Source: a virus. From it: 64,000 nucleotides of DNA. The notes under the pieces are model-generated. The model searched no databases and was not told where the DNA came from. It worked only from the letters and a program-made list of their open reading frames with translations. Numbering within the stretch: the first letter of the stretch is position 1; each line of letters begins with the position of its first letter. A program made the position numbers and the translations under genes. This document shows positions 1 to 64,000 of the stretch, piece after piece. Where the stretch lies: positions 87,360 to 151,359 of IMG/VR virus record IMGVR_UViG_3300020123_000589. One strand, 5' to 3'.

Positions 1-1482
1 ACTGTTACGTTAGAAGCTCCAACTACCATTACAAGTTCGTATGTTCTTAAACTACCTACTTCTCAAAGTAGTGGCACACAGATTTTAACAAACGATGGAT
101 CTGGTAATTTAAGTTGGTCTACGAGTTCTGGTTCTGGAACCGTGAATAGCGGTACTGCTGGAAGATTTTCTTTATATTCTACATCAACAAATGCAGTTTC
201 TGATACGTATGTTCAGAATACACATAATATTACGTTAGCCATTGCTTCTCAAGGAAGCCGTTCAGCAGATTTAGCCATAACTATTCCAAATCCTGGAAAT
301 GCTGTTACGACAGCTAATATTTTATCTGATACGGATACAAATTCTTATACTTTATCTGGGACCTACACGTTGTCAAATGCCCTTACAATTACTCCAACAA
401 CTAACCAATTAATACTAGGTACTACACGAACAGCCACTATTTCAGCTGTTCAACCTGCGACGGCATCTCGTACTTATACTTTTCCAGATTTATCTGGAAA
501 TTATAATGTGGTAGGAGATAGCGGAACTCAAACTATTGGAGGAACCAAGACTTTCAGTTCTGCTTTGACCATTAATCCTACTACGAATCAATTAGTGTTG
601 GGTGGGTCTAGTGGCAATTCAAATACAATTTCTTCTACAGCTCCTGCTACAACCAGTAGAACGTGGACTATACCAGATATATCTGGAAATGCTACATTTT
701 CTGCATTAGAAGGCACACAGACATTCAGTGGCAGTAAAACTTTTAGTTCTACCCTTACAATGTCTGGTGCTACTATTGCGATGGGGTCCAATAAAATTAC
801 TGGACTTGCAGCTGCATCTGCTTCAGGAGATGCTTTATCGTGGGGTAATGCTTTTACAATTCCCGCTATTACAGTTAGTACGACCGCAGCTGCTGAAACT
901 GCAATACATTTTCAAGACAATGGGACAAATACTTTTGAATATTATTCACAAAGAGCTGGAGGTACTACAGACCATTTAAGGGTGTTTGGATATCTTAATA
1001 ATAAAATTCTTCTCGATATAGTAAACACAGCAACAACGTCTCAAGTGGCTATTACTGGAACTAATACAAATGATAGTGCTGCCTCTGGGAATGTTGGAGA
1101 ATATATTTCTGCCACAGTTCTTCGTGCCGCTGCAATTACTACTACTAATTCCACAGCATTCCAATCCCTAACAAGCATTTCTTTGACGGCAGGAGATTGG
1201 GATGTGACTGGTGTGGCTGCTGAGTTTGGTGGAACAGCTACGACAGGATTTGATTTAGAAGTATATGTTGGAACAAGTGCAACGGCAGCTGATGGTGCCT
1301 ATGCAGTTAATATTGGAGAAACTACATCTACTTCTAATGGTAATGGAGACAGTGGTACGTGTATTCCCAATGTTCGGATTTCTTTATCAACAACAACCAC
1401 AGTTTACATTATGGTGGTAACACAATTTACTACTGGAACGGGAAAAGTCTATGGACGTATTTCTGCACGGAGGATAAGATAA
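1..1482 (+). CDS. Tail fibre / virion structural protein (5'-partial; frame open from base 1)
   Basis: Frame 1 is open upstream of the tracked GTG at 142. Thr/Ser/Gly-rich, with an internal duplication TIxPTTNQLxLG...TIS..PA..SRTxTxPDxSGN. Lies just upstream of the neck/tail genes. Confidence 0.65.
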   Translation, partial: TVTLEAPTTITSSYVLKLPTSQSSGTQILTNDGSGNLSWSTSSGSGTVNSGTAGRFSLYSTSTNAVSDTYVQNTHNITLAIASQGSRSADLAITIPNPGNAVTTANILSDTDTNSYTLSGTYTLSNALTITPTTNQLILGTTRTATISAVQPATASRTYTFPDLSGNYNVVGDSGTQTIGGTKTFSSALTINPTTNQLVLGGSSGNSNTISSTAPATTSRTWTIPDISGNATFSALEGTQTFSGSKTFSSTLTMSGATIAMGSNKITGLAAASASGDALSWGNAFTIPAITVSTTAAAETAIHFQDNGTNTFEYYSQRAGGTTDHLRVFGYLNNKILLDIVNTATTSQVAITGTNTNDSAASGNVGEYISATVLRAAAITTTNSTAFQSLTSISLTAGDWDVTGVAAEFGGTATTGFDLEVYVGTSATAADGAYAVNIGETTSTSNGNGDSGTCIPNVRISLSTTTTVYIMVVTQFTTGTGKVYGRISARRIR

Positions 1483-1631
1483 TGCCAATACTTTATACTT
1501 CAGATGGTTGTATGTACGAAGGAATGGATTCAACTACTGTGATAGCATTGCGTACTGAGCTAGGGCATTCTACTACCTTTGTAGATAAAGCTACATTTGA
1601 TGCTTTCATAGCTGCAAATTCTGGTAGATAA
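1482..1631 (+). CDS. Small hypothetical protein (49 aa), possible fibre accessory
   Basis: TAATG overlap with the fibre stop; GGAGG upstream. Confidence 0.45.
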   Translation: MPILYTSDGCMYEGMDSTTVIALRTELGHSTTFVDKATFDAFIAANSGR

Positions 1632-1694
1632 AAGAAACATTGCTGTATAAGTTTTCCAGACAAATTAAAAATATTAAACCGAGGTAAAAAAGTA

Positions 1695-2294
1695 ATGGGC
1701 CACATAATGGAAATTTTGCCAGATGTCACCAATAACGGGCCGACAAATTTTGAGTATTATTTTACCTCAATTCGTGATCGTTTAAAATGGTTGGCCGCAG
1801 CTGGGCATGAACGGGTATTGCTCTTGAAACGAAGATATGATGGCCAGCTTTGTCCATTTACTTCAACTATTCGCCACTCAAGTCAACAGCATGTGCAGGA
1901 TACTATTTGTTATGGAACAAATTTTATTAATCCAAATGTTGTTTTAACAAACACTCCAGGTTTTAATCCAGATAGTGCTACTTCAATCGCCCTTCCAGAT
2001 GGTTTAGGGGGTTACTATCATTCAATAGAAATAACAGCTTCATTAATGGCGGGTGGATATAATAACATTAACGATAAAGATCCAGGTTGGAAGAGGGAAT
2101 ATACTCCAAAATCGTGGACTTTGTGGGAACCCACATTAGAAAAAGGTGATGTTATTGTTCGTAGAAATGGGCAACGATTTATGATTACGCAGGTGGATCA
2201 GTGCCGTTGGAGGCATTTTGTTACACACCAAAAATTTGATATTACTTTACTCGAAACAAATCATCCAGTTTATCAGCTTCCTTTAGGACTTTAA
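1695..2294 (+). CDS. Putative neck / head-closure protein
   Basis: GAGGT SD; LLKRR..G..CP...C.GT...GGY pattern and C-terminal 'GDVIVRRNGQRFMITQV' beta-barrel pattern; sits before terminator and sheath. Confidence 0.5.
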   Translation: MGHIMEILPDVTNNGPTNFEYYFTSIRDRLKWLAAAGHERVLLLKRRYDGQLCPFTSTIRHSSQQHVQDTICYGTNFINPNVVLTNTPGFNPDSATSIALPDGLGGYYHSIEITASLMAGGYNNINDKDPGWKREYTPKSWTLWEPTLEKGDVIVRRNGQRFMITQVDQCRWRHFVTHQKFDITLLETNHPVYQLPLGL

Positions 2295-2295
2295 C

Positions 2296-3294
2296 ATGGG
2301 TTATACACCAGATTATACAGTACGATCACAGATTGTCACGAAGATTCGTGATCAATTTATAAATAATATTCGTCGAATTCTTTCGACAGATTCAAAATAT
2401 ACATACGTTGAACTTCCTAATGGAGAGTATGACTTTTCTCAAACGAAGGTTATCATTTCAGATATTTTTCCCCAGGATCATGCTTTTTATCCGGCCATTG
2501 TGGTTGAGAATATTAGTGGGGCTGAAGAACGTTATTTAGGTCCAGAATCAGAACAGATAATTAAAAGTTTGCCTCCTTCAGCAGAAGATAATACAACATC
2601 CACCCCTTTTAATGTTACAGCCGTAATAGATTCTACTCATTTAGGTGTAAATTCCCTTACAGGTCTTAACATTGGGGATGTTATTACTCAAGGATCTAAT
2701 ACTACGACGATTGCTTTTGTTGGTTTACCAATTACTATCACAAGTATTCCAGATTCAACTCATATAGCTGTTTCATCAGTAGCAGGAATTAAGATTGGTG
2801 ATACAATTGTACAGGGAGTGAATAGCACTACTGTTGTTGTCGATTCACTGCCATTAGGTCCTAATGTTTTGCAGGTATCTAGTTCGGCTGGTTTTGTAGC
2901 CGGAATTGCATATGATACAAATGTTCCTAAGATTACAGTTGGAAGTACAGCAGGATGGGCAGTGACAACGACCAATTTAGCTGGTAATGAATCACTTTTT
3001 GCTAGTGTGGTTTCCACTGTAACAATCAATATTTATACAATCGATGACTCTATCCAGAGGGATGAGCTTACGGATTTGATATATAATGATTTTAAATATA
3101 CAACCACAGATTTAGCTAATTTTGGCATCGAAATCATAAAGACTTCTTTTCCAACTTTTACATCTGCATACAATGAAGGTCGTTGGTTTTTTGCAGGTAA
3201 ACTTATTATCGATGTATATAGTGAATGGGACGGAGTAGTTGCCCCAGCCGTGAACATAACAGCCAATAATGTTTCAATAAGTTTAAGTGAATAA
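2296..3294 (+). CDS. Putative tail completion/terminator protein with an inserted beta-repeat module
   Basis: 'FYPAIVV' and 'TINIYT..S..RDEL.DLI' terminator-like segments flank a 2x repeat; synteny before the sheath. Confidence 0.5.
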   Translation: MGYTPDYTVRSQIVTKIRDQFINNIRRILSTDSKYTYVELPNGEYDFSQTKVIISDIFPQDHAFYPAIVVENISGAEERYLGPESEQIIKSLPPSAEDNTTSTPFNVTAVIDSTHLGVNSLTGLNIGDVITQGSNTTTIAFVGLPITITSIPDSTHIAVSSVAGIKIGDTIVQGVNSTTVVVDSLPLGPNVLQVSSSAGFVAGIAYDTNVPKITVGSTAGWAVTTTNLAGNESLFASVVSTVTINIYTIDDSIQRDELTDLIYNDFKYTTTDLANFGIEIIKTSFPTFTSAYNEGRWFFAGKLIIDVYSEWDGVVAPAVNITANNVSISLSE

Positions 3295-3300
3295 AACCCC

Positions 3301-3338
3301 CTTAAAAATATAATAAAATCAGGTATTATTAGGGAGTA
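3301..3338 (+). promoter_or_regulatory. Conserved 38-bp element upstream of homing endonuclease (copy 1)
   Basis: CTTAAAAATATAATAAAATCAGGTATTATTAGGGAGTA; ungapped match to three other copies. Confidence 0.75.
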
Positions 3339-3388
3339 GTGTATTCTCTTTTAAAATAAACTATTTTAAATACTTAATTCGGTATGAA

Positions 3389-3440
3389 ACTGGTGGTAGA
3401 ACTAGAAGGCTACCACCAGTGGAATACCACCTTCTAGGAG
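3389..3440 (+). promoter_or_regulatory. Predicted H-type RNA pseudoknot overlapping the SD of the GIY-YIG gene
   Basis: S1 3389-3399/3410-3420 (11 bp perfect); S2 3402-3409/3430-3437 (8 bp perfect); SD AGGAG at 3436-3440. Confidence 0.55.
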
Positions 3441-3448
3441 TTAAAGTT

Positions 3449-4063
3449 ATGAACAAGAATCGTTTTGGTATTTTAGCCAAACCCGCTATTTACAAGATTG
3501 TAAACACCTTTAATGGGTTGCTTTATATCGGTTCATCTTTGAATGCTTTAAAAAGATGGAATAATCATTTGTATGCACTTAGGCACAATAAGCACGATTC
3601 ATCTCTTTTGCAAAATGCATGGAATAAATATGGTGAAGAAGCCTTTATTTGTGAAGTCCTTGAATATGTAGAAAAACCAACGAAAAAGAATATGGTTGCA
3701 AAAGAACAACATTGGTTAGATTTTTACCAGAGCTATGAAAGAGCCAAGGGATACAACGCTTGTCGAAAGGCTGACAGCCCAATTGGTGTAGAAAGAACCC
3801 CAGAGCATCGAAAGAAAATTAGTGACACCCTAAAACGTAAGTATAGAACTGGAGAAATACAGGTAAATTTTAAGGGGCATCACCATACAAATAAAACCAA
3901 AAGAATATCTGGTAATAAAATTAGATTGTGGTGGGGACAGCCAGAGAATAGAGAAAAAATGAAAAAGATTTTTGCCTGTCCTGAAACTAGGAAGAAGAAG
4001 TTAAAAGCAGTTGCTAAAGCTAGAAAAGTTCAAAAAGATTTAAGAAATAAACGTAAGCAATAA
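3449..4063 (+). CDS. GIY-YIG homing endonuclease (free-standing)
   Basis: AIYKIVN...LYIGSS...KRW...H, conserved E and 'GYN'; basic NUMOD-like C-terminus. Start moved to ATG 3449 (AGGAG SD). Confidence 0.9.
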   Translation: MNKNRFGILAKPAIYKIVNTFNGLLYIGSSLNALKRWNNHLYALRHNKHDSSLLQNAWNKYGEEAFICEVLEYVEKPTKKNMVAKEQHWLDFYQSYERAKGYNACRKADSPIGVERTPEHRKKISDTLKRKYRTGEIQVNFKGHHHTNKTKRISGNKIRLWWGQPENREKMKKIFACPETRKKKLKAVAKARKVQKDLRNKRKQ

Positions 4064-4084
4064 ATTTTTTAGAGGAGATCCAAA

Positions 4085-5782
4085 ATGCCTTCAATTAATA
4101 ATCAGCCAACTCTTCCTGGTGTGTATTCGCAAGTGCAGCAACAGCTACTCCCCTCAGTAACGGGCGGTATCCGTGTTGCAGCATTTATTGGAACAGGCCG
4201 TCTAACAAATTTAGTTACGGGCGAAGCCGTAACTCGCGGTTCTGGTAATAATGATGCTCTCGCCCACACTGCAACAATTCTTGATGGAACTACCATTACT
4301 GATCAGAATTTCGCTGTGTACGAATCAGGTGCGGATTATAATTCATCTCCTGTTTCAGGTGGAATAGGTTGGCTTACTGGTGCTGCTCAAATCACAGGGA
4401 CAACTTCCGCTCCTTATGCAGACCAAGCCACAAAAACTTTCTCGTTTAAAGTTGGAAATACTACACCTACCGTCGTAACATTCACAACTCCAGCTATTAC
4501 TCTTACTGAAGTTGTAACTCAAATTAATACCGCTTATGGTGACACAATAGCTTCTGCAAATGGTTCTAGCCTAGAACTTAGCACAGGAACATTAACTGTT
4601 CCAGTGTTATTTAATACATCAATCACAATCGAAAATGGAACAGCAGCATCTGCTCTAGGATTTACTCCTGGATCATTGGTTTCTGCTCCTTCTCGTCCAG
4701 CTCTTGGAGTTGTTTATTTTGTCAATTACGAGTGGGCCAAAGCAGTAGGCGATGGTCAAAACTCTTTTGAACCACAGTTTTTCTTTTTACAAAACTTCAG
4801 CACGATCACCAATGCTATGGGATCTGTTGGTGGTGGAGATTCTCAAACTGCTAATATGAACGGCGCGTGGACTCTTCCTGTTGCTGCTCAGCTTGCTCAG
4901 CAAAATGGAGCCAGCATTATTTGTTTGATGCAGATGAATCCTGTTGATGGTGCTAATGCTTCTCAAGTTCGTTCAGCACTTACAAAACTTTTTATTCCTA
5001 ATATTAACATTGTAGTTTCATTAGATGCAGCAGATAATGCGATGTTAATTCCTGATATTACGAATCATGTGGAAGAGGCATCTAGCACAATTAATCGATT
5101 AGAGAGAACAGCATTTATTGGATTCTCAGCACTTTCAAATCCAAGTGATGCTACTATGCTTGGATATGCAACGGCTGCTTCTAGCAATCGCGTTGTTGTC
5201 GTCAACCAAACAAATACCACATATACGATGTTTGTTGGTACTAATACACTTCCATCCACCGTTGATGGTACGATGATGGCTGCTGCTCTTGCTGCTTTAA
5301 GAACAAATCCAGCCTTTGATGTTGCCCAGCCACTTACTCGTGAAATAGTTTCTGGTATTGCCACTACGAATACGTTAGCACAATCAGAAAAGACTATCTT
5401 TGCAAATCAAGGTGTATTGGTTGTTGATAATATTTCAGGGTCAGCCAAGGTTGTATTTGGAACGACAACCGAGTTTGCCGATATTCTTGATCAGCTTTAT
5501 CAGGTTGTTGAGATTAGTGATTATTGTGCTCAAACTATTCGCGGATTGTTAGATCCTATTTTCATCGGACAAAAATTGCTTGCAAATACACCTTCACAGG
5601 TTGAGACAGTTACTTCAGCAATTCTATCGGATATTGAATCCAGTAATATTATTGAGTCATTTACACAACCAACGGCTACAGTAAATCCATTGCAACCTAC
5701 GCAGATCCTAGTTAATGTTGGAGTACAGCCTGTACTCGAACTCGATACTATTTTCATTACGTTAGGTTTGAATTTGGCATAA
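4085..5782 (+). CDS. Contractile tail sheath protein
   Basis: N-terminal 'LPGVYSQ', 'AAFIG'; C-terminal 'FIGQK...V.V.VQPV..LD.IFIT'; 565 aa. Confidence 0.85.
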   Translation: MPSINNQPTLPGVYSQVQQQLLPSVTGGIRVAAFIGTGRLTNLVTGEAVTRGSGNNDALAHTATILDGTTITDQNFAVYESGADYNSSPVSGGIGWLTGAAQITGTTSAPYADQATKTFSFKVGNTTPTVVTFTTPAITLTEVVTQINTAYGDTIASANGSSLELSTGTLTVPVLFNTSITIENGTAASALGFTPGSLVSAPSRPALGVVYFVNYEWAKAVGDGQNSFEPQFFFLQNFSTITNAMGSVGGGDSQTANMNGAWTLPVAAQLAQQNGASIICLMQMNPVDGANASQVRSALTKLFIPNINIVVSLDAADNAMLIPDITNHVEEASSTINRLERTAFIGFSALSNPSDATMLGYATAASSNRVVVVNQTNTTYTMFVGTNTLPSTVDGTMMAAALAALRTNPAFDVAQPLTREIVSGIATTNTLAQSEKTIFANQGVLVVDNISGSAKVVFGTTTEFADILDQLYQVVEISDYCAQTIRGLLDPIFIGQKLLANTPSQVETVTSAILSDIESSNIIESFTQPTATVNPLQPTQILVNVGVQPVLELDTIFITLGLNLA

Positions 5783-5824
5783 TAGTAGCAAAAATTTTAA
5801 AAGGTACTTTTAAGGAGAACCACC

Positions 5825-6355
5825 ATGGCAGAGCTTGGCAATACAAATGCGCGACTTAGTACTTCAGTATCACTTTTTCTATTACCACAGAGTCTAAATG
5901 CAACGACTTTGAATAATCCAGCTGCTCTTCTTTCTTTAGCGCAACAGTCTACGAAGATCGGAGCAGTTCAATCTTTTACACAAACTCAAAGACGAGATAC
6001 AGATTTTCGATTTGAGTTGGATTCTGATCAGCAAGGCAAGCCAGTTGAAAGATTGCCCCGCACAGTGAGTGAATACAGCCTTCGTGCTGACCGAGTTATG
6101 TTGTATCTATCAGATGCTCTTGAAGTGTTGGGTATTTCTGGTGATGACATTGTGAATAACAATGCTCCAATTGGTATTTTGAAACAGGAAATCGCACCTG
6201 CCGGATCTTCAGCTCCCACAAAGTCCACGATTTTTACGGGAGTGTGGATTCATTCAGTTTCTGCCACATACAATATCGCTGGTGGAGATTTAAGAATTTT
6301 GGAAGGTGTGGATTTTGGATATACATCGTCTACAGTGGTCGGAGAGCCAGTATAA
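5825..6355 (+). CDS. Tail tube protein
   Basis: Directly after the sheath, 176 aa, 'IGAVQSF' and 'FTGVWI.S.S..Y' pattern. Confidence 0.7.
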   Translation: MAELGNTNARLSTSVSLFLLPQSLNATTLNNPAALLSLAQQSTKIGAVQSFTQTQRRDTDFRFELDSDQQGKPVERLPRTVSEYSLRADRVMLYLSDALEVLGISGDDIVNNNAPIGILKQEIAPAGSSAPTKSTIFTGVWIHSVSATYNIAGGDLRILEGVDFGYTSSTVVGEPV

Positions 6356-6402
6356 GATTAGTTCCTAGAATAGTAAAAAGATAAGAGAGTAAAGGAGTTA
6401 CA

Positions 6403-6750
6403 ATGGACTTGAAAAGCTTCGCAGCATTAGGGCTTGTTTCTAAGGAATTCGAGATTGTAAAAGATTTAAAAGTATCAATGCACACGCTTTCTGTTTTGCA
6501 GCAACAGCAAGCATTGTCTGAATTGATTGTTTCTCCCGCAGGACAAGATCCAGCCCTTCGCACTGTGGTTTTGCAGCAAGCCTTGTTGGTTTATGCTTTG
6601 GATACAATCAACGGTGCAAAAGTTACATTGCAAGAAGCAAAAGATTTCATTCAAAATTTACAAGCTCCAATCTTTAATGAAATTTACAATTGTTATGATT
6701 TGATGGCTCAAGAACAGGATAATACCCTTACTGAATTAAAAAAAAAATAG
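6403..6750 (+). CDS. Tail assembly chaperone (lambda G-like)
   Basis: Lies between tube and tape measure; ends TTA AAA AAA AAA TAG. Confidence 0.75.
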   Translation: MDLKSFAALGLVSKEFEIVKDLKVSMHTLSVLQQQQALSELIVSPAGQDPALRTVVLQQALLVYALDTINGAKVTLQEAKDFIQNLQAPIFNEIYNCYDLMAQEQDNTLTELKKK

Positions 6751-7115
6751 AAAATCCCTCTGATATACTTCCCTTCCGCGATCTCTGGATCGTAGCTAAA
6801 GCTCTCCGTGTTTCTCCCTTTTCTGAAACCATTTCTTCTCTTTCTCCAGCCGAATTTACATGGGTTTTAATGAATCATTCTAAAGATGAAGAAGAAGAAT
6901 GGAAAAAATTTGAATACCTTTGTCGATTTATAAATCCTCAAGCTGCTACCGAAGTATTTGATCAAAAAGTTATTGAAAAGACCGTTAGCACAGAAGATGT
7001 ACTCTTCGAGCAAATGAGCAAAGACCTTAAGGGTAAATACAGCCCTAAAGAATTGAAAGCAATAATGGAAGACCCAAAACATCATAGCGAATTGGATAGG
7101 ATTGAACGAGTTTAA
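6403..7115 (+). CDS. Tail assembly chaperone, -1 frameshift product (GT-like)
   Basis: A10 run at 6738-6747. The -1 frame is open from there (KIENPSDILPFRDLW...) into ORF 6870..7115. Confidence 0.75.
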
Positions 7116-7140
7116 CTTTTCTTTACATAAAATAAACCCC

Positions 7141-7169
7141 TTGACAAGTTCTCCTTTTTCTGCTAGACT
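7141..7169 (+). promoter_or_regulatory. Sigma70-type promoter
   Basis: TTGACA-17-(TGc)TAGACT. Confidence 0.7.
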
Positions 7170-7193
7170 CATAGTAGAGAGGAGATAATTAAA

Positions 7194-7367
7194 ATGATTA
7201 TTGTAGGTATTATTTTTGTTCTATGTGTTTACATTGTTGCTCTTATTGGTAAGATATTTAATTTACGTGATGGAACTATGGCTGGTTTATGTATGTGGGT
7301 TTTTTTAGTAGTTTTAGGTTCAATATTTTATTTGCTATCTTCTGTACCTGTAGAAACATTTCGCTAA
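7194..7367 (+). CDS. Small two-TM membrane protein (57 aa; moron-like)
   Basis: GAGGAG SD; MIIVGIIFVLCVYIVALIGKIFNLRDGTMAGLCMWVFLVVLGSIFYLLSSVPVETFR; below the ORF-track cutoff. Confidence 0.65.
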   Translation: MIIVGIIFVLCVYIVALIGKIFNLRDGTMAGLCMWVFLVVLGSIFYLLSSVPVETFR

Positions 7368-7422
7368 TTCGTACTGTTTTAGTAGTTCCAACCTAACGTA
7401 GTAAAATTCCGAGGATATTCCA

Positions 7423-9144
7423 TTGGCAGATATTTTAGGCCCTTCTGGGCAACCCTTACCTCCATCTAATCCATTTTTATCTCAGCAGGGCGTAAGTTCT
7501 ACTGCGTCTGTTAATACTACCCAAGCGCAAAAGGCTTTCGCTGAATTACAGCGAGTTTTAGATAATATTATGAAGTCCTTTAGTGGCAATTGGGACAAAA
7601 TGACCACGGATAGGCTTAAATCTGAGGAGCGTTTTTACCGTGCGGTAGGAGACAAAGCTAAAGAACGACAGGTAATGCTTCAGCGATATAGCAAGGAAGC
7701 TCTTGATTCCATAGAAGCTGAAAAACGTGCCGGATTAGAAGCTTTGAGTATGCAGGGATTGGCCAAAGAAGAACTTGAAAAACGAAAAACAGAAATTACC
7801 CGCAGAGCTTCTGAAGAACGAGCAAATATTGAAAAAGAAACGGCTAAAAAATTGGCGCAGGATCGCGGAGTTGGCGGAGCAATTCGAGGTGTAACATCTT
7901 TTGTAGGTGGGCAATTAGGTGGTTCTGTGGGGGGTCTTATTGCAGGAGTTGGTTCACTTATTGCAAATCCAGCCATGGCCATCCCCGCAGCTATCCTTGG
8001 ATCATTGTTGGAGATGGCGAATACTAAAGCAGCTTTTACTAAAACAGGTGCCCAACTTGCAGGAGCAGGTTTACGTCTTGGAGCTGGTGGTGGCGGTGGT
8101 TTAGGATTCGCTACAAGTTTATTTGGAGGTCCTTTTGGGGCTTTAGGACAGGCATTGGGAGCAGATCAACAGCGCGAGATTATTGGTATGATGGCTGGAT
8201 CTCGCACCATGATAGATCAAGCTCGTTCTGGGGGCGGTTTTGGGGCCATACGTGGCAATCTAGGGCTCTTTGCCAATATCCTTCCTGATGCTACAAAAGA
8301 GATGGAGTTGTTTACGGATGCTACTAAAGGCTTGGGAATGTCCCAACGCGATATTACAAATACTTTTGTTTCTTCCAGGGTTAATGCAGAACGGCTTAAA
8401 ATTACGCAAATTGATGCTATTAACACACAAATGGAAATGCAAAAAGCCCTTCGTAACATTACAAATGATGGGGCTGTTGCGGCCAATGTGCTTTCCAATA
8501 TTACAGGGTACTTAAATAAAATAGGTGCAAGTGAGGCTGAAAAGATTAGAATCGGCGGAGCTATAGGGCAAGCAGGAGCTAATCTTTCGTTTTCTTCTAT
8601 TGTTGGCATGTCTGCTTTTCTTAATAATGGAAAAATTCCAACACCAGAAGCAATGTTCGGCACAGGAGCATTTGGCGTGTCTGGAAGTAAAGTAGGTATA
8701 CTGCCAAATGTTTTTCAAACATTAGGTGGATTTTTAACTAAAGTTGGTGGTCAATTTCACGACCCAACTTCCAAAATGTTAGCGGCCTCTCAATTACAAC
8801 AAAATTTTCTCCCTGGCCTTCGTATGCAAGATATTCCACAATTTTTTAATCTTGCTAATTCAATGATGGGTGGAGGTAAGGGAATAGATTTTGAAAAACA
8901 ATTTAAAGCATTGGAAGGTAAAACTCCACAAGCGGCAATGGCTGATGGTATTGAAACATTAGCTTCTATTGTCGGCCCAATACATCGACTTGAAAATGTG
9001 TTTACTAATTTCTGGACCATGGTAGATGATAGGCTAAATAAAATTTTGGAAGCCTTGCATTTTCCTGGGCATATCGCGCATAGTTTTGGTCAATGGGTCG
9101 ATAAAAATATTATACACAAACCAAGCGGTCAATCAGGCAGGTAA
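7423..9144 (+). CDS. Tape measure protein
   Basis: After the chaperones; helical, Ala/Gly-rich with a central hydrophobic stretch; TTG start with GAGG SD. Confidence 0.75.
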   Translation: MADILGPSGQPLPPSNPFLSQQGVSSTASVNTTQAQKAFAELQRVLDNIMKSFSGNWDKMTTDRLKSEERFYRAVGDKAKERQVMLQRYSKEALDSIEAEKRAGLEALSMQGLAKEELEKRKTEITRRASEERANIEKETAKKLAQDRGVGGAIRGVTSFVGGQLGGSVGGLIAGVGSLIANPAMAIPAAILGSLLEMANTKAAFTKTGAQLAGAGLRLGAGGGGGLGFATSLFGGPFGALGQALGADQQREIIGMMAGSRTMIDQARSGGGFGAIRGNLGLFANILPDATKEMELFTDATKGLGMSQRDITNTFVSSRVNAERLKITQIDAINTQMEMQKALRNITNDGAVAANVLSNITGYLNKIGASEAEKIRIGGAIGQAGANLSFSSIVGMSAFLNNGKIPTPEAMFGTGAFGVSGSKVGILPNVFQTLGGFLTKVGGQFHDPTSKMLAASQLQQNFLPGLRMQDIPQFFNLANSMMGGGKGIDFEKQFKALEGKTPQAAMADGIETLASIVGPIHRLENVFTNFWTMVDDRLNKILEALHFPGHIAHSFGQWVDKNIIHKPSGQSGR

Positions 9145-9149
9145 ATTAA

Positions 9150-9647
9150 ATGGCACAAACTTATCCAGTCCGTCTCAACAATTTAAATTTCTTCGTTAAT
9201 CCCCGCAATATGAAAATTACGAAAAATGTTAGTTACGGCACACTTCCAACTCAAGGTGGAGTTCAGTATCAGATTTGGTACAATACCCCCGAAACTCTTG
9301 TAATGACTGGGGCTTCTGCTGGACAAACCGCGTACCAAGAACTGTTATTTCTTAAACAACAGTTTGAAATGAACAACAAACTTTCAACTCTCTTTTACAA
9401 AACTCAAGTTTATCAAGGATTCATTACTTTATTAGATGTAGAAGCTTCCACAGGGCATCTGAATGAGTTTACATACACAATTAATTTTCAATTGTTATTT
9501 GGACAACAATTTGCGATTGAAGATTTCTCAATCTCAACGACAAATAATGGATTAGTTCAAGGTGCAATTGGGCGACTTCAAAGTATTTTAAATATTCCAT
9601 TAAATAAGGCTAGTGCGAATATTAGTAATTTGTTGCAAAAATTCTAA
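9150..9647 (+). CDS. Putative tail tube initiator / baseplate protein
   Basis: 'FFVNP..M', 'T.GG', 'Y.G.I..L' pattern; follows the tape measure. Confidence 0.6.
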   Translation: MAQTYPVRLNNLNFFVNPRNMKITKNVSYGTLPTQGGVQYQIWYNTPETLVMTGASAGQTAYQELLFLKQQFEMNNKLSTLFYKTQVYQGFITLLDVEASTGHLNEFTYTINFQLLFGQQFAIEDFSISTTNNGLVQGAIGRLQSILNIPLNKASANISNLLQKF

Positions 9648-9650
9648 ATT

Positions 9651-11981
9651 ATGGGAACCAACGATCAGGTAAGTCAAGAATATCTATACATAAAATGTTT
9701 TCTTTATAAATACACTCCACCTTTTACTCAGGTGACGTTGCCCCCTGCTGCCACAAGCCAATTTGCGCTTTCTACATTTAAGCCCTATTCAATACCGCTG
9801 GATGACACCAGTTATTTTACGAAATATGATATTTCACAATTTGTTACTTCCTATTCTTTTGAACAGAGTATTGACGAAACAACCTATTCTTGGTCAGTAG
9901 AGTTACAAGATTTGGCTTTGAGTTACGGAACCATTAATAGTAAGTTAAAAGTAGTTCCACCTCCAGGAAGTACTCTTAAAAATGGACTTTCTTTCTCACA
10001 AAGTACAAATTCATTAACTTTGCTATCTGAGTATGAAACTAACGCAAATACATTCAATAACAACAATCCTTCTACAGGACAATTACCAATTTTAGGTGCA
10101 AAATCAAACAGGGGTTTAACGCCAGGACCTCTCACGGTTCAAAATACAAACCTTACTACCGCATTATCTACGATCCACGGATTACGATTGAGTGATTTGA
10201 TTCAAGAATATGATTTTATTTCATTATTTCTTTATAAAAACCAAACTCCTTTAACTGATATTTATGGAGTTTTTACAGTTGATGATTCTTTAGACAACAA
10301 TCCATTACAGATTTTTACATATAAAATTACTTCTGACACGGTACCTTCTTTCCAAAATTTTCAAAACCCAGTAGATCCATTCTTGCAATATGAATCAGTT
10401 TTATTGACGAAAATGCCTAATGGACAAACATTGTTTTCAAATGAATTGAATGGATTTGTAATTAGAAAGAGTATTACAAGCTCAATAAATCAAGTAGATA
10501 AAGTAGTTGTGAGTGGAAATGGATGGAGCCGTTTATTTGGGTCTACTCGTCGTGCAGTTAAAACTTCTTTATTTGCTAATGCATTGTATCAGGCAGGACA
10601 AGTTACTGGTTTGAGTGACGTAACTCCATATGAAAATATATACGCTGGACAACCCATCTCACGAATTATACAAGATTTGTTCGACATCGTATATAAAATT
10701 AATTTTAATACGACAACAGATTCCAATGTTGCTGCGGCGGCAATTCCTATTAATCCTTTAAATTCTACTAATTTAAAAACTTCTACACAGGTACAAGCAG
10801 ATTTTTTTGCAAGTCCAAAAGGAATTGTTGGGCCTCAATTACCAACTCCCGTTGTTTTGGGTCCGACTCTTCCTCCCCTAGGGACTAGTTTTTACAATAT
10901 AACTTCTTTAATTGTTGGGAATTCGTACCCAGCCAATTTGTTTACATTGCCCCCGTATTTGCTTTCTACAGTTATGAAGTTTAGGCCATTTGCATATATT
11001 GAACCAATCAATTTTCCAGTATCTTCTAGTTTTATAAATGGAGCCACTTCAACCGCTTTAACTGCTTCTGGTGCTGGTAATGCAGGTCAAATTTCTCCTA
11101 CTACATTTCAACAAACGATCCAAAATTTTGATGTTGGACAGCAAGTTATAAATTATGGCAGCACAAGCCCAGTATTCATTGATCCTACTGTTCAAAATTT
11201 AAAAGCGTATTTTCAATTTTTGGATACTGTTTTTCTTGCGTATGCTCCACAATTACAAACACCCTACGAAATTTTGGATCAGATTCGAAGTATTGCATTC
11301 GTTGAAATTTACGAGCAGCCCAATGGCCAATTTATTGTTCGTTCTCCACAATACAATAACATGTCTACGACGCTTGCGTATAACAATGCGACTACTCCGA
11401 ATAATACACGTACTGACATTGGCTTGATTCGCAGCAACAATTTAAATATTATTTCCAGCAGTTATTCAACAACTGTGGAAAATTTGGTAAGTAAACTTCT
11501 TACTGGGTATTCTCCAAATATAACCCCAACTGATTTGTTAAAACAATTTGGATATTGTGATGGAAAACTTCTAATTCAAGACGGTTTGTTAGAGATGGAA
11601 ACTGCTGCTAATCCAAATGCAGCCACAGCTCCTTTGTCTAATACAACAACAAATAATAGTAGTACAACTGGGATTTTTGGATGGGCAGAATATTTTATGG
11701 AAATTTCAAATGCTAAATTGAAGACAGGTACGATTGTGTGCGATTTAGATAACACAGTACAGGTTGGGCAAACCTTTATTGACGAGACTAAATTTAAGTT
11801 TGGATATATTATTGGAATTAGTAAGCATACTTCAGTTACTGGCGTAGCTACAATGACTTTGAATCTTTCTTATGTGCGCGATGCTGTTCCTCTATATGCA
11901 ACCGATGGAACAATACAAAATATAAATGTGGATCTTGTTCCAGTTATGACAGATATTGAAAATTCATTTGCGAGTTCCTAA
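9651..11981 (+). CDS. Putative baseplate hub protein
   Basis: 'DISQFV.S.SF', 'EIYEQPNG..IVR.P', C-terminal 'GYI.GISK.......M.L.LSYVR'; synteny. Confidence 0.6.
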   Translation: MGTNDQVSQEYLYIKCFLYKYTPPFTQVTLPPAATSQFALSTFKPYSIPLDDTSYFTKYDISQFVTSYSFEQSIDETTYSWSVELQDLALSYGTINSKLKVVPPPGSTLKNGLSFSQSTNSLTLLSEYETNANTFNNNNPSTGQLPILGAKSNRGLTPGPLTVQNTNLTTALSTIHGLRLSDLIQEYDFISLFLYKNQTPLTDIYGVFTVDDSLDNNPLQIFTYKITSDTVPSFQNFQNPVDPFLQYESVLLTKMPNGQTLFSNELNGFVIRKSITSSINQVDKVVVSGNGWSRLFGSTRRAVKTSLFANALYQAGQVTGLSDVTPYENIYAGQPISRIIQDLFDIVYKINFNTTTDSNVAAAAIPINPLNSTNLKTSTQVQADFFASPKGIVGPQLPTPVVLGPTLPPLGTSFYNITSLIVGNSYPANLFTLPPYLLSTVMKFRPFAYIEPINFPVSSSFINGATSTALTASGAGNAGQISPTTFQQTIQNFDVGQQVINYGSTSPVFIDPTVQNLKAYFQFLDTVFLAYAPQLQTPYEILDQIRSIAFVEIYEQPNGQFIVRSPQYNNMSTTLAYNNATTPNNTRTDIGLIRSNNLNIISSSYSTTVENLVSKLLTGYSPNITPTDLLKQFGYCDGKLLIQDGLLEMETAANPNAATAPLSNTTTNNSSTTGIFGWAEYFMEISNAKLKTGTIVCDLDNTVQVGQTFIDETKFKFGYIIGISKHTSVTGVATMTLNLSYVRDAVPLYATDGTIQNINVDLVPVMTDIENSFASS

Positions 11982-11983
11982 TC

Positions 11984-13051
11984 ATGGCCGATTACAGAAT
12001 TTTTCAAGCTCAAATTTTAGCAAAAGACCCCGTTACTCCAAGGCAGTATTCTGCTGTGGAAATTCCCAATGGCCAAAAATTAGTTGGAGTACAACTTGGG
12101 AATTCAATGCAAAATCAAAGTGCCCCCCTACTTGGGAGTATTGTTTTAGTGTTACAATTGGATGCCTACAGATCTTATATTTTAATGGTGTTACGCGAAC
12201 CATATAATTTTCTAACTACCAATAACCAATACCGTGGTTTTATTCCGTCAACAGGAAATGTAAGTCAGGATATTGCTAATGGTGCAAATCCTGTTCAAGA
12301 TGGAGAAATTTTTATGGAAGCAACAGGTCCTGCTTCTCCTACAGGACAAGGTGTTCCAGGGTTTGGTGCCCATTTATATCTTGGAAATAATGGGGTTGCC
12401 CAGATTGAATCAGGTTCAATGGGGGAACGACTTCTTATTGGCGGTGAAGGTTCTTCAGACGATCATGAAGTTATTTTGTCAGCTGATAATGGATTTTTTG
12501 AATCAAATACTGGCAGTGACAATATACAGAGTACTTTCAACTATACTACAAATTCAATAACGGGATTGACTGAGGGACTTCAAATAGCAGTTCAAACTTC
12601 AATTCCTACTGGACTTGTTACAGTTGAGACACCAATTTCTGAGTTTACAATGGATACTCTTGGAAATACGATTTTACGAAATACGACAGCTGGGATTGAT
12701 AAAGCGTTTCTTAAAATTAACACAACAAGCGATGTACAATTAGGAAATTTAACAAGCACGTTACAATTTGATCCTACTGGAAACATAACATTGACTGGTA
12801 CTACAATTAATTTGAACCAAGGTATTGAACCTGCGGCTAGAGTAAATGATTCTACTTTTTCCAGTGTTACACAAGATCCAGCCTTTTGGCAATTTATTCA
12901 GAACTTATTTATTATATTTAACTTGCATTCTCATGTTAGTGCTGCTCCAGGACAACCAACATCTCCACCTGTTACTCCGCTGACATCATTTCCTACGCAG
13001 ATGGCGGGTATTATTTCAAGTGGTTCATCCACTGTGAAAATAGGAGGATAA
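11984..13051 (+). CDS. Baseplate central spike (gpV/gp5-like)
   Basis: N-terminal OB-like region, beta-rich middle, C-terminal HxH apex 'FNLHSHV...PTSPP'. Confidence 0.7.
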   Translation: MADYRIFQAQILAKDPVTPRQYSAVEIPNGQKLVGVQLGNSMQNQSAPLLGSIVLVLQLDAYRSYILMVLREPYNFLTTNNQYRGFIPSTGNVSQDIANGANPVQDGEIFMEATGPASPTGQGVPGFGAHLYLGNNGVAQIESGSMGERLLIGGEGSSDDHEVILSADNGFFESNTGSDNIQSTFNYTTNSITGLTEGLQIAVQTSIPTGLVTVETPISEFTMDTLGNTILRNTTAGIDKAFLKINTTSDVQLGNLTSTLQFDPTGNITLTGTTINLNQGIEPAARVNDSTFSSVTQDPAFWQFIQNLFIIFNLHSHVSAAPGQPTSPPVTPLTSFPTQMAGIISSGSSTVKIGG

Positions 13052-13052
13052 T

Positions 13053-13535
13053 ATGGCAACCGTAACGCCAGCATCATTAGGTCTTTGTGCAGTTCAGTTC
13101 ATTAAGGCTGTGCTTTGCGGAAACAGTGTTTTAAAAGCTACATTTAAGACTTTTTTGAACAGCCAGATTTTGTTGGCCGATGAGCAAATTGCTATCCTCG
13201 GAGCCCAGCTTAATAGATTAGATATTTTAAACGAGTTTGCACGGTTGGAAATTAACACTTTAGCAGCGGTTCAAAATAAAATTCAAGCAGATCTTAATGT
13301 TGTTTTAGGTCCTATGCAGGGTGCTGCTACTTGTCCTGTAATTAGTCAATTTATGCAACAAGCGCAAAGCGGATCAACATTGAAAGCTTTAGCAGGTATT
13401 CAAAATTTAATATACACTTACAACCGAAGACAATATGTGGCAACAGCTATTTCTAACCAAGTAAAATCTTTGCAAAATTTCGTAAATACAGCACAGCAAT
13501 TTTTAATTTTAATTGATCAAGTTTGTGGTTCTTAA
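13053..13535 (+). CDS. Hypothetical helical baseplate-region protein
   Basis: GGAGG SD; tightly packed between spike and gp25-like gene. Confidence 0.5.
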   Translation: MATVTPASLGLCAVQFIKAVLCGNSVLKATFKTFLNSQILLADEQIAILGAQLNRLDILNEFARLEINTLAAVQNKIQADLNVVLGPMQGAATCPVISQFMQQAQSGSTLKALAGIQNLIYTYNRRQYVATAISNQVKSLQNFVNTAQQFLILIDQVCGS

Positions 13536-13546
13536 GGAGATAATAC

Positions 13547-14023
13547 GTGAGCGATCTATTTTTAGCAACGGCGAATACACCAGGGCAACCTCAAAGTGTT
13601 CCTCAAAAGAGTAATTCCCCATTTTATTTCGGTGAATCGTCAAATGATTTGATTATAGGTGCCAATCAAGATTTTGTACTTGTTTCAGGACTTGATGAGA
13701 CGATCCAAGATGTCCAAAAGATTTTGGTAACGGAGCAAGGAGCCAATACTTTGTTTCCACTATACGGGACAACATTGCAATCTGAAATTGGTAACAAGAT
13801 GAACCCCAATATAATCAGCGGCACAGTTCAGCAACAAATTGTTCAGGCTCTCCAGGTATTGTTTTTGCTTACCCAGAATAGAGCAAGTCCACAAGAAATT
13901 GTTCAGACGCTTTATTCTTTACAGACAAATGTACAAAGTGAAACTAATATTGCAGCCCTTTTAACAGTGATTGCAGCTTCAGGACAGGAAATTACAACTG
14001 GCGTGAACATAGGCAACATTTAA
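13547..14023 (+). CDS. Baseplate wedge / sheath initiator (gp25/gpW-like)
   Basis: 'LVSG.DE.IQ.VQKIL.TE.G.N.LFP.YGT.L' signature. Confidence 0.75.
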   Translation: MSDLFLATANTPGQPQSVPQKSNSPFYFGESSNDLIIGANQDFVLVSGLDETIQDVQKILVTEQGANTLFPLYGTTLQSEIGNKMNPNIISGTVQQQIVQALQVLFLLTQNRASPQEIVQTLYSLQTNVQSETNIAALLTVIAASGQEITTGVNIGNI

Positions 14024-14033
14024 GGAATAAATT

Positions 14034-15698
14034 ATGGCACTTCCAACATTTTCGCAAATCGTTTCTAGTATGCTTTCTTTCTTACAGTCAGAAAGACCAG
14101 ATATTAATACCAACACAGGAACTGTTGTAAATGATGTAGTTGTATCCACGGTTGCTAATCAACTTTCTGCTGAGGATGGAACTTCTCCAAGCGTGTATTC
14201 TAGTATTGCTTATGTGCAAGATGTTCAAGCTTTTGTGAACAATGCAGCTACTATAGTTCCGACCGATTTAGATAACATTGCATTGAATTATGGCTTGACA
14301 CGTCTTCCAGGAACACAATCTACAGGTATTATAACATTCCGTATTCGTAATTATACAACTTCTAGTGCGATAGTAACTGTTCCCTCTGGAACAGTTGTAA
14401 GTACTCTTGCTACTTCGCAATCTCCCGCTGTGTCATTTGCAACTACGGCCACAGTGACATTTTCACCGTCCCTTGCGCCCTCTTATTATAATCCTGTTTC
14501 TGGTTTTTATGAGCAATCCACAACCATTGTTTGTCAAACAATTGGCACCGTTGGTAATGTGGGTGCTGCAACCATTACTTCTCTTGTAGGATCAGTTATT
14601 GGAATTGATGCTGTAACAAATACAACAGCGACGACTGGCGGAACGAATATTGAAAGTAATACTGCCTTTGCAGCACGTATTCAAATTAAGCTAGAAGGTA
14701 ACAACGTCGGCACTCCAAATGGTATTATCAGCCTTGTTGAGACAAATCCAAATGTTATTCAAGCTATAGTTGTTGGACCAAATGATCCAGAAATGCAACG
14801 CGATCAATTTGGAGGTTCTGTTGATGTATATATTAGAGGGCAGGTACTTCTCACAGTTTCTGATACTCCAACGTATACTACCGCAGGTAGCCAGCAATTT
14901 ATCCTAGTTAATCAACCCGCTTTATCTGTAGGATCAGTTACTGGAATCCAAGGCGGTAATCCATATACTTTCGTACCTAATACTGACTATCAATTTGTAG
15001 AAAATCCCAATTTCTTATTTGCTGGAAGTGTGGAAGCGGCAAGTTATATAATTTTTGGTGTCGAAACATTTTTTATTATTACAATGGTAACTGATTTAAC
15101 TCATTTAGTTGTTAATACAACAGTTGGCATGAATCCAGGTGATACAATAACGCAAGGGTCTTTTTCTACCACTATTACCTCAGTTACAGATCTTACTCAT
15201 GTCGTTGTTGGAAGTACTTTAGGATTTACAACTGGTAATGCTTCTTTTACTGGATTTACTCCAGACAATAATACAATCATTACGATTACTTATACCTACG
15301 ACAGTTTAATTGCCACACTTCAAGCTCTGTTTAATGATAATTCTAATCATATTACCGCTTCAGATGTTCTCATACGAGAAGCTATTGAAGCTTTTGTAAA
15401 TTTAACGGCTGGAATTTTAATTGTTCCAGGTTATGTTGCTTCTTCGGTTGTAGCAAATGTTCAGACAGCTTTAACCGACTATATTAACGGTCTTGGTCTT
15501 GGTGCAGTATTGGTTTTAAGTGAATTGGTAACTATTATACAGAGTGTTGCTGGAGTGTCAGAGGTAGATCTTAGCAGCTTAGTAGTACAAACTGTTGAAA
15601 ATGGTATTACCACTACTATTCCACCTGGACAGCAAATAAGTGTTGGTAAAAATGCTTACACAGTTACAAATAGTTTAACTATTACAGTAGAATCATAA
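14034..15698 (+). CDS. Baseplate J-like wedge protein
   Basis: 'LD.IALNYGLTR.PG..S.G', 'G..GNV.A.TI', 'GG...ES...FAARI', 'G.VDVYI', 'I..V.GV..V'. Confidence 0.85.
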   Translation: MALPTFSQIVSSMLSFLQSERPDINTNTGTVVNDVVVSTVANQLSAEDGTSPSVYSSIAYVQDVQAFVNNAATIVPTDLDNIALNYGLTRLPGTQSTGIITFRIRNYTTSSAIVTVPSGTVVSTLATSQSPAVSFATTATVTFSPSLAPSYYNPVSGFYEQSTTIVCQTIGTVGNVGAATITSLVGSVIGIDAVTNTTATTGGTNIESNTAFAARIQIKLEGNNVGTPNGIISLVETNPNVIQAIVVGPNDPEMQRDQFGGSVDVYIRGQVLLTVSDTPTYTTAGSQQFILVNQPALSVGSVTGIQGGNPYTFVPNTDYQFVENPNFLFAGSVEAASYIIFGVETFFIITMVTDLTHLVVNTTVGMNPGDTITQGSFSTTITSVTDLTHVVVGSTLGFTTGNASFTGFTPDNNTIITITYTYDSLIATLQALFNDNSNHITASDVLIREAIEAFVNLTAGILIVPGYVASSVVANVQTALTDYINGLGLGAVLVLSELVTIIQSVAGVSEVDLSSLVVQTVENGITTTIPPGQQISVGKNAYTVTNSLTITVES

Positions 15699-15710
15699 GA
15701 GGATTAAAAT

Positions 15711-17636
15711 ATGAGCATTCCATATGTCACACTAATAAATGAAAGATTAACTGGGCAATCAATTTCTAATGAGCCTCATATCATTGGTATTGTAAATACT
15801 TCAACTTATGAACCTGGATTTGTACGTTTGGTAGAGGTTCCACAAGCCCCTGCCCCACTCTCTTCTGTTTCTATTCCTGGGTATACAGAGATTATGAGTG
15901 GAACACCAACTGGAACTCAATTTTTAGTTAATTACACCACAGGTATAATTACCTTTGATACTTCTAATGATGGAAATAGTATTTTAGTTTCATATGTTGG
16001 TCTTGGGTCCGAATTTGCTGCTGAAGACGTTAATGAAGTACAAAATCCTCTAGGAACGATTGCTACTCAAACTATTGTTTATAATTGGCCAGCCGCTCCA
16101 ACAGTATCATGGTCTTTGGCAAATAATATCGTTTCAAACGCAAATGTAAGTCCCTCTGCCGCTATTGGATATAGCAAATTGAATCTTGTAGGTGATATCG
16201 TTAACGCCGATATTAATGCTTCGGCTGCAATAGCGTATTCCAAACTTAATCTTACGGGAGATATTGTAAATGCTGATATTTCTTCTAGTGCATCCATTTC
16301 TTATTCCAAACTTGCTCCATTGGGTGGAAGTACAAATGATGTATTGATTCAAAGTGGAGGTGGATTTGTAACTCCCTCATCAATTCTCTCTACCAACCTT
16401 TTCTTGGCCGATGGAAGCGTCAACGCTACTGGAGCTTTTAATTTAAATTCTCACCAAATTCATAACGTTACTGACCCAACATCCGCTCAAGATGCTGCTA
16501 CAAAGAATTACGTTGATGGACATACTACAACTCCAGGAGGATCTAATGGAGCTGTCCAATTTAATAATTCAAGCGTATTTGGTGGAGATGCAACTAATTT
16601 ATTTTGGGATAATTCTACTAAACGATTGGGTATTGATACAAATACACCAGCTTCCGCTCTTGATGTAGGTGGTGGAACAATTACAGCAGGAAGTTTAACT
16701 ACCTCTGGTACGATTCAATCCAATGGAGATTTACGTATTAATGGAGCCCTTGAATTACTGTATACAACACAAACTACAAGTTTGTCCTTATCCTCATCTG
16801 CTACATCAGTTCAATTAGTTGATGCTTCTGGAGGTCCTGTAACAATAACTCTTCCTTCTTTAGGAGTTTTCAATAGAGGTACTTATACCTTCGTTAAAAT
16901 TGATAGTTCTGCTAATGCAGTAATAATAACTGCCTTTGGAACTGATACGATTGATGGATTAGCTAGTTACACCTTGAATACTCAGTATGCTCCTTTAACG
17001 ATTATTAGTTCCAACACTGCTTGGTATATTAAAAGTTCCTTTTTAGCAGCTTCTGGAAGTACTGGATCAGTTCAGTTTAATTCTAACGGAATATTACAAA
17101 GTGACTCCTCTAATTTCTTTTGGGATTCTACTACCCATAGACTTGGTATAGGAATAAGTAGCCCATTAGCACCTCTAGATGTTCAAGGAGTAGGTGGAAT
17201 AGCTACTCGATCTGTTTCTGATCATGTGTACAATGAAATTTTGGATTTCACCAATTATTTAATTCTTACTCCTACGGGATCTCCAGCCATTCAATTTTCA
17301 TCCACGATACGAAAACTCTTCGCCCCACTGGGAGCACATGCAGCTACTGTAGATTATGGAAATCGATTACTTTTAGATAGTGCAGGAACATCAATCTTAG
17401 ATTGGTCTACAGCAGCAGTAGTAGCCATATCTGGACAAGTTGGAATTAATCAAACTACACCAGCTGCCTCAGCAGCATTAGATATTGTGTCAACTACTAA
17501 GGGTTTTCTCCCCCCAAGGATGACAACTACTCAAAGAGACGCTATCAGTAGTCCAGCCACTGGATTGGTTGTTTATAATACTACTGATAATCAATGGGAA
17601 GGTTGGAATGGTAGTAGTTGGAGTATATTGGGTTAA
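15711..17636 (+). CDS. Tail fibre protein
   Basis: Fibre motifs 'DPTSAQDAATKNYVD', 2x 'VQFN.....NxFWD....RLGI...P...LDV.G', C-terminal 'KGFLPPRMTT.QR.AI.SPATGL.VYNT'. Confidence 0.75.
   Translation: MSIPYVTLINERLTGQSISNEPHIIGIVNTSTYEPGFVRLVEVPQAPAPLSSVSIPGYTEIMSGTPTGTQFLVNYTTGIITFDTSNDGNSILVSYVGLGSEFAAEDVNEVQNPLGTIATQTIVYNWPAAPTVSWSLANNIVSNANVSPSAAIGYSKLNLVGDIVNADINASAAIAYSKLNLTGDIVNADISSSASISYSKLAPLGGSTNDVLIQSGGGFVTPSSILSTNLFLADGSVNATGAFNLNSHQIHNVTDPTSAQDAATKNYVDGHTTTPGGSNGAVQFNNSSVFGGDATNLFWDNSTKRLGIDTNTPASALDVGGGTITAGSLTTSGTIQSNGDLRINGALELLYTTQTTSLSLSSSATSVQLVDASGGPVTITLPSLGVFNRGTYTFVKIDSSANAVIITAFGTDTIDGLASYTLNTQYAPLTIISSNTAWYIKSSFLAASGSTGSVQFNSNGILQSDSSNFFWDSTTHRLGIGISSPLAPLDVQGVGGIATRSVSDHVYNEILDFTNYLILTPTGSPAIQFSSTIRKLFAPLGAHAATVDYGNRLLLDSAGTSILDWSTAAVVAISGQVGINQTTPAASAALDIVSTTKGFLPPRMTTTQRDAISSPATGLVVYNTTDNQWEGWNGSSWSILG
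16128..16315 (+). repeat. In-frame tandem repeat, about 3 x 20 aa (IVNADI..SAAI.YSKLNL.GD)
   Basis: Visible in the translation of 15711..17636. Confidence 0.8.
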
Positions 17637-17650
17637 AAGGTAACTAATTT

Positions 17651-19051
17651 ATGAGTTTTTACGGGGCAGGAATTTTTGCTGGTAGTGGAGCCTTTTATGT
17701 GGGACCTTTATCTTCCCCCACTGATGGCATTCCACAGAATTTAACTTTTTATAGAACTTCTCAGGACGGAATTTATGTATTCTGGTGGGGTTTTCTTCCG
17801 TCATTTATTACACCTTCTTTAGCTTCTGCTGGGTTTGATTTGGAACTTGATACGAGCCTTTCATTCTCGTCACCAGATCTTGTTACGTTTAATCAATTTA
17901 CTGCTACTACTTTTCAGAACGGTAATGTAGTAAAAGGTTTTGCAGTGCCTGTAGCAGCTAGACAGGAAGGAATAGTACAAACTTGGTATGCTAGGGTGAG
18001 AACTCATACTCCTTCTTATATTTCAGATTGGTCTTTACCACTTACTTGGACAATACCGCAAAAAGTTCAACAGCAATATGCCGAAGCATTGATGAATTCT
18101 TTGCCAGATCTTCATGCCTACGGTAAGGGAGATTTGTTAAAGCCAGTTAATCAGCGCGAATCAAATTTATATTTGGTAGATAATATGTATGGTAATCAAC
18201 TTGATCAAGTTTACTATGCTAATTTTTTAACGCAGACAGACAATTATATAACTTTATGCGTAGATGAAAATCTTTATCAGAATTTTGGGGTTCAGTTTGA
18301 TTTTCCAAAACCCACAAGTATGCAATTTGTGGATTATCGATGGATTTTGATTAATTTAATTAAGGCAGCTTTAGTCGGAAGTACGAACGAAGCTATAATT
18401 CTTACGATTCAATCATTCACTGGTGTTCCACCAGCTATTACAAATATTCGAGATGAAAACGATTTCTTTTTAAACACTATTCAAGATCCACCAATCACTC
18501 CAAGTGGGCCACAATCTGTGTTTCATACTTCGTATCCATATATTGATTCTTCATTAGTTGTGGAAGATATTACTACAGGTCTTTTAGTTCCAAGTAGTGC
18601 ATACACAACAGATGGCGTACAAGGTACTTGGACAATGAATTCGCCTACAACACATACATTACAGGCCATGTTCAATGTTGGAAACCCCGCAAGTCCTTTT
18701 CCTGTTGTATTTGATGCTCTTACAGGAGCGACCACTTTAACTGGATTAGTTACCTTTACAAATGCTAGTACTAATCTTGGGGGATTTGGGACATCATTTT
18801 TATCTCAATTGACCATTGGACAGGAAATTACAGATCCTAATGGAATTTATTTAGGTGAAATATCAGGAATTGCTGATAATACCCATGCAACATTATTAAA
18901 TCCGTGGAAAGGACCCACTGAAGTAGTTACAGCCTATAGACTTTTATATACGGATATTCAATTAGCACCACCCATTTTGTGGGATAGGTCTACTCTTGCT
19001 TGGGGAGTAATTATTACGATTTTTAACCCTGGAGGGTTTGCATTAAATTAG
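17651..19051 (+). CDS. Putative baseplate wedge protein (gpI-like, extended)
   Basis: 'LYQNFG..F.F.KP.......YR..L..LI.A.L.GST..AI...I..FTG' pattern after baseplate J. Confidence 0.55.
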   Translation: MSFYGAGIFAGSGAFYVGPLSSPTDGIPQNLTFYRTSQDGIYVFWWGFLPSFITPSLASAGFDLELDTSLSFSSPDLVTFNQFTATTFQNGNVVKGFAVPVAARQEGIVQTWYARVRTHTPSYISDWSLPLTWTIPQKVQQQYAEALMNSLPDLHAYGKGDLLKPVNQRESNLYLVDNMYGNQLDQVYYANFLTQTDNYITLCVDENLYQNFGVQFDFPKPTSMQFVDYRWILINLIKAALVGSTNEAIILTIQSFTGVPPAITNIRDENDFFLNTIQDPPITPSGPQSVFHTSYPYIDSSLVVEDITTGLLVPSSAYTTDGVQGTWTMNSPTTHTLQAMFNVGNPASPFPVVFDALTGATTLTGLVTFTNASTNLGGFGTSFLSQLTIGQEITDPNGIYLGEISGIADNTHATLLNPWKGPTEVVTAYRLLYTDIQLAPPILWDRSTLAWGVIITIFNPGGFALN

Positions 19052-19061
19052 GAGAATTAAT

Positions 19062-19511
19062 ATGCCAGAATTAAATGACTCAGTAAAAGCAACAGGAAGT
19101 GTGCGAAAGCAACTATTCGACGAGAGTGGAGTTTGTATTTATGACCACACAGATTCTAATCTTATTGTAACTGTTGGCAAGGCTTTTTTAGCCACGTATT
19201 TAGCATCGGGGACCCCCCCATTTATGTCTTTTATTGGATTGGGAACGGGTTCAGCAGCACCAACTCTCGGTGATACAAATCTGCAAACTCCTTTGCCAAC
19301 TAGAGTGGCAGGAACTTTATCAAGTCCTTCTAGCGCAGTGTGGCAAAATGTTGCAACCTTCGGTGCTGGGGTTGACACAGGAGCCATTACGGAAGCAGGA
19401 CTTTTTTCAGCTTCTTCTGGTGGGACGATGTTTGCACGTAATGTATTTTCTGTTGTTAATAAAGGTGCAGGTAATTCATTAGTTGTAACTTGGCAAGTAA
19501 CTGTCAGCTAA
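19062..19511 (+). CDS. Tail/baseplate structural protein (fibre-attachment-like)
   Basis: 'NLIV.VGK..LA', 'IGLGTG...P...DT.L', 'ITEAGLF....G.MFAR....V.K' pattern common in tail modules. Confidence 0.6.
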   Translation: MPELNDSVKATGSVRKQLFDESGVCIYDHTDSNLIVTVGKAFLATYLASGTPPFMSFIGLGTGSAAPTLGDTNLQTPLPTRVAGTLSSPSSAVWQNVATFGAGVDTGAITEAGLFSASSGGTMFARNVFSVVNKGAGNSLVVTWQVTVS

Positions 19512-19522
19512 TAGGATAAAAA

Positions 19523-20839
19523 ATGGCCACCACGTTAATTCAACATGTAGGAGTTTTTAATTCTTCATCAATTGTTATCAATGGTGTTACCTCTGGTAAT
19601 GTTTTAATTGTAGCATTTGCTGATTTCGATGGCGTTGGTGCTGGTGTTAGTCACCCTGTTAATACTATAGTAGATAATATGAGCAATACTTATTTACAAG
19701 TTAGTGGGGCTCAAGCTACTGAAACTTCTACAGATAGAATTTTATCAGATTTATGGTATGCTACCAATGTAACAGGTGGAAATTTAACTCTTAATATTAC
19801 CTGGACTAATGGAAATCCTCAAACCCCCGTAATTTATGTGTTAGAGTTTTCAGGATTAAAGGTTGTTTCCCCCGTCTATGGAGGAAATGCTGCATCAGGC
19901 AGTGCTAGTGCCATTGTAGGTCCAAATTTGACTAATTCGATGTCTGCCGCTGATACGCTTTTAACTATTCTAACTCCCCGTACTTTTTCTGAAAATTTAA
20001 GTAATCCATGGATTACAGTTACTCCAGTTGTAGGTGGTAATCCAATAGGATACTATACTCCTGGAACAATAGGTACTTTTCATGCCGTAGGAGACGTAAA
20101 TTCTAATCAATCATGGTGTAGTTCAGGGCTTGTTTTATCTGCTGCTCCAGGCATACAAAATCCTGATTTTGAAAATTGGAATTTTGGAACTTCATTTGTA
20201 AATCCACCCAATGGAACACAAATTGCTGATAATTGGCATATACAGACTTTTTTTGAGGGAGATACAATCACTAGAGAATCCACAATTGTAGAACACGGTA
20301 CATATTCTTTAAAATGGCAAACGCCGAGTGATTCGGGAAGTATTTACCAACCTGACATAGATGTTGCAATATATGCAGGTCAAACTATTACAATAACAGG
20401 TTATGTTTATTCGCCGGATAGCACATCTTTCACAATATATGTTGATGATGGAACACTCCACCCTGGAACGTCTTTATCTGTTTTAAATGCTTGGGAACAA
20501 CTTGTGGTTTCTTATGCTGTTCCTGCTTCTCCCGTACCAATACAAGTGGAAATAGCTAAAGGGATAGGAGGTCCTACTCCTGTAGTATATTTAGATAATT
20601 TTGCCATTGTTTCCTCACTTCTAACTTTAAATTTATCAGATTCAGTTTCTTCTAGTGATTCAATGACAGATTCTTTTAGCATCCCATTATCAGATAGTAT
20701 TAATTCTTCAGATTCAGCCCCACAAGCATTTTCAGTAGAAAGTAGCTTTTTAGCTCCAGTAGTAACTCCAGCAGTAAAAACTCTAACGAATAAGCTTTTG
20801 CCAGCTAATGTTAAAGTTTATTATGAAATACAAGAATAA
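19523..20839 (+). CDS. Tail protein with a carbohydrate-binding-like jelly-roll domain
   Basis: 'IQNPDFE.W...W...HGTYSL....G.T.T.TGYV...WEQL...YLDNF' CBM4/9-like pattern. Confidence 0.55.
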   Translation: MATTLIQHVGVFNSSSIVINGVTSGNVLIVAFADFDGVGAGVSHPVNTIVDNMSNTYLQVSGAQATETSTDRILSDLWYATNVTGGNLTLNITWTNGNPQTPVIYVLEFSGLKVVSPVYGGNAASGSASAIVGPNLTNSMSAADTLLTILTPRTFSENLSNPWITVTPVVGGNPIGYYTPGTIGTFHAVGDVNSNQSWCSSGLVLSAAPGIQNPDFENWNFGTSFVNPPNGTQIADNWHIQTFFEGDTITRESTIVEHGTYSLKWQTPSDSGSIYQPDIDVAIYAGQTITITGYVYSPDSTSFTIYVDDGTLHPGTSLSVLNAWEQLVVSYAVPASPVPIQVEIAKGIGGPTPVVYLDNFAIVSSLLTLNLSDSVSSSDSMTDSFSIPLSDSINSSDSAPQAFSVESSFLAPVVTPAVKTLTNKLLPANVKVYYEIQE

Positions 20840-20861
20840 GGATAGATAAAAGGAGTAGGTT

Positions 20862-22772
20862 ATGTCATCAGTTTTCTTTGGTAATGCCGCAAGAATTATA
20901 AAGGCTGTATTTGATTGGGGACAGACAAGTTCTCAAGGTAAAACATCTAATCTTATTATCGACGCTTTTAAAAATGGCATCGATAATTCTACTTTAGCTG
21001 GAGAAGGCTTCACTCTTGTTCCAGGAACAAGTCCTCTTTCAGTAACTGTACAAGGCCAAGGAATTGCTTATGACAGCGTAGGAGCAAGAATTTTTCTTTC
21101 CTCTTCTGACACTACTTCATACAATCCAGCAAATGTTACACAGACAACTAACGATGGATTAGGCAATTTTATTTTAACCCCTCAATCTTCAGGTTGCGTT
21201 AATATACCTTTGACGGGTAGTAGCTTTAATTATTTATGGATTGATTATTTAGCCACAACGGATATTACTGCTTTTACTCTCAATGAAATTACAAACGCTA
21301 AAATATTTTATAAATTGACAGACGGATATAATATTACAGTTACAACGGTAAATACCCCTCCAGATAGTACCTCTATATTCTTAGGAACTATTGATCTTAC
21401 AAGTATTTCTAGTGGTATTATTCCCTCGTCTGTTATTTCCCAAATTGGAAGAACATATTTTAATATTCTTCCAAATATTGTTCCCATTACAACGGCCCAA
21501 GCTAATCGTTCAGATGCTACAACGATTTATAATCCCGCTAGTATGTACACGCTTGAAGCACATATTAAAGCAGTGGGTACAAGTCCTACAGGTGTAAGTC
21601 CTACAAATCCTCATGCAATGACATTAGCGGATTTGGGAATTAGTAGTTTAGATACGGTTGTTGGGCATAGACAATTGGAGCATGGAGTAGGCGGTGGACT
21701 TGCAGCAGCTAATGCTATTATTGCTGGAATTCCTGGTACTCCCTATCCCACTACATCTGCAATGGCAACGTCTATTAATATTGTAAATCCTGGAAGTGAC
21801 TACATTACGGTTCATCAACTTCTCTCGTCAGAATTTGCTCTCATTAATGGTACTGCTTTCAATGTCACAGATATCTTTGGTGCAATTCCAGTTAATGCCA
21901 ATGTTTTCTTTCCTAATACATCTGGTACATATAATGTATTTTATGATTCTATTGTAAAATCCTTTTCTTTATCGACATCGGATATCTCTTCAGATGCTAC
22001 TAAATTGTGGCTTTGTACTGTGACCTACACATTTGTAGGAACAGGTCCTTCAGATCATAACGCTCTTTCTGCTTTAATAGATCGAAGAAGGATTGGAAGT
22101 AGTACACATCTTCTTCAACGATGGTTTACAAATGCACGTCCTGGATCTGGAACCACTGCCGCAGTAGCAGGTGAATTTGGATTTAATCTTACTACAGGTT
22201 TAATGGAATTTTGGGATGGAAGTGCTTGGCAGTCTCCCATTACTGGAACTATAAATGGAGCAGTGCCTACAGGAACTATCCTTGAATTTGCTGGTAGTAG
22301 TGCGCCATTAGGATTTTTAATGGCTAGTGGTGGTGTTGTTAGTCAAACTACATATGCTAATTTGTTTTCGGTAATTGGTGTAACTTATAATACAGGTGGA
22401 GAAGGTGCTGGAAACTTCCGACTTCCAAATAAAATAGACAAAGTAGGTGTTGGAACTGGAGGTAGTATTGTTCCTACTTTGGGAAGTACTGCTGGGGCAA
22501 CAACTGAAACTCCTACAGAGGTTGCTCATGAACACGTTTCTCCCGTTAGTCATGCTCCAGGATCACTTACTACTGCAAATGGAGAAGCTGTTTCTGGTAC
22601 GTGGCCATATGGTTCAACGACTATTAATAGTGTTGATAGAATCTTTGTAGCAGCTGGCGATGGTGGTGTTGGTAACTATCCATTTTTAAATACTTCTCCT
22701 ACAGCGGCTACAATTAATCCTGTCAGTGTTGTTCAGCCCAGCATTGGATTAAATTATATTATTAAATACTAA
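20862..22772 (+). CDS. Tail fibre with phage tail collar domain
   Basis: 'VPTG.I..FAG..AP.G.L...G..VS.TTYANLF.VIG.TY...G...FRLP' and terminal 'QPS..LNYIIKY'. Confidence 0.8.
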   Translation: MSSVFFGNAARIIKAVFDWGQTSSQGKTSNLIIDAFKNGIDNSTLAGEGFTLVPGTSPLSVTVQGQGIAYDSVGARIFLSSSDTTSYNPANVTQTTNDGLGNFILTPQSSGCVNIPLTGSSFNYLWIDYLATTDITAFTLNEITNAKIFYKLTDGYNITVTTVNTPPDSTSIFLGTIDLTSISSGIIPSSVISQIGRTYFNILPNIVPITTAQANRSDATTIYNPASMYTLEAHIKAVGTSPTGVSPTNPHAMTLADLGISSLDTVVGHRQLEHGVGGGLAAANAIIAGIPGTPYPTTSAMATSINIVNPGSDYITVHQLLSSEFALINGTAFNVTDIFGAIPVNANVFFPNTSGTYNVFYDSIVKSFSLSTSDISSDATKLWLCTVTYTFVGTGPSDHNALSALIDRRRIGSSTHLLQRWFTNARPGSGTTAAVAGEFGFNLTTGLMEFWDGSAWQSPITGTINGAVPTGTILEFAGSSAPLGFLMASGGVVSQTTYANLFSVIGVTYNTGGEGAGNFRLPNKIDKVGVGTGGSIVPTLGSTAGATTETPTEVAHEHVSPVSHAPGSLTTANGEAVSGTWPYGSTTINSVDRIFVAAGDGGVGNYPFLNTSPTAATINPVSVVQPSIGLNYIIKY

Positions 22773-22777
22773 TAGGC

Positions 22778-22806
22778 TTGTAGTCAAGAGTAAAATCAGG
22801 TATAAT
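22778..22806 (+). promoter_or_regulatory. Sigma70-type promoter
   Basis: TTGTAG-17-TATAAT. Confidence 0.65.
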
Positions 22807-22817
22807 AAAGAAAAGAC

Positions 22818-23408
22818 ATGAATCTGTTCGAAGAGTTATTTTATAAGCCCTGGGTTTCTCCGGCATTTTATCCGATGCCTGTGGAACACTGGGCTTTTTT
22901 TAACGAATATTTAGCGACTTTTCCTACCATTGAACTCCTTCCAGGATATCCCTCTTCCTCTCGGCGTACCAAGAAAATACAACTTATCATTTTACACCAC
23001 ACTGGATCACTCGAATTTGCTAAAGCTCTCAAATGGTTCGGTAATCTGAATAATTATTCTTCTACCCATTATTTAATCGGTCTAGACGGGCAGATTCAAC
23101 AGCTTGTGTCCGAGGAGAATGCTGCCTTGCATGTTACCAATGGAATTTATAAATACAGTCGTTTAGTTAACGAAATGAGTGTTGGAATTTCTCTTATTGG
23201 CAATTCGTCAGATCGTTTTACTGAAGCACAATATGAAGCTGTTGCAATGCTTTGTATTTATTTGAAACGAAAGTATGGATTGACGAATGAGGATATTTTT
23301 AAACATTCTGAAATAGAAGTAACAAATTCAGCATCTCCTGCAACAGATCCAAATCCTTGGAACAAGGAAAAGTTTAACGAACTACTTGAAAAATTTGATA
23401 ATTTGTGA
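22818..23408 (+). CDS. N-acetylmuramoyl-L-alanine amidase (Amidase_2; endolysin candidate)
   Basis: IILHHT, S.HYLI..DG, A.H, SVGISL, FT.AQY, I..H, DP. Confidence 0.85.
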   Translation: MNLFEELFYKPWVSPAFYPMPVEHWAFFNEYLATFPTIELLPGYPSSSRRTKKIQLIILHHTGSLEFAKALKWFGNLNNYSSTHYLIGLDGQIQQLVSEENAALHVTNGIYKYSRLVNEMSVGISLIGNSSDRFTEAQYEAVAMLCIYLKRKYGLTNEDIFKHSEIEVTNSASPATDPNPWNKEKFNELLEKFDNL

Positions 23409-23414
23409 TAAAGT
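23386..23414 (+). promoter_or_regulatory. Sigma70-type promoter, leaderless to ATG 23421
   Basis: TTGAAA-17-(TGa)TAAAGT, ATG 6 nt downstream, no SD. Confidence 0.55.
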
Positions 23415-23420
23415 AGAAGT

Positions 23421-24215
23421 ATGACGATTTTTCTGAAATCGCAGGAACATATAGAAAATATACGAAGAGCTGGTAAGATCGCCTCCACGGTTTTATCAGC
23501 TCTTCCTTTTTATTTAAAGGCAGGAGTTACAACCAAATATATCGATGGTGTTATTGATCAAATGATTAAAGATTTGGGCGGGACCGCGCCCTGTAAAGGT
23601 TATGTGCATGGAAACTTGCCACCATTCCCTGCGGCCAGCTGTATAAGCATGAATAGTCAGGCAGTACATTGTTGTCCCTCAGATCTGATAATTAAAGATG
23701 GAGATGTTGTAAAGGTTGATTTAGTTGTTGGTTTTAATGGGTGGTGTGCTGATACAGCAAGAACTTATATAGTCGGAACATTAAAGCCAGAAGTTAAGAA
23801 ATTTGTCGAAACTTGTTATTTGAGTATGTGGGAAGGTATAAAGAAAGCTGTAGATGGAAATAAGGTAAATGATGTTGGATATGCAATTGAAAACTTTGTT
23901 AAGCCCTTTGGATATGGAATTTCCAGGTTATTTGTTGGGCACGGTATTGGCCGTGATATTCATGAAGACCCACGAGTGCCATCTTTTTATTTAAAAGAAG
24001 CTGACCAGTTGATTTGTTCTGGAATGGTGTTGGCAATTGAGCCTATTATTTTTACAACACAAGATTCTGAAGTGGTTTTTGATGGGTGGAATACAACGTC
24101 AAAAACAGGTGCAAACGTAGCCCACTTTGAACACACGATTTTAATTACTGCTGGAAAACCTGAAATCCTTACCCTCCGCGAAGAAGAGAAAATTCACCTA
24201 TCAAATCTTCTCTAG
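23421..24215 (+). CDS. map: Methionine aminopeptidase type I
   Basis: FP...C.S.N..VH, DGD.VKVD, D.ART, GHGIG..IHEDP, AIEP, AHFEHT. Confidence 0.95.
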   Translation: MTIFLKSQEHIENIRRAGKIASTVLSALPFYLKAGVTTKYIDGVIDQMIKDLGGTAPCKGYVHGNLPPFPAASCISMNSQAVHCCPSDLIIKDGDVVKVDLVVGFNGWCADTARTYIVGTLKPEVKKFVETCYLSMWEGIKKAVDGNKVNDVGYAIENFVKPFGYGISRLFVGHGIGRDIHEDPRVPSFYLKEADQLICSGMVLAIEPIIFTTQDSEVVFDGWNTTSKTGANVAHFEHTILITAGKPEILTLREEEKIHLSNLL

Positions 24216-24235
24216 AAATAGAGTAAAAATAGCCC

Positions 24236-24264
24236 TTGTAATTCATACTTTTTCCTGCTATACT
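24236..24264 (+). promoter_or_regulatory. Sigma70-type promoter
   Basis: TTGTAA-17-(TGc)TATACT, followed by GGGAGG SD. Confidence 0.7.
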
Positions 24265-24281
24265 TTATTAGGGAGGGAATA

Positions 24282-24773
24282 ATGAATCTAAATTTTGCTG
24301 AAGAAATGGCTGTTACTGAATTAAAATATCACGGTCTTTTTCAACAAGGTTGGAGTTTTCGATTTGATAGATCGGTTAGAAGGCTTGGTTTATGCAGCCA
24401 TCGTAAACGCAGAATTTCTTTAGGACAACATGCCACTTTGGTAAATGATGTCGCTGTTGTACGGAATACAATTTTACATGAAGTAGCCCACGCTTTGTGT
24501 GGACCAAATGAGGGCCATGGGCCAGTTTGGAAAGCAAAGGCACTTGAGATTGGTTGTGATGGAAATCGTTTAGGTAATATCGCAGTAAAAGCTCCACACA
24601 AGTATCAACTTTATTGTTTGGATTGTTCTTATACGTGGAAATATTATCGTAAACCTAAGTTGGGACCATGCTATATTCATAAGTGTGATAAACTTTTAGA
24701 ACGTATTGGATATGTACAAGGCCAGCCTTGGATTCCCGTTTCATCTAATTTGAAAGTAGAGGCATTAATGTGA
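24282..24773 (+). CDS. SprT-like zinc metalloprotease
   Basis: 'RLG.C', 'TILHEVAHA...HG..WK', C-terminal CxxC. Confidence 0.85.
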   Translation: MNLNFAEEMAVTELKYHGLFQQGWSFRFDRSVRRLGLCSHRKRRISLGQHATLVNDVAVVRNTILHEVAHALCGPNEGHGPVWKAKALEIGCDGNRLGNIAVKAPHKYQLYCLDCSYTWKYYRKPKLGPCYIHKCDKLLERIGYVQGQPWIPVSSNLKVEALM

Positions 24774-24949
24774 ATGATAATTTAAAAGATCCTTATGTCG
24801 CAGCCCCAACATTGACGGCAGATGGAAAGCCTTGGGTTCAGCGGTGCCTGATTTGTTTGAAACCAGTTGATTTTTTGAAAATGACTCCATGGATAGAATT
24901 CGTGCGAGTAGGCCAGTACGTGCGACACAAGAAATGTTATCCCAAATAA
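24770..24949 (+). CDS. Small zinc-finger protein (CxxC...HxxC, 59 aa)
   Basis: GTGA overlap with SprT; ...QRCLICLKPV...VRHKKCYPK; below the track cutoff. Confidence 0.55.
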   Translation: MNDNLKDPYVAAPTLTADGKPWVQRCLICLKPVDFLKMTPWIEFVRVGQYVRHKKCYPK

Positions 24950-24951
24950 AA

Positions 24952-25158
24952 ATGACTGAAATACCTTGTAAGTGTGGACATAGTAGAGAGTTACATCCAC
25001 AAAATGGAAAATTTCCGTTTATAGTTTGTGATGGGTGTTTTAAACGTAATCGTCCTAATGGTTTTCAACAAGTGAATTGTAAACAAGAATGTGTTAACTA
25101 TATTCCAGACAATCTTATGTTTATTGAACAACTTGCCAAGGTGCGAGGTTTAGTATGA
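24952..25158 (+). CDS. Zn-finger + DNL-tail family member 1
   Basis: CKCGHSRELH...CDGC...YIPDNLMFIEQLAKVRGLV; start moved to ATG 24952. Confidence 0.75.
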   Translation: MTEIPCKCGHSRELHPQNGKFPFIVCDGCFKRNRPNGFQQVNCKQECVNYIPDNLMFIEQLAKVRGLV

Positions 25159-25340
25159 TTTGTTGGAGATGTGGGCATTCAGCTAAGGAACATGCTGAAT
25201 TTTTACTACCAGGTAACAATGTTTATGGTTGCAAGGAATGCTGGCGTAGCCGTTCGAACAATAGTGAATTTTGTAAGCATGAATTTGAAGATAATTTAAC
25301 ATTTCTAGAACGCAAAGCGAAGGAACATAAACTGGCATGA
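25155..25340 (+). CDS. Zn-finger + DNL-tail family member 2
   Basis: CWRCGHSAKEH...CKEC...FEDNLTFLERKAKEHKLA. Confidence 0.75.
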   Translation: MICWRCGHSAKEHAEFLLPGNNVYGCKECWRSRSNNSEFCKHEFEDNLTFLERKAKEHKLA

Positions 25341-25522
25341 CATACCCTAAGTGCCTAACATGTGGGCATAAGAAAAGAAGTCATTTTAGTGGTACAACTA
25401 ATCTTAACGCAGACTGCGTTGAATGTATGCCAGGAGTAGTTGACGATTTTTGTATGTATAAGTATGTTCCAGATAACTTAGGACATATTGAGAAGTTGGC
25501 TAAAACTAAAGGATTAATATGA
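25337..25522 (+). CDS. Zn-finger + DNL-tail family member 3
   Basis: CLTCGHKKRSH...CVEC...YVPDNLGHIEKLAKTKGLI. Confidence 0.75.
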   Translation: MTYPKCLTCGHKKRSHFSGTTNLNADCVECMPGVVDDFCMYKYVPDNLGHIEKLAKTKGLI

Positions 25523-25531
25523 GCTTTTTAT

Positions 25532-25607
25532 GGAGGTATGGTGGAATGGCTAACACGCTTCCCTGTCACGGAAGAGATTACGGGTTCAATCCCCGTTACC
25601 TCCGCCA
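25532..25607 (+). tRNA. tRNA-Asp (GTC)
   Basis: Acceptor GGAGGTA/TACCTCC, anticodon arm CTTCC-ctGTCac-GGAAG, T-loop TTCAATC, G73, encoded CCA. Confidence 0.9.
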
Positions 25608-25626
25608 AAAGCTTGAAGTTTTTAAT

Positions 25627-25703
25627 CGGGCCTTCGTATAACGCTGTACACGGTGCGCTTAATCCAGATAACCGAAGTGTAGGTTCAATCCCTACAGGCC
25701 CGA
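25627..25703 (+). ncRNA. tRNA-like RNA with an aberrant 16-nt anticodon loop
   Basis: Acceptor CGGGCCT/AGGCCCG and T arm GTAGG-TTCAATC-CCTAC are perfect. The D loop lacks GG, the anticodon arm is CGGT-(16 nt)-ACCG, and there is no CCA. Confidence 0.6.
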
Positions 25704-25725
25704 TTAAAGATTTTGGAAGATGATA

Positions 25726-25798
25726 GCCCGAGTAGCTCAATTGGCAGAGCAATCCCTTTGTAAGGGAAAGGTTGTAGGTTCAACTCCTATCTTGGGCT
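25726..25798 (+). tRNA. tRNA-Thr (TGT)
   Basis: Acceptor GCCCGAG/CTTGGGC, D arm GCTC/GAGC, loop ttTGTaa, T arm GTAGG-TTCAACT-CCTAT; CCA not encoded. Confidence 0.85.
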
Positions 25799-25824
25799 GT
25801 GATCTTCTAAAGGAGATTATGTGA

Positions 25825-26088
25825 ATGTTTAAAAATTGTATAATGGTGGGATACCACCGTGTTAATAAACGCGGTGAGAGGATTTATGCAATTAAATTTC
25901 GATGGAGTAAATGGATCGAAACAAAGAACCCATTGAAAACCTTGAATCGGTGTGGGGACCTATTTTACTTTACCCCCGAGTATCTTGAGAAGAAAGGTTT
26001 GATTGATAATTTAGGTGTTATGGAGTTGCATTACTACAGACGAAAATATGGAAAGCTTAAGAAAGCTTGTATTTTGGAATTAAAATAA
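25825..26088 (+). CDS. Hypothetical basic protein
   Basis: AGGAG SD; ORF track. Confidence 0.5.
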   Translation: MFKNCIMVGYHRVNKRGERIYAIKFRWSKWIETKNPLKTLNRCGDLFYFTPEYLEKKGLIDNLGVMELHYYRRKYGKLKKACILELK

Positions 26089-26091
26089 TAG

Positions 26092-26262
26092 ATGAAAATT
26101 TGTAAACGATGTCAACACGATTTTGAAGAACACAATGATGATATGGCATGTAGTAATATAACATTTGGAAAGAAAAAAAGTAAACCTCACGATGGTTTAA
26201 TATTGGAAAGAAATTGCGGATATATTGATGTTGTCTGTCCATGCCCACATTTTTTGGCATAG
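26092..26262 (+). CDS. CxxCxH-x4-H zinc-finger protein without DNL tail (56 aa)
   Basis: MKICKRCQHDFEEH...C...CPCPHFLA; below the track cutoff. Confidence 0.6.
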   Translation: MKICKRCQHDFEEHNDDMACSNITFGKKKSKPHDGLILERNCGYIDVVCPCPHFLA

Positions 26263-26277
26263 ACATAGTGAATTAAA

Positions 26278-27735
26278 ATGATTTACCAAATTCTTATAAA
26301 TAATGTTTCTTCTCAAATAACTCCCGCCTTGGATCAGGCGGTCGTTAATGCTTTGCGTAATAAACTCTCATTTGAGATGCCAGGAATTTATTATATGAAG
26401 AAGATTAACCCTTATGCAGGTGTAAAATACTTTTTCACCCCAAAGACTCAAATTTTTCCTACTGGCTTAATCCATTACGTAAGGGATGTGTTGGATCTTT
26501 ACAAAGTCCCCTATGAACAGGTTGATATGCGTAAAGCTCCTGTTTTAGGCCCCGAAATCCCATTAAAAGGTGTCCAGCTTCGAGATTACCAAGAAGATGC
26601 CGTAAAACGAGCTGTAGAGCGTCAGCGGGGCATTATAAAGGCAGGTACGGGGGCTGGAAAGTCCATTACAGCAGCTAGTTTGATTGGAAAACTAAATGTC
26701 CCAACAATTTTATTCATCCACAAGACCGATGTTTTCTACCAGCTTATAAATACCCTTGAGGATACTCTTCAAGTCCCGATAGGTAAAATTGGTAATGGCC
26801 ATTGCGATATACAACGAATCAATGTTGGAATGATTCAGACAATCGCTCGTGCTTTTGATCCCACCCTTAAAGCGGAGGAGAAGGACAATGAGTTCTTGAA
26901 AGAGAAAGGCGATGTCATTAGAAAGGTTGTACAGGAAGCTGAATGTTTGGTGGCCGATGAGACACATCATTTAGCTTCGGATAGTTTTTGGACAGTTTAT
27001 AAAGCAGCAGAAAAAGCTTTTTATCGTTACGGATTTAGTGGTTCTCCTTGGCGGGATGACAATGCAACGATTATGATTGAGGGCGGAACGGCTAAACAAA
27101 TTATTGATATCCCAGCCAGTACTCTTATTGATCGAGGATATCTATCACCCGTAGATATTTACCTTTATGATTTTGAGCATGAGCGACAACCCAAGGGAAT
27201 TAAATATGCAACCCTCTATAATACTGAAATTATGCTTAAATTGGAGCGTAACAATTTTATAGTAAATTTAGCTTTAAAAGCTGCTAACTCAGGAAAGAGT
27301 GTTCTCATTGCGGTAACTAAAGTAGAACATGGAGAGTTGTTAGAAACCCTATTAAAAAAGCAAGATAAAAATGCTATATTTGTACATGGGGAATCTAATA
27401 ATGAATTACGCAGGAAAGTTTTAGATGGGTTAAGTAATCATACTCAAAAAATTGCGATTTGTACAACTATTTTCGGGGAAGGAGTTGATTCTCCTGGATT
27501 AGATGTTCTTATAAATGCTAAGGCAGGTGCATCTAGTGTTGATGCTTTTCAATTGGTAGGGCGTGTTCTTCGTAAAACGCAAGCTAAGAAAAAAGCTTAC
27601 GTTATTGATATAAGTGACTCTGGCTGTAGATTTTTTGGGCAACATTCATCTGAGAGATTAAAAATATATTCGACAGAGCCAAATTATAAACTTAAGTTTG
27701 TAAAAGACATTTCGCAAATTGTATTTGATGTGTAG
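26278..27735 (+). CDS. Superfamily 2 DNA helicase (UvsW/ResIII-like)
   Basis: LRDYQ, TGAGKS, DETH, SGSP.R.D, EGVD.P, Q..GR.LR. Confidence 0.9.
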   Translation: MIYQILINNVSSQITPALDQAVVNALRNKLSFEMPGIYYMKKINPYAGVKYFFTPKTQIFPTGLIHYVRDVLDLYKVPYEQVDMRKAPVLGPEIPLKGVQLRDYQEDAVKRAVERQRGIIKAGTGAGKSITAASLIGKLNVPTILFIHKTDVFYQLINTLEDTLQVPIGKIGNGHCDIQRINVGMIQTIARAFDPTLKAEEKDNEFLKEKGDVIRKVVQEAECLVADETHHLASDSFWTVYKAAEKAFYRYGFSGSPWRDDNATIMIEGGTAKQIIDIPASTLIDRGYLSPVDIYLYDFEHERQPKGIKYATLYNTEIMLKLERNNFIVNLALKAANSGKSVLIAVTKVEHGELLETLLKKQDKNAIFVHGESNNELRRKVLDGLSNHTQKIAICTTIFGEGVDSPGLDVLINAKAGASSVDAFQLVGRVLRKTQAKKKAYVIDISDSGCRFFGQHSSERLKIYSTEPNYKLKFVKDISQIVFDV

Positions 27736-27736
27736 T

Positions 27737-28375
27737 TTAAGATTTTAATCTAATCTCTTCAAGAATTTGTCCATACCATTCGGAAATTTTTAGTAAATCA
27801 CATTTTTTGTTCTTTTTAGCATTTTCAGAGATAGTTAAATACTGAAGATTCCAACTAACATGTAAACCAGATACTAGTTTGCCTTGAAGAGGAATTATGT
27901 GATCCATGGCCATTCCTTTCGGTCTTTTTCTTTCAAATTCTTTTATTTTATCCCAATCTGCCCATGGAGGAATTCGTAATTTTCTTTCAGCATGATTTTT
28001 TATATTATTTAATCTCCAAGTTTCAGGTTTTCTGTTCTTTTTTATTTGTTCTTTATTCTTTTCCCAATATTCATGAGCATATTGGTATATTTCATTCTTA
28101 TGTTCTTCTCTCCACTGCTTCATAACTTCTGGATGAGTATTCCTAAATTCTGTATTACGTTCTTTACTACAATCTCTACAAAGTTTTTGTTTGGTTCTTC
28201 CACAAATAAAAGTATCATGTCCTCGTGGACAAAATTGAACTTTTGGTTTTGGATGTGGAATACGCCGTGCCTTGGCTTTCTCATTTTTACACTGTCTGCA
28301 CCCCCCATTTTTTGTACATCCTAAAATATCTTTATCGTGCCCATTTTTACAAAAACGCTCTTTTGGCCTAGCCAT
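27737..28375 (-). CDS. HNH homing endonuclease with 2 N-terminal CxxGH...CxxC repeats
   Basis: 'DHIIPLQG..VSGLHV.WNLQ.L...EN..K' HNH domain; AGGAG SD on the minus strand; the only well-supported minus-strand gene. Confidence 0.85.
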   Translation of the reverse strand: MARPKERFCKNGHDKDILGCTKNGGCRQCKNEKAKARRIPHPKPKVQFCPRGHDTFICGRTKQKLCRDCSKERNTEFRNTHPEVMKQWREEHKNEIYQYAHEYWEKNKEQIKKNRKPETWRLNNIKNHAERKLRIPPWADWDKIKEFERKRPKGMAMDHIIPLQGKLVSGLHVSWNLQYLTISENAKKNKKCDLLKISEWYGQILEEIRLKS

Positions 28376-28412
28376 AATAAACTCCTAATTTTAGTTGTTT
28401 TATAGATATGAA

Positions 28413-28450
28413 TACTCTCTAATAACACCACATTTTATTACATTTTTAAA
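28413..28450 (-). promoter_or_regulatory. Conserved 38-bp element upstream of homing endonuclease (copy 2)
   Basis: Minus strand TTTAAAAATGTAATAAAATGTGGTGTTATTAGAGAGTA. Confidence 0.7.
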
Positions 28451-28459
28451 CATGATTTC

Positions 28460-28488
28460 TTGACAAGTTTATAAAAGTATGCTATACT
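28460..28488 (+). promoter_or_regulatory. Sigma70-type promoter
   Basis: TTGACA-17-(TGc)TATACT, GAGGTG SD follows. Confidence 0.8.
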
Positions 28489-28503
28489 ACGAAGAGGTGA
28501 ACT

Positions 28504-28701
28504 TTGAAGAGTAATAGAATTCCTTGCTTATGTGGACATATTGAATCAGTTCATATTAAACATGGAGGCATATTTAACGCACCAGATGTTATGTGTGCCG
28601 ATTGTTTTTATAAACCCGGACCTGGAGGACACTGGCATTATTTTAGTCCAGATAATTTATCTTATGTGGAAACTCTAGCAAAGGAGCGGAAATTGATATG
28701 A
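28504..28701 (+). CDS. Zn-finger + DNL-tail family member 4
   Basis: CLCGHIESVH...CADC...FSPDNLSYVETLAKERKLI. Confidence 0.75.
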   Translation: MKSNRIPCLCGHIESVHIKHGGIFNAPDVMCADCFYKPGPGGHWHYFSPDNLSYVETLAKERKLI

Positions 28702-29363
28702 GTATAAAAATAGTTTGCATTTCGGACACACATCTTTCCCACAACCAAGTAGAAATCCCTGAATGTGACCTTTTAATCCATGCAGGGGATTTTTCATTTG
28801 TTGGAAAAATGGTTGACGTTATAGAATTGAATCAATGGTTTGGAAAGCTTAAAGAGAAAGGTACTATTAAACAGGCAATTTTAATCGCTGGCAATCATGA
28901 TTGGATAGCCCAAAAAAATCCTAGTTGGACCAAAGAAGCTTTTACCAACTGCATTTATCTTGACGAAGAACCTTGTGAAGTGTTTGGGCTTAAAGTATTT
29001 GGATCAGCTTGGACTCCTGAATTTAATAATTGGGCGTTCAATGCAAAACGTGGAAAAGAGATTGCTCGACACTGGGCCAAGATTCCTGATGATACGCAAA
29101 TCCTGGTAACGCATGGGCCTCCGCATGGGATTTTGGATATTAACACTGAGGAGATTTACAGCTTACCGTTAGGTCCAGATCATTTAGGTTGTGAAGAGCT
29201 TAGGAAGCGTGTAGATGAATTGAAAGAATTAAAATTGCACGTTTTTGGACATATCCACAGTTCATCAAATACTCAAACAATCAACGGTGTTCAGTTTATC
29301 AATGCCTCAGTTTTAAATGAATCTTATGAGGTAATTTATCCTCCAAGAATAGTTACGTTATGA
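28698..29363 (+). CDS. Calcineurin-like metallophosphoesterase
   Basis: ISDTH, HAGD, GNHD, THGPP, HVFGHIH. Confidence 0.9.
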   Translation: MSIKIVCISDTHLSHNQVEIPECDLLIHAGDFSFVGKMVDVIELNQWFGKLKEKGTIKQAILIAGNHDWIAQKNPSWTKEAFTNCIYLDEEPCEVFGLKVFGSAWTPEFNNWAFNAKRGKEIARHWAKIPDDTQILVTHGPPHGILDINTEEIYSLPLGPDHLGCEELRKRVDELKELKLHVFGHIHSSSNTQTINGVQFINASVLNESYEVIYPPRIVTL

Positions 29364-29533
29364 AATGCGAAGAAAAGAAACTCTACATCACCGAGCATGA
29401 AGCAATCCTTGGCAAACTGCGTACAGAGCGTAAAAGAAAGGTACGATTGCGTGTTTACAATTGCGATAAATGCAAAGGATGGCATCTCACTTCCCACCTG
29501 TTAATCTGGCAATCCCAAAAGCTCTATTTGTAA
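29360..29533 (+). CDS. Small Zn-ribbon protein (C..K..Y...A ... Y.CxxC..WHLT, 57 aa)
   Basis: ATGA overlap; paralogue at 37184. Confidence 0.6.
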   Translation: MKCEEKKLYITEHEAILGKLRTERKRKVRLRVYNCDKCKGWHLTSHLLIWQSQKLYL

Positions 29534-29564
29534 AACCCCTCTAAAAATAGCATCAAATTATCCC

Positions 29565-29593
29565 TTGACAAAATACCCTTTTCCTGCTAAACT
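29565..29593 (+). promoter_or_regulatory. Sigma70-type promoter, leaderless to GTG 29600
   Basis: TTGACA-17-(TGc)TAAACT. Confidence 0.7.
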
Positions 29594-29599
29594 GTTTAT

Positions 29600-29776
29600 G
29601 TGGAAACAGAAGAAAAGCTCTGTGAATACTGCAAACACAAAGCAAGTGATCATCGTGTTGTTAATTCTGGTGCTTGTGGTGATCCCGAATGTTGTGGTAG
29701 CGAATATGAATGGTGTGAGGAATGCGGAGAATCTTGCAGCGGTTTTGATTTGAGAGAAAGGTGGTATGGAAGATGA
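29600..29776 (+). CDS. Cys-rich CxxCxH-x4-H zinc-finger protein without DNL tail (58 aa)
   Basis: METEEKLCEYCKHKASDH...C...CC...CEEC..SC.GF; GTG 6 nt after the -10 box; ATGA overlap with the next ORF. Confidence 0.6.
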   Translation: METEEKLCEYCKHKASDHRVVNSGACGDPECCGSEYEWCEECGESCSGFDLRERWYGR

Positions 29777-29938
29777 AATGTTCAAAATCCTTTAAGCAAG
29801 TTCTGCTTACATCTTGGGGTATGACTGAATTACAAAAAGGCAAACCCTATGATGAAGTGAAGCTTGAAATGAAGAAATTGAATCGACTAACCACTGAAGA
29901 GATTAAAAAGATTCGATCTGAGCAAGGAGGAAAATAAC

Positions 29939-30220
29939 ATGGAAGAAAAACTTATCGTAACTATGGGTGACTTGAATACAGAACGATACTCTAATTTGTT
30001 AGAGGCGAAAGATCTTCTTGAAGTGTCAGGATTGAAATGGGAGAAGTTGAATACAATCATTGAAGAAGTTAAATCGTTAGCGCAAATTACCAACCCTAAT
30101 TGGATGGGTTGGTATGATCGAGATGTATTAGAGGATATGTATAAGCGTGGAAAAGTTGAATACGATTTGAATGGTGAAGAACCAACCATTGCTTTGGATA
30201 TTTCAGAAGATGGAGAATAA
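29939..30220 (+). CDS. Hypothetical acidic protein
   Basis: GGAGG SD; ORF track. Confidence 0.55.
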   Translation: MEEKLIVTMGDLNTERYSNLLEAKDLLEVSGLKWEKLNTIIEEVKSLAQITNPNWMGWYDRDVLEDMYKRGKVEYDLNGEEPTIALDISEDGE

Positions 30221-30221
30221 C

Positions 30222-30863
30222 ATGGACCGTTACTATTTAAGCTGTACATACTGCGAAAGACCAATGGCTGTGAATGTGGAAGTTGGCAGTACAATTGAAG
30301 AGGTTGCCGAATCCGCCTGTCCTCTTTGTGGTGAAACGGCTCTTAGAATTATGGGCCGTGTTGAAAAAACAGATATCGTTCGAAGTAAAGTAAAGGCAGC
30401 TTGTGATTTGCGGTGTACCAATGCGGTTGGTCCTAAATGTAACTGTGAGTGTGGGAATGTCAACCATGGAACCCACAAGCTTGTAAGATATGATAAGTTC
30501 TTCCGTAAGCTTGAAATAGTTGAGAAGGATTTACTTAATAACAATGAAGAATACTTGGCCAGGATCAAAAGGATGGCCGCAGCTAAGGTTGACATCAAGC
30601 AGCGAGTGTTGGCTTTCTTGGAATGGAAAAATAAGAAGATTTTAGATTGGTTGCAGAAGCCTGGAAATAGTTCGTGGAGATTGGCAAACGAAGAATACAC
30701 AAGTTATTTGAAATACCTCGAACTAAAGAAAAGAATTGAAAAGATCGAGGATCTACGGTCGATTCAGCGCAAGATAAATCAGCTTGTCAAAATGATATCC
30801 CAAATTGGTCCAACACTCGACTATATTGAAGCCGTGGCGGAAGCGAGAGGACTTGTAAAATGA
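30222..30863 (+). CDS. Cys-rich protein (CxxC, CxxC, CD.RC..A.G..C.C.C...NHG) with a DNL-type tail
   Basis: Ends ...PTLDYIEAVAEARGLVK; start moved to ATG 30222. Confidence 0.65.
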   Translation: MDRYYLSCTYCERPMAVNVEVGSTIEEVAESACPLCGETALRIMGRVEKTDIVRSKVKAACDLRCTNAVGPKCNCECGNVNHGTHKLVRYDKFFRKLEIVEKDLLNNNEEYLARIKRMAAAKVDIKQRVLAFLEWKNKKILDWLQKPGNSSWRLANEEYTSYLKYLELKKRIEKIEDLRSIQRKINQLVKMISQIGPTLDYIEAVAEARGLVK

Positions 30864-31054
30864 CCCCTGAGAAACTCCTAACCAAAGAGGAACGCAAAGC
30901 CATTATAGACAAGCTTGTAGAGTACGATGCAGAGATGTATTTTAACATTGCGATTGGTAAAGGAGCAGGAGAGGCTGGTAGGATTAAGAAGAATATCCGA
31001 AGGCTTTACAATAAGTGGGATGATGCTAAGCTGTTGAGCGTGAGATTTAATTAG
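30860..31054 (+). CDS. Hypothetical protein
   Basis: ATGA overlap; ORF track. Confidence 0.5.
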   Translation: MTPEKLLTKEERKAIIDKLVEYDAEMYFNIAIGKGAGEAGRIKKNIRRLYNKWDDAKLLSVRFN

Positions 31055-31055
31055 T

Positions 31056-31625
31056 ATGCCACATAGTACGTTTGCAAAACGAAGAGCTTATTATAAGAGA
31101 CGCAGAAAATACTTTAATAAGAAAAGTCTTGAATATTATCATGCTCATAAAAGAAGGATGAAGAAGCAACGTAAAAAGTGGAGAGATACTCCAAAAAATA
31201 AAAAGAAACTATTAAGAGAAAAAAGAAAATATTATCGAAAGCATAGAGCTAAATTTTTACGTTGGCATAAAAAATATTATAAGAAACATAGAAGGCGCAT
31301 AAGAGAACGAACAGCTTCTCCAACTATCAGGTACTCAAATTTTAGAACCAGTTCTAAAAGAAGAAAATTGGTTTGCAATATAAAATTGGAGACATATGTT
31401 AAATTAATTTCCAAACCCTGTTTTTATTGCGGTGGTAAATTAGAAAGATTTGGTATAGGACTTGATAGAATAAATAGTTTAAAAGGTTATATTGTTGGAA
31501 ATGTTGTGCCGTGCTGTCCTATGTGTAATACGATAAAATGGGATCTTACTGTAAAAGAATTATTAATACACATAAAATTAATATACAAACGATTTAAAAA
31601 AGGGTACTTTAAAAAATATTTATGA
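31056..31625 (+). CDS. HNH-type homing endonuclease with a basic N-terminus
   Basis: C.YCG...GLDRI.S.KGY..GNVVPCC..CN..K; paralogue at 63392. Confidence 0.8.
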   Translation: MPHSTFAKRRAYYKRRRKYFNKKSLEYYHAHKRRMKKQRKKWRDTPKNKKKLLREKRKYYRKHRAKFLRWHKKYYKKHRRRIRERTASPTIRYSNFRTSSKRRKLVCNIKLETYVKLISKPCFYCGGKLERFGIGLDRINSLKGYIVGNVVPCCPMCNTIKWDLTVKELLIHIKLIYKRFKKGYFKKYL

Positions 31626-32635
31626 ATAAAATCGTGGAAATAAAATTTGGAAGTCATTTATATGGGTGTGCTACACAATCTAGTGATTCCGACTTTAAGG
31701 GTATTTATTTACCAACGTCCAGGCAGATCGTTCTTGGGCAGGGAAAGCATAACGTCAGTACATCACGTCCGAAGAAAGAATTTGAGAAGAATAGTAAAGA
31801 TGATGTGGATTCCGAAACCTTCAGTCTCAAAGAATATTTAAAGCTGCTTTGTGAAGGACAGACGGTTGCGTTGGACATGCTTTTTAGTCCCGCCTCTTTT
31901 CATGTGTTCAAAGGGGAGCGGTATGATTTATTTCAGAACATTTATGAGAATAAAGATAAGTTGCTTTCTAAGGGGATTTTAAGTTTCATTGGATACGCCA
32001 GAAAGCAGAGCGCGAAATACGGGATCAAAGGATCTCGCGTTCGAGCAGTAAAGGATACACTTGAATTTTTGAATACAGCTGTTTCTAATGGTGTTAACAA
32101 CCAATTACTTTTAAAAGATACTAATGTAAAAAGTGGATTAGATAATTTTATTACATCGGTTAATTCAGAATTCATTAAATATGTAGAATTGCCAGATCCT
32201 AACGGAATAATAGTACCTTATTTTGAGGTGTGCAACCGAAAGTTTCAAATGACAAATTCTATCAAATATACGTTAGCGGTTTTAAATAAAATTTACGATG
32301 AATATGGGCAACGGGCTAAGTTGGCTGAGGTTAACGATGGAATAGATTGGAAAGCATTGAGCCATGCTGTGCGTGTCAACTTTGAAGGACAGGAACTATT
32401 GAAGACAGGATTTATTACATTTCCCTGTCCAGAAAGGAAGCTTCTTTTGGATATTAAGACAGGTAAACTTCCCTATAAAGAGGTTGAAATCCTAATTGAG
32501 AATGGATTAAAGGATTTAGAGAATGCCCAAAAAACCTCTAAATTACCACAAAAACCCGATCTCAAATGGGCTGAGGATTTTGTGTACGACGTTTATTCTG
32601 AGATTGTCAAAAATAAACCCTTGACAATTTTATAA
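31622..32635 (+). CDS. Nucleotidyltransferase (Pol-beta superfamily, RlaP/T4 NrdC.11-like)
   Basis: FGSHLYG..T..SD.D.KGIY.P; 'DWKALSHAVR', 'LL.IK.G'. Confidence 0.8.
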   Translation: MNKIVEIKFGSHLYGCATQSSDSDFKGIYLPTSRQIVLGQGKHNVSTSRPKKEFEKNSKDDVDSETFSLKEYLKLLCEGQTVALDMLFSPASFHVFKGERYDLFQNIYENKDKLLSKGILSFIGYARKQSAKYGIKGSRVRAVKDTLEFLNTAVSNGVNNQLLLKDTNVKSGLDNFITSVNSEFIKYVELPDPNGIIVPYFEVCNRKFQMTNSIKYTLAVLNKIYDEYGQRAKLAEVNDGIDWKALSHAVRVNFEGQELLKTGFITFPCPERKLLLDIKTGKLPYKEVEILIENGLKDLENAQKTSKLPQKPDLKWAEDFVYDVYSEIVKNKPLTIL

Positions 32636-32649
32636 AATTCTGCTATACT
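32621..32649 (+). promoter_or_regulatory. Sigma70-type promoter, leaderless to ATG 32655
   Basis: TTGACA-17-(TGc)TATACT. Drives two small single-TM ORFs (ATG 32655 and 32788). Confidence 0.8.
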
Positions 32650-33105
32650 AAATTATGAAGACAAAACAAATGAAAGCTTTTATAAAAAATTACTGGATAG
32701 CACTTCTTGGAAGCGTTGTTATTATTGGAATGTTAATTGTTGATGGCTGGATGGTTTTCAGCCAATGTTCTCTTTGGTAAAATAAAATGGATAATGGAAA
32801 TTTAAAACTTTTAATTTTGGGTATGTTGCTTGGGGCGATACTCTTGGCGAGTGGAATGGTTTTTAATTCCCTCTCAAATGTTCTTCATAACATTCAAGTG
32901 AAATCTACAAATGAAGGAGTGCTCCTTAAACTTTAATGAATATTGAGTTTACTGATTATTTTGAAGATGCTGTATCTTGTTGGGAACTGTCTAACAAGAC
33001 GAACATTTCAAATTTAATAAAACGTTGCCTGTTTAAAAAAATTATAAAGAAGGAAGCTTTTGAATTACTGATGGTTGAAGTAGACAATTGGAATGGGAGA
33101 AAATT

Positions 33106-33354
33106 ATGAAGTTGGTAAAATGTTTGCATTGCAAAGTGTTCCTAATCCACAATAAAGAAGAGTATAAACGGCATGAAACGAAGCACCATGCTTATCATGC
33201 TTCTAAATATGAACCACATCATCATCGCCCTTTGAGCAATGAAGAATTTAATAGCATAGTGGCAAAAGGTGAAGAGCGGTTTAAACAGGCCCTTTTTGTA
33301 CCAGATAATCCAATTAATTTACGCAGCAGAAGTACTGGCTACGGCCAGCAATAA
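33106..33354 (+). CDS. Hypothetical C2H2-like His-rich protein
   Basis: CLHC...H...HH; ATGA overlap. Confidence 0.45.
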   Translation: MKLVKCLHCKVFLIHNKEEYKRHETKHHAYHASKYEPHHHRPLSNEEFNSIVAKGEERFKQALFVPDNPINLRSRSTGYGQQ

Positions 33355-33380
33355 CAACACCCGAAAGGAAAGGAACGAAA

Positions 33381-34811
33381 ATGAAAAAGCTAATTGTTGT
33401 ACTCGCTCTTGTCATGAGTGTTGCTACTCTGGCCAAAGCGTCAAACGTAACGGATACGGGACCAGGAAGTGCAGGAGATGTTCTTTATTTCACAGGTCAA
33501 GCAGGAAATGATCAAGGGACTTGGAGCAATTTGCCAAGTCTGGTACAGACGATTGTAAATAATAACATCACAGTTCCAGCGACTGTTGGTTCTGGAGTTA
33601 ACGGAGCTACCCCAGATACGGTTGGTAATTTGAATTTTGTCGGTACAGGATTGACATCCTCTGTATCAGGTTCAGGTTCTACAGCCACATCTAACATTGA
33701 CTTCAGTAATTTGTCAACCGTTGAGGGTCAGACGAATGCAACAAACATTACAAACGTAAGCAACTCACTAGATACAACGAACAGCAATGTTACGAACTTA
33801 ACAAATACGGTTAACAGCAATTCTACGGATATTAGTGGATTGCAAACGACTGTCAATCAACACACAACGCAAATCAATCAGAATACCTCTGATATCAGCA
33901 CCTTGAATAGTGGATTGAACACGACTAATACGAACGTGACCAATCTATCCAACAAGGAAGCCGGAGATGTTGCTTCTATTAATAACATGTCTGATCCAAG
34001 CACTATCTTGAATCAAACTGTTAATGCCAATACACAAAACATTGCCGCTGAAACTATTCGTGCAACAGGTGCAGAAAGCGTCCTCCAAAGCAACATTAAT
34101 GGGGAAACAGCTCGTGCTACTGGTGTTGAAAGTGGAATTCAGAACATGACGGATGGTAGTTTGTTGAGCAATACCGTTAATACCCATACTCAACAAATTA
34201 GTGCGTTGAATACGGGATTGACAAATGAAACAAATCGCGCAGAAGGTGCTGAAGGAGTTTTGCAGAACAACATTAACAACGAAGCTTCTACACGCGCTTC
34301 GGCTGACCAAGCGTTGCAGAATCAGATTAACAATGTGAATGCTCAAGCACAAGACAATACCAATCGCATTGATCGTTTGGAACAGACTAAGTATTTGTTG
34401 GAGCCTACCGTTCGAATCTATGATGGTAAGCTTTTTCAAGTGCAAGCGTTTGATTCTTATGATGTTCGACACGGTACTAACTTTGCTTTGGGTGCTCGTG
34501 TAATGTTGAAACTTGGAAAGTCTTATGAAGAGAAGCTTCTTGCTAAGACGAACCCTGAGATTGCTCGTCTTCTTTCAGCTAATGTATCCCATGACATTGC
34601 AGAACGGGATGCTATTCGTCAGCAGCTTGCTGAAGACCGCGCTCTTATTCAAAAGCAAAGTGAGCTTCTTGCTAAGTTGACTACGCCACAAGCCACTGTT
34701 CTTAGTGTTCCAGTTGTATCTTCAGATCATGTCTTTGGAACTCCTTCTAAGGCTGATGAAGATCTTCTTCAAGCCTTGGATGCAAAGAATGAGGCGTTCG
34801 CAGCCAAGTAA
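33381..34811 (+). CDS. Secreted fibre/adhesin-like protein: signal peptide, coiled-coil stalk, short beta-strand anchor
   Basis: MKKLIVVLALVMSVATLAKA signal; N/T-rich heptads and ETxRAxxAExxLQ repeats; C-terminal amphipathic strands + KLGKSYEEKLL. Confidence 0.7.
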   Translation: MKKLIVVLALVMSVATLAKASNVTDTGPGSAGDVLYFTGQAGNDQGTWSNLPSLVQTIVNNNITVPATVGSGVNGATPDTVGNLNFVGTGLTSSVSGSGSTATSNIDFSNLSTVEGQTNATNITNVSNSLDTTNSNVTNLTNTVNSNSTDISGLQTTVNQHTTQINQNTSDISTLNSGLNTTNTNVTNLSNKEAGDVASINNMSDPSTILNQTVNANTQNIAAETIRATGAESVLQSNINGETARATGVESGIQNMTDGSLLSNTVNTHTQQISALNTGLTNETNRAEGAEGVLQNNINNEASTRASADQALQNQINNVNAQAQDNTNRIDRLEQTKYLLEPTVRIYDGKLFQVQAFDSYDVRHGTNFALGARVMLKLGKSYEEKLLAKTNPEIARLLSANVSHDIAERDAIRQQLAEDRALIQKQSELLAKLTTPQATVLSVPVVSSDHVFGTPSKADEDLLQALDAKNEAFAAK

Positions 34812-34817
34812 CGAATC

Positions 34818-34854
34818 TACACTGCAAGGGCATCGAAAGGTGCCCTTCAGCGTA
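34818..34854 (+). other. Intergenic stem-loop with GAAA tetraloop (no U-tract)
   Basis: AAGGGCATC-GAAA-GGTGCCCTT, extendable by TACACTG/CAGCGTA. Confidence 0.6.
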
Positions 34855-34884
34855 TATTCAAACTAAAAAAGAGAGGGAAACGAA

Positions 34885-35400
34885 ATGAACAAGAAAACAG
34901 TAATGGCCATTCTGTTAGCTAGTTTGTTTATTGCCCCGTTGGTATCAGCCAACTGCGGTAATGGCAACGACAATGGAAATGGTTGTAGTGGTGGCAACAC
35001 AGGATCACAGGGACCACAAGGGCCACAGGGAAATCCTGGACTAAATGGTTCTAACGGCGCAAATGGAACCAATGGTTCTAATGGAACAAATGGAGCTGCC
35101 GGATTAAATGGAACAAATGGGGCCAATGGACTTAATGGCGTAGACGCAGTAAATCAGTCTCGTCTTTTAGGGGAATTGGATCTTCGCGTTTGGGATACAA
35201 AGCGCACGTCTTTTTATGCCTTTGATTCCTATGGATTCAATGATGCTCCAGGAAATGATGTTGTTATGGATGGCCGCAATGCATTCTATGGATTCAAGTT
35301 TGTTGTTAAGCTTGGCTCCTCCTATGAAGAACGATTGTTGGATAAACAAGCAGGACAGATCAAAGCATTAGAAGCAGCATTAGCAAAGTTGTCTAAGTAG
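34885..35400 (+). CDS. Secreted collagen-like protein with the same beta-strand anchor
   Basis: Signal peptide ending VSA; 17 Gly-X-Y triplets; ...LRVWD...AFDSY...KLGSSYEERLL. Confidence 0.75.
   Translation: MNKKTVMAILLASLFIAPLVSANCGNGNDNGNGCSGGNTGSQGPQGPQGNPGLNGSNGANGTNGSNGTNGAAGLNGTNGANGLNGVDAVNQSRLLGELDLRVWDTKRTSFYAFDSYGFNDAPGNDVVMDGRNAFYGFKFVVKLGSSYEERLLDKQAGQIKALEAALAKLSK
34993..35145 (+). repeat. Collagen Gly-X-Y repeat (17 triplets)
   Basis: GNT GSQ GPQ GPQ GNP GLN GSN ... GVD. Confidence 0.85.
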
Positions 35401-35406
35401 TCTTTA

Positions 35407-35459
35407 GCTTGTTCCTGGGGTGTTTTGACCTTTAGGCATTACATCGAGCGGGAACAAGC
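35407..35459 (+). other. Intergenic long imperfect stem-loop
   Basis: GCTTGTTCCT ... GGGAACAAGC. Confidence 0.5.
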
Positions 35460-35471
35460 ATAAGGATTAAA

Positions 35472-35717
35472 ATGCCAATACTAGCTCTTCTTTTAGCAGT
35501 AGCCAGTCCTAAAGTGCAAGATCCAGAAACGATTGTGCATAAATATGATAATTTTGATTTTGGAAAAATCAATCTTTCTATTAAAGGATTGAATACTGTG
35601 GAATTGAATAAAGATATTTATAGTGGCAAACATCTTCAAATTGAAAGTGACGGATCTTGGAATGTTTCCACCCGTCAGCAGGAAGCTACATTGCAAGTGG
35701 CTTGGAAATTTAAATAA
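35472..35717 (+). CDS. Small secreted beta-strand protein, stalk-less paralogue of the anchor domain
   Basis: Short hydrophobic N-terminus; IYSGKHLQI matches IYDGKLFQV; ends LQVAWKFK. Confidence 0.55.
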   Translation: MPILALLLAVASPKVQDPETIVHKYDNFDFGKINLSIKGLNTVELNKDIYSGKHLQIESDGSWNVSTRQQEATLQVAWKFK

Positions 35718-35877
35718 TGTCCAATTTTGAAGTAACACCTCCGCAGGTAGTGAATTTAATTTGTCCTCGGTGTAAACTTACGTGGATGAATAAAAATGGA
35801 AATGAAAACTTCTATTTTTGCTATGCTTGCAGTTTTATACTCTTTGATAGACAGGTAGAAGAGTTTAAAAAGGGATC

Positions 35878-35906
35878 TTGACAAAGTATTAATTTGGTGG
35901 TATAAT
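35878..35906 (+). promoter_or_regulatory. Sigma70-type promoter (perfect consensus), near-leaderless to ATG 35914
   Basis: TTGACA-17-(TGg)TATAAT. Confidence 0.85.
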
Positions 35907-36191
35907 AAAGTAGATGAAAATAAAACTTTATAATTCTCTTGACAACCCGTGGATCGCTTTTCCCTTGATGATCCTTATGTTCGTAATATTTATGTGGGGT
36001 GCCTTAAAGATCACGGGGCATATGCAAAAACCTCATAGTGTGGAGATTGTTAATGGAAAATAATGGACACAAATACAAAAATCAATGTAAAGCGCAAGTA
36101 GGACATTGCCCCTGGTGTACGCGCTGTGAAAATTGTGGTGAGATTTGGATTAACAGTGTAGATCGAGAATGTTCGAAAAAGGATAATTAAA

Positions 36192-36809
36192 ATGAATATT
36201 ATACCCACTGTCGTAGAAAAAATGCAGGGTGCAGGTTCCATGGTGAGTTATGATCTTTTGTCTCGTTTGATGCAGGATAGGATTTTGTTTGTAGGTGGTA
36301 ATCATGGGGCTATCAGTTTAGATGACGCTAATATTCTAATCTCCCAGCTTTTGTATCTTGATTCAATAGATCCAGGTAAGAAAATTGAAATGTACATAAA
36401 TTCTCCTGGTGGAGAAGTATCGGCGGGCCTTGCTATTCTGGATACGATGAATCATATTCAGAGTCCGATTACAACCATTTGTTTGGGAATGGCGATGTCT
36501 TTTGGAGCAGTGCTGCTAAGTGCTGGAGAACCTGGAAAACGTTTTGCTCTTCCGAACGCTCGTATCATGATTCATCAACCCTTGATTTCTGGCGGTGGAA
36601 TTTCTGGCCAAGCCACAGATATTGAGATTGAAGCCAAAGAAATGACACATTGCAAAACCTCTCTTACAAAGATCCTAGCAGCAAATTGTAATCAGAAGTA
36701 TGAGAAAGTACTTAAGGATTGTGAACGCAATTTTTATATGTCGGCTGAAGAAGCAAAAGAGTATGGTTTGATTGACAAGGTTATTTTGCCTAAGAAGCTG
36801 GAAAAGTAA
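36192..36809 (+). CDS. clpP: ATP-dependent Clp protease proteolytic subunit
   Basis: YD..SRL..DRI, YINSPGG, G.AMS.GA, RIMIHQP; Asn at the catalytic Asp position (ERNF). Confidence 0.95.
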   Translation: MNIIPTVVEKMQGAGSMVSYDLLSRLMQDRILFVGGNHGAISLDDANILISQLLYLDSIDPGKKIEMYINSPGGEVSAGLAILDTMNHIQSPITTICLGMAMSFGAVLLSAGEPGKRFALPNARIMIHQPLISGGGISGQATDIEIEAKEMTHCKTSLTKILAANCNQKYEKVLKDCERNFYMSAEEAKEYGLIDKVILPKKLEK

Positions 36810-36938
36810 GGAACTGCCATTTTAAATGTTACTCGTATTATTTACGTTTACATTCTCCTTGTATTTTTTATCGTAGGATCTTATTTATTTAATAAAGGGA
36901 TCGTAACAGGAAGAGAAAAATACAGACACAGTAGAAAC

Positions 36939-37181
36939 ATGGAGTTGGCTTTGAAAAGTGCCTATCATTTTGGATATGTTGATGCAAAAGCTGGTAAGTC
37001 CGAAGATTGGGAAAATGGTGAAGAACAAGTGCCGCAAGTTTATTGTACAGATTGTCAACAAGTAGATATGTGCCTTGGGATTATAGAACCAACACATATA
37101 CAAATATCTTTGACTAGACCGAGTAAAATTTGGTTTAATTTATACTGGATGACATTGGATGGTAAGAAGGAGTGTAAGTAG
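36939..37181 (+). CDS. Hypothetical protein
   Basis: ORF track. Confidence 0.4.
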   Translation: MELALKSAYHFGYVDAKAGKSEDWENGEEQVPQVYCTDCQQVDMCLGIIEPTHIQISLTRPSKIWFNLYWMTLDGKKECK

Positions 37182-37183
37182 AG

Positions 37184-37357
37184 ATGAAGCCCAACGCATT
37201 AACACAGTGTCAAATTAAAAAATCCTACCCAACCAAAGAAGCTGCGGATAAAACTGGGGCTTACTTGTACTTAGAAAAGCAAGTAGAAGTTGAAAGCTAT
37301 CATTGTAACATCTGCTCCCAATATCATTTAACCAGGAGTAATAAACGTGACAGATAA
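37184..37357 (+). CDS. Small Zn-ribbon protein, paralogue of 29360 (57 aa)
   Basis: CQIKKSYPTKEAA...SYHCNICSQYHLT; AGGAG SD. Confidence 0.6.
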   Translation: MKPNALTQCQIKKSYPTKEAADKTGAYLYLEKQVEVESYHCNICSQYHLTRSNKRDR

Positions 37358-37501
37358 ACAATGGAAAGCTAATATTCGTAGAATTAAAGATCCCAAGAAA
37401 CTCTTAGCGATTATTGGGGCTGATGATTTTATGTTGGGGACTGATCCTTATTACAACGATTTGTGGACAGTTATTTTTGAAAAGGCTAAGGAGCTTTCAA
37501 A

Positions 37502-37849
37502 ATGACGAATAAACAACTTGAAGCAGTAAACGTAAAGATAGCTAAGAAGATGGGATGGAAGCGTTTTAGAAAAGAACGGTTGCCAGATCCATTACAGAAA
37601 GAATCACGTATGACAGGGCTTGCTCCAGGGAATATACGTAACCAGTTTGTTCCAGCTTTTACAAACAATCTTGCTTATGCTACGCAGCTTGTTGATTGGG
37701 CAAATGAGCATGGGTATTATTTTGAACTAGTAAAAAGTGCTACGATGGAATTTTATGAAGTTTGTTTTAGAAAGTTAGATGATGAGTCTGTTGATTTTGG
37801 AACTCTTCCCTCAATGGCGATTTGTATGGCTTTTTTAAAGATTAAGTGA
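37502..37849 (+). CDS. Phage ABA-sandwich-like hypothetical protein
   Basis: 'IAK.MGW...P.FT.N...A.QLV...P.MAIC.A.L' pattern. Confidence 0.5.
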   Translation: MTNKQLEAVNVKIAKKMGWKRFRKERLPDPLQKESRMTGLAPGNIRNQFVPAFTNNLAYATQLVDWANEHGYYFELVKSATMEFYEVCFRKLDDESVDFGTLPSMAICMAFLKIK

Positions 37850-38130
37850 AAATCTATTGTTCGCATTCTGACAAAATTTTCACTAAAGCTTCAAATTACT
37901 ACCAATGTCGTTTTTGCCTTTTCTCGTGGTACGATAAAGATCCAACTCCCATGATTGTAATTGGGTTTACGGATGTAACAGAAGTTGATCCAAAGTATTT
38001 TGAAAAACTTGAAGCAAAAGAAATTTCAAATAAAAAATTTGTTAGATGCCTTACGTGTAAGGATGTAGTTGAAAAAAGAAAACATATTCTTTGCACCGTG
38101 AAGAATTGGATTAAAAAAGCAGGTTTATAA
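37846..38130 (+). CDS. Hypothetical Cys-rich protein
   Basis: GTGA overlap; CxH, CxxC, CxxC. Confidence 0.45.
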   Translation: MKIYCSHSDKIFTKASNYYQCRFCLFSWYDKDPTPMIVIGFTDVTEVDPKYFEKLEAKEISNKKFVRCLTCKDVVEKRKHILCTVKNWIKKAGL

Positions 38131-38343
38131 TATTCTATTATATTTAATAGCTTGGACGTATCTATCGGAATATAACCGTTTCCATAACTTTACTGTTCAT
38201 GGAAACAGTCCCTACTGTGCTGTAAATTACAAAACCAAAGAAATTAATTGTGTATACCAAACAATGGATGCATGTCGAGATACCCTACAAAATTACGATA
38301 TGACTGTTTGTTATCCAAATAAATTTACTAAATAAGCTTTTAT

Positions 38344-39510
38344 ATGAATTCACTTTATCTTTTAGCCATTCTTATTTTCTTTAATCAGGGTATTGGCGGA
38401 TTAGCTGCACAACCACTGTATTACTTTTTGCGTGAAACTTTGGGCATGGGTGTTCCAGCGATTATGGTCCTTGGAGCCCTTGCGAACCTTCCATGGTTGA
38501 TTAAGCCTGTCTGGGGATTTCTTAGTGATTCAATAAGTATCTTTGGGTACCGTAGAAAAAGTTATATTGTTTTATTTGCGCTTTTAGGCACCATAGCTTT
38601 TCTCGCTATCGGCTTGTCACCATTTATTTCTCTGTCTATTCTTATCGGCTTGATGATTGTTGGGTCCATTGGGGAAGCTGGTGGAAATGTAGCTGTAAAT
38701 GGCATGGGGATAGAAGAGGGTAATAAGGATGGAACTACAGGACGTTTTCAATCCATAACCTGGGCGGCTTTAGGTGTTGGTTCTGTCCTTACAGGCGTTT
38801 CTGGTGGTTATATTGCTGAAAAGGCTTCCTATCATCTCGCTTACGTAATTCTCGCTATTTTCCCTATCCTAATCGCTATAATGGCCCTCAGACATCCAGA
38901 AGAAAGGGCAGAAGGTTCTAAAAAGAACGTGGGGCCAATAATTAAGGATTTCCTATTAAAATTAAAAAATAAACAGATCCTTTTGTGTAGCCTTTTTGTA
39001 TTTTTCCTTTGGTTCAGTCCTTCTTTTGGAACTCCACTTTTGGACAGAATGCGAACGGTTTTACATATGTCCAAAGTGTGGATTGGATGGCTAGATACAA
39101 TTGGATCAGCTTGTGGAATTATCGGAGCTATGGTATACTTTAAAGTGAGCAAGAACATCAATATGAAGCGTTGGTTGTATTACGGAACCATCTTAAGTGC
39201 TTTGGCAACATTTGCTTATTTGTACCTAACGCCGACTACTTTGCTTTGGTATACGATTGTATTTGGAGTGGCAACACAGTTCATTCATTTGCTGATGCTT
39301 AACTTGATGGCGATGACTTGTCCAGAAGGAACTGAGGCAACTACGTATGCTTTGTTGTGTTCGTTGGTGAATTGTGCATCTTTCTTTTCGAATATCGTTG
39401 GAGCTAAGTGTTTCGCTTTGTTTGGATATAATGGGCTGATTATTATTTCAGGCGTTACTACCTTTATGTGTTTGGGATTTATTCCGTATCTTGAGGTAAA
39501 GAATGTTTGA
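38344..39510 (+). CDS. MFS transporter, folate-biopterin (BT1/FBT) family
   Basis: About 12 TM segments; 'LPW.IKP.WG.LSD...IFGYRRKSY' and 'CP.G.EAT.YALL.S..N' signatures. Confidence 0.85.
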   Translation: MNSLYLLAILIFFNQGIGGLAAQPLYYFLRETLGMGVPAIMVLGALANLPWLIKPVWGFLSDSISIFGYRRKSYIVLFALLGTIAFLAIGLSPFISLSILIGLMIVGSIGEAGGNVAVNGMGIEEGNKDGTTGRFQSITWAALGVGSVLTGVSGGYIAEKASYHLAYVILAIFPILIAIMALRHPEERAEGSKKNVGPIIKDFLLKLKNKQILLCSLFVFFLWFSPSFGTPLLDRMRTVLHMSKVWIGWLDTIGSACGIIGAMVYFKVSKNINMKRWLYYGTILSALATFAYLYLTPTTLLWYTIVFGVATQFIHLLMLNLMAMTCPEGTEATTYALLCSLVNCASFFSNIVGAKCFALFGYNGLIIISGVTTFMCLGFIPYLEVKNV

Positions 39511-39805
39511 AGTGGGAGATGTTATTGAATATGGTGGAGAAGGTTCTGAAGCATATATAGTTGATATTAATAGGAATAGTTTGTGTATATTATTTTTTGA
39601 TGGTTCAATAGGTTGGCACGATATTCAAGATAGTAATTTTAAACGGACTTCAAAAAATTGGGATTCCAATAAATTGAGAAATATTATCGAACTTGGTTTT
39701 TCCAAAGGATGTCGAGTAAAAAGGGCTGGTTATATCGATAATCTTACTTACATTGAGTTACTAGCCTGGACAAAAGAATATGCAGAACAAAGAACTCGAA
39801 TATAA
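39503..39805 (+). CDS. SH3/KOW-like hypothetical protein with a DNL motif near the C-terminus
   Basis: MFEVGDVI...; YIDNLTYIELLA. Confidence 0.55.
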   Translation: MFEVGDVIEYGGEGSEAYIVDINRNSLCILFFDGSIGWHDIQDSNFKRTSKNWDSNKLRNIIELGFSKGCRVKRAGYIDNLTYIELLAWTKEYAEQRTRI

Positions 39806-41171
39806 TTTCCTGAAGCATGTCCTTACCGATCCCAAATGTATCCTGAAAGTACAGGAACATGGAATTGATGAGAACTTCTTCAATATTCCCACAGTATCAA
39901 AACTCTTTGGTATTACCGTTCGTTATTACCAAGCTTACGGAGCCCTTCCCACTTCCGCTGATGTTGAGTTAGTCCTTTCCTCTAGCAAATATACTGCCAA
40001 TCTGGGTGATGATTTCAAAAAGCAAATAGCTGTCCTCTTCTCTGAAGTGTCAATTCTTTCCAATCCTCCCAACTTTGATTTGCTCCTTGATGAGTTGACC
40101 CAATACCACAAAACCAATTTATTCCAGCAATCTTTGTTTGCTGCCACTGAAGCTCTTACGAACAATAGCACAGATAAAGCGATTGAAGCCGTTAAGAAGT
40201 CGCTTGCGTCCATTGATAAGATTTTTGCTTCCAATTACGATTTGAATGGCAGTATTGAAACTAACGCCAAACCTTTGTGGGATCAGTTCCTGGATGCAGA
40301 ACAATATCCAGAAAAGTATAAGGGAATCAACGTGGGATTTGATGGGTTTGATAAATTAACAGGTGGATTGGTTGGAGGCACAGTTACCTTAATTATTGGA
40401 GGTTGGAAATCTGCTAAGAGTGTCCTTTCCATGAATATGGCACACAATGTTGCTACAAGCGATTTTGCTACTAAACGTGTTGGCAAAAGGGTTTTGTATC
40501 ACGTTAATGAGGGACGGTTTGAATTGAACCAAGCTCGTCTTGCATCTTGTGCAACAGGAATCAACTATACTCGTTTAAGCAGAGCACTCAGAGGGCGCGT
40601 TGTGTTTACCCAAGCTGAACGTGATCTTTATGAGAAGTATTTGAAAGGGGATGAATTCAAAGAGTTGCGACACAACCTCATTATCGATTCAGCACCTCCA
40701 ATTGTTTCCAGTGCTCGTTATATATCCGCAAAGATTAAAGAACACAATCCAGAGTTTGTCATCATCGATTATTTGGGGCTTTTGGGAACAGATCAGCGAG
40801 TGAAAGATGATAACGAGAAGCTTGGTAAGGTATCCTCTGAAGTGGTGTCGCTGGCCATTGAACACAACCTGCCTATTATCCTGATTGCACACGTTAACAG
40901 AAAAGCGAAACAAGCAGCCGATAAAAATAACGAGGATTATGACAGCGAAGATATGGGGCTGAGCATTGAACCAATTAAGAACGTGGATGCAGTTGTCTCC
41001 TGGAGAATTGAGGACCCCGAACAATTTAAACAAACACACAAGGGTATTGGAACATTGGCGATTAGGGATGCCAGGAACGTAGAGACGGGAACGTGTCAGT
41101 TGTTGGTAGATACCAACGTGATGGGAATAAAAAATATTATTTACGGTGGAATTGGTGGACAGCAACCGTGA
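39780..41171 (+). CDS. dnaB: Replicative DnaB-like helicase
   Basis: GI..GF..FD.LTGG...G, Walker A variant GGWKSAKS, NEG, IIDYL.L, H.NR, D.V, R..R. Confidence 0.8.
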   Translation: MQNKELEYNFLKHVLTDPKCILKVQEHGIDENFFNIPTVSKLFGITVRYYQAYGALPTSADVELVLSSSKYTANLGDDFKKQIAVLFSEVSILSNPPNFDLLLDELTQYHKTNLFQQSLFAATEALTNNSTDKAIEAVKKSLASIDKIFASNYDLNGSIETNAKPLWDQFLDAEQYPEKYKGINVGFDGFDKLTGGLVGGTVTLIIGGWKSAKSVLSMNMAHNVATSDFATKRVGKRVLYHVNEGRFELNQARLASCATGINYTRLSRALRGRVVFTQAERDLYEKYLKGDEFKELRHNLIIDSAPPIVSSARYISAKIKEHNPEFVIIDYLGLLGTDQRVKDDNEKLGKVSSEVVSLAIEHNLPIILIAHVNRKAKQAADKNNEDYDSEDMGLSIEPIKNVDAVVSWRIEDPEQFKQTHKGIGTLAIRDARNVETGTCQLLVDTNVMGIKNIIYGGIGGQQP

Positions 41172-41344
41172 AGGTGTACATAGATCAGTGTTGTTTCAAT
41201 TGTAAACATGAGGCAGGATGGCACCGAGATTGTGGTCGTAAGAACGGGCATTGTTTTAAATGTGCAGATTGTCAAGAATTTGTTCCTTCGGACAATCTGG
41301 ATTATATTGAAAAAAAAAAAAAAAAGAGAGGATTAGTAAAATGA
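41168..41344 (+). CDS. Zn-finger + DNL-tail family member 5 (poly-A within the tail)
   Basis: CFNCKHEAGWH...CFKC..C.EFVPSDNLDYIEKKKKKRGLVK; GTGA overlap with dnaB. Confidence 0.7.
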   Translation: MKVYIDQCCFNCKHEAGWHRDCGRKNGHCFKCADCQEFVPSDNLDYIEKKKKKRGLVK

Positions 41345-42147
41345 GCGTAAAACACCGTTATTCATGGCTCCCAGATTTACCTGATTTTAGAGATTTTAAG
41401 TATGCCTTTCACAGTCTAAAATTTTCTCCAAATATGGGATTGAATTTAAATTTGCCAACACAAGTTGATTTACGTCCCTTTTGTTCTCCTGTATTTGATC
41501 AGGGACAGTATGGTAGTTGTACCTCACAATCTCTTGCAGGGCATTTAGAATTTTTGGAGCTTAAAGAAATCCGAGAAAAAACTACTGCCCCAGAAGAGTT
41601 TGATCCTAATACTTTTGTACCATTCTCCCGCCTTTTCATTTATTGGAATGAACGCGATCTGGAAGGTACTACGAGTCAGGATAGTGGAGCACAGATTCGT
41701 GATGGTATTAAATCCTTGGCTCAATACGGAGATTGTAAAGAGGGGAATTGGAGCTACCTACCACAGAATGTATTTACCAAACCATCTGATGTAGCATTCC
41801 AAGAAGCTGCAAGTCATAAAATTTCTACTTATATGCGCTTGGATAGTCTTTACGACGTAAAGCACTGTCTATCAAGCGGCTACCCAGTTTCATTTGGTTT
41901 TACTGTATTCGAATCTTTTGAATCTCCTGAAGTGGCCAATACTGGGATTGTTCCAGTTCCACAATCTAATGAAGAATGTGAAGGCGGTCATGCCGTCTTA
42001 GCTGTTGGATATGACGATGCAAAGCAATGTTTGATCGTTAGGAATAGTTGGGGTCCGACTTGGGGCGATAAAGGATATTTCTACCTTCCCTATGAATTTG
42101 TCACCAATCAGGATCTCAGCGACGATTACTGGTCAATTCGTAAATGA
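41341..42147 (+). CDS. Papain-like cysteine peptidase (C1A)
   Basis: LP..VDLR, DQG..GSC, SRLFIY.N.R, GGHAV..VGY, RNSWG..WG..GY. Confidence 0.9.
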   Translation: MSVKHRYSWLPDLPDFRDFKYAFHSLKFSPNMGLNLNLPTQVDLRPFCSPVFDQGQYGSCTSQSLAGHLEFLELKEIREKTTAPEEFDPNTFVPFSRLFIYWNERDLEGTTSQDSGAQIRDGIKSLAQYGDCKEGNWSYLPQNVFTKPSDVAFQEAASHKISTYMRLDSLYDVKHCLSSGYPVSFGFTVFESFESPEVANTGIVPVPQSNEECEGGHAVLAVGYDDAKQCLIVRNSWGPTWGDKGYFYLPYEFVTNQDLSDDYWSIRK

Positions 42148-42344
42148 TTGAGTTTTGTATTTGTAGGCATTCTAAATTCGAACATAAAGAACCAACACCA
42201 TCTAGAAAAATACGATGCAGGGAATGTTGGAGTGAATGGGCTAATGGATGGAATGGAATTACAGAATCATCTTTAAGTCACGAATTCAAACTCGATAACT
42301 TGAAATTTATTGAAGATTTAGCTAAAGAGAGAAAACTGGTATGA
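42144..42344 (+). CDS. Zn-finger + DNL-tail family member 6
   Basis: CICRHSKFEH...CREC...FKLDNLKFIEDLAKERKLV. Confidence 0.75.
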   Translation: MIEFCICRHSKFEHKEPTPSRKIRCRECWSEWANGWNGITESSLSHEFKLDNLKFIEDLAKERKLV

Positions 42345-42859
42345 AAACTTGTTTGGAAATTATCGAAGAGTATGGAATCGAGCTTAAGGATCTTGGAAAG
42401 GATCTTGCTCGTGGATATTGTAAAATTCATGATGATAGAGCGGGTGGAAAACCTCAGTTCACCTACTACAAAAATAATGACAGTTGGTTCTGCTTCCGTT
42501 GTGGAATAGGTGGAGATGCAATCCGTCTAGTAGCGGAGATGGAACACATTTCATATAATGAAGCTAAGAAACGATTGGTAGGAACTGAACAAGAGCAACT
42601 TCAAGAAAATCTGGATGCTTTGGATAATCTCGATGTCGATATTGCTCAATCCTACAACCTACAACTTAATTTAACTCTTCGTCCAAAGTTTCGAGATTTG
42701 CTTTATCGATTCCCAGGCAAGCAACAAGATGTTTTAAACGCAATGAAAGCACTCGATGAAGAATTGAAGAACAAGATTAATTTTACAAAGATGAGCCAAC
42801 TCTTTGAACGTTTTAAATTGTTTAGTGAGCAGATAGTTGCAGAAAGCGTTAAAGTCTGA
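42341..42859 (+). CDS. Stand-alone primase CHC2 zinc-binding domain protein
   Basis: C.IH.D....P.F......W.CF.C..GGD.I.LV......Y.EA; no TOPRIM domain in this ORF. Confidence 0.8.
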   Translation: MKTCLEIIEEYGIELKDLGKDLARGYCKIHDDRAGGKPQFTYYKNNDSWFCFRCGIGGDAIRLVAEMEHISYNEAKKRLVGTEQEQLQENLDALDNLDVDIAQSYNLQLNLTLRPKFRDLLYRFPGKQQDVLNAMKALDEELKNKINFTKMSQLFERFKLFSEQIVAESVKV

Positions 42860-42865
42860 TATAGT
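42837..42865 (+). promoter_or_regulatory. Sigma70-type promoter, leaderless to ATG 42872
   Basis: TTGCAG-17-(TGa)TATAGT, ATG 6 nt later. Confidence 0.6.
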
Positions 42866-42871
42866 TGAAGT

Positions 42872-43075
42872 ATGAAAGATCTAAAATTACCATGTATTTG
42901 TGGGCATTTGAAAAGGGAACATAGATTAGGTTGTGCTGATTGTCATTATGATTTATTGGACAAAGATTACGGACCTACTAAATATTACCAAGAACGTCGA
43001 AAGATATTTCACGATTTCAAACTTGATAATCTTGCTTACGTCGAGCAAGTGGCTAGAGCACGGGGATTAGTGTGA
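42872..43075 (+). CDS. Zn-finger + DNL-tail family member 7
   Basis: CICGHLKREH...CADC...FKLDNLAYVEQVARARGLV. Confidence 0.75.
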   Translation: MKDLKLPCICGHLKREHRLGCADCHYDLLDKDYGPTKYYQERRKIFHDFKLDNLAYVEQVARARGLV

Positions 43076-43281
43076 AAGAATTCACCATCACCAAACGGTT
43101 CACAAAGAAAGTGAGTTTCAATTATAACTCGCTGGAATGCAGCACGGAGCTTACCAATACTGTGAATGTTTCTTCTGGGGAAGAGCTTCTAGTTGAAAGT
43201 GACAAGCTATTCGAGCAAGCAAAGACATTAACAAACAACGATATAGAGAAAGTATTGAAAGAGAATGGGGTGACGAAGTAA
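43072..43281 (+). CDS. Hypothetical protein
   Basis: GTGA overlap; ORF track. Confidence 0.55.
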   Translation: MKEFTITKRFTKKVSFNYNSLECSTELTNTVNVSSGEELLVESDKLFEQAKTLTNNDIEKVLKENGVTK

Positions 43282-43562
43282 TGTTAAATAAACTATTTGA
43301 TGTGTTAGATAAGAAATTATGCGGTGACGAATATGTTCCAGCTTCTGAAACAGATAAGGAATGGATCGTTAAACTGTTAAAAGAAAATATTAAATGGTAT
43401 CGAGATGTAGCTAACGATTTGGAATCTCTAATTACTGATGATGTGGTGACGAAAGCGACCAAAGCAAATGGACAACGGTTTATGCGCTTGCTGCAATATT
43501 ATGGACACAACGGAGCAGATAAATTGCACAATGCTAAACCTAAGAAAACGGAGGAAAAATAA
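43281..43562 (+). CDS. Hypothetical protein
   Basis: TAATG overlap; ORF track. Confidence 0.5.
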   Translation: MLNKLFDVLDKKLCGDEYVPASETDKEWIVKLLKENIKWYRDVANDLESLITDDVVTKATKANGQRFMRLLQYYGHNGADKLHNAKPKKTEEK

Positions 43563-43563
43563 T

Positions 43564-44091
43564 TTGAAACTTTTAACCGAAGTAGAGATGCAGGAGCGTC
43601 TTGGTGAAGTAGCGACATGTAGGGTTGCTTTGGACCCAGATCCCACAGCCAATGGAGTTCTTTCGCTTAATAAGAAATTGGCCGAGATCCAGCTTTTTAA
43701 AGACCGTTTGAGTTATTTAATTACCGAAGCTTTGCATAATTCAAATACAGCCGAAGTGGTTTACGAAGAACTTAAGGGCGATCACGACCGTCAGTTGGAA
43801 GTGCTTCTGGCGACGGATTCCACAGTTCAGGCTCAGAAATCGGCAGAGATGCGAAATGCCACTGCGAAGCAAAAGATTGCTGAGCAGGTGCTCCGTCTCC
43901 ATCACGCTGAAATTGATTTGCTCAAGGCCCAGGGATATTTGAAGGTACTACAGTCGATTCATTTGAATTTGGAATCGTGTAATTCCAATTTATCTCGACA
44001 AATCACCGTGATCCAGCTTGCAACTGGAATGGGTGAAGTACAAAGAAGTGCAAATGGACAACCAACAGGAACACTAACAAAAACATATTAA
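43564..44091 (+). CDS. Coiled-coil protein (possible UvsY-like recombination mediator)
   Basis: TTG after GGAGG; all-helical; near the SSB-like gene and recA. Confidence 0.4.
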   Translation: MKLLTEVEMQERLGEVATCRVALDPDPTANGVLSLNKKLAEIQLFKDRLSYLITEALHNSNTAEVVYEELKGDHDRQLEVLLATDSTVQAQKSAEMRNATAKQKIAEQVLRLHHAEIDLLKAQGYLKVLQSIHLNLESCNSNLSRQITVIQLATGMGEVQRSANGQPTGTLTKTY

Positions 44092-44093
44092 AC

Positions 44094-44285
44094 ATGCCAA
44101 GATTGAAAGGCAGTAAAGATAAGAAGTCCAGGAAAAGTAGAGGCAAAAGTAGGTTGTGTTCTAAGGGACACAACATAGCTGTTGTAGGTCGTAACTCTTC
44201 TGGACATTGCAATGAGTGCCACAAGGAATATTACAAGAAACGTTGGGAATTTATCAAAGAACATTTCAATGAAAAACCTTCTTAA
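44094..44285 (+). CDS. Stand-alone CxxGH...GR...CxxC zinc-finger protein (no nuclease)
   Basis: MPRLKGSKD...LCSKGHNIAVVGRNSSGHCNEC. Confidence 0.65.
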   Translation: MPRLKGSKDKKSRKSRGKSRLCSKGHNIAVVGRNSSGHCNECHKEYYKKRWEFIKEHFNEKPS

Positions 44286-44318
44286 AACTATAATAAAATG
44301 TGGTATTATTGAGACGTA
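44281..44318 (+). promoter_or_regulatory. Conserved 38-bp element upstream of homing endonuclease (copy 3)
   Basis: CTTAAAACTATAATAAAATGTGGTATTATTGAGACGTA. Confidence 0.75.
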
Positions 44319-44357
44319 CTATACGTCCCATTATTATAATTTTAAGGAGATACCAAG

Positions 44358-45068
44358 ATGAAAAAACCTAAGAAACAATTTTGTGTACACGGCCACGATA
44401 CCTTTGTTACTGGCAGAAACAAACAGAATGCTTGTATGGAATGCTTACGAATTCGTGATCGTGAGGAATATGTTGCACATCCACGGCCTAAAACACAGTT
44501 CTGTCCAAAGGGGCATGATACCTTTGTTGTAGGCAGAGACGAAAGTGGATATTGTGTAACCTGTAAAATTATAAGACGGCGTATTGACGAAACAAAAGAT
44601 TCAAGGATTAAAAATATTTGTCCACAGGGACATGATAAGAATGTGGTTGGCCGAGGTAAAAAAGGTGTTTGTAAGGAATGTAGACGAATTAACAGCTTAA
44701 AGTGGGCAAGAGAACATCCAGAGCAGGTATCACAACGAAAGCAAAAATACTACCAAGAAAATAAAGAGAAGAGCAAGAACAACAATCTGATTTGGAATTA
44801 TAATATCACGCTAGAAGATTACAATAAAATGTTAGAGAAACAAGGCGGTGGTTGTGCTATTTGTGGAAGTAAAGAGATTGGAGTTGCTAGAGCAATTTAT
44901 TTTTATGTGGATCACAATCATACTACAGACGAAGTTAGAGGATTATTGTGTAATCCATGTAATTGTTTAGTGGGTTTTTCTAGGGAAGACATAAAAATTT
45001 TGTTAAAAACAGTAGCGTACATCAAAAAACATAATAAACAAACTAATAAAATAAGGAGACATAACTAA
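44358..45068 (+). CDS. Endonuclease VII-type HNH endonuclease with 3 N-terminal CxxGH...CxxC repeats
   Basis: Y.IT...Y..M...Q...CAIC...VDH.H.T..VRGLLC..CN. Confidence 0.85.
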   Translation: MKKPKKQFCVHGHDTFVTGRNKQNACMECLRIRDREEYVAHPRPKTQFCPKGHDTFVVGRDESGYCVTCKIIRRRIDETKDSRIKNICPQGHDKNVVGRGKKGVCKECRRINSLKWAREHPEQVSQRKQKYYQENKEKSKNNNLIWNYNITLEDYNKMLEKQGGGCAICGSKEIGVARAIYFYVDHNHTTDEVRGLLCNPCNCLVGFSREDIKILLKTVAYIKKHNKQTNKIRRHN

Positions 45069-45069
45069 C

Positions 45070-45738
45070 ATGCTTACAACAATCACAAAAGGTTCCTATG
45101 ATAACACGCCAATTCCTGACAACGTGTATTTGGCTAAGGTAGTTCGAGTAAAAGAAAAGGCTCCACCCGCAAGTCATCCTGAGTGGTTTCCTAGTTTACA
45201 GTGGCAATTTCAGATTTTAACTGATCCATTTAAAAATCGATATGCCTTCGGCAAGACCCCAACAAATTGGGTGGCACAAAAGAAATTGGACAACTGGTTA
45301 GTCGCGGTTGGTATTAATGCGTCCAAGGGCCAGAGTGTGAAGATTGAGGATGTAAAAGATCTATACGTGAAGATCCTCGTTAAGGGTAAGAAATACAATG
45401 ATAAGCAAACTGGTGAAGAGAAGATCTTTTCAGAAGTAACCGAGCTTCTTCCTTTGGATAGTTTGGATCAGATTAAGATTCGGGAATTGGCCGTTGGAGT
45501 TACTACAACGGCGGCTCAACCAACCATAGGTGGTCCAGGTAATCCCGCTATTGGAACTGGTAATGTTCTGTTGACGACTCCTACAAATGGTGGTACAACC
45601 GCAGGTGGATATGTTCCTATGACTACATCGGCTCCTAATCCTCCACCTCCGTACATGCCTCAGAATCCTATGGGAACGCCAACATTCACACCAGCACCTA
45701 ATGTAACAGGTACGCCGAGCAGAACCATACCATTCTAA
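45070..45738 (+). CDS. Putative ssDNA-binding protein (DUF669-like)
   Basis: 'PIP..VY.AKV', 'L.WQF.I'; disordered tail ending IPF; upstream of recA. Confidence 0.55.
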   Translation: MLTTITKGSYDNTPIPDNVYLAKVVRVKEKAPPASHPEWFPSLQWQFQILTDPFKNRYAFGKTPTNWVAQKKLDNWLVAVGINASKGQSVKIEDVKDLYVKILVKGKKYNDKQTGEEKIFSEVTELLPLDSLDQIKIRELAVGVTTTAAQPTIGGPGNPAIGTGNVLLTTPTNGGTTAGGYVPMTTSAPNPPPPYMPQNPMGTPTFTPAPNVTGTPSRTIPF

Positions 45739-45742
45739 AAAG

Positions 45743-45922
45743 ATGGAAGAAATTTGTATCTGTCATCATACAAGATCCAATCATGATGACGCAATTTGTT
45801 GGGCTTGTTATGATGGTCGGAATATGTACAAAAGAGGCGATTGGATACGGAGCAAGCACTCATTCAAACTCGACAATCTTAAGCTGATCGAGGACTTAGC
45901 TAAAGAGAGGAAATTGATATGA
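45743..45922 (+). CDS. Zn-finger + DNL-tail family member 8 (59 aa, not in the ORF track)
   Basis: MEEICICHHTRSNH...CWAC...HSFKLDNLKLIEDLAKERKLI. Confidence 0.75.
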   Translation: MEEICICHHTRSNHDDAICWACYDGRNMYKRGDWIRSKHSFKLDNLKLIEDLAKERKLI

Positions 45923-46197
45923 CGTTGCGCGAGAAAGCAATTAAGCAGTTAAGAAAGAGCATTCCGATTGAAGCAAATGAATATACGGAATCTAGAATCC
46001 AAAAGCTTATTAAATTATGGAAAAGTAAAAAAGAATGGGTTGTAAAAAGTAAAGAAGAAGGGCATACTTTTACCATTCTCAAAGGTGAGGATTGTTATGA
46101 AGTGTACAATGCATCTAATGAGTTAGAAGGAACAGCAGATACTTTGGCTGATGCTAAAGCCATTGCTCATCAAGATGGAGAACGAGTAGGTTATTAA
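45919..46197 (+). CDS. Hypothetical protein
   Basis: ATGA overlap. Confidence 0.5.
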   Translation: MTLREKAIKQLRKSIPIEANEYTESRIQKLIKLWKSKKEWVVKSKEEGHTFTILKGEDCYEVYNASNELEGTADTLADAKAIAHQDGERVGY

Positions 46198-46218
46198 TTT
46201 AGGCAACAGGAGAATCTA

Positions 46219-47196
46219 ATGAGTGAACAAGCCGAACTTAAAAAGTTTCTAGCCACATTATCCAAAACCCATGAAACGGTTATCAGCCAGATTAAAGATA
46301 TGGAGCGACCTGAGATTGAAGCACTTCCTTCTGGCAGCTTTACAATCGACCGTGCTTTAGGTGTTGGTGGTTATCCTCGTGGACGTATTATTGAAATTTA
46401 TGGTCCTGAAGCTTCTGGTAAAACTACGCTTACACTGCTTGCCATTGCTGAAACTCAGAAGAATGGTGGGACGTGTGCATTCATCGATGTTGAACATGCT
46501 TTGACAATGAGTTGGGCCGAGAAACTTGGAGTGAATGTTGGGAACCTTATTTTTACCCAGCCGGATAGTGGTGAACAAGCTTTGGCGTTGGTAGAGGAAC
46601 TTGTCGCTTCCAATCTTGTTGATTTAATTGTAATTGACTCTGTAGCGGGACTCCTTACGAAAGCAGAGATTGAAGGAGAGATGGGGCAACAGTTTATGGG
46701 TGCCCAAGCCCGTCTTTTAAGTCAAGGACTTAAAAAGCTTACTCCCGTAGTGGGTAAGAGTAAAGCAACGGTTATTTTCATCAACCAGATTCGTCAGAAG
46801 ATTGGGGTTATGTATGGTAATCCAAATACGACACCTGGAGGATTAGCTTTGAAGTTTTACAGTAGTGTTCGTCTAGCTGTTAAGAAAGTATCTGGATCTG
46901 ATATTAAGAATGAACAGGGTGCTTATGTTGGGCATCGTTTGGAAGTGGATGTAATTAAAAACAAAGTGGGAGCCCCACATACCTCCGCTGAATTCTCGCT
47001 TAACTTCCTTACAGGGGTTGATCGTGTTGATGAGCTTTGCACCCTTGGATTACTTAACGGAGTTATTATCCAAGCGGGACCTTCTTATACCTTTGAGGAA
47101 ACAAAAGCCAAGGGTTATGACAATCTCGTAGAAATTGTTCGAGCGGATAAGAACCTTCAGGATGCTATTTGGAAAGCGATTAAGGAGAAGAAATAA
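46219..47196 (+). CDS. recA: RecA recombinase
   Basis: GG.PRGRI.EIYGPEASGKTT, FID.EHAL, QPD.GEQAL, IDSVA, ARL.SQ, FINQ.R, GG.ALKFY.S.R. Confidence 0.97.
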   Translation: MSEQAELKKFLATLSKTHETVISQIKDMERPEIEALPSGSFTIDRALGVGGYPRGRIIEIYGPEASGKTTLTLLAIAETQKNGGTCAFIDVEHALTMSWAEKLGVNVGNLIFTQPDSGEQALALVEELVASNLVDLIVIDSVAGLLTKAEIEGEMGQQFMGAQARLLSQGLKKLTPVVGKSKATVIFINQIRQKIGVMYGNPNTTPGGLALKFYSSVRLAVKKVSGSDIKNEQGAYVGHRLEVDVIKNKVGAPHTSAEFSLNFLTGVDRVDELCTLGLLNGVIIQAGPSYTFEETKAKGYDNLVEIVRADKNLQDAIWKAIKEKK

Positions 47197-47197
47197 T

Positions 47198-48511
47198 ATG
47201 AGTGAATCAAAACTTGTTAAAGATATTATCAAACAAATTGAGCACATTGCTGAGAAACTTCAAATTGAACCTTATCAGCTAACCAAAGCTCAATTCATGG
47301 AATTTGCCAATATGAATGAATGGCAACTCCGTAAAATTGGTGGGTATCAGACACTCCTCTCAACCTACTTCCCAATCCCAGATAAATCGTTGAAAGATAT
47401 TGAATTGCTATCACAACGTCAAAGTTACTTAGCTAAACTTGAGAAGAAGTACGGATCATGGGAATTGTTTGCTGAACAGCTTACTGCATCTCTCGTTAAG
47501 AATTTGGGGAATATGAAAGTAGAACCAAAGATTCTAAATGAGAAAGCAACACGCGAATATATAAAAAGTATTGCGAGAACTGAATTGCATGATTCAAGTC
47601 CTCGTTCCATTTGTGTTGCTCTTACCGATCTCCACTTTGGAACTAATGTTGATTCTGCGGAACTAGGTGGAAAGAATGAATTCAACTGGACAATTGGTGC
47701 TCGTCGCTTTGGGTTTATTATGGAACAATTGCGTACATATAAGATGGAACTTCGTCATTTACATGAAGAAGTTGTTCTTTTGCTTGGCGGAGATTTGATT
47801 GGTGGTGTGATTCATAATCAGGAGGGGCCGGATTATGATTTGATTACGTTTCAAGTGAATGGAGCATTGAATTATTTTATTCAAGCCTTCAATCATTTAA
47901 AGAGTTGGTATCCCAAAGTTCGTGTGATTTGTCAACCAGGAAATCATGGTAGGGTGATGCATAAAATGTCTAAAGACCGTGCTCTCTCGCAGAAGTACGA
48001 TTCTTTTGAAAATATCGTATTTTATTCTTTGTCTGAACGTTTTAAAAATGACCCAAAGGTTGAAATTATTGTACCCAAGACTCCTTATGCTGAAGCGACT
48101 GTTCAAGGGCATAGAATTTATATGACCCACGGCGATGGAGTTTTTACAACAGGCAACCCTGGCAAGAGTATCAATACAGATAGTATTGATAAGCAGGTAA
48201 ACCGAGTCAATGAAGCAGAACGTAATAAGCATCGAGCACCATTTGAATTGTTTGTATTTGGGCATGTTCACCAGCCAGCACATTTCCAAGTGAGCAGCGG
48301 AGCGCACATTATTATTAACGGAAGTATGATTGGAACGGATTCATTTGCTCAGGGTGTGGGAATTATGAGTAACAACCCCGTACAGGTGATTTGGGAAATG
48401 AATAAAAAGTTTGCTGTTGGCGATAGTCGTTGGTTATTCGTTGCGGAAGCAGACAAGCAGAAACGTCTTGAAACACTCATCAAACCTTACAATTACCAAC
48501 TATCAGCTTAA
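47198..48511 (+). CDS. Metallophosphoesterase / phosphoesterase-type nuclease
   Basis: DLHFG, GGD, GNHGR, HGD, GHVH; start moved to ATG 47198. Confidence 0.75.
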   Translation: MSESKLVKDIIKQIEHIAEKLQIEPYQLTKAQFMEFANMNEWQLRKIGGYQTLLSTYFPIPDKSLKDIELLSQRQSYLAKLEKKYGSWELFAEQLTASLVKNLGNMKVEPKILNEKATREYIKSIARTELHDSSPRSICVALTDLHFGTNVDSAELGGKNEFNWTIGARRFGFIMEQLRTYKMELRHLHEEVVLLLGGDLIGGVIHNQEGPDYDLITFQVNGALNYFIQAFNHLKSWYPKVRVICQPGNHGRVMHKMSKDRALSQKYDSFENIVFYSLSERFKNDPKVEIIVPKTPYAEATVQGHRIYMTHGDGVFTTGNPGKSINTDSIDKQVNRVNEAERNKHRAPFELFVFGHVHQPAHFQVSSGAHIIINGSMIGTDSFAQGVGIMSNNPVQVIWEMNKKFAVGDSRWLFVAEADKQKRLETLIKPYNYQLSA

Positions 48512-48520
48512 GGAGTTATT

Positions 48521-49906
48521 ATGTCACGACCTCGTGCTCTTTCAACATCTAATTCAGAATTTCCACTTCCCCCAAAATCTGCGTCATCTTTAACAGATAA
48601 AGATTGGGAAAGGGTTCTTAAGGAATCCAAATGGAATGGTAATTTCAATACGCATGTTTTTCAAACATTCCTTAATGCCAAAAGTCCAGATGAGATTCAA
48701 TATGATGAACATCAGGTAAGCGAATCATATAGCATCGTTCCTCGTTTTTGCCTTGAAGATTTTCTAAAAGAGGAGAAACTGAAAGTTGAGCGTTTAGCAT
48801 GGGTTTTAGAAGATTCTACATATAGCGTGGAATGGAGTTTGATCGAGATTGACGTAGATAAGAAAGTTAATAGGGTAAATAATGGGCAATTCTTTATCTC
48901 AAATGGGATTGACAAATACATTATTGAATCGAAGCAGGGATACCACGATAATTATTTCTTCAAGTTTATTAGTCGAAAGGACGCAAAAGTAAGCGGTAAA
49001 GATCTTCTAGAGAAGTTTCTTAAATATACAGAAGCACATAATTTCCTCCGAGGGAAGAAGATTGACCCTAATTGTTCTTTTGTACGTTTGGACCATAAAT
49101 ACACATGGGATGACATCATTCTTTCAGAGAAACTTAAAACAGACATTCGCCAAAACCTTTCGAACTTAATTGAGCATCGAAGCATCTACCGAGATAATGG
49201 ACTTAAGGTTCGACGTGGGCTAATCTTTTCAGGACCTCCAGGAGTAGGAAAGACTAATTTGGTTAAAATTCTCTGTGCCACAATTGATTGGACTTTAATT
49301 TGGGTTAGCCCAAAGCACTTAGAGAACCCTCGTAGAGTATCCATGATTATGCAGCTTGCAAAGGATCTAAGCCCGTCCATCATTGTTTTAGAAGATATCG
49401 ACCTTTATGGATCTTCTCGTGAAATGAATGGCAACCCTACCGTACTTGGTGAGCTAATGAATCAACTTGATGGAGTTGAAGGACTTGTTGATATTATCAC
49501 AATTGCTACAACTAATCGAGAAGAAGTATTAGAAAAAGCATTGCTTGATCGTCCTGGACGTTTTGACAAAGTTATTAAGTTTGGATTACCTGAAGTGGCA
49601 GAACGTTTGCGAATGTTGGAGTTGTTTTCTTCTACTGTTGGGAAAGACAAAAGCTTTACATGGGAAGAGCTTGCAGACAAACCAACGAAAGGTATGTCAG
49701 GCGCACAGATTCGTGAAGTTATTTCACAAGGAGTTATTCAGGCAGTGGATGATGGAAGTGTTGTTAAAGGAAAAATTGTATTAAAGTACAAACATTTGAA
49801 AGCAGCAATGGTAGCGATTAAGGGAAAAGATTTTACAAAGATTGGTATTCAACCCACAAGTAGCTCTCTTCCTGGAAGTTTGCTCGACGATATAGACCGC
49901 TGGTGA
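48521..49906 (+). CDS. AAA+ ATPase (classical clade, no protease domain)
   Basis: GPPGVGKT, LEDID, TTN, SRH 'ALLDRPGRFD'. Confidence 0.9.
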   Translation: MSRPRALSTSNSEFPLPPKSASSLTDKDWERVLKESKWNGNFNTHVFQTFLNAKSPDEIQYDEHQVSESYSIVPRFCLEDFLKEEKLKVERLAWVLEDSTYSVEWSLIEIDVDKKVNRVNNGQFFISNGIDKYIIESKQGYHDNYFFKFISRKDAKVSGKDLLEKFLKYTEAHNFLRGKKIDPNCSFVRLDHKYTWDDIILSEKLKTDIRQNLSNLIEHRSIYRDNGLKVRRGLIFSGPPGVGKTNLVKILCATIDWTLIWVSPKHLENPRRVSMIMQLAKDLSPSIIVLEDIDLYGSSREMNGNPTVLGELMNQLDGVEGLVDIITIATTNREEVLEKALLDRPGRFDKVIKFGLPEVAERLRMLELFSSTVGKDKSFTWEELADKPTKGMSGAQIREVISQGVIQAVDDGSVVKGKIVLKYKHLKAAMVAIKGKDFTKIGIQPTSSSLPGSLLDDIDRW

Positions 49907-49913
49907 TAGTGAA

Positions 49914-50939
49914 TTGATTTCCCAAGTCGTACTCGAAAACTTTCAAAGCCACAAACATTCAACTTTTAGTTTCGATAAAGGATTGAATTTAGTTGTAGGG
50001 TCGAGCAATCAAGGAAAAACTTCCTTGGTTCGCGCATTGTCGCTTGTGCTTTACAACCAATGGGATAAAAGTTGGACGAGGGTGGGTTCTGCGTTTTGTA
50101 AAATTACTTTGGTAATGGATAATGGTGTTACAATAATCCGTGAGAAAGGCGATAAGCAGAATAAATATATTTTGCAAGTTCCAGGTCAGCCTGAACAAAC
50201 GTTTACGAATTTTGGAACTGAAGTTCCTGAAACTGTAAGCAAAATATTACACATTGGAAAAATTGAATTGGACAAAGATGATTCGCTTACCCTTAATTAC
50301 GCTTCACAATTAGAACCGCTATTTTTATTCAATCGCAGTGGCGCACAGAAAGCGAAGGTATTTGGACGTTTATCAGGTGCTCATTACCTCGACCACGCTC
50401 TCCGCAATTTAAATGTCGAAAAACGCAGTATTAGTGTCGAAAAGAACCTCAAAACTAAAGAGTTGGTCGATTTACAAACTCAACATGTCGCTTTAAATGC
50501 CATTTTAGGGTTTCGTCCCAAAATTGAAGAGCTGGAAGGTAGAAATACCGCTTTAGATGCCGCTAAGCAGCGCGTAGAAGCCCTCAAATCGCTTCTTAAG
50601 CGGGTTCAAGATTGGAAACGACACTATGAGGCCGAGATAGTAAAAGAAACGCTACTGAGCCAAGCCAAGGCGGTGGAAATTGATTCTGTAACTGCTTCAG
50701 TACAGCGATTGAAAGCATTGAAACAGCTTTTTAATTGGAACAACGACCTTTTAAGCAAAGAAAATTCATTAAATACTGCTAAAACTGAATTATCCCTGGA
50801 ATTTGAGGCTACCACCAGTGAATATGCATCTGTTTTAGGAGAAAATAAGGTGTGCCCAACGTGTTTTGGACAATTAAATAATGAAAAATTGCGAGATATT
50901 AAAAACTCCTTGACTGGGAAAGAGAAATGCTCTATTTAA
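49914..50939 (+). CDS. SbcC/Rad50-like ATPase, N-terminal half
   Basis: LENFQSH, Walker A GSSNQGKT, Q-loop, coiled coil, terminal CPTC hook; no Walker B. Confidence 0.85.
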   Translation: MISQVVLENFQSHKHSTFSFDKGLNLVVGSSNQGKTSLVRALSLVLYNQWDKSWTRVGSAFCKITLVMDNGVTIIREKGDKQNKYILQVPGQPEQTFTNFGTEVPETVSKILHIGKIELDKDDSLTLNYASQLEPLFLFNRSGAQKAKVFGRLSGAHYLDHALRNLNVEKRSISVEKNLKTKELVDLQTQHVALNAILGFRPKIEELEGRNTALDAAKQRVEALKSLLKRVQDWKRHYEAEIVKETLLSQAKAVEIDSVTASVQRLKALKQLFNWNNDLLSKENSLNTAKTELSLEFEATTSEYASVLGENKVCPTCFGQLNNEKLRDIKNSLTGKEKCSI

Positions 50940-51481
50940 TTATAATTTTATTAGCTGGTGCACTAATTTATTTATTGCCAAAATATTTTAAATTGACAAA
51001 CAATTTTTCCTCACAACTTTTGATATACAAAGAAACTGAATTGGAAAAAGAATTGGAAAAATACAATTTGGCAGTGAGAGAAGAAATGGATAGACGAATG
51101 ACACAAAATGCAGAAGCGGCAAAAGCCGAAGCGTTAGCGATGGTAGCAGAATGGCAAGTAAAATACGAAGAAGCAACCAGACAAGATGCGATAAATAAAT
51201 CCCAAGCGATTATGATGGGTAAAACACTCGAACATCTTATCCCATTTTTCCCAGAGTTTAAATGGAACCCAAGAGATGCGAGATTTTTGGGTTCACCTGT
51301 TGATTTGGTTGTGTTCGATGGGTTGAGTGAAGGGAAACTTAGACAAATTGTTTTTGTTGAAATTAAAACAAACACGTCGCAATTAAATGCGCGAGAAATA
51401 CAAATCCGTGATATAATTAAAAGTGGGAAAGTGACGTGGGAAGAAATTCGGCACATGATAAATTCAGGGATAGTAAAATAA
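50927..51481 (+). CDS. Membrane-anchored Holliday-junction-resolvase-like endonuclease (Endonuc_Holl type)
   Basis: N-terminal TM; 'G...EH..PF', 'DARFLG.P.D.VVFDG', 'FVEIKT'. Confidence 0.85.
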   Translation: MLYLIIILLAGALIYLLPKYFKLTNNFSSQLLIYKETELEKELEKYNLAVREEMDRRMTQNAEAAKAEALAMVAEWQVKYEEATRQDAINKSQAIMMGKTLEHLIPFFPEFKWNPRDARFLGSPVDLVVFDGLSEGKLRQIVFVEIKTNTSQLNAREIQIRDIIKSGKVTWEEIRHMINSGIVK

Positions 51482-51694
51482 ATGGGATTTTTTAATCCAC
51501 CTTCTAAAATTGTCGCACAAGAAGTGTTTCGTCAGACTCGTCCCTCGGCAAAATTTTGCTTGGTGTGCCAGAGAGTGTTAGGTAAATATCTGTGTGCAGT
51601 ACAAGCACCAATTTGCAAAGAGTGGGGAATTTGGACAGTGTGCAGTATTTCGTGTAAAAACAATATAAAACGCAACGCCATATTTTATAACTAA
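51482..51694 (+). CDS. Small Cys-rich protein
   Basis: CxxC...CSxxC. Confidence 0.4.
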   Translation: MGFFNPPSKIVAQEVFRQTRPSAKFCLVCQRVLGKYLCAVQAPICKEWGIWTVCSISCKNNIKRNAIFYN

Positions 51695-51695
51695 A

Positions 51696-51992
51696 ATGAA
51701 ACTTCGATTTTTTATTTATAGTAGTTTGTTGTTTGTAACTTTGGCATTGCCTGTTGTTTATAAAACAATTGATTACAATCTTCAACAACAGGAAATCTTA
51801 ACGAGACGGCAAAAAGAAAATTGGCTCAATGATGCAGCAGATACGGAAATTGTTTTAATGCGTTTAGCACAAGCTCTTCACAATCATGAAGCATTTTGGG
51901 ATCATTTTGACAAATTTCTAGAATATCAGCTTTTGCGTTGTAAAATGATTAAAGAAGATTTGAACCAAATATTGGGAAGTTTCAACTCTTGA
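51696..51992 (+). CDS. Hypothetical protein with an N-terminal TM/signal segment
   Basis: ORF track. Confidence 0.45.
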   Translation: MKLRFFIYSSLLFVTLALPVVYKTIDYNLQQQEILTRRQKENWLNDAADTEIVLMRLAQALHNHEAFWDHFDKFLEYQLLRCKMIKEDLNQILGSFNS

Positions 51993-52918
51993 AATTTTTA
52001 TTCTTCACCGATTCCCACCTACGCGATTCTCGCCCTCGAAATCGTATCGACGATTTTTATAAATCGCAATTTGAGGAACTCGGGGAATTGGCGAATCTTG
52101 TGTTGGAGCATGATGTTGATGCTTTGCTTTGTGGAGGCGATCTTCTACACGTTCCAAAACCCTCTCACGAACTCGTTCGAGATTTGATTGGTTGGGCAAA
52201 ATATATAAACGTTCCAATTTATTCTGTAATCGGCAACCATGATACGGTTGGATACCAGATGGATGCAATTGGTTCAAACGGAATTGGCGTTTTATTTGAA
52301 TCTGAAGCTTTCCATGAGTTAACTGAGAAAGTGTTCGAAGAAGAGAAAATTATAATTAGAGGAATTAACGCAAAGGTTCAGGAAGATGGGTACGGGTATG
52401 AGTTTGAACCAAAATATGCTGGGTACACAAGGTTGATTGTTTCCCACAACTACATTATCGATGCTGAAAGTATGATGTTCGATTTTATGCAACCCAAGAA
52501 TGTTCCGACAAATGCTGATTTAATCCTTTTGGGTCACTACCACCACCCATTCCAAACGCAGGTAAAAAACACGCAATTCATTAACCCTGGAGCCCTTTCA
52601 CGCTGGGGAATTGACGAAGCAAATAGAATTCCAACAGTCTTGTTAATTGAGATAGCCAATGGTATAGTTGATGTGAAGCATATTCCCCTTGCTTGTGCAA
52701 AGAAGGCAGAAGAGATTTTTGATTTGAATAAAGTGGGGGTAGAAAAAGATAAAGAGGATCAACTTAAAAGCTTTATGGATTCGCTTGAGAATACGTCCTT
52801 TGAAACAAACGACATTGAAGCTTTAGTTTTGGCAGCAGGAAAGAATCAAGGAGTCGAAGAGAGAATCCTGAACAAATCGCTTGAAAAGATTCGAGAAGCG
52901 AAAGAGATCCTGAAATGA
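51989..52918 (+). CDS. SbcD/Mre11-like nuclease
   Basis: TDSH, GGD, GNHD, SH, GHYH, NPG.L.R. Confidence 0.85.
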   Translation: MKFLFFTDSHLRDSRPRNRIDDFYKSQFEELGELANLVLEHDVDALLCGGDLLHVPKPSHELVRDLIGWAKYINVPIYSVIGNHDTVGYQMDAIGSNGIGVLFESEAFHELTEKVFEEEKIIIRGINAKVQEDGYGYEFEPKYAGYTRLIVSHNYIIDAESMMFDFMQPKNVPTNADLILLGHYHHPFQTQVKNTQFINPGALSRWGIDEANRIPTVLLIEIANGIVDVKHIPLACAKKAEEIFDLNKVGVEKDKEDQLKSFMDSLENTSFETNDIEALVLAAGKNQGVEERILNKSLEKIREAKEILK

Positions 52919-53068
52919 ACTCAAAAATTAACTGCTCTAAGCACGATAGAAATTTTATACCGAACCAATGCAGAGAATGTGAGAAAACAGTCGCATTCGA
53001 AAAATTATATAGACAGGCTGAAGGATATTTGGAAGAATACAAATTGTTGATTGATGAGGTTAGAAAAA

Positions 53069-53323
53069 ATGAACATTGAAGACACACTTTCATCATTAAA
53101 GAAAAAGATCGACTTAATCAACACAAAGAAGATCGAGAATGCTACGAAGTTACATGCTTTGGAAGAAGAAAAGGCTAAACTTCTTCAAGAATGCCGAGCT
53201 TTAGGAGTTGATCCAACCAGTCTTGAAAAAATTGTTGTGGATGAAGAAACTAAGTTGAATAATGAGATTCAAACGCTCCAAAATGAAATAGGACAGGTTT
53301 ATGAGCAGCTTAGCAAATTTTAA
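53069..53323 (+). CDS. Coiled-coil protein (possible SbcC arm fragment)
   Basis: Heptad pattern; directly upstream of the SbcC C-terminal half. Confidence 0.5.
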   Translation: MNIEDTLSSLKKKIDLINTKKIENATKLHALEEEKAKLLQECRALGVDPTSLEKIVVDEETKLNNEIQTLQNEIGQVYEQLSKF

Positions 53324-53936
53324 TAATTTAAAAAATCTCTTTAACCAGAAACTTGGTAAGTTGGATGCCGTTACCAACTCTTTGAATATTTGCGAGAAGA
53401 GAATTAACGAGCTTACTTTGAACGAAGATACGGTTTCTAAATCCAGTTTGTTCCTTCAATCCTTGAGCGATACCGCACGTATCCAAGTAATAGAAAAGAT
53501 TAGTGGGCTCGTCACTGAAGTGTTACAAGCAGTGAAAGACAAGAATTTAACGTTTAAGATGGAACTTGGGAACGAGCGTGGCCAGCCGGATTTAAAATTC
53601 TTTGTTGTAGATAGTTTGACAGGTAAAGAGATGGACGTACTTGAAAGCTGTGGTGGAGGAATTGCCGATTTGGTTAGTTTCGCTTTGCGCGTGTCGCTTC
53701 TTTTAAAATGGCAACCAAGGCTTGAGCGTGTTTTGATTTGCGATGAAAACCTGAAATTCATAAGCGTAGCCGACCAAGAATTGGCAGGAGAATTTGTACG
53801 AAAGCTTTCTGAACAGTTGGGATTACAGATTATTTTTATTTCACATTCAAAAACACTGGCAGAGAAAGCGCACCGTACCTTTGAGGTAATGAAAGAAAAT
53901 GGAATCAGCAGAGTCCAAGAAACAGCTTCTCTTTAG
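53301..53936 (+). CDS. SbcC/Rad50-like ATPase, C-terminal half
   Basis: Signature-like SCGGG..D..SFALR, Walker B LICDE, H-loop FISH. Confidence 0.85.
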
Positions 53937-54303
53937 TATTACACGAAAAGACTTCCGTGTTGATACTTTTCGCTCAGGCGGAAAGGGAGGCCAGAACCAG
54001 AATAAGGTTGAATCTGGTGTTCGCATCACACATTTAGAATCTGGTGCCGTAGCAGAATCTAGAGAAGAACGAGATCAGATTCGAAATAAAGAAAGAGCTT
54101 TTCAAAAACTTATTAACACCTCAAAGTTTAAAGCTTGGCATAAAGTAAAGACTTCTTTTATGTTGCAAGGGATTCAAGATGGAGAAGTAGAGCTTGAACG
54201 TAGAGTTAACGAAGCAATGAAACTTGAGAATTTAAAAGTAGAAGGTAAAGACGAGAATGGACGTTGGAGTAAAGAAGCGGTTGAGGAAAATGAGCGAGAA
54301 TAG
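53899..54303 (+). CDS. Peptide chain release factor-like protein (GGQ domain only; ArfB/PrfH-like)
   Basis: F...[24 protein letters not shown].......R.Q..NK..A. Confidence 0.9.
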
Positions 54304-54652
54304 AGATTTCAAACTCTTTGTGGATGATACTCGTGAAATCCCAAAAGGATGGATGGGAGCAAGAACCGTTTCTGATACGCTCAGGTTTCTTCACATGTTC
54401 AGCCCTATTGCCGAAATCAGTTTGGATCATGACATTCTGTTTCCTCAGCATGGAATTGACAGGTATACGATGTATGCAGCCGAGAATTATACTGGAGTCG
54501 CTTACTACATTGCACGAATGCCCGAAGAGTTGCGACCAAAGATAATACGCATTCATTCTTCTAATTCTGGGGCTGCAATGACGATGTGTGAAATTATGGG
54601 GTTGAATTTTGATACAACGTACAAGCTTTATGATCCAAAGAATTATGAGTAA
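54290..54652 (+). CDS. Cyclic-phosphate-processing receiver-like domain protein
   Basis: KLFVDD.R..P.GW..AR, ISLDHD, TG, IHS.N. Confidence 0.7.
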
Positions 54653-55286
54653 AATGAAAAAATGTATTAAATGTGGTGAAAGTAAGCCAGAAGAAGTTTT
54701 TGACAAAACTAAAGACAAGATTGGTAGAATAGATACTTGTAAGCTATGTAAATTTAACTGGGATGCTGTAGTACGTTCTGCCATTCGAAGATCTTTTGCC
54801 CGATCCCCAAAAGTAATAGAAGTAATGTTAACGGGTCGTAGAGTTGTTCCACGTTATACCAAAAGTGGGGAAAGGCATAAAGTTGATGCAGTAGAGTTTC
54901 AATGCCAAACTTGTAATGGTTGGTTTATTAGAAAATTTATTTCTGTTGATCATTTTGTACCTGTAGTGAGTGTTGAAGAGGGCTTTCAGACCTGGGACAT
55001 TTTTATTGAACGAATCAATTGCGATAGAAAGAATTTAAAACGAATATGTGAAAATTGTCACCAAGCCAAGTCGAATGTAGAGCGTGATAAACGCAATGCA
55101 ATTCAAGATGGAGTTGCACTTAGTAACTTGGAAATTAACATTCAAAGTGTTTGGACAATTCCAGAATTAAAAGAACTTAAAAAGCAAGTATCCAAATTCT
55201 TAACTAAAACCAAAGCCCAAGAAACTCGTGAACGTGCTTTGAAATTAAAACAAATTATCATAGACAAGATTGAAAAGGAAGATTGA
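54645..55286 (+). CDS. HNH endonuclease-like protein
   Basis: N-terminal CxxC..CxxC; QCQTC...VDH..PV...NL..IC..CH..K. Confidence 0.7.
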   Translation: MSKMKKCIKCGESKPEEVFDKTKDKIGRIDTCKLCKFNWDAVVRSAIRRSFARSPKVIEVMLTGRRVVPRYTKSGERHKVDAVEFQCQTCNGWFIRKFISVDHFVPVVSVEEGFQTWDIFIERINCDRKNLKRICENCHQAKSNVERDKRNAIQDGVALSNLEINIQSVWTIPELKELKKQVSKFLTKTKAQETRERALKLKQIIIDKIEKED

Positions 55287-55759
55287 TGAAATTATTTAAA
55301 CAGATCCTATCAACTGTCCTAATTTTATTTGTAAGTGTTTCTACATTTGCCGTAGATCGAGCATATTATGACGGATATTTTGTCAGCTATATTATTGATA
55401 ATACAACAACCTTGTTTTTACGAAAGAATCTATTAGATCCTGACTCAAAGGAAATGGCCAAATGGGACAAATATTGGAATGACACAGTAATACAACAGTC
55501 ACAAGGATTTCTTCCAGCGTTTCCATTTATGGATTTTGAAAATTCTTTGCTCAATTATTGTGTGATACAGGACCTTATTACGTACAAACAAGCAAATGCA
55601 GCAATAGAAAAATCCAAGCATGTAGGTGGAACGACAATCAATGGATACAATCTGCTTTATTTACACGCCGAAGTATTATGGGATTTGGTTTTAAATAAAC
55701 ATATAACGAAAGAAGAAGCGAAGAATTTGTTAGATGCTTCTTATAAAAAGGCAAAATAA
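55283..55759 (+). CDS. Secreted hypothetical protein
   Basis: Signal peptide ending TFA. Confidence 0.55.
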   Translation: MMKLFKQILSTVLILFVSVSTFAVDRAYYDGYFVSYIIDNTTTLFLRKNLLDPDSKEMAKWDKYWNDTVIQQSQGFLPAFPFMDFENSLLNYCVIQDLITYKQANAAIEKSKHVGGTTINGYNLLYLHAEVLWDLVLNKHITKEEAKNLLDASYKKAK

Positions 55760-56007
55760 TGGAATTTTTTGGATGGGTAGCAACTCTTTTATTTGGAGCT
55801 TGTTATTGGCCTCAGCTTTATCGCAGCTATAAAAGAAAGAGTGTTGGGGATATCAGCTTTTGGAGTTGGTTTATTCAGATGCTGGCATACATATTTGGTT
55901 TAGTTTATGGATTTCGTTTGAATGAGTTACCATTAGAAATCGGATATCTTCATGGACTATTTTGTACGGTGGTGTTGTTAATTATGTACTTTGAATACCG
56001 AGAATAG
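55759..56007 (+). CDS. PQ-loop / SemiSWEET-like three-TM transporter
   Basis: GW.AT......WPQL..SY..KS..DIS; 3 TM; 82 aa. Confidence 0.8.
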   Translation: MEFFGWVATLLFGACYWPQLYRSYKRKSVGDISFWSWFIQMLAYIFGLVYGFRLNELPLEIGYLHGLFCTVVLLIMYFEYRE

Positions 56008-56018
56008 GATAACAAACA

Positions 56019-56480
56019 ATGTACAGAATAAGTGAAGAAGTGGCTCGTAAGATATTGAGAAATGTTCGAAGTCCTGAAATTGGCCCAATGAATATTACAA
56101 CTAAAGATCCTTTTACACCAAAGAATTTGAACAGCCTTGGTTTCATTGATCCTTATGCTGCGATAGGAACTGACTTTCATTACCTTATAGAGATTCCATA
56201 TCCATGGATAAATCCAAACCTTCCACCAATTCCTGGACTTGATGGATATTGGCTGTATCGCCGTGAAGAATTGTTATCACCAACTGAACCTTTTAGCGTT
56301 CCTCGCTATCTTGCAGATCCTAATATCTTGGATGGAGAGCAACAATTAGATGTAACTGATTGCTCAATAGTTTTGCCGACTGAAGTAGAGAAGTTGACAT
56401 GTAGGAGCATTATGACATTTGAACAGCTTGTAAAATTTGAGCCGCTAATACTTGATTGCATTTCAAAGGATTTAAAATGA
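56019..56480 (+). CDS. Hypothetical protein
   Basis: ORF track; SD present. Confidence 0.5.
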   Translation: MYRISEEVARKILRNVRSPEIGPMNITTKDPFTPKNLNSLGFIDPYAAIGTDFHYLIEIPYPWINPNLPPIPGLDGYWLYRREELLSPTEPFSVPRYLADPNILDGEQQLDVTDCSIVLPTEVEKLTCRSIMTFEQLVKFEPLILDCISKDLK

Positions 56481-56935
56481 CCGACGAAATTAAAGAAGTT
56501 TCTAAACCTCCTGTGGATGACATGGTGCCTTTAAAGACTCCTACAGTTCCTTTGTTTCAAATACCAGATGCCGTTCTTAACAGTATGAGTAAAGAAGTTG
56601 CCCCAGACATTGCTCAAATGACTAATCCCGTAGAATGGATCATGAAACAAAGAAAACTTGCAGAAGCTCAAGTATCGGGACCCAAAGAAACCGAAGGATT
56701 GGCTCCATTACCACCAACAATTATGAGTACTCAACCCTCAGTACAAACAGTTCCAGTACGAAAAACTAATGTTCCAAAGATTGCATGGGCAGGTCAAGAT
56801 TTGAATGAGGAAGCTTTAACGATGTTATTTTACATGGTGGTAAAAGAAGTGTCAAAAGATAAAAAGATTAAGAAGTATTTGAAGGATTTACAGATTGAAA
56901 TTTACGATATAAATAACACACTTTTATGGCCGTAA
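56477..56935 (+). CDS. Hypothetical Pro-rich protein
   Basis: ATGA overlap. Confidence 0.5.
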   Translation: MTDEIKEVSKPPVDDMVPLKTPTVPLFQIPDAVLNSMSKEVAPDIAQMTNPVEWIMKQRKLAEAQVSGPKETEGLAPLPPTIMSTQPSVQTVPVRKTNVPKIAWAGQDLNEEALTMLFYMVVKEVSKDKKIKKYLKDLQIEIYDINNTLLWP

Positions 56936-56954
56936 GGTTTGCAATTAACACACC

Positions 56955-56992
56955 CTTAAAAATATAATAAAAAGTGGTATTATTAGGAAGTA
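56955..56992 (+). promoter_or_regulatory. Conserved 38-bp element upstream of homing endonuclease (copy 4)
   Basis: CTTAAAAATATAATAAAAAGTGGTATTATTAGGAAGTA. Confidence 0.75.
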
Positions 56993-57027
56993 TGTGGCCA
57001 CCTATATTAATTTAAAAGGACAATAAT

Positions 57028-57939
57028 ATGAGACAGAAGAGTAAGAAATTTAGGCGTTGGGCAAAGCAACATAAAGATACCATCCTAACCGTATCATTAA
57101 GTGTGTTGGCAAAAAAATTTGGGTTATCCACCGTTGGTGTTTGGAAAATAAATAAGGAATTTAATATAAAAACCTCTCCAATCTTAGTAAAGAAATTCTG
57201 TATTCATGGGCATGAAATTGCTAAAGTTGGTCGCACTAAAGATGGCAAATGCAGAGAATGCAAAAGGGTACAAAGGAAAAAAACTTATATACCACATCCC
57301 CGCATTAAGAAGCAATTTTGTCCTAAAGGACATGATACTTTTATTTGTGGTAGAAGCAGCAGTTACCAATGCAATCAATGTTTAGCTGAGTATTATATGA
57401 ACAACAAATCTATAATTTCGAAAAAAGCAAAAAAGTATAAAACTGATAACAAAGAACACCTTTCTCAAAAACAACATGAATATTATTTAGAACATAAAAT
57501 AGAATTGTTACAAAAAAACAAAGAATACATTAAAAAGAATAAGAAAACCCTCGCTCCAAAGCGTAGGGAATACGAACGTAATCTCCGTAAAACAGATATT
57601 CAATATAGATTGGGTAAGAATTTACGAAGGAGACTTAAATTGGCTTTAGAAGGAAATTTTAAGGCAGGTTCCGCAGTTCGAGATCTCGGATGTACAATTG
57701 AATTCTTAATTGCTTATTTACAAGATAAATTTTATGGAAAAATATCTTGGGATAATTATGGAACTTATTGGGAAATTGACCACGTAAAAGCTTTATGGAA
57801 GTTTGATTTAACCCAACGCAGTGAGTTTTTAAATGCCGTTAATTTCACAAATCTACAGCCACTTACTAAGCCAGATCACAAAAAGAAAACCGTCAAAGAA
57901 ATGGTGGAAAGAAATAAAATGTATGCTAAATTTAAATAA
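57028..57939 (+). CDS. HNH homing endonuclease with an HTH-like segment and 2 CxxGH...CxxC repeats
   Basis: 'LGC.IE.L..YL...F....W.NYG..WEIDH.......NF.NLQPL...DH..K'; overlaps the polymerase start. Confidence 0.8.
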   Translation: MRQKSKKFRRWAKQHKDTILTVSLSVLAKKFGLSTVGVWKINKEFNIKTSPILVKKFCIHGHEIAKVGRTKDGKCRECKRVQRKKTYIPHPRIKKQFCPKGHDTFICGRSSSYQCNQCLAEYYMNNKSIISKKAKKYKTDNKEHLSQKQHEYYLEHKIELLQKNKEYIKKNKKTLAPKRREYERNLRKTDIQYRLGKNLRRRLKLALEGNFKAGSAVRDLGCTIEFLIAYLQDKFYGKISWDNYGTYWEIDHVKALWKFDLTQRSEFLNAVNFTNLQPLTKPDHKKKTVKEMVERNKMYAKFK

Positions 57940-60484
57940 TACAAATTGTCAAAAATGTCCTGCTTTGTGTAAAAGTAGGAAACAGGTCGTAAATGGGCAA
58001 GGGCCAATAGAAAATGTAAAAATTATGATAGTTGGTGAAGCTCCTGGTCCAGACGAAAACGATTCTGGACAACCCTTTGTTGGAAGGGCGGGTCAGATGC
58101 TCACAAGGCTTTTGGGCATGGCTGGTATTGATCGTTCTCATGTTCGAATCTCTAATGCTGTACGTTGCTTTCCCAAGAACGAAGATAAAAGTATTATGTC
58201 ATCTTTCAGAGCCCCAACATTTGAAGAGATTACAGCTTGCCGAGAATATTTGAAGCAGGAGATTGAAGCGATTAAGCCCAACGTGATTGTTCCTGTTGGG
58301 AGTGCTGCGTTAAGTGCCATTTTAGGTTCAAAAGCCGCAGCAGCTTCTACAAAGATTACAAAAGTACGGGGCACAGAGTTTTGGTCCGAAGAATTAAACT
58401 GTAAAATTATGCCGACTTTCCATCCCAGTTTTGTAATGAGAGATCCCAACAAGGAACCCATCGTAATTCAAGATTTTGTTCGTATTCGAGAATCCTCACA
58501 ATACAAAGAACTTTCCAAAGGTGACGAGGGAAACTACATTACGCTGGATACAATGGAGAAAGTAGATGCTTTTTTTGAACGAATGAAAGATGTGCCAAAT
58601 TTTGTGTTCGACATTGAAACAAACTCCTTGGATTGGCAAGTGGGAGAAATACTTGAAATAGCTTTTAGTTGGAAAGCAAAAACAGCTTGTGTGCTTCCCC
58701 TTACAAAATACATCGGAATTCCTTACCAAGAACTTGAAATAAGAAAAAGAAAAAGTAAGAAAAAAGTAGATGGAAAGGTTCAAGTTATGGAAGTAGAAAA
58801 GCAGGTAGCTGTAGATAAGGTGCGGGATACGTATCAACCATATTGGGGTGATAAGCAGGAATATATTTTGGGCAAGCTTAAAGAACTCCTACAATCTGAA
58901 AAAGGAAAGATTGGACAGAACCTCAAATTTGATGTGAAATGGTTCATGCAGAAAGGCTGGCAAGTGAACAATGTTATTTTTGATACGATGTTAGCTGCTC
59001 ACTTGTTGAATGAGAATAACAAGGGTGGTTTGAACCTCACAGCCCTTTCGATGCAGTACACAACGATGGGTGCATATGACGGACAAATTGAAGCGTGGTT
59101 CAAAGAAAATAAAGTGTCAGAAGCGAAACGAAACTACGCTCACGTTCCTGACGAAATTCGTTTACATTACGCTTGTATGGACGCTGATGTAACGTGGAGA
59201 CTCTTTGAAAAATTTGTTCCCCTTCTAGCTAATGAAAATCTTACCGATATTTTTAACCGTTTAATTATTCCGTTAAGTGTCACATTAACCGAAGCCGAGT
59301 TCCGTGGGGTTAAGATTGATACGACTTATTTGAAAACACTTAAACAAGAACTTGAGACGGATATTGCCGCCCTTGAAAAAAGAATTAAAGATGTTACGGG
59401 GGAGATTAATTTAAATTCCCCAGATCAACTTAGAAAGCTTTTATTCAAAGATCTTAAGTTGCCAAAAATTAAAAAGACTAAGAAAGGTGAAGATTCGACA
59501 GATGTGGAAGTATTGGGAATTTTAGCGGATATGAATCCCATTCCGCAGTTGATCCTTGATTATCGTAAGTTGGAAAAGCTTTACACAACCTACGTTGTTG
59601 GTATTGAAGAAGTATTGGACAAAGATGGGTATTTGCATGGATCGTTTAATATTACAGGAACAGAAAGTGGGAGACTTTCCAGCAGTGATCCGAACCTTCA
59701 AAATATCCCAAAGAAAGACAAACGTATTAAAAAGATGTTTCGAGCTGAAGAAGAAAATGTAATGGTGGAAGGCGACTTGTCGATGGCTGAGATAAGGTTC
59801 TGGGCTGAGTTTTCCAGGGACCCTCAACTCCTTCAGGATCTTTATAATGGGTTGGATATGCACCGAGAAGTAGCAGCTAGGATATTTAAAATTCCACCTG
59901 AACAAGTAACCGACGAACAGAGGACGTTTGCAAAGAGAACTGCTTTCGGACTATTGTATGGAATGTCGAACGACAAGTTCAGTAAGCAGAATAAATGTAG
60001 CTTGGATGATGCAGAGAAAGGCCGACAAGCATTCTTTGGTCGTTATCCAATTGCCAAACAATGGCTGTTTCATATTTCTAGAGAAGCTAGAATGAATCAG
60101 TATGTTACAAACTTGTTTGGCCGTCGAAGACATTTGCCAGGAATTAACAGTCAAGACGAAATGGTTAAGTATGAAGCAGAAGCCGCCTCAAGGAATTCTC
60201 CAATTCAAGGAACTGCTTCAGATTACGCTTGTAATGCAGCTAATCGAATTGTTCAGAAATTTAAAGAGTTGGGATTGAAAGGTAAGCTTCGAATCCTTGT
60301 ACACGACGCTATCATTATGGATATTCCAAAAGTAGAATTTGAACAGTCGATTAATATTATGCGAGAAGAGATGCAGCGTCCCGTTTGTAATATGGTTGTG
60401 CCCATGGTTGCTGATTTTTCATACGGACCAAATTGGGGAGAAATGAAAAAGTACGAATTTAAAAAGGAGACAGCAAATATATGA
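57923..60484 (+). CDS. polA: Family A DNA polymerase with an N-terminal family-4 uracil-DNA glycosylase domain (SPO1-type architecture)
   Basis: UDG: C..C..L..SR, GEAPG..E...G.PFVG.AG, N.V.C.P, HPS. Exonuclease: DIET, N.KFD, Y...D. Polymerase: GRLSS..PNLQN, DLS..E.R, R..AK...FG..YG, VHD. Confidence 0.95.
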   Translation: MLNLNNTNCQKCPALCKSRKQVVNGQGPIENVKIMIVGEAPGPDENDSGQPFVGRAGQMLTRLLGMAGIDRSHVRISNAVRCFPKNEDKSIMSSFRAPTFEEITACREYLKQEIEAIKPNVIVPVGSAALSAILGSKAAAASTKITKVRGTEFWSEELNCKIMPTFHPSFVMRDPNKEPIVIQDFVRIRESSQYKELSKGDEGNYITLDTMEKVDAFFERMKDVPNFVFDIETNSLDWQVGEILEIAFSWKAKTACVLPLTKYIGIPYQELEIRKRKSKKKVDGKVQVMEVEKQVAVDKVRDTYQPYWGDKQEYILGKLKELLQSEKGKIGQNLKFDVKWFMQKGWQVNNVIFDTMLAAHLLNENNKGGLNLTALSMQYTTMGAYDGQIEAWFKENKVSEAKRNYAHVPDEIRLHYACMDADVTWRLFEKFVPLLANENLTDIFNRLIIPLSVTLTEAEFRGVKIDTTYLKTLKQELETDIAALEKRIKDVTGEINLNSPDQLRKLLFKDLKLPKIKKTKKGEDSTDVEVLGILADMNPIPQLILDYRKLEKLYTTYVVGIEEVLDKDGYLHGSFNITGTESGRLSSSDPNLQNIPKKDKRIKKMFRAEEENVMVEGDLSMAEIRFWAEFSRDPQLLQDLYNGLDMHREVAARIFKIPPEQVTDEQRTFAKRTAFGLLYGMSNDKFSKQNKCSLDDAEKGRQAFFGRYPIAKQWLFHISREARMNQYVTNLFGRRRHLPGINSQDEMVKYEAEAASRNSPIQGTASDYACNAANRIVQKFKELGLKGKLRILVHDAIIMDIPKVEFEQSINIMREEMQRPVCNMVVPMVADFSYGPNWGEMKKYEFKKETANI

Positions 60485-60807
60485 AAGCGTCTGATTACCA
60501 GTTATGGACGGAAAGAACGGCGATTTACCCAAAGAATGAAAGCATCATTTATACCACCATTGGCCTTGCCAATGAAGCAGGTGAGTGTTTGGGGGTAGTA
60601 AAGAAAATGATGCGGGATGATAATAACGTTCTGACAGAAGAAAAGCGTACAAAGCTGATCGCTGAAGTTGGCGATGTATGTTGGTATTTGGCGCGTGTAT
60701 GTACCGAACTCGGTGTTTCTATGGAAGATGTATTTGAAATGAATATGGAAAAACTTGAAGACCGCCTAAAGCGAAATGTGATTCAAGGATCTGGGGACAA
60801 TCGTTAA
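60481..60807 (+). CDS. MazG-like nucleotide pyrophosphohydrolase
   Basis: GL..EAGE....KK, E.GDV.WY.A, N..KL..R..R..I.G.GD.R. Confidence 0.9.
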   Translation: MKASDYQLWTERTAIYPKNESIIYTTIGLANEAGECLGVVKKMMRDDNNVLTEEKRTKLIAEVGDVCWYLARVCTELGVSMEDVFEMNMEKLEDRLKRNVIQGSGDNR

Positions 60808-60947
60808 TGCTTATTTGTGATAAATGCCACATAGCAAGTGCAGACGTTCAGAAAACAGTAGATCCTTATTCCAGCGATGTAAATAATGAAACGATTGAAA
60901 TAAACCTTTGTGATGCTTGTTATTGTGAGAGGGTTTGGGATATTTAA
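60807..60947 (+). CDS. Small C4 zinc-finger protein (46 aa)
   Basis: MLICDKC...DPY...NLCDACY...DI; TAATG overlap. Confidence 0.55.
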   Translation: MLICDKCHIASADVQKTVDPYSSDVNNETIEINLCDACYCERVWDI

Positions 60948-61487
60948 ATGTTTGATTGGCTCCATAAAATAAACGTAAGAGTGTATCTTTGCCAGGCAAT
61001 GACGGGCATTAGACAGAACGTCATATATCAAAGGAATGCGTATTGCACTCGCGTCTTAGAAAAGTACGGAATCGAGGTTTGGTCCCCCGTAACCGAAGAG
61101 GGTGTAAGCCCTTCCAATAGAAAACTTGATCAGCCTTCCCAAGAACAGCTTCGAAAATTTTGGCGCAGAGATAAGTTTTTGATAAAGCACAGTCACATTC
61201 TTTTGGACATAACAGGTCCTTCACGCTCACAAGGCAGTTTGCATGAAATTGGATTGGCGCGTTATTTTATTTTCCAACCTGTAGTGAGAGTCATGAAGCT
61301 TCGTGGACCTTCAGTAGTAATTGAACAAGAAGATATTGTAACAAGTACCGTAGAACAGGCTGCGAAACTAATAGTCCAGGAATTTGGGACACCTTGGAAA
61401 AGATTGAAATGGAAATTTAAATTGTTTGGACGATGCTTCCCTGGGTATTTGAAAACACGAATAATGTGGTGGATGGATTGGATTTAA
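60948..61487 (+). CDS. Nucleoside 2-deoxyribosyltransferase-like protein
   Basis: VYL...MTG, V.SP, RD...I..S, S.GS..EIG.A. Confidence 0.65.
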   Translation: MFDWLHKINVRVYLCQAMTGIRQNVIYQRNAYCTRVLEKYGIEVWSPVTEEGVSPSNRKLDQPSQEQLRKFWRRDKFLIKHSHILLDITGPSRSQGSLHEIGLARYFIFQPVVRVMKLRGPSVVIEQEDIVTSTVEQAAKLIVQEFGTPWKRLKWKFKLFGRCFPGYLKTRIMWWMDWI

Positions 61488-61633
61488 ATCCTAAATTTGC
61501 TCAGGGCGTAATTCAATTAGTTAAAGACGGAATTTTAACTAAAGGGTACGTTCAGGGATATTTAAAAAGCAGATTGGAAATGGGGAAAATAGATAACCTT
61601 TCGTATATTGAAATTATGGATGCAATAAAATGA
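61478..61633 (+). CDS. Small hypothetical protein with a DNL-like C-terminus
   Basis: ...KIDNLSYIEIMDAIK; ATGA overlap with the next gene; start uncertain. Confidence 0.45.
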   Translation: MDLNPKFAQGVIQLVKDGILTKGYVQGYLKSRLEMGKIDNLSYIEIMDAIK

Positions 61634-62334
61634 CAAACATTTTCAAACACGAACCAGGACAATTTAGAGGGTTCTTTTCAGAAACTTTGGACAGTTTTTT
61701 GAAATCCATTCAGGCTCCGTATACAAACACGAAAGTTATAAGGCCCTCTCAGATCCATTTATGTCAGCGTTGGATTGTTGGGGATCTTCTAGGCAGAATT
61801 CCATTTGAACCAAATAGTGCTGTGCAGCAACGAGTGTTGGATAATGGAAGCTATGTACACAAACGAATCCTTCAGAAGTATTTGCCAAGGATGGGGATTG
61901 TTCCGTACATCTTAGATATTAAGAAAGGTGAACTTAAACAGTTTATCGAGGTCAGCCTAAGAGACGATTCTTTATGGTTGAAGGGTAGCCCAGACGCTTT
62001 AATTTTAAATCCTAACGATGGGCTTGTTTACGTCTTTGAATTAAAAAGTATGCGGGATGGAGAATTTAAAATACTTGAAGATGCTAAGATTGAACACATC
62101 ATGCAAGTGCATCTCTACATGTGGCTCACAAACATTCCCAGAGCAATTTTATTTTATGAAAACAAGGATAGCCAGCAGACTAAAGAGTTTGTTATCCAAA
62201 AGAGCGATATTCTTATGAATAAAATTTTAAATAAAATTAGTTTGATACAGAAGGCCGCGACAGAAAGTAATTTAAATATTCCATGCGAAAATACTTCAGT
62301 AAATGCTTGTAAATGCAGCAAGATTCTGATATAG
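61630..62334 (+). CDS. Cas4-like / PD-(D/E)xK exonuclease
   Basis: PS....C.R, G..VH, G.PD, ELKS, Q...YM, C-terminal Cys. Confidence 0.8.
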   Translation: MTNIFKHEPGQFRGFFSETLDSFLKSIQAPYTNTKVIRPSQIHLCQRWIVGDLLGRIPFEPNSAVQQRVLDNGSYVHKRILQKYLPRMGIVPYILDIKKGELKQFIEVSLRDDSLWLKGSPDALILNPNDGLVYVFELKSMRDGEFKILEDAKIEHIMQVHLYMWLTNIPRAILFYENKDSQQTKEFVIQKSDILMNKILNKISLIQKAATESNLNIPCENTSVNACKCSKILI

Positions 62335-62335
62335 T
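62307..62335 (+). promoter_or_regulatory. Sigma70-type promoter, near-leaderless to ATG 62343
   Basis: TTGTAA-17-(TGa)TATAGT. Confidence 0.6.
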
Positions 62336-62442
62336 TGAACATATGAAGCTCTTCCATCAATCCCGTAAACTCGTATACGATACAGAGACGAAAGAAATCC
62401 AAACATTCGAAGAGTTTGAAAAGCAACAGGAGAAGAAAGAAA

Positions 62443-62874
62443 ATGAGTAAAAAGATTTCAAAAGTGTATCTCGATTGGTCACGTTATCTTAAGCTGATTG
62501 ATATTCTCGCAGAGAAGATTGATTGGAAGGATGAACAGTTCAAAAGTATTGTGTCGATTAATCGTGGTGGAAATATTATTGGAACAATTCTTTCCCACAA
62601 AACTGGAATCCCTTTAGTTGTGTTGAACAAAGCTGGAATTATTTATGAACGTGAGAAGTTTCTTGTCGTCGATGATATCGCTCACACAGGCTCTACTCTC
62701 GCCAATACCATTTATCTTTCCCAGGGAGCTAGGCTGGAATATCATCCTTTGGAATACGCTAACAAAGATTTCAAGATTGCAACGCTGCATTACAGGAAAG
62801 AATCAAAAGTGATGCCGGACTTCTTTGTTGAAACAGTTAACAAATGGATCGTCTATCCCTATGAATGTGCTTGA
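62443..62874 (+). CDS. Type I phosphoribosyltransferase (purine PRT-like)
   Basis: I.RGG, PRPP loop LVVDDIAHTGST, W.VYPYE. Confidence 0.85.
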   Translation: MSKKISKVYLDWSRYLKLIDILAEKIDWKDEQFKSIVSINRGGNIIGTILSHKTGIPLVVLNKAGIIYEREKFLVVDDIAHTGSTLANTIYLSQGARLEYHPLEYANKDFKIATLHYRKESKVMPDFFVETVNKWIVYPYECA

Positions 62875-63064
62875 TATTTTGTGTAAGTGTGGGCATTCTT
62901 TTTCACAACATCAAAGGGAACAGGATAGTAGCAGTTGCGTTTGTATTGTTCCTTCTATGGGAAAATCAAGTGATTGGGAACAATGGGCAGATAAGTGTAT
63001 GAAGTATGTTCCAGACAATCTCACCCACATTGAACAATTAGCAAAACAGAAAGGACTTGTATGA
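62861..63064 (+). CDS. Zn-finger + DNL-tail family member 9
   Basis: CKCGHSFSQH...CVC...C.KYVPDNLTHIEQLAKQKGLV. Confidence 0.75.
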   Translation: MNVLDILCKCGHSFSQHQREQDSSSCVCIVPSMGKSSDWEQWADKCMKYVPDNLTHIEQLAKQKGLV

Positions 63065-63402
63065 AAAAAATCTATAACACAACCGTTAAAACCAAAGCCA
63101 AATATTATAAGAAATTTTCGGACTTAGTTGGCAAACAATTTTTACATGGGGGAGATAAATACAAACTTGAAGGCTTTTCTGACCGCGAGGCGACGGATGT
63201 TATTAGTTCCGTATTTGGTGGAGAGCTTGGGGATCAATGGATTTTGGGCACCATTTTAAAATATTTATTTCGATGGAACAATTTTCATCGAGAGAAAGAT
63301 ATTTTAAAGATGGCGACTTATTTGTATCTTCTTTGGGTCAAGCAAGGATTCCACTTACAAAAAATACACGATGAAGATATAAAGAAAAACAATGAACGCT
63401 AA
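63061..63402 (+). CDS. DUF3310-like protein
   Basis: HG..KY, G..LKY..RW....D..K...Y. Confidence 0.5.
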   Translation: MKKIYNTTVKTKAKYYKKFSDLVGKQFLHGGDKYKLEGFSDREATDVISSVFGGELGDQWILGTILKYLFRWNNFHREKDILKMATYLYLLWVKQGFHLQKIHDEDIKKNNER

Positions 63403-63886
63403 TTACGTTAAATATTTTAAAACTTACAAAAGATACCGTAAGAAAAATGCCAAAATTCGAGCGGCCAAACAACGGGAATATTATCGTAAACATACAAAAC
63501 GAATTTTAAAACAGCATAAAAAATATAACGAAACTCATAAACGTTCTTACAAGCAAACTAAGAAAATTTTGAAAAAATATAGGGTAACAATTAAAGGCCG
63601 CTTTGCGACATTAAAATCTCAGGCTAAGAAAAAGAACTTAAAAGTTAAATTAACTTTGGAACAGTACGCAAAATTAATAAGCCAGTCATGTTATTATTGT
63701 AAAGGACCTCTAAACGAAACTGGATGTGGGTTAGACCGTATAAACAATTCTAAAGGATATTTATTAAACAACGTTGTTCCTTGTTGCAGAAATTGTAATA
63801 TTATGAAAAATAGCTTTTTAACTTTTGAAGAAATGATCGTAGCTATGAAAGCCGTTTTGAAACTACGAAAATCGAAAGAAGGATAA
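63392..63886 (+). CDS. HNH-type homing endonuclease, paralogue of 31056
   Basis: C.YC.G......GLDRI.N.KGY...NVVPCC..CN.MK. Confidence 0.8.
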   Translation: MNANYVKYFKTYKRYRKKNAKIRAAKQREYYRKHTKRILKQHKKYNETHKRSYKQTKKILKKYRVTIKGRFATLKSQAKKKNLKVKLTLEQYAKLISQSCYYCKGPLNETGCGLDRINNSKGYLLNNVVPCCRNCNIMKNSFLTFEEMIVAMKAVLKLRKSKEG

Positions 63887-64000
63887 AAAATGAGTGTGAA
63901 TGTAGGATGGTTTTTTATTGCGGCAGCAATATTTCTTTTTGGGGTTGCAGCAGGGATTTTAATACGTTCCTGCGGAACAGATGAATTTTGGAAATCCTAA

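Follow-up and report, generated by a model that had tools for sequence, protein, structure and literature searches.

A large family of phage microproteins that join variable heads to a constant C-terminal DNL helix

About one gene in six of the phage genome analysed here codes for a protein that ends in the same helix. The core motif D-N-L-x-x-[ILV]-E is found near the C-terminus of 41 of the approximately 240 ORFs of this 151-kb record (about 17%), all of them on the + strand, and the 16-residue helix to which it belongs is under strong peptide-level selection, is attached to unrelated heads and recurs in more than 900 metagenomic clusters. The phage is of an uncultured soil lineage, and the DNL genes are best explained as accessory microproteins. 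We tentatively propose, giving the idea slightly less than an even chance, that the DNL helix docks varied early proteins on one shared partner while their heads give specificity. Each accessory microprotein consists of a variable head and a constant C-terminal helix and is probably expressed early; the helix is a module in its own right, found on at least ten unrelated heads besides, and under the proposal the heads would supply differing specificities. Zinc binding, docking and the single partner, which could be a conserved phage protein or a hub of the host, are what we infer. The window, i.e. the whole stretch of 64,000 nucleotides that was analysed, contains the following features.

24952-25158, + strand: zinc head and DNL tail microprotein, 68 aa from the ATG at 24952, triplet member 1; its stop overlaps the next start (ATGA)
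25155-25340, + strand: zinc head and DNL tail microprotein, 61 aa, triplet member 2; tail variant ending KLA
25337-25522, + strand: zinc head and DNL tail microprotein, 61 aa, triplet member 3, before tRNA-Asp and tRNA-Thr
25825-26088, + strand: non-zinc ORF, its DNL core degenerate (IDNLGVMEL) and its end basic; a distant relative has an orthologue at L125:14866-15123
26092-26262, + strand: possible tail-less zinc head (CxxCxHx4H ... CPCPHF, then stop); marginal, the second-best non-member match of a head-only HMM (E = 0.16)
28460-28488, + strand: near-consensus sigma-70-type promoter, TTGACA-17-TATACT with TG, 15 nt 5' of the gene at 28504
28504-28701, + strand: zinc head and DNL tail microprotein, 65 aa, TTG start, first gene past the promoter; overlaps a metallophosphoesterase start
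29600-29776, + strand: possible tail-less zinc head; marginal (head-only HMM, E = 0.011), directly 3' of a consensus promoter at 29565-29593
36192-36809, + strand: ClpP homologue, a candidate partner in the first-pass annotation
39503-39805, + strand: class B, non-zinc head with a DNL core and longer helix (DNLTYIELLAW..); its start resembles an SH3-type barrel; no Pfam or PHROG match
41168-41344, + strand: zinc head and DNL tail microprotein, 58 aa, coupled between dnaB and a papain-like peptidase; its GTG start overlaps the dnaB stop
42144-42344, + strand: zinc head and DNL tail microprotein, 66 aa, coupled between the peptidase and a primase zinc ribbon; the modelled member
42872-43075, + strand: zinc head and DNL tail microprotein, 67 aa, 3' of the primase zinc ribbon; slot empty in distant syntenic relatives
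45743-45922, + strand: zinc head and DNL tail microprotein, 59 aa, upstream of a UvsX-like recombinase
48521-49906, + strand: Cdc48/VCP-type AAA+ ATPase, likewise an earlier candidate partner
61433-61633, + strand: non-zinc ORF with the C-terminal end IDNLSYIEIMDAIK
62861-63064, + strand: zinc head and DNL tail microprotein, 67 aa, 3' of a PRTase; the start at 62861 is backed by orthologues opening with the same MN.LDILC

The nine zinc/DNL ORFs listed in the first-pass annotation are all present and on the + strand, but that list under-counted the family, both in the genome (41 core-motif ORFs) and in the window, where three further core-motif ORFs with non-zinc heads were located (25825-26088, 39503-39805 and 61433-61633). 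A six-frame scan of the 151-kb genome with [DN]NLxx[LIVM]E gave 40 matches, 40/40 on the + strand and 40/40 at ORF C-termini, whereas 20 shuffles of the genome gave 0-2 matches; the pattern is therefore far above chance. The zinc head, C-x(1-2)-C-x-H-x4-H...CxxC, is carried by about 22 of the 41 DNL-tailed ORFs, and BLAST clustering assigned the others to at least ten mutually unrelated heads. After removal of the tails, the heads separated into one zinc cluster and many BLAST singletons. The non-zinc tailed proteins have orthologues in related phages with 55-82% identity and are for this reason regarded as products of real genes.

Alignment of the nine window proteins bore out the architecture first ascribed to them, as 9/9 show C-x(1-2)-C-x-H-x4-H, followed further on by CxxC or CxC, and end in a DNL tail. 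Specifically, this tail reads DNLxx[ILV]ExxAKxxxL[IVA] and ends at the stop or one residue short of it, and no variation is seen at two His, at two Cys or at D, N, L, E and the penultimate L. The commonest head is a mini-domain of approximately 45 residues with eight Cys/His positions (CxC/CxxC, H, H, CxxC, then CxC or xH), which would be enough for two zinc ions. The loops between these putative ligands vary freely in length and sequence, and the last ligands sit 3-6 residues ahead of the DNL helix.

The helix core, D-N-L-x-[YLFH]-[IV]-E, is followed in this sub-lineage by x-L-A-K-x-[RK]-[GNK]-L-[IV]-stop. No other part of the protein is as conserved as the tail in 161 cluster representatives, where N and E are invariant and L, A and the penultimate L reach at least 99%. 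The synonymous divergence reported between 42286-42344 and 45863-45922 was reproduced, with 14/16 residues identical and 9 of those 14 encoded by different codons. Over 253 tail pairs from this genome pS was 0.87 and pN 0.30, and tail Leu is encoded by five codons; the synonymous sites are saturated, so that selection acts on the peptide. The tail positions of low information are mainly 3 and 7, with 11 intermediate, a spacing of four residues. Positions 3, 7 and 11 would thus form one exposed stripe, leaving the greater part of the helix surface constrained, D, E, K and R included, and this constraint should exceed what is needed for packing on a 45-residue head.

In the monomer model of the 42144-42344 protein, which is compact, the DNL helix comprises about three turns with pLDDT >= 90. 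The model scored pLDDT 87 with the tail and 81 without it, and the secondary structure of the head was the same, which supports the view that the head does not need the tail to model. The earlier description of the tail as a separate module with selection on its peptide is upheld, and the tail is found on at least ten unrelated heads. Zinc heads without the DNL tail are very rare in this genome, a head-only HMM having found 21 clear tailed members and two marginal tail-less matches; in a distant relative, a zinc-head scaffold runs into a polar tail that lacks the DNL helix (L124:21062-21286). The monomer model aligned weakly over its whole length with RING/U-box structures (best Z 2.6, rmsd 3.7 Å, 51 residues), which made up 11 of the 26 weak matches in a wide fold search (Z >= 2). 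Foldseek with the same model returned nothing at E <= 0.001, and the Pfam family Prok-RING_4 scored E = 0.06 for one member only, below the cut-off. The eight Cys/His positions and the central helix after CxxC are RING/U-box-like; the RING cross-brace, C-x2-C-x(9-39)-C-x(1-3)-H-x(2-3)-C-x2-C-x(4-48)-C-x2-C, was however rejected on spacing, the first two ligand pairs being one residue apart here (C-x-C-x-H-x4-H) instead of 9-39.

Compared with syntenic relatives, the DNL genes sit as insertions between core genes. Consensus sigma-70-type promoters lie directly 5' of several tailed members, and the element TTGACAA-N13-TGCTAnACT is present in 11 copies in the genome, that at 28460-28488 being one of them. 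For other members there is a 4-nt overlap with the dnaB, peptidase or primase gene. Judged by these promoters and by the translational coupling to replication genes, the DNL genes look early. As for the neighbours named in the first-pass annotation, dnaB, the papain-like peptidase, the primase zinc ribbon, the PRTase and the two tRNAs were confirmed; the SSB was not, as it had no family match.

The docking proposal has to be weighed against a purely structural role, in which the helix would be an inherited capping element of small domains with no shared partner, the family having arisen by duplication of an ancestor and replacement of its head. Such a role would fit the high pLDDT of the helix in a compact monomer, the whole-length likeness to U-box/RING domains, whose C-terminal helix belongs to the fold, the closeness of the last zinc ligands and the hydrophobic residue that always precedes DNL (F/Y at -3, L/P at -1). 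It appears somewhat unlikely to us, as the same helix follows at least ten heads without detectable similarity, packing on different cores leaves the invariant polar residues and near-all-round conservation unexplained, and the zinc head is modelled confidently without the helix and has a natural helix-less example. We note that the helix pLDDT and the weak RING/U-box alignment do run counter to docking, in that the helix may simply pack on the head; so does the rarity of tail-less zinc heads in this genome, and so does the difference in tail ends between sub-lineages, since a universal partner would have to co-vary or to bind the DNL core alone. That the helix instead mediates self-association, with tailed proteins forming dimers or a mixed complex, is decidedly unlikely: it is amphipathic with an invariant Asn and Ala, and among the weak structural neighbours there are RING domains with dimerisation via flanking helices, but it has only about three turns and its near-identity over 40 paralogues would force promiscuous heteromers. 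A self-association helix in paralogues would be expected to diverge against cross-talk, and the tail, being near-identical instead, would favour docking. A more specific version of the docking proposal, which we consider unlikely, is an adaptor library in which some forty early proteins would plug by their helix into one hub, for instance a protease/unfoldase, a chaperone or RNA polymerase, which would then be directed at many host targets. The family would in that case be a bacterial-virus counterpart of the F-box or PRANC receptors. A working analogy only is drawn here with F-box, SOCS-box and poxvirus PRANC proteins, in which different target-binding parts share one small constant helical element that enters a common hub. 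As in such docking-tag families, a constant element is found on unrelated variable domains (at least ten head types by BLAST, with orthologues in relatives); however, there is no sequence or fold relation, the DNL system is bacterial-viral and nothing ties it to degradation.

The first-pass annotation had proposed ClpP (36192) or the AAA+ ATPase (48521) as partner of the tail, but no link to either was found; the related genomes are all so closely akin that co-occurrence tells nothing about any candidate partner. In the form of a turnover tag or protease-adaptor handle, the tail end would be read by host ClpX, ClpA or Lon, or by the phage Cdc48-like AAA+ protein with ClpP, and would either limit the lifetime of early proteins or deliver head-bound targets for degradation. 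This is quite unlikely, even though the phage encodes a true ClpP homologue outside the head module as well as a Cdc48/VCP-type unfoldase, and class A tails end exactly 16 residues past D with [RK]-x-L-[IV]-COOH in 161/171 representatives. Such an end, basic and then non-polar at a fixed distance, recalls the ClpX degrons of the ssrA (LAA) and MuA (RRKKAI) types, but it belongs to class A and is absent from the sister lineage and the other tailed classes. Class B and other tailed proteins run 13-37 residues beyond the core with unrelated ends, and in the sister lineage the tails of syntenic relatives end in charged residues (..EYESRE, ..EYDSRK), with the AAA+ gene and the core, as DNLx[YF]LE, retained. 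The MuA-like end noted earlier is therefore confined to one sub-lineage and a C-terminal degron is probably not the conserved function; unlike in such degrons, the conserved core lies upstream and is helical. The AAA+ gene, moreover, is located in the recombination module, and the tail end is partly dual-coded with the start of the next gene. Class A genes stop with TGA in 19/23 cases against 47/217 for other ORFs (Fisher p = 9e-9) and share a 4-nt stop/start overlap with the next gene in 18/23 against 44/217 (Fisher p = 4e-8). Their final tail Ile is ATA in 10/11 and the tail Gly GGA in 8/12, which after Arg creates a Shine-Dalgarno-like AGAGGA. The conservation of the last two codons and of the R-G pair is owed partly to this overlap with the next gene's Shine-Dalgarno sequence and start codon, and overlaps of this kind can make a C-terminal tail look more conserved than it is. 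These same biases, the fixed stop spacing and the insertion of class A genes between core genes would suit a role in translation, in which the nascent peptide, the built-in ribosome-binding site and the ATGA junction would hand ribosomes to the next gene and let a small gene cassette sit inside an operon. We regard this as very improbable, given that conservation is strongest 7-16 codons upstream (D, N, L, I, E, A), in a part whose synonymous sites are unconstrained, that stop spacing varies in other tailed classes, and that conserved zinc ligands indicate that the proteins themselves matter. Lastly, a capsid-targeting or ejection tag, suggested earlier and comparable to the targeting sequence of T4 internal proteins, would account for one terminal peptide common to many small proteins; it is extremely improbable, as the genes lie behind early-type, host-type promoters and are coupled within replication operons, not in the late structural block.

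The family has no relative in Pfam, PHROG, PDB, BFVD or GenBank phages, and tblastn against 50,697 phage records found nothing, in agreement with the initial statement that no described family of this architecture was known; from these profile, sequence and fold searches, both the zinc-head mini-domain and the family appear undescribed. The zf-DNL domain (PF05180; Zim17/Tim15/Hep1, the Hsp70 escort protein) is a zinc ribbon with two CxxC knuckles followed by H-x3-D-N-L, the D-N-L lying a few residues past the last knuckle and the His shortly before it. The DNL microproteins resemble it as small zinc-type domains with D-N-L after the last ligand. They differ in their ligands (CxCxHx4H...CxxC), in a His five residues before D, and in that DNL here opens a helix found on non-zinc proteins as well. 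PF05180 (gathering score 27 bits) matched none of the nine proteins at E <= 1 and nothing in the six-frame genome at E <= 10; the Tim15 structure was absent from fold matches with Z >= 2, although such an absence does not rule the fold out.

In metagenomes the family comprises 931 cluster representatives, and all 150 of those listed are 56-103 aa long. The family profile has 29, 31 and 36 matches in three related records, which puts the small zinc-type paralogues of a single phage genome in the tens. The closest published precedent appears to be Bacillus phage G, a large phage genome with dozens of small zinc paralogues: a lineage-specific zinc-ribbon expansion of about 35 copies, with function unknown, is described there, and transcription factors or structural DNA-binding proteins have been proposed (Iyer et al. 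2021, PMC7824862). The DNL profile found nothing in phage G (NC_023719) at E <= 1, and the portion of that account considered here does not mention a shared terminal helix on unrelated heads (PMC7824862). The family merits its own entry in protein-family databases. If the helix does dock on one partner, a single pull-down would reveal the hub manipulated by this phage lineage, and the heads would amount to a library, provided by nature, of small binders stabilised by zinc. Expansion of small zinc protein families is known from large phages, and here it has a clean handle.

The nine zinc-finger microproteins described in the first-pass annotation were all found as ORFs on the + strand, and each of them carried C-x(1-2)-C-x-H-x4-H plus a later CxxC or CxC in its variable N-terminal part, here called the zinc head on account of this pattern. 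The invariant columns in their alignment were Cys, Cys, His, His, D, N, L, E and the penultimate L, the latter residues belonging to a short C-terminal helix of core D-N-L-x-x-[ILV]-E (the tail, or DNL helix). A profile built from the nine ORFs recovered 13 further full-length members outside the window (E-values of 7e-21 to 1e-9), together with partial matches covering only the tail region of other proteins. The stretch itself is present in rhizosphere and soil metagenome runs, and among RNA runs none was recorded as carrying it. Across the 151,359-bp record (GC 37.5%), of which the window is the final 64 kb, the motif [DN]NLxx[LIVM]E was counted 40 times, 40/40 on the + strand, versus 0-2 matches in 20 shuffled controls. 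With the exception of one internal copy it lay 13-37 residues from the stop, and exactly 16 for the majority. Once one P-N-L variant was counted, 41 of about 240 ORFs were tailed.

Removal of the tails left 14 zinc heads that clustered by BLAST, and a head-only profile drew in most other zinc-pattern heads (21 members in total); the remaining tailed ORFs formed many unrelated groups in the same tail-stripped comparison. Orthologues of several non-zinc tailed members were found in relatives at 55-82% identity.

Further types of tailed ORF
DWxCKxC: second Cys-containing head type
Longer helix DNLxYIExLxxLKxY: heads with starts resembling SH3-type barrels
End DNLDIIEExAxKKGL: heads without the Cys/His pattern
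Basic end: a tailed protein of 178 aa

The microproteins gave no significant match in Pfam or PHROGs, PDB sequence searches found no match even for the tail alone, and PF05180, the namesake DNL zinc finger, did not match either. An AlphaFold model of window 42144-42341, built from 144 sequences, predicted helices at residues 26-33 and 52-62 (pLDDT 86.8), and a model restricted to the head (residues 1-50, 55 sequences) predicted the same secondary structure (pLDDT 81). Foldseek returned nothing at E ≤ 0.001 for the full or tail-less models, nor was any Z above 2.6 obtained in PDB, BFVD or the ESM Atlas; in the wide structural search, topped by this Z of 2.6, RING or U-box folds made up 11 of 26 rows, and a protein-atlas feature search retrieved unnamed clusters only. 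An HNH/His-Me finger, prompted by DNL following the Cys/His knuckles and by a few weak HNH rows, was ruled out by a His-Asn gap of only ~5 residues, the lack of a Pfam match and the occurrence of the motif without any zinc head. No description of the family was found in the literature searched. The closest published precedent in kind is the zinc-ribbon expansion of Bacillus phage G, with ~35 copies (PMC7824862); our profile found no match in the phage G genome.

A profile search of 1.84 billion representatives returned 931 cluster representatives at E ≤ 0.001, of which 101 reached E ≤ 1e-10, with lengths of 56-103 residues among the 150 listed. The tail ended exactly 16 residues past the D in 161 of 171 sequences; its N and E never varied, and at L, A and the penultimate L conservation was ≥ 99%. 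Two related IMG/VR records held 31 and 36 profile matches, and ~18 tailed ORFs lay within 20 kb of a 99-kb Logan contig. The family had no match among 50,697 GenBank phage records, and the strict tail pattern did not occur in any of 185,579 prokaryote species genomes; relaxing the pattern picked out a single contig, in a Bathyarchaeota bin. This contig (L127, CAVYHL010000002.1, 83 kb, GC 35.5%), assigned to Candidatus Bathyarchaeota, has four DNL-tailed ORFs in 2 kb and is probably a mis-binned phage contig from a relative of the present phage. Most matches to the tail DNA pattern in viral contigs traced to a very abundant, unrelated protein of ~370-420 aa, whose internal ADNLxxIExLAKNQ fits by chance and whose abundance multiplied the hits; it occurs at about 55 IMG/VR loci besides L007, L008, L013 and L016. 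A search for fused or extended family forms returned nothing longer than 152 aa at E ≤ 10, which is weak evidence.

Over 253 tail pairs, pS was 0.87 (saturated), pN 0.30 and mean nucleotide identity 58%, and codons at conserved positions tracked genome-wide usage, with five codons serving the invariant Leu. Saturated pS with lower pN places selection on the peptide, and the saturated synonymous sites rule out a DNA-level element such as a promoter or recombination site. The class A tails, which end x-L-A-K-x-[RK]-[GNK]-L-[IV]-stop, overlap the next gene through ATGA in 18 of 23 genes, as compared to 44 of 217 other ORFs (p = 4e-8). The start of the next gene within this overlap accounts for the preference for ATA as final Ile codon (10 of 11 cases) and for TGA as stop (19 of 23 class A genes). 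The tail [RK]-G codons, often reading AGAGGA, coincide with the position of the Shine-Dalgarno signal in this genome (-12 to -8), and the last four or five tail residues are thus partly dual-coded. The D-N-L-x-x-I-E-x-L-A core is free of dual coding, and action of the tail at the translation level appears very unlikely.

The reading we favour, tentatively and at somewhat short of an even chance, is that the DNL helix would dock the tailed proteins on one shared partner, since the tail is constant across paralogues, its polar residues are conserved and its information follows a helix-face pattern. Information is low mainly at positions 3 and 7 and intermediate at 11, positions that may form one helix face. 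Use of the same helix for self-association seems distinctly improbable. A purely structural, inherited helix is rather unlikely: the view that it is merely part of the zinc fold, which the first-pass annotation had named as fatal to its own proposal, is contradicted by the unrelated tailed heads, by the tail-less model and by a distant relative in which the head scaffold runs into a polar tail lacking the helix. Two tail-less heads also lie inside the window, both of them marginal matches. The DNL helix may in addition pack on the head. Likeness to a beta-clamp-binding motif (QLxLF-like N-L-x-[YLF]-[IVL]) is a weak idea, against which stand the Asn in place of Gln, the helical context and a record in which no clamp gene was found.

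As for the docking partner, ClpP and the AAA+ ATPase had been put forward as candidates. The record holds two ClpP-like genes, both found in a related record as well. One (window 36192-36809) is near cellular ClpP (232 bits) and lies among non-structural genes; the other (genome 32285-32809, locus L120) is weaker (99 bits), adjoins the structural block and probably encodes a head protease. The AAA+ protein (window 48521-49906) is a single-domain Cdc48/VCP/Afg2-type ATPase with a 190-residue N-domain of no known family, its gene having SbcC-like genes on one side and that of an Mre11-like exonuclease on the other; in a wider clade it is conserved at ~48% identity among the same neighbours (phage contigs of 97-193 kb). 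Co-occurrence with these candidates is uninformative because every record rich in tailed genes is close kin, and co-folding of the ATPase with a tailed microprotein scored 0.00, below the mark, which says nothing either way. A turnover tag is improbable: the MuA-like hydrophobic end that had suggested a degron is not a conserved feature, given that zinc-plus-DNL proteins of the wider clade carry charged ends (..DNLK[YF]LE[KR]EY[ED]SR[EK]).

A promoter consensus, TTGACAA-N13-TGCTAnACT (extended -10), was found in 11 copies.

Promoter copies
Window 7141, 28460, 29565, 32621, 35878; + strand
Genome 4565, 7120, 8003, 9323, 17891, 19097; + strand

Copies stand directly upstream of the tailed genes at window 28504 and genome 7182, 17926 and 19134. 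After several copies the start codon follows just 5-8 nt past the -10 box, so that the early transcripts may be leaderless or nearly so. Other members share 4-nt overlaps with dnaB, a papain-like peptidase and a primase zinc ribbon. More distant phages have the same gene order (dnaB, primase, UvsX-like, exonuclease, AAA+, SbcCD, family A polymerase, MazG) and no tailed genes in the corresponding slots. Promoters, operon overlaps and empty slots together mark the tailed genes as early or middle accessory insertions, with timing read from the promoters only; a capsid-targeting signal is scarcely credible. The papain-family (C1) peptidase gene (window 41341-42147) is flanked by two tailed microprotein genes, and its slot in distant relatives holds a pyrophosphatase and an AAA_28 gene instead.

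A 134-aa RF-1-domain protein (window 53899-54303) is of the ArfB/ICT1-like peptidyl-tRNA hydrolase type; RF-1-domain, cREC_REC and PQ-loop proteins are called on a contig that shares these genes. PTH2 is present in relatives too, and the set hints at ribosome-rescue functions. A BT1/MFS folate-biopterin-type transporter gene (window 38344-39510) is retained in a distant relative (L124:1-484), next to PRTase/NAPRTase genes. The record stops short of the full phage sequence, which goes on past the window end to encode a Toprim primase, a NusG-like protein and a sigma-70 region-4-like protein and also includes an IMPDH/GMP-reductase-like gene; the protein database has a 175,549-bp contig for the present phage. 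As this further DNA is phage-like, the 'provirus' label of the record may stem from trimming.

Follow-up and report, generated by a model that had tools for sequence, protein, structure and literature searches.

What are genes for exported, collagen-like and coiled-coil fibres doing in a phage, and where would their products stand? The question is raised by a cluster of three ORFs in an uncultured large phage, which we analysed in a window of 64,000 nucleotides. The earlier note had read them as three secreted paralogues, whose trimer-type stalks share a short beta-strand anchor and form a possibly hetero-oligomeric outer-membrane barrel. All three ORFs are present where they had been placed (Table 1). 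The relationship between them turned out to be narrower, and the nature of the anchor is what we discuss here.

Table 1. Features of the fibre cluster and its borders, counted from the first nucleotide of the window.
Feature	Position	Strand	Description	Basis
Sigma-70-like promoter site	32621..32649	+	TTGACA-17-TATACT with TG extension; heads the unit of the cluster	Consensus scan, 11/12 positions
ORF1	33381..34811	+	476 aa; Sec leader, head, stalk, shared module, helical tail	
Shared module in ORF1	34386..34580	+	aa 336-400	Alignment to ORF2
Intergenic hairpin	34826..34847	+	AAGGGCA-(8 nt)-TGCCCTT in the ORF1/ORF2 gap, without T-run	Read from sequence
ORF2	34885..35400	+	171 aa; Sec leader, two-Cys cap, collagen, shared module	
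Shared module in ORF2	35158..35397	+	aa 92-171	AF2 model, column statistics, covariation ladders
ORF3	35472..35717	+	81 aa; small beta-rich protein, weak leader	Real gene, syntenic homologues in two relatives
Sigma-70-like promoter site	35878..35906	+	Perfect, 12/12, with TG extension; opens the next unit and bounds the cluster	Consensus scan

ORF1 and ORF2 are true paralogues in their C-terminal domain, with 30 identities over 82 residues (37%; BLASTP E 3e-12), and when all ORFs of the window are searched a family HMM retrieves them at E 3e-29 and 8e-27, respectively. ORF3 does not join them. It gives no BLASTP match to the module and is missed by the HMM, whether all window ORFs are searched (E<=0.01) or the genome's non-overlapping ORFs (E<=10). 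Its own family counts 3 proteins among ~5.8 billion non-redundant sequences; hhalign of these three against the domain family yields a non-significant 9% probability (P 0.0035, 36 columns), in the register that had previously been drawn by eye. ORF3 lacks the invariant Gly and the helix; the small exported ORFs that lie downstream at other loci include no relative, nor did a word search of viral contigs find one. Its leader is weak (no basic N-region, a hydrophobic core of 9 residues). Neither does it possess the aromatic end of outer-membrane proteins once attributed to it: it finishes in W-K-F-K, and its homologue in a related phage, which has a good leader, ends in an aromatic residue (F-K-F-K-W). 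ORF3 may be a remnant of the module that has lost its helix. Nothing supports a hetero-oligomeric barrel that includes ORF3: the two nearly complete relatives each have one family gene, and the loci compared have no partner gene in common.

The two stalked proteins carry classic leaders. ORF1 would be cut after A-K-A (leader aa 1-20) and ORF2 after V-S-A (aa 1-22), as read from their sequences; Sec export with processing by signal peptidase I is the best explanation. We found no other anchoring device in them, neither an LPXTG motif nor a C-terminal membrane helix. In ORF1, an N-terminal head with the motif N-V-T-D-T...G-D-V-L-Y...G-T-W precedes a stalk (aa ~101-335) of N/T-rich heptad type (19% Asn, 16% Thr), and the 3.5-residue periodicity and four copies of E-x-x-R-A-x-x-A-E bear out the repetitive coiled coil already noticed. 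In ORF2, a two-Cys cap (N-C-G-N-G-N...G-C) accompanies a collagen stalk that scores 33.8 bits against Pfam Collagen (PF01391), above the gathering cut-off of 27.2. Its uninterrupted G-X-Y triplets (aa 40-87), which have no counterpart in ORF1 or ORF3, number 16 and not 17 as first counted. Collagen match and heptad periodicity agree with trimer-type stalks, the chains being presumably trimeric, with lengths from ~14 nm (ORF2) to >35 nm (ORF1). Past the module, ORF1 continues into a helical tail of ~76 aa ending in D-E-D-L-L-Q-A-L-D, a type also present in P0001-P0006 and in the related phage L020.

The module common to both proteins is an undescribed family made of three beta-strands and a helix. 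The AF2 model of ORF2 (m5d78314f3205; mean pLDDT 79, >90 in strands and helix) places the strands at aa 95-104, 108-117 and 132-141 and a heptad helix at aa 147-170. For P0147, which has an unrelated stalk, AF2 likewise predicts three 10-residue strands and a helix, both models being monomer predictions. By alignment to the ORF2 model, the ORF1 strands would be L-L-E-P-T-V-R-I-Y-D, F-Q-V-Q-A-F-D-S-Y-D and N-F-A-L-G-A-R-V-M-L-K-L-G, followed by S-Y-E-E and the helix. In a mean-field DCA of 222 sequences both antiparallel ladders (b1-b2 and b2-b3) reappear, and the short strand module proposed earlier is upheld by modelling and covariation. Because DCA couples sheet and helix strongly only between R22 and E69/E70, the helix is likely to point away from the strands. 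ORF1 and ORF2 both match significantly the motif series R-x-Y-D-x-K ... F-x-x-Y-D ... G-x-R-x-x-x-K-L-G-K-S-Y-E-E, and the ORF2 module is 89% identical in L020.

According to column statistics, the two faces of the sheet differ. One is hydrophobic and variable, with four rows (positions 17-23, 29-33 and 56-64) and aromatics at both ends; the opposite one is conserved, with R22 in 146 of 150 representatives, G57 in all 150, K63 in 149, as well as R/K59 and F34. Ten of the 11 strongest cross-strand couplings join polar-face residues and none joins hydrophobic-face residues. On its helix side, where basic residues K27, R28, K63 and K66 are grouped, the sheet has a tight turn (D-T-K-R); the stalk-side loop is variable with a 9-aa indel. 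The module has no match in Pfam, NCBIfam or PHROG. Against PDB sequence profiles (2 and 32 sequences) nothing meaningful emerged, with 0 PDB matches at E<=10, and fold searches with both AF2 models against the PDB (Foldseek, VIA) and with P0147 against BFVD returned none at E<=1e-3. The best fold matches (Z up to 4.2) are generic three-strand sheets of Nudix, hot-dog and TFIIA folds; that no anchor of a trimeric autotransporter adhesin (TAA) appears in these listings is not evidence of differing folds.

The family comprises ~206 cluster representatives at E<=1e-3 among 1.84 billion proteins. Most members that we found are encoded on contigs of uncultured phages, where they lie with early and auxiliary genes; a few are chromosomal, in 4 of 268 Synergistota genomes. 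Its layout runs from signal peptide to collagen or coiled-coil stalk, three amphipathic strands and heptad helix. A signal-like N-terminal segment is carried by 114 of 150 representatives, a lipobox-like motif by only 2, and a Pfam Collagen match by 76. Tails fall by eye into four types; a cruder count of the 150 gives 87 short, 33 long with an aromatic end and 30 other long ones. Three clusters (P0083, P0101 and P0120) have a cytoplasmic receiver domain and a hydrophobic segment fused to the N-terminus of the stalk, and all three retain an A-x-A site after that segment. The nearest Protein Atlas clusters are unnamed and mostly viral, with scores <0.9, and are a lead only. A tblastn search with the module (ORF1, P0147, P0035) had no match in 50,697 phage records, therefore no cultured phage of known host among them carries the family; the 30-40 kb part of the window had no DNA match among GenBank phages either.

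Four relatives were searched in full: each of the two nearly complete ones has one family gene, and a 74%-complete relative has two; no second copy was found within the 16 kb read in the other loci examined. Downstream neighbours vary. The 106-111-aa exported protein of L007, L008 and L010 does have a homologue in this phage, but at a distance of 110 kb; the 120-aa membrane protein of L005 and L016 has none here. A dedicated helper gene was consequently rejected.

Could ORF1 and ORF2 simply be virion fibres, decorating tail or head, with N-terminal hydrophobic segments that are not export signals? Phage tail fibres often contain collagen repeats or repeats of the E-x-x-R-A-x-x-A-E type, and all PHROG matches of ORF2 are tail-fibre families, via its collagen part. 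Prophage collagen-like tail fibre proteins are also on record: those of E. coli O157 (EPclA-type) are phage-carried, fibrous and trimeric, as the proteins studied here would be, but they are tail-fibre-linked and lack a signal peptide (PMC3368898). No sequence relation between them and ORF1/ORF2 was found. We nevertheless consider this very improbable. Leaders with A-x-A sites are kept in at least 114 of the 150 representatives, and the chromosomal bacterial members lie among ordinary genes. In this phage baseplate and tail-fibre genes occupy 14-23 kb of the window, and the cluster starts 9 kb past the last tail gene, behind a helicase, a nucleotidyltransferase and two tRNA genes; that the cluster lies outside the virion module had been stated in the earlier note. 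In 10 viral loci the family gene is found among helicase, ligase-like, transporter and small zinc-finger genes, never in the structural module. The unit holding the cluster is bracketed by two sigma-70-like promoter sites; the upstream one, reported before, was recovered as a consensus match only, and such sites are not above shuffled expectation in the region. The best explanation of this early or auxiliary context and promoter-bracketed unit is that the fibres would not be part of the virion.

Some other features of the locus deserve mention. The leader that ORF1 and ORF2 had seemed to share is an ordinary SD plus spacer: allowing <=2 mismatches, the window has 8 copies of the 12-mer where 8.6 would be expected. 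In L020, an apparent G+C-rich hairpin-like stretch is seen by eye, in the upstream alignment, at the position of the hairpin between ORF1 and ORF2. The ‘provirus’ label of the phage is unsupported. No integrase was found in it or in three relatives. No lysis genes were found near the cluster; a spanin-like pair (a 72-aa membrane protein and an 84-aa lipoprotein), considered as evidence for lysis of a diderm host, was discarded as it sits among nucleotide-metabolism genes.

TAAs are the natural term of comparison. ORF1 and ORF2 would share with them a Sec leader and a fibrous, presumably trimeric passenger. The last TAA strand either forms an aromatic protein end, in Proteobacteria, or is followed by a periplasmic domain, in Terrabacteria. 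As the earlier note stated, the phage module is not an ordinary YadA anchor. PF03895 matches neither ORF1 nor ORF2 at E<=1, no frame of the whole phage record (six-frame translation) at E<=10, and none of 150 family members at E<=0.1, whereas the same model is positive in 20 of 151 Synergistota genomes. Where TAAs have four strands per chain and a pore helix, AF2 (two members) predicts three strands and the covariation ladders fit three; the Ala/Gly-rich helix of the G-A-H-A-A-A-L-S type, as in Synergistota TAAs, is absent from the module. ORF1 and ORF2 end in helices, without aromatic terminal residue; 72 of 150 members have F/Y in the column matching the TAA terminal aromatic, and K-L-G-K and the heptad helix come after it, in parallel with the Terrabacteria form. 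Aligned by hhalign with 12 Synergistota TAA anchors, the family gives a probability of 12% (P 0.0024) over 22 columns only, with the last module strand and K-L-G-K on the last TAA strand and [LV]-G-K.

The helix after the strands, noted earlier as an extra one, has precedents: all 12 Synergistota TAAs inspected continue into a coiled coil after the barrel, as do Terrabacteria TAAs of Negativicutes, Synergistia, Fusobacteriia and Synechococcus, where it is periplasmic (PMC7549365; bioRxiv 10.64898/2026.01.22.700529). In these groups the anchor consists of PF03895 followed by a periplasmic coiled coil or an SLH/OmpA domain, e.g. in Veillonella VtaA-type and Synergistia TAAs (PMC7549365; bioRxiv 10.64898/2026.01.22.700529); no SLH domain was found in the phage or three relatives. 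Veillonella TAAs have been shown to be degraded when the C-terminal helix is deleted. The phage proteins resemble the Terrabacteria TAAs in the succession of signal peptide, putatively trimeric fibrous passenger, amphipathic strand module and C-terminal coiled coil (PMC7549365; bioRxiv 10.64898/2026.01.22.700529), in a last strand closing with aromatic-[K/S]-hydrophobic-G-K, and in having Synergistota members. Besides the missing strand, pore helix and PF03895 match, they differ in that the phage helix begins at once (S-Y-E-E) and the TAA helix only after a Lys-rich linker, in passengers that are collagen or N/T-rich coiled coils without YadA head/stalk repeats, and in their location mostly on phage contigs.

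We tentatively favour, while holding it short of probable, that ORF1 and ORF2 are envelope fibres resembling TAAs, held in the outer membrane by an anchor reduced to three strands. As homotrimers they would stand in the envelope of infected cells and not in the virion. The C-terminal module would gather three chains, the three-strand meanders closing about a three-fold axis and the helices after them making a coiled coil; the collagen or heptad stalk, put in register in this way, would then zip towards the N-terminus. The nine strands are most likely, in our opinion, to make a small outer-membrane barrel with the variable hydrophobic face towards lipid and the conserved polar face filling the lumen, the stalk being outside the cell and the coiled coil in the periplasm. 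Such a layout would be that of a Terrabacteria-type TAA, barrel plus periplasmic coiled coil, minus pore helix and first strand. Strand chemistry, loop asymmetry and the weak last-strand match to TAAs are compatible with it; a tight helix-side turn and a variable stalk-side loop are the usual outer-membrane-protein pattern if the stalk is outside. The module resembles a cut-down TAA anchor; trimer formation, membrane insertion, surface display and orientation are inferred, as is any function. That phages can carry surface-anchored TAAs is illustrated by the prophage-borne Eib proteins; these have canonical YadA anchors unlike the phage module, and no sequence relation to ORF1/ORF2 was found. 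More doubtful is the full scenario, in which an outer-membrane anchor of a new type would have arisen when a Terrabacteria-type TAA anchor lost its pore helix and first strand. The result would be a trimeric barrel of nine strands, three per chain, with a polar-packed lumen and odd membrane crossings (stalk outside, coiled coil periplasmic). Large uncultured phages would spread it with swappable collagen or coiled-coil stalks, decorating infected cells.

In a close rival, to which we give serious though minority credence, the module would be soluble and would serve to trimerise the chains and set their register, with nine strands forming a prism or barrel around a hydrophobic core and a coiled coil as clamp. 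It would nucleate exported fibres that are free in the periplasm or released and act via N-terminal heads or C-terminal tails. Foldon of T4 fibritin and the NC domains of collagens are such nucleation domains, collagen stalks require one, and the module lies exactly between a trimer-type stalk and a heptad helix. Foldon is also a small beta structure at the end of a trimeric coiled coil, setting trimer and register, but it is a 27-residue hairpin on a leaderless cytoplasmic virion protein. Many soluble trimeric fibres have beta-meander or prism connectors built round a hydrophobic core, which counts against a membrane anchor; FGG and DALL play this part in SadA-type TAA stalks, though neither they nor foldon matched the module in our fold searches (best Z 4.2). 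A soluble connector can readily have an odd number of strands, which suits a membrane barrel less well. Three strands per chain would put b3 of each subunit next to b1 of its neighbour and so make nine strands with three parallel seams, a barrel that we do not know from any bacterial outer-membrane protein. Also unfavourable to the membrane anchor are the lack of any profile or fold match to a TAA anchor or other outer-membrane protein, with hhalign reaching only 12%, the absence of YadA head or stalk and of peptidoglycan-binding domains in members, including longer relatives and 10 long members, and the fact that most members end in a helix, not an aromatic strand. The 33 long aromatic-ended tails point the same way: in the one modelled by AF2 the helix is followed by a second meander of three strands, which makes it look like a modular soluble fibre. 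The closest functional analogues in NCBIfam are collagen-like adhesins, matched through the collagen part of ORF2 only: Lcl (NF046116, 24.6 bits for a cut-off of 500) and Scl (NF038329 and NF038330, 26.8 and 25.0 bits for cut-offs of 325 and 400). Lcl of Legionella, Scl1/2 of Streptococcus and BclA of Bacillus are, like ORF2, exported and join a collagen region to a non-collagenous trimerising domain; however, the corresponding ORF2 domain is unrelated (no PDB match at E<=10), lacks LPXTG and is phage-borne. On the other hand, a packed core should not tolerate Gly, Ala or Thr in place of Leu, Val or Phe on the hydrophobic face while the polar face is near-invariant. The polar couplings also speak against it, although exposed ion pairs could explain them, and the terminal aromatic rows on a four-row belt and the turn/loop asymmetry have no obvious reason in a prism. 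Soluble fibres would, moreover, show no visible anchor or secretion signal past Sec.

The outer-membrane anchor presupposes a diderm host, and would accommodate the three receiver fusions only if their hydrophobic segment is cut at A-x-A. These fusions could also suit an envelope-spanning or reverse-oriented device with the N-terminus at or near the inner membrane, a periplasmic stalk, a module that contacts or crosses the outer membrane and exposed tails, reminiscent of OmpM/SlpA stalk-barrel tethers, inverse autotransporters or spanins. The C-terminal tails are indeed the most varied part, and the basic residues on the helix side of the sheet would fit. We judge it improbable: stalks of such different lengths could hardly bridge a periplasm of fixed width, the gene has no conserved lipoprotein or membrane-protein neighbour, lysis genes are missing nearby and a candidate pair lies elsewhere. 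A tight turn outside with a long variable loop inside would also oppose the usual outer-membrane-protein pattern, and receiver fusions that keep A-x-A may simply be cleaved.

If the module is embedded in the membrane, as we tentatively prefer, it would be the smallest autotransporter-type anchor known and the first bacterial barrel with an odd strand number per chain, and would bear on BAM assembly of multi-chain barrels and on passenger exit. It could also act as a compact trimerisation tag in collagen design. In either reading, membrane-bound or soluble, an undescribed family of ~200 sequence clusters emerges, and phages appear to carry collagen-like and coiled-coil fibres, predicted to be Sec-exported, as early or auxiliary genes. 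Phage-borne exported fibres suggest that the host envelope or surface is remodelled while infection proceeds, and ORF1 and ORF2 may serve in adhesion, aggregation, receptor masking or exclusion of superinfecting phages.

ORF1 and ORF2 belong to a real family of exported trimer-type fibres, undescribed so far and carried mostly by phages, that is built on a common module of three strands plus a helix. The three ORFs claimed in the earlier note are all present as described, and the signal-like N-termini of ORF1 and ORF2 are textbook Sec leaders (basic N-region, hydrophobic core, A-K-A or V-S-A). The C-terminal domain ascribed to all three is common to ORF1 and ORF2 (37% identity over 82 residues, E 3e-12), whereas ORF3 displays no significant similarity to either by BLASTP or with the family HMM and is not confirmed as a third paralogue. 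As claimed, the ORF1 stalk is rich in Asn and Thr, with a 3.5-residue periodicity and four E-x-x-R-A-x-x-A-E motifs. That of ORF2 scores above the Pfam Collagen threshold, with 16 uninterrupted G-X-Y triplets instead of 17, and the leader supposedly shared by the two genes is just Shine-Dalgarno context.

Features of the cluster and its surroundings (window positions)
Feature	Position	Size	Remarks
Baseplate and tail-fibre genes	14-23 kb
Sigma-70-like site	32621		strong; bounds the unit holding the cluster
Single-pass membrane ORF	32655-32780	41 aa	upstream of ORF1, same unit
Single-pass membrane ORF	32787-32936	49 aa	upstream of ORF1, same unit
Cys/His-rich ORF	33088-33354	88 aa	precedes ORF1, same unit
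ORF1	33381-34811	476 aa
ORF1 head motif	33441-33560	aa 21-60	directly after the leader; N-V-T-D-T...G-x-V-L-Y...G...G-x-W
ORF1 acidic helix	34746-34808	aa 456-476	conserved; D-E-D-L-L-Q-A-L-D, closes the tail
ORF2	34885-35400	171 aa
ORF3	35472-35717	81 aa
Zinc-ribbon ORF	35717-35881	54 aa	start overlaps ORF3 stop codon (TAATG)
Sigma-70-like site	35878		strong; bounds the unit holding the cluster
BT1 folate/biopterin-type transporter	38344-39510		full-length; Pfam E 7e-40
Papain-family C1 peptidase domain protein	41341-42147	268 aa	Pfam E 2.5e-14; phage replication region

A two-sequence profile of the region shared by ORF1 and ORF2, run against 1.84 billion proteins (E<=1e-3), gathered 206 cluster representatives, annotated as 'hypothetical' in every source. 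Nearly all combine a signal-like N-terminus (at least 114 of 150 representatives; lipobox-like in 2 of 150), a collagen or coiled-coil stalk (collagen by Pfam in 76 of 150) and the module. The ORF1 head motif is conserved in many members, while collagen-type members begin instead with N-C-G-N-G-N-G-N-G-C, likely a disulfide cap; neither N-terminal type has a database match. Sorted by eye, the tails beyond the module are of four types: short and helical (the ORF2 form), helical over about 100 residues with the acidic motif at the end (the ORF1 form), helical with a small beta unit and a final Phe, or His-rich. A cruder count over 150 members gave 87 short tails, 33 long ones with an aromatic end and 30 other long ones. 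ORF1-type tails also close P0001-P0006 and L020:4329-5684, with the spacing D-x-L-x-x-L-[DE]. His-rich tails (P0062, P0063, P0072, P0088, P0107 and others) conserve A-H-[RK]-P-G-x-H-Q, possibly a metal-binding or partner-binding peptide. In three clusters (P0083, P0101, P0120) an N-terminal response-regulator receiver domain (best Pfam E 2.8e-15) precedes a hydrophobic segment with an A-x-A site, the collagen stalk and the module, an odd association of a cytoplasmic signalling domain with an exported fibre.

The exact motif K-L-G-K-S-Y-E-E occurs at 15 confirmed IMG/VR loci and, among 185,579 prokaryotic species (one genome each), at only 2, both in Thermovirgaceae MAGs. Profile searches gave strong matches in 4 of 268 Synergistota genomes; the two examined are set among ordinary chromosomal genes. 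On a short Thermovirgaceae MAG contig, two family genes in tandem (L003:5433-5966 and 6163-6597), their leaders almost the same, stand beside AAA-ATPase-like genes; this may be a mobile element that harbours the family in a bacterium. At 10 viral loci (G+C 26-53%), neighbours are replication, ligase-like, transporter and small zinc-finger genes, no neighbour being conserved across the compared loci. Of four relatives searched whole, the two nearly complete phages have a single copy, and two copies are present in L020, a related phage contig of 142 kb (74% complete); no second copy appeared within the 16 kb read at the other loci examined.

The window is the final 64 kb of a 151-kb IMG/VR virus record, with G+C of about 38% and nearly all genes on the plus strand. 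Helicase and nucleotidyltransferase genes follow the baseplate and tail-fibre genes, with two tRNA genes between. Downstream of the cluster come ClpP, the BT1 transporter, a DnaB-like helicase and the C1 peptidase. No close relative was found among GenBank phages, and the 'provirus' label is unsupported since the phage has no tyrosine integrase. The host-type promoter noted earlier upstream of the cluster corresponds to the strong sigma-70-like site at 32621. The BT1 transporter, an uncommon auxiliary gene for a phage, recurs near the family gene in related contigs (L007:10268-11437, L010:4957-6129).

ORF3 is nonetheless a real gene. In L020 all three genes recur in an unchanged order, and the third product is 33% identical to ORF3, has a good leader and ends in F-K-F-K-W. 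L020 also keeps the 49-aa and 88-aa ORFs in order (3958-4113, 4110-4325), and its counterpart of the zinc-ribbon region reads as a single 115-aa ORF (6960-7307) continuing into a membrane segment. Only three ORF3-like proteins were found among about 5.8 billion non-redundant sequences, the nearest ending in S-W-R-F-K, which resembles ORF3. Profile-profile alignment of ORF3 with the three strands reproduced the register proposed earlier at a probability of 9%; kinship to the module is possible, and the proposed hetero-oligomeric barrel including ORF3 finds no support.

The module has no sequence match in Pfam, PHROG, NCBIfam or PDB. From 150 homologues, AF2 predicts three strands of 10 residues and a helix of 24 (pLDDT >90 in both), and the model of a Phe-ended member adds a second three-strand meander beyond the helix; fold searches with these models gave no match above chance. 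Our mean-field covariation analysis (222 sequences, effective number 166) recovered both antiparallel strand ladders. No strong sheet-helix coupling appeared except R22 with E69/E70 at the junction, which makes it probable that the helix, whose a/d positions are hydrophobic, stands off from the sheet as a coiled coil. One sheet face is variable-hydrophobic across four rows, with aromatic rows at either end; the other is conserved (R22, F34, G57, R/K59, K63) and holds 10 of the 11 strongest cross-strand couplings. The helix-side turn is a tight D-T-K-R, the stalk-side loop variable with a 9-residue indel.

The module has three strands where the YadA anchor of trimeric autotransporter adhesins (TAAs) has four, and every test run for an ordinary YadA anchor was negative, as anticipated. 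The helix after the strands, previously considered non-canonical, has a precedent: in all 12 genuine YadA anchors that we cut from Synergistota genomes, a linker and then a coiled coil of 40-100 residues come after the last strand (…G-R-A-G-I-S-F-S-[LV]-G-K), in line with Béchon et al. 2020 (PMC7549365). A 2026 preprint (bioRxiv 10.64898/2026.01.22.700529), likewise in agreement, reports that the barrel is followed by periplasmic coiled-coil or SLH/OmpA domains in 99.8% of TAAs in Negativicutes, 96% in Synergistia, 92.5% in Synechococcus and 62% in Fusobacteriia. With hhalign, only the last strand and K-L-G-K of the family align, on the TAA last strand and [LV]-G-K (P 0.0024, probability 12%; not significant), a suggestive likeness.

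We lean, tentatively and short of an even chance, towards a membrane anchor. The strands argue for it by their length and dyad pattern, and the sheet by a polar face that is conserved and a hydrophobic one that is tolerant. The last-strand motif and the presence of members in Synergistota point the same way, as does the fact that no other anchor is seen. The asymmetry of the loops adds to this, since it leads by an independent route to the orientation that the TAA analogy suggests. Against it, a nine-stranded barrel would require three parallel seams, profile and fold support is absent and no family member has a TAA-type passenger. We know of no bacterial outer-membrane protein with such seams. 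A soluble trimerisation module is a doubtful though serious contender; a modular soluble fibre accounts for the receiver fusions, and for the second meander of Phe-ended tails, no less well than an anchor does. A reverse or envelope-spanning arrangement seems improbable, and it is very improbable that ORF1 and ORF2 are virion parts; at the 10 viral loci no family gene lies inside a structural module.

A TAA deprived of its pore helix and first strand would have exactly the topology of the module read as a membrane anchor: stalk outside, three membrane crossings and a periplasmic coiled coil. The family would work most like a TAA of the Terrabacteria type, yet it does not pass the tests for belonging to the TAAs. 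We infer that its role may lie in adhesion, receptor masking or exclusion of other phages.
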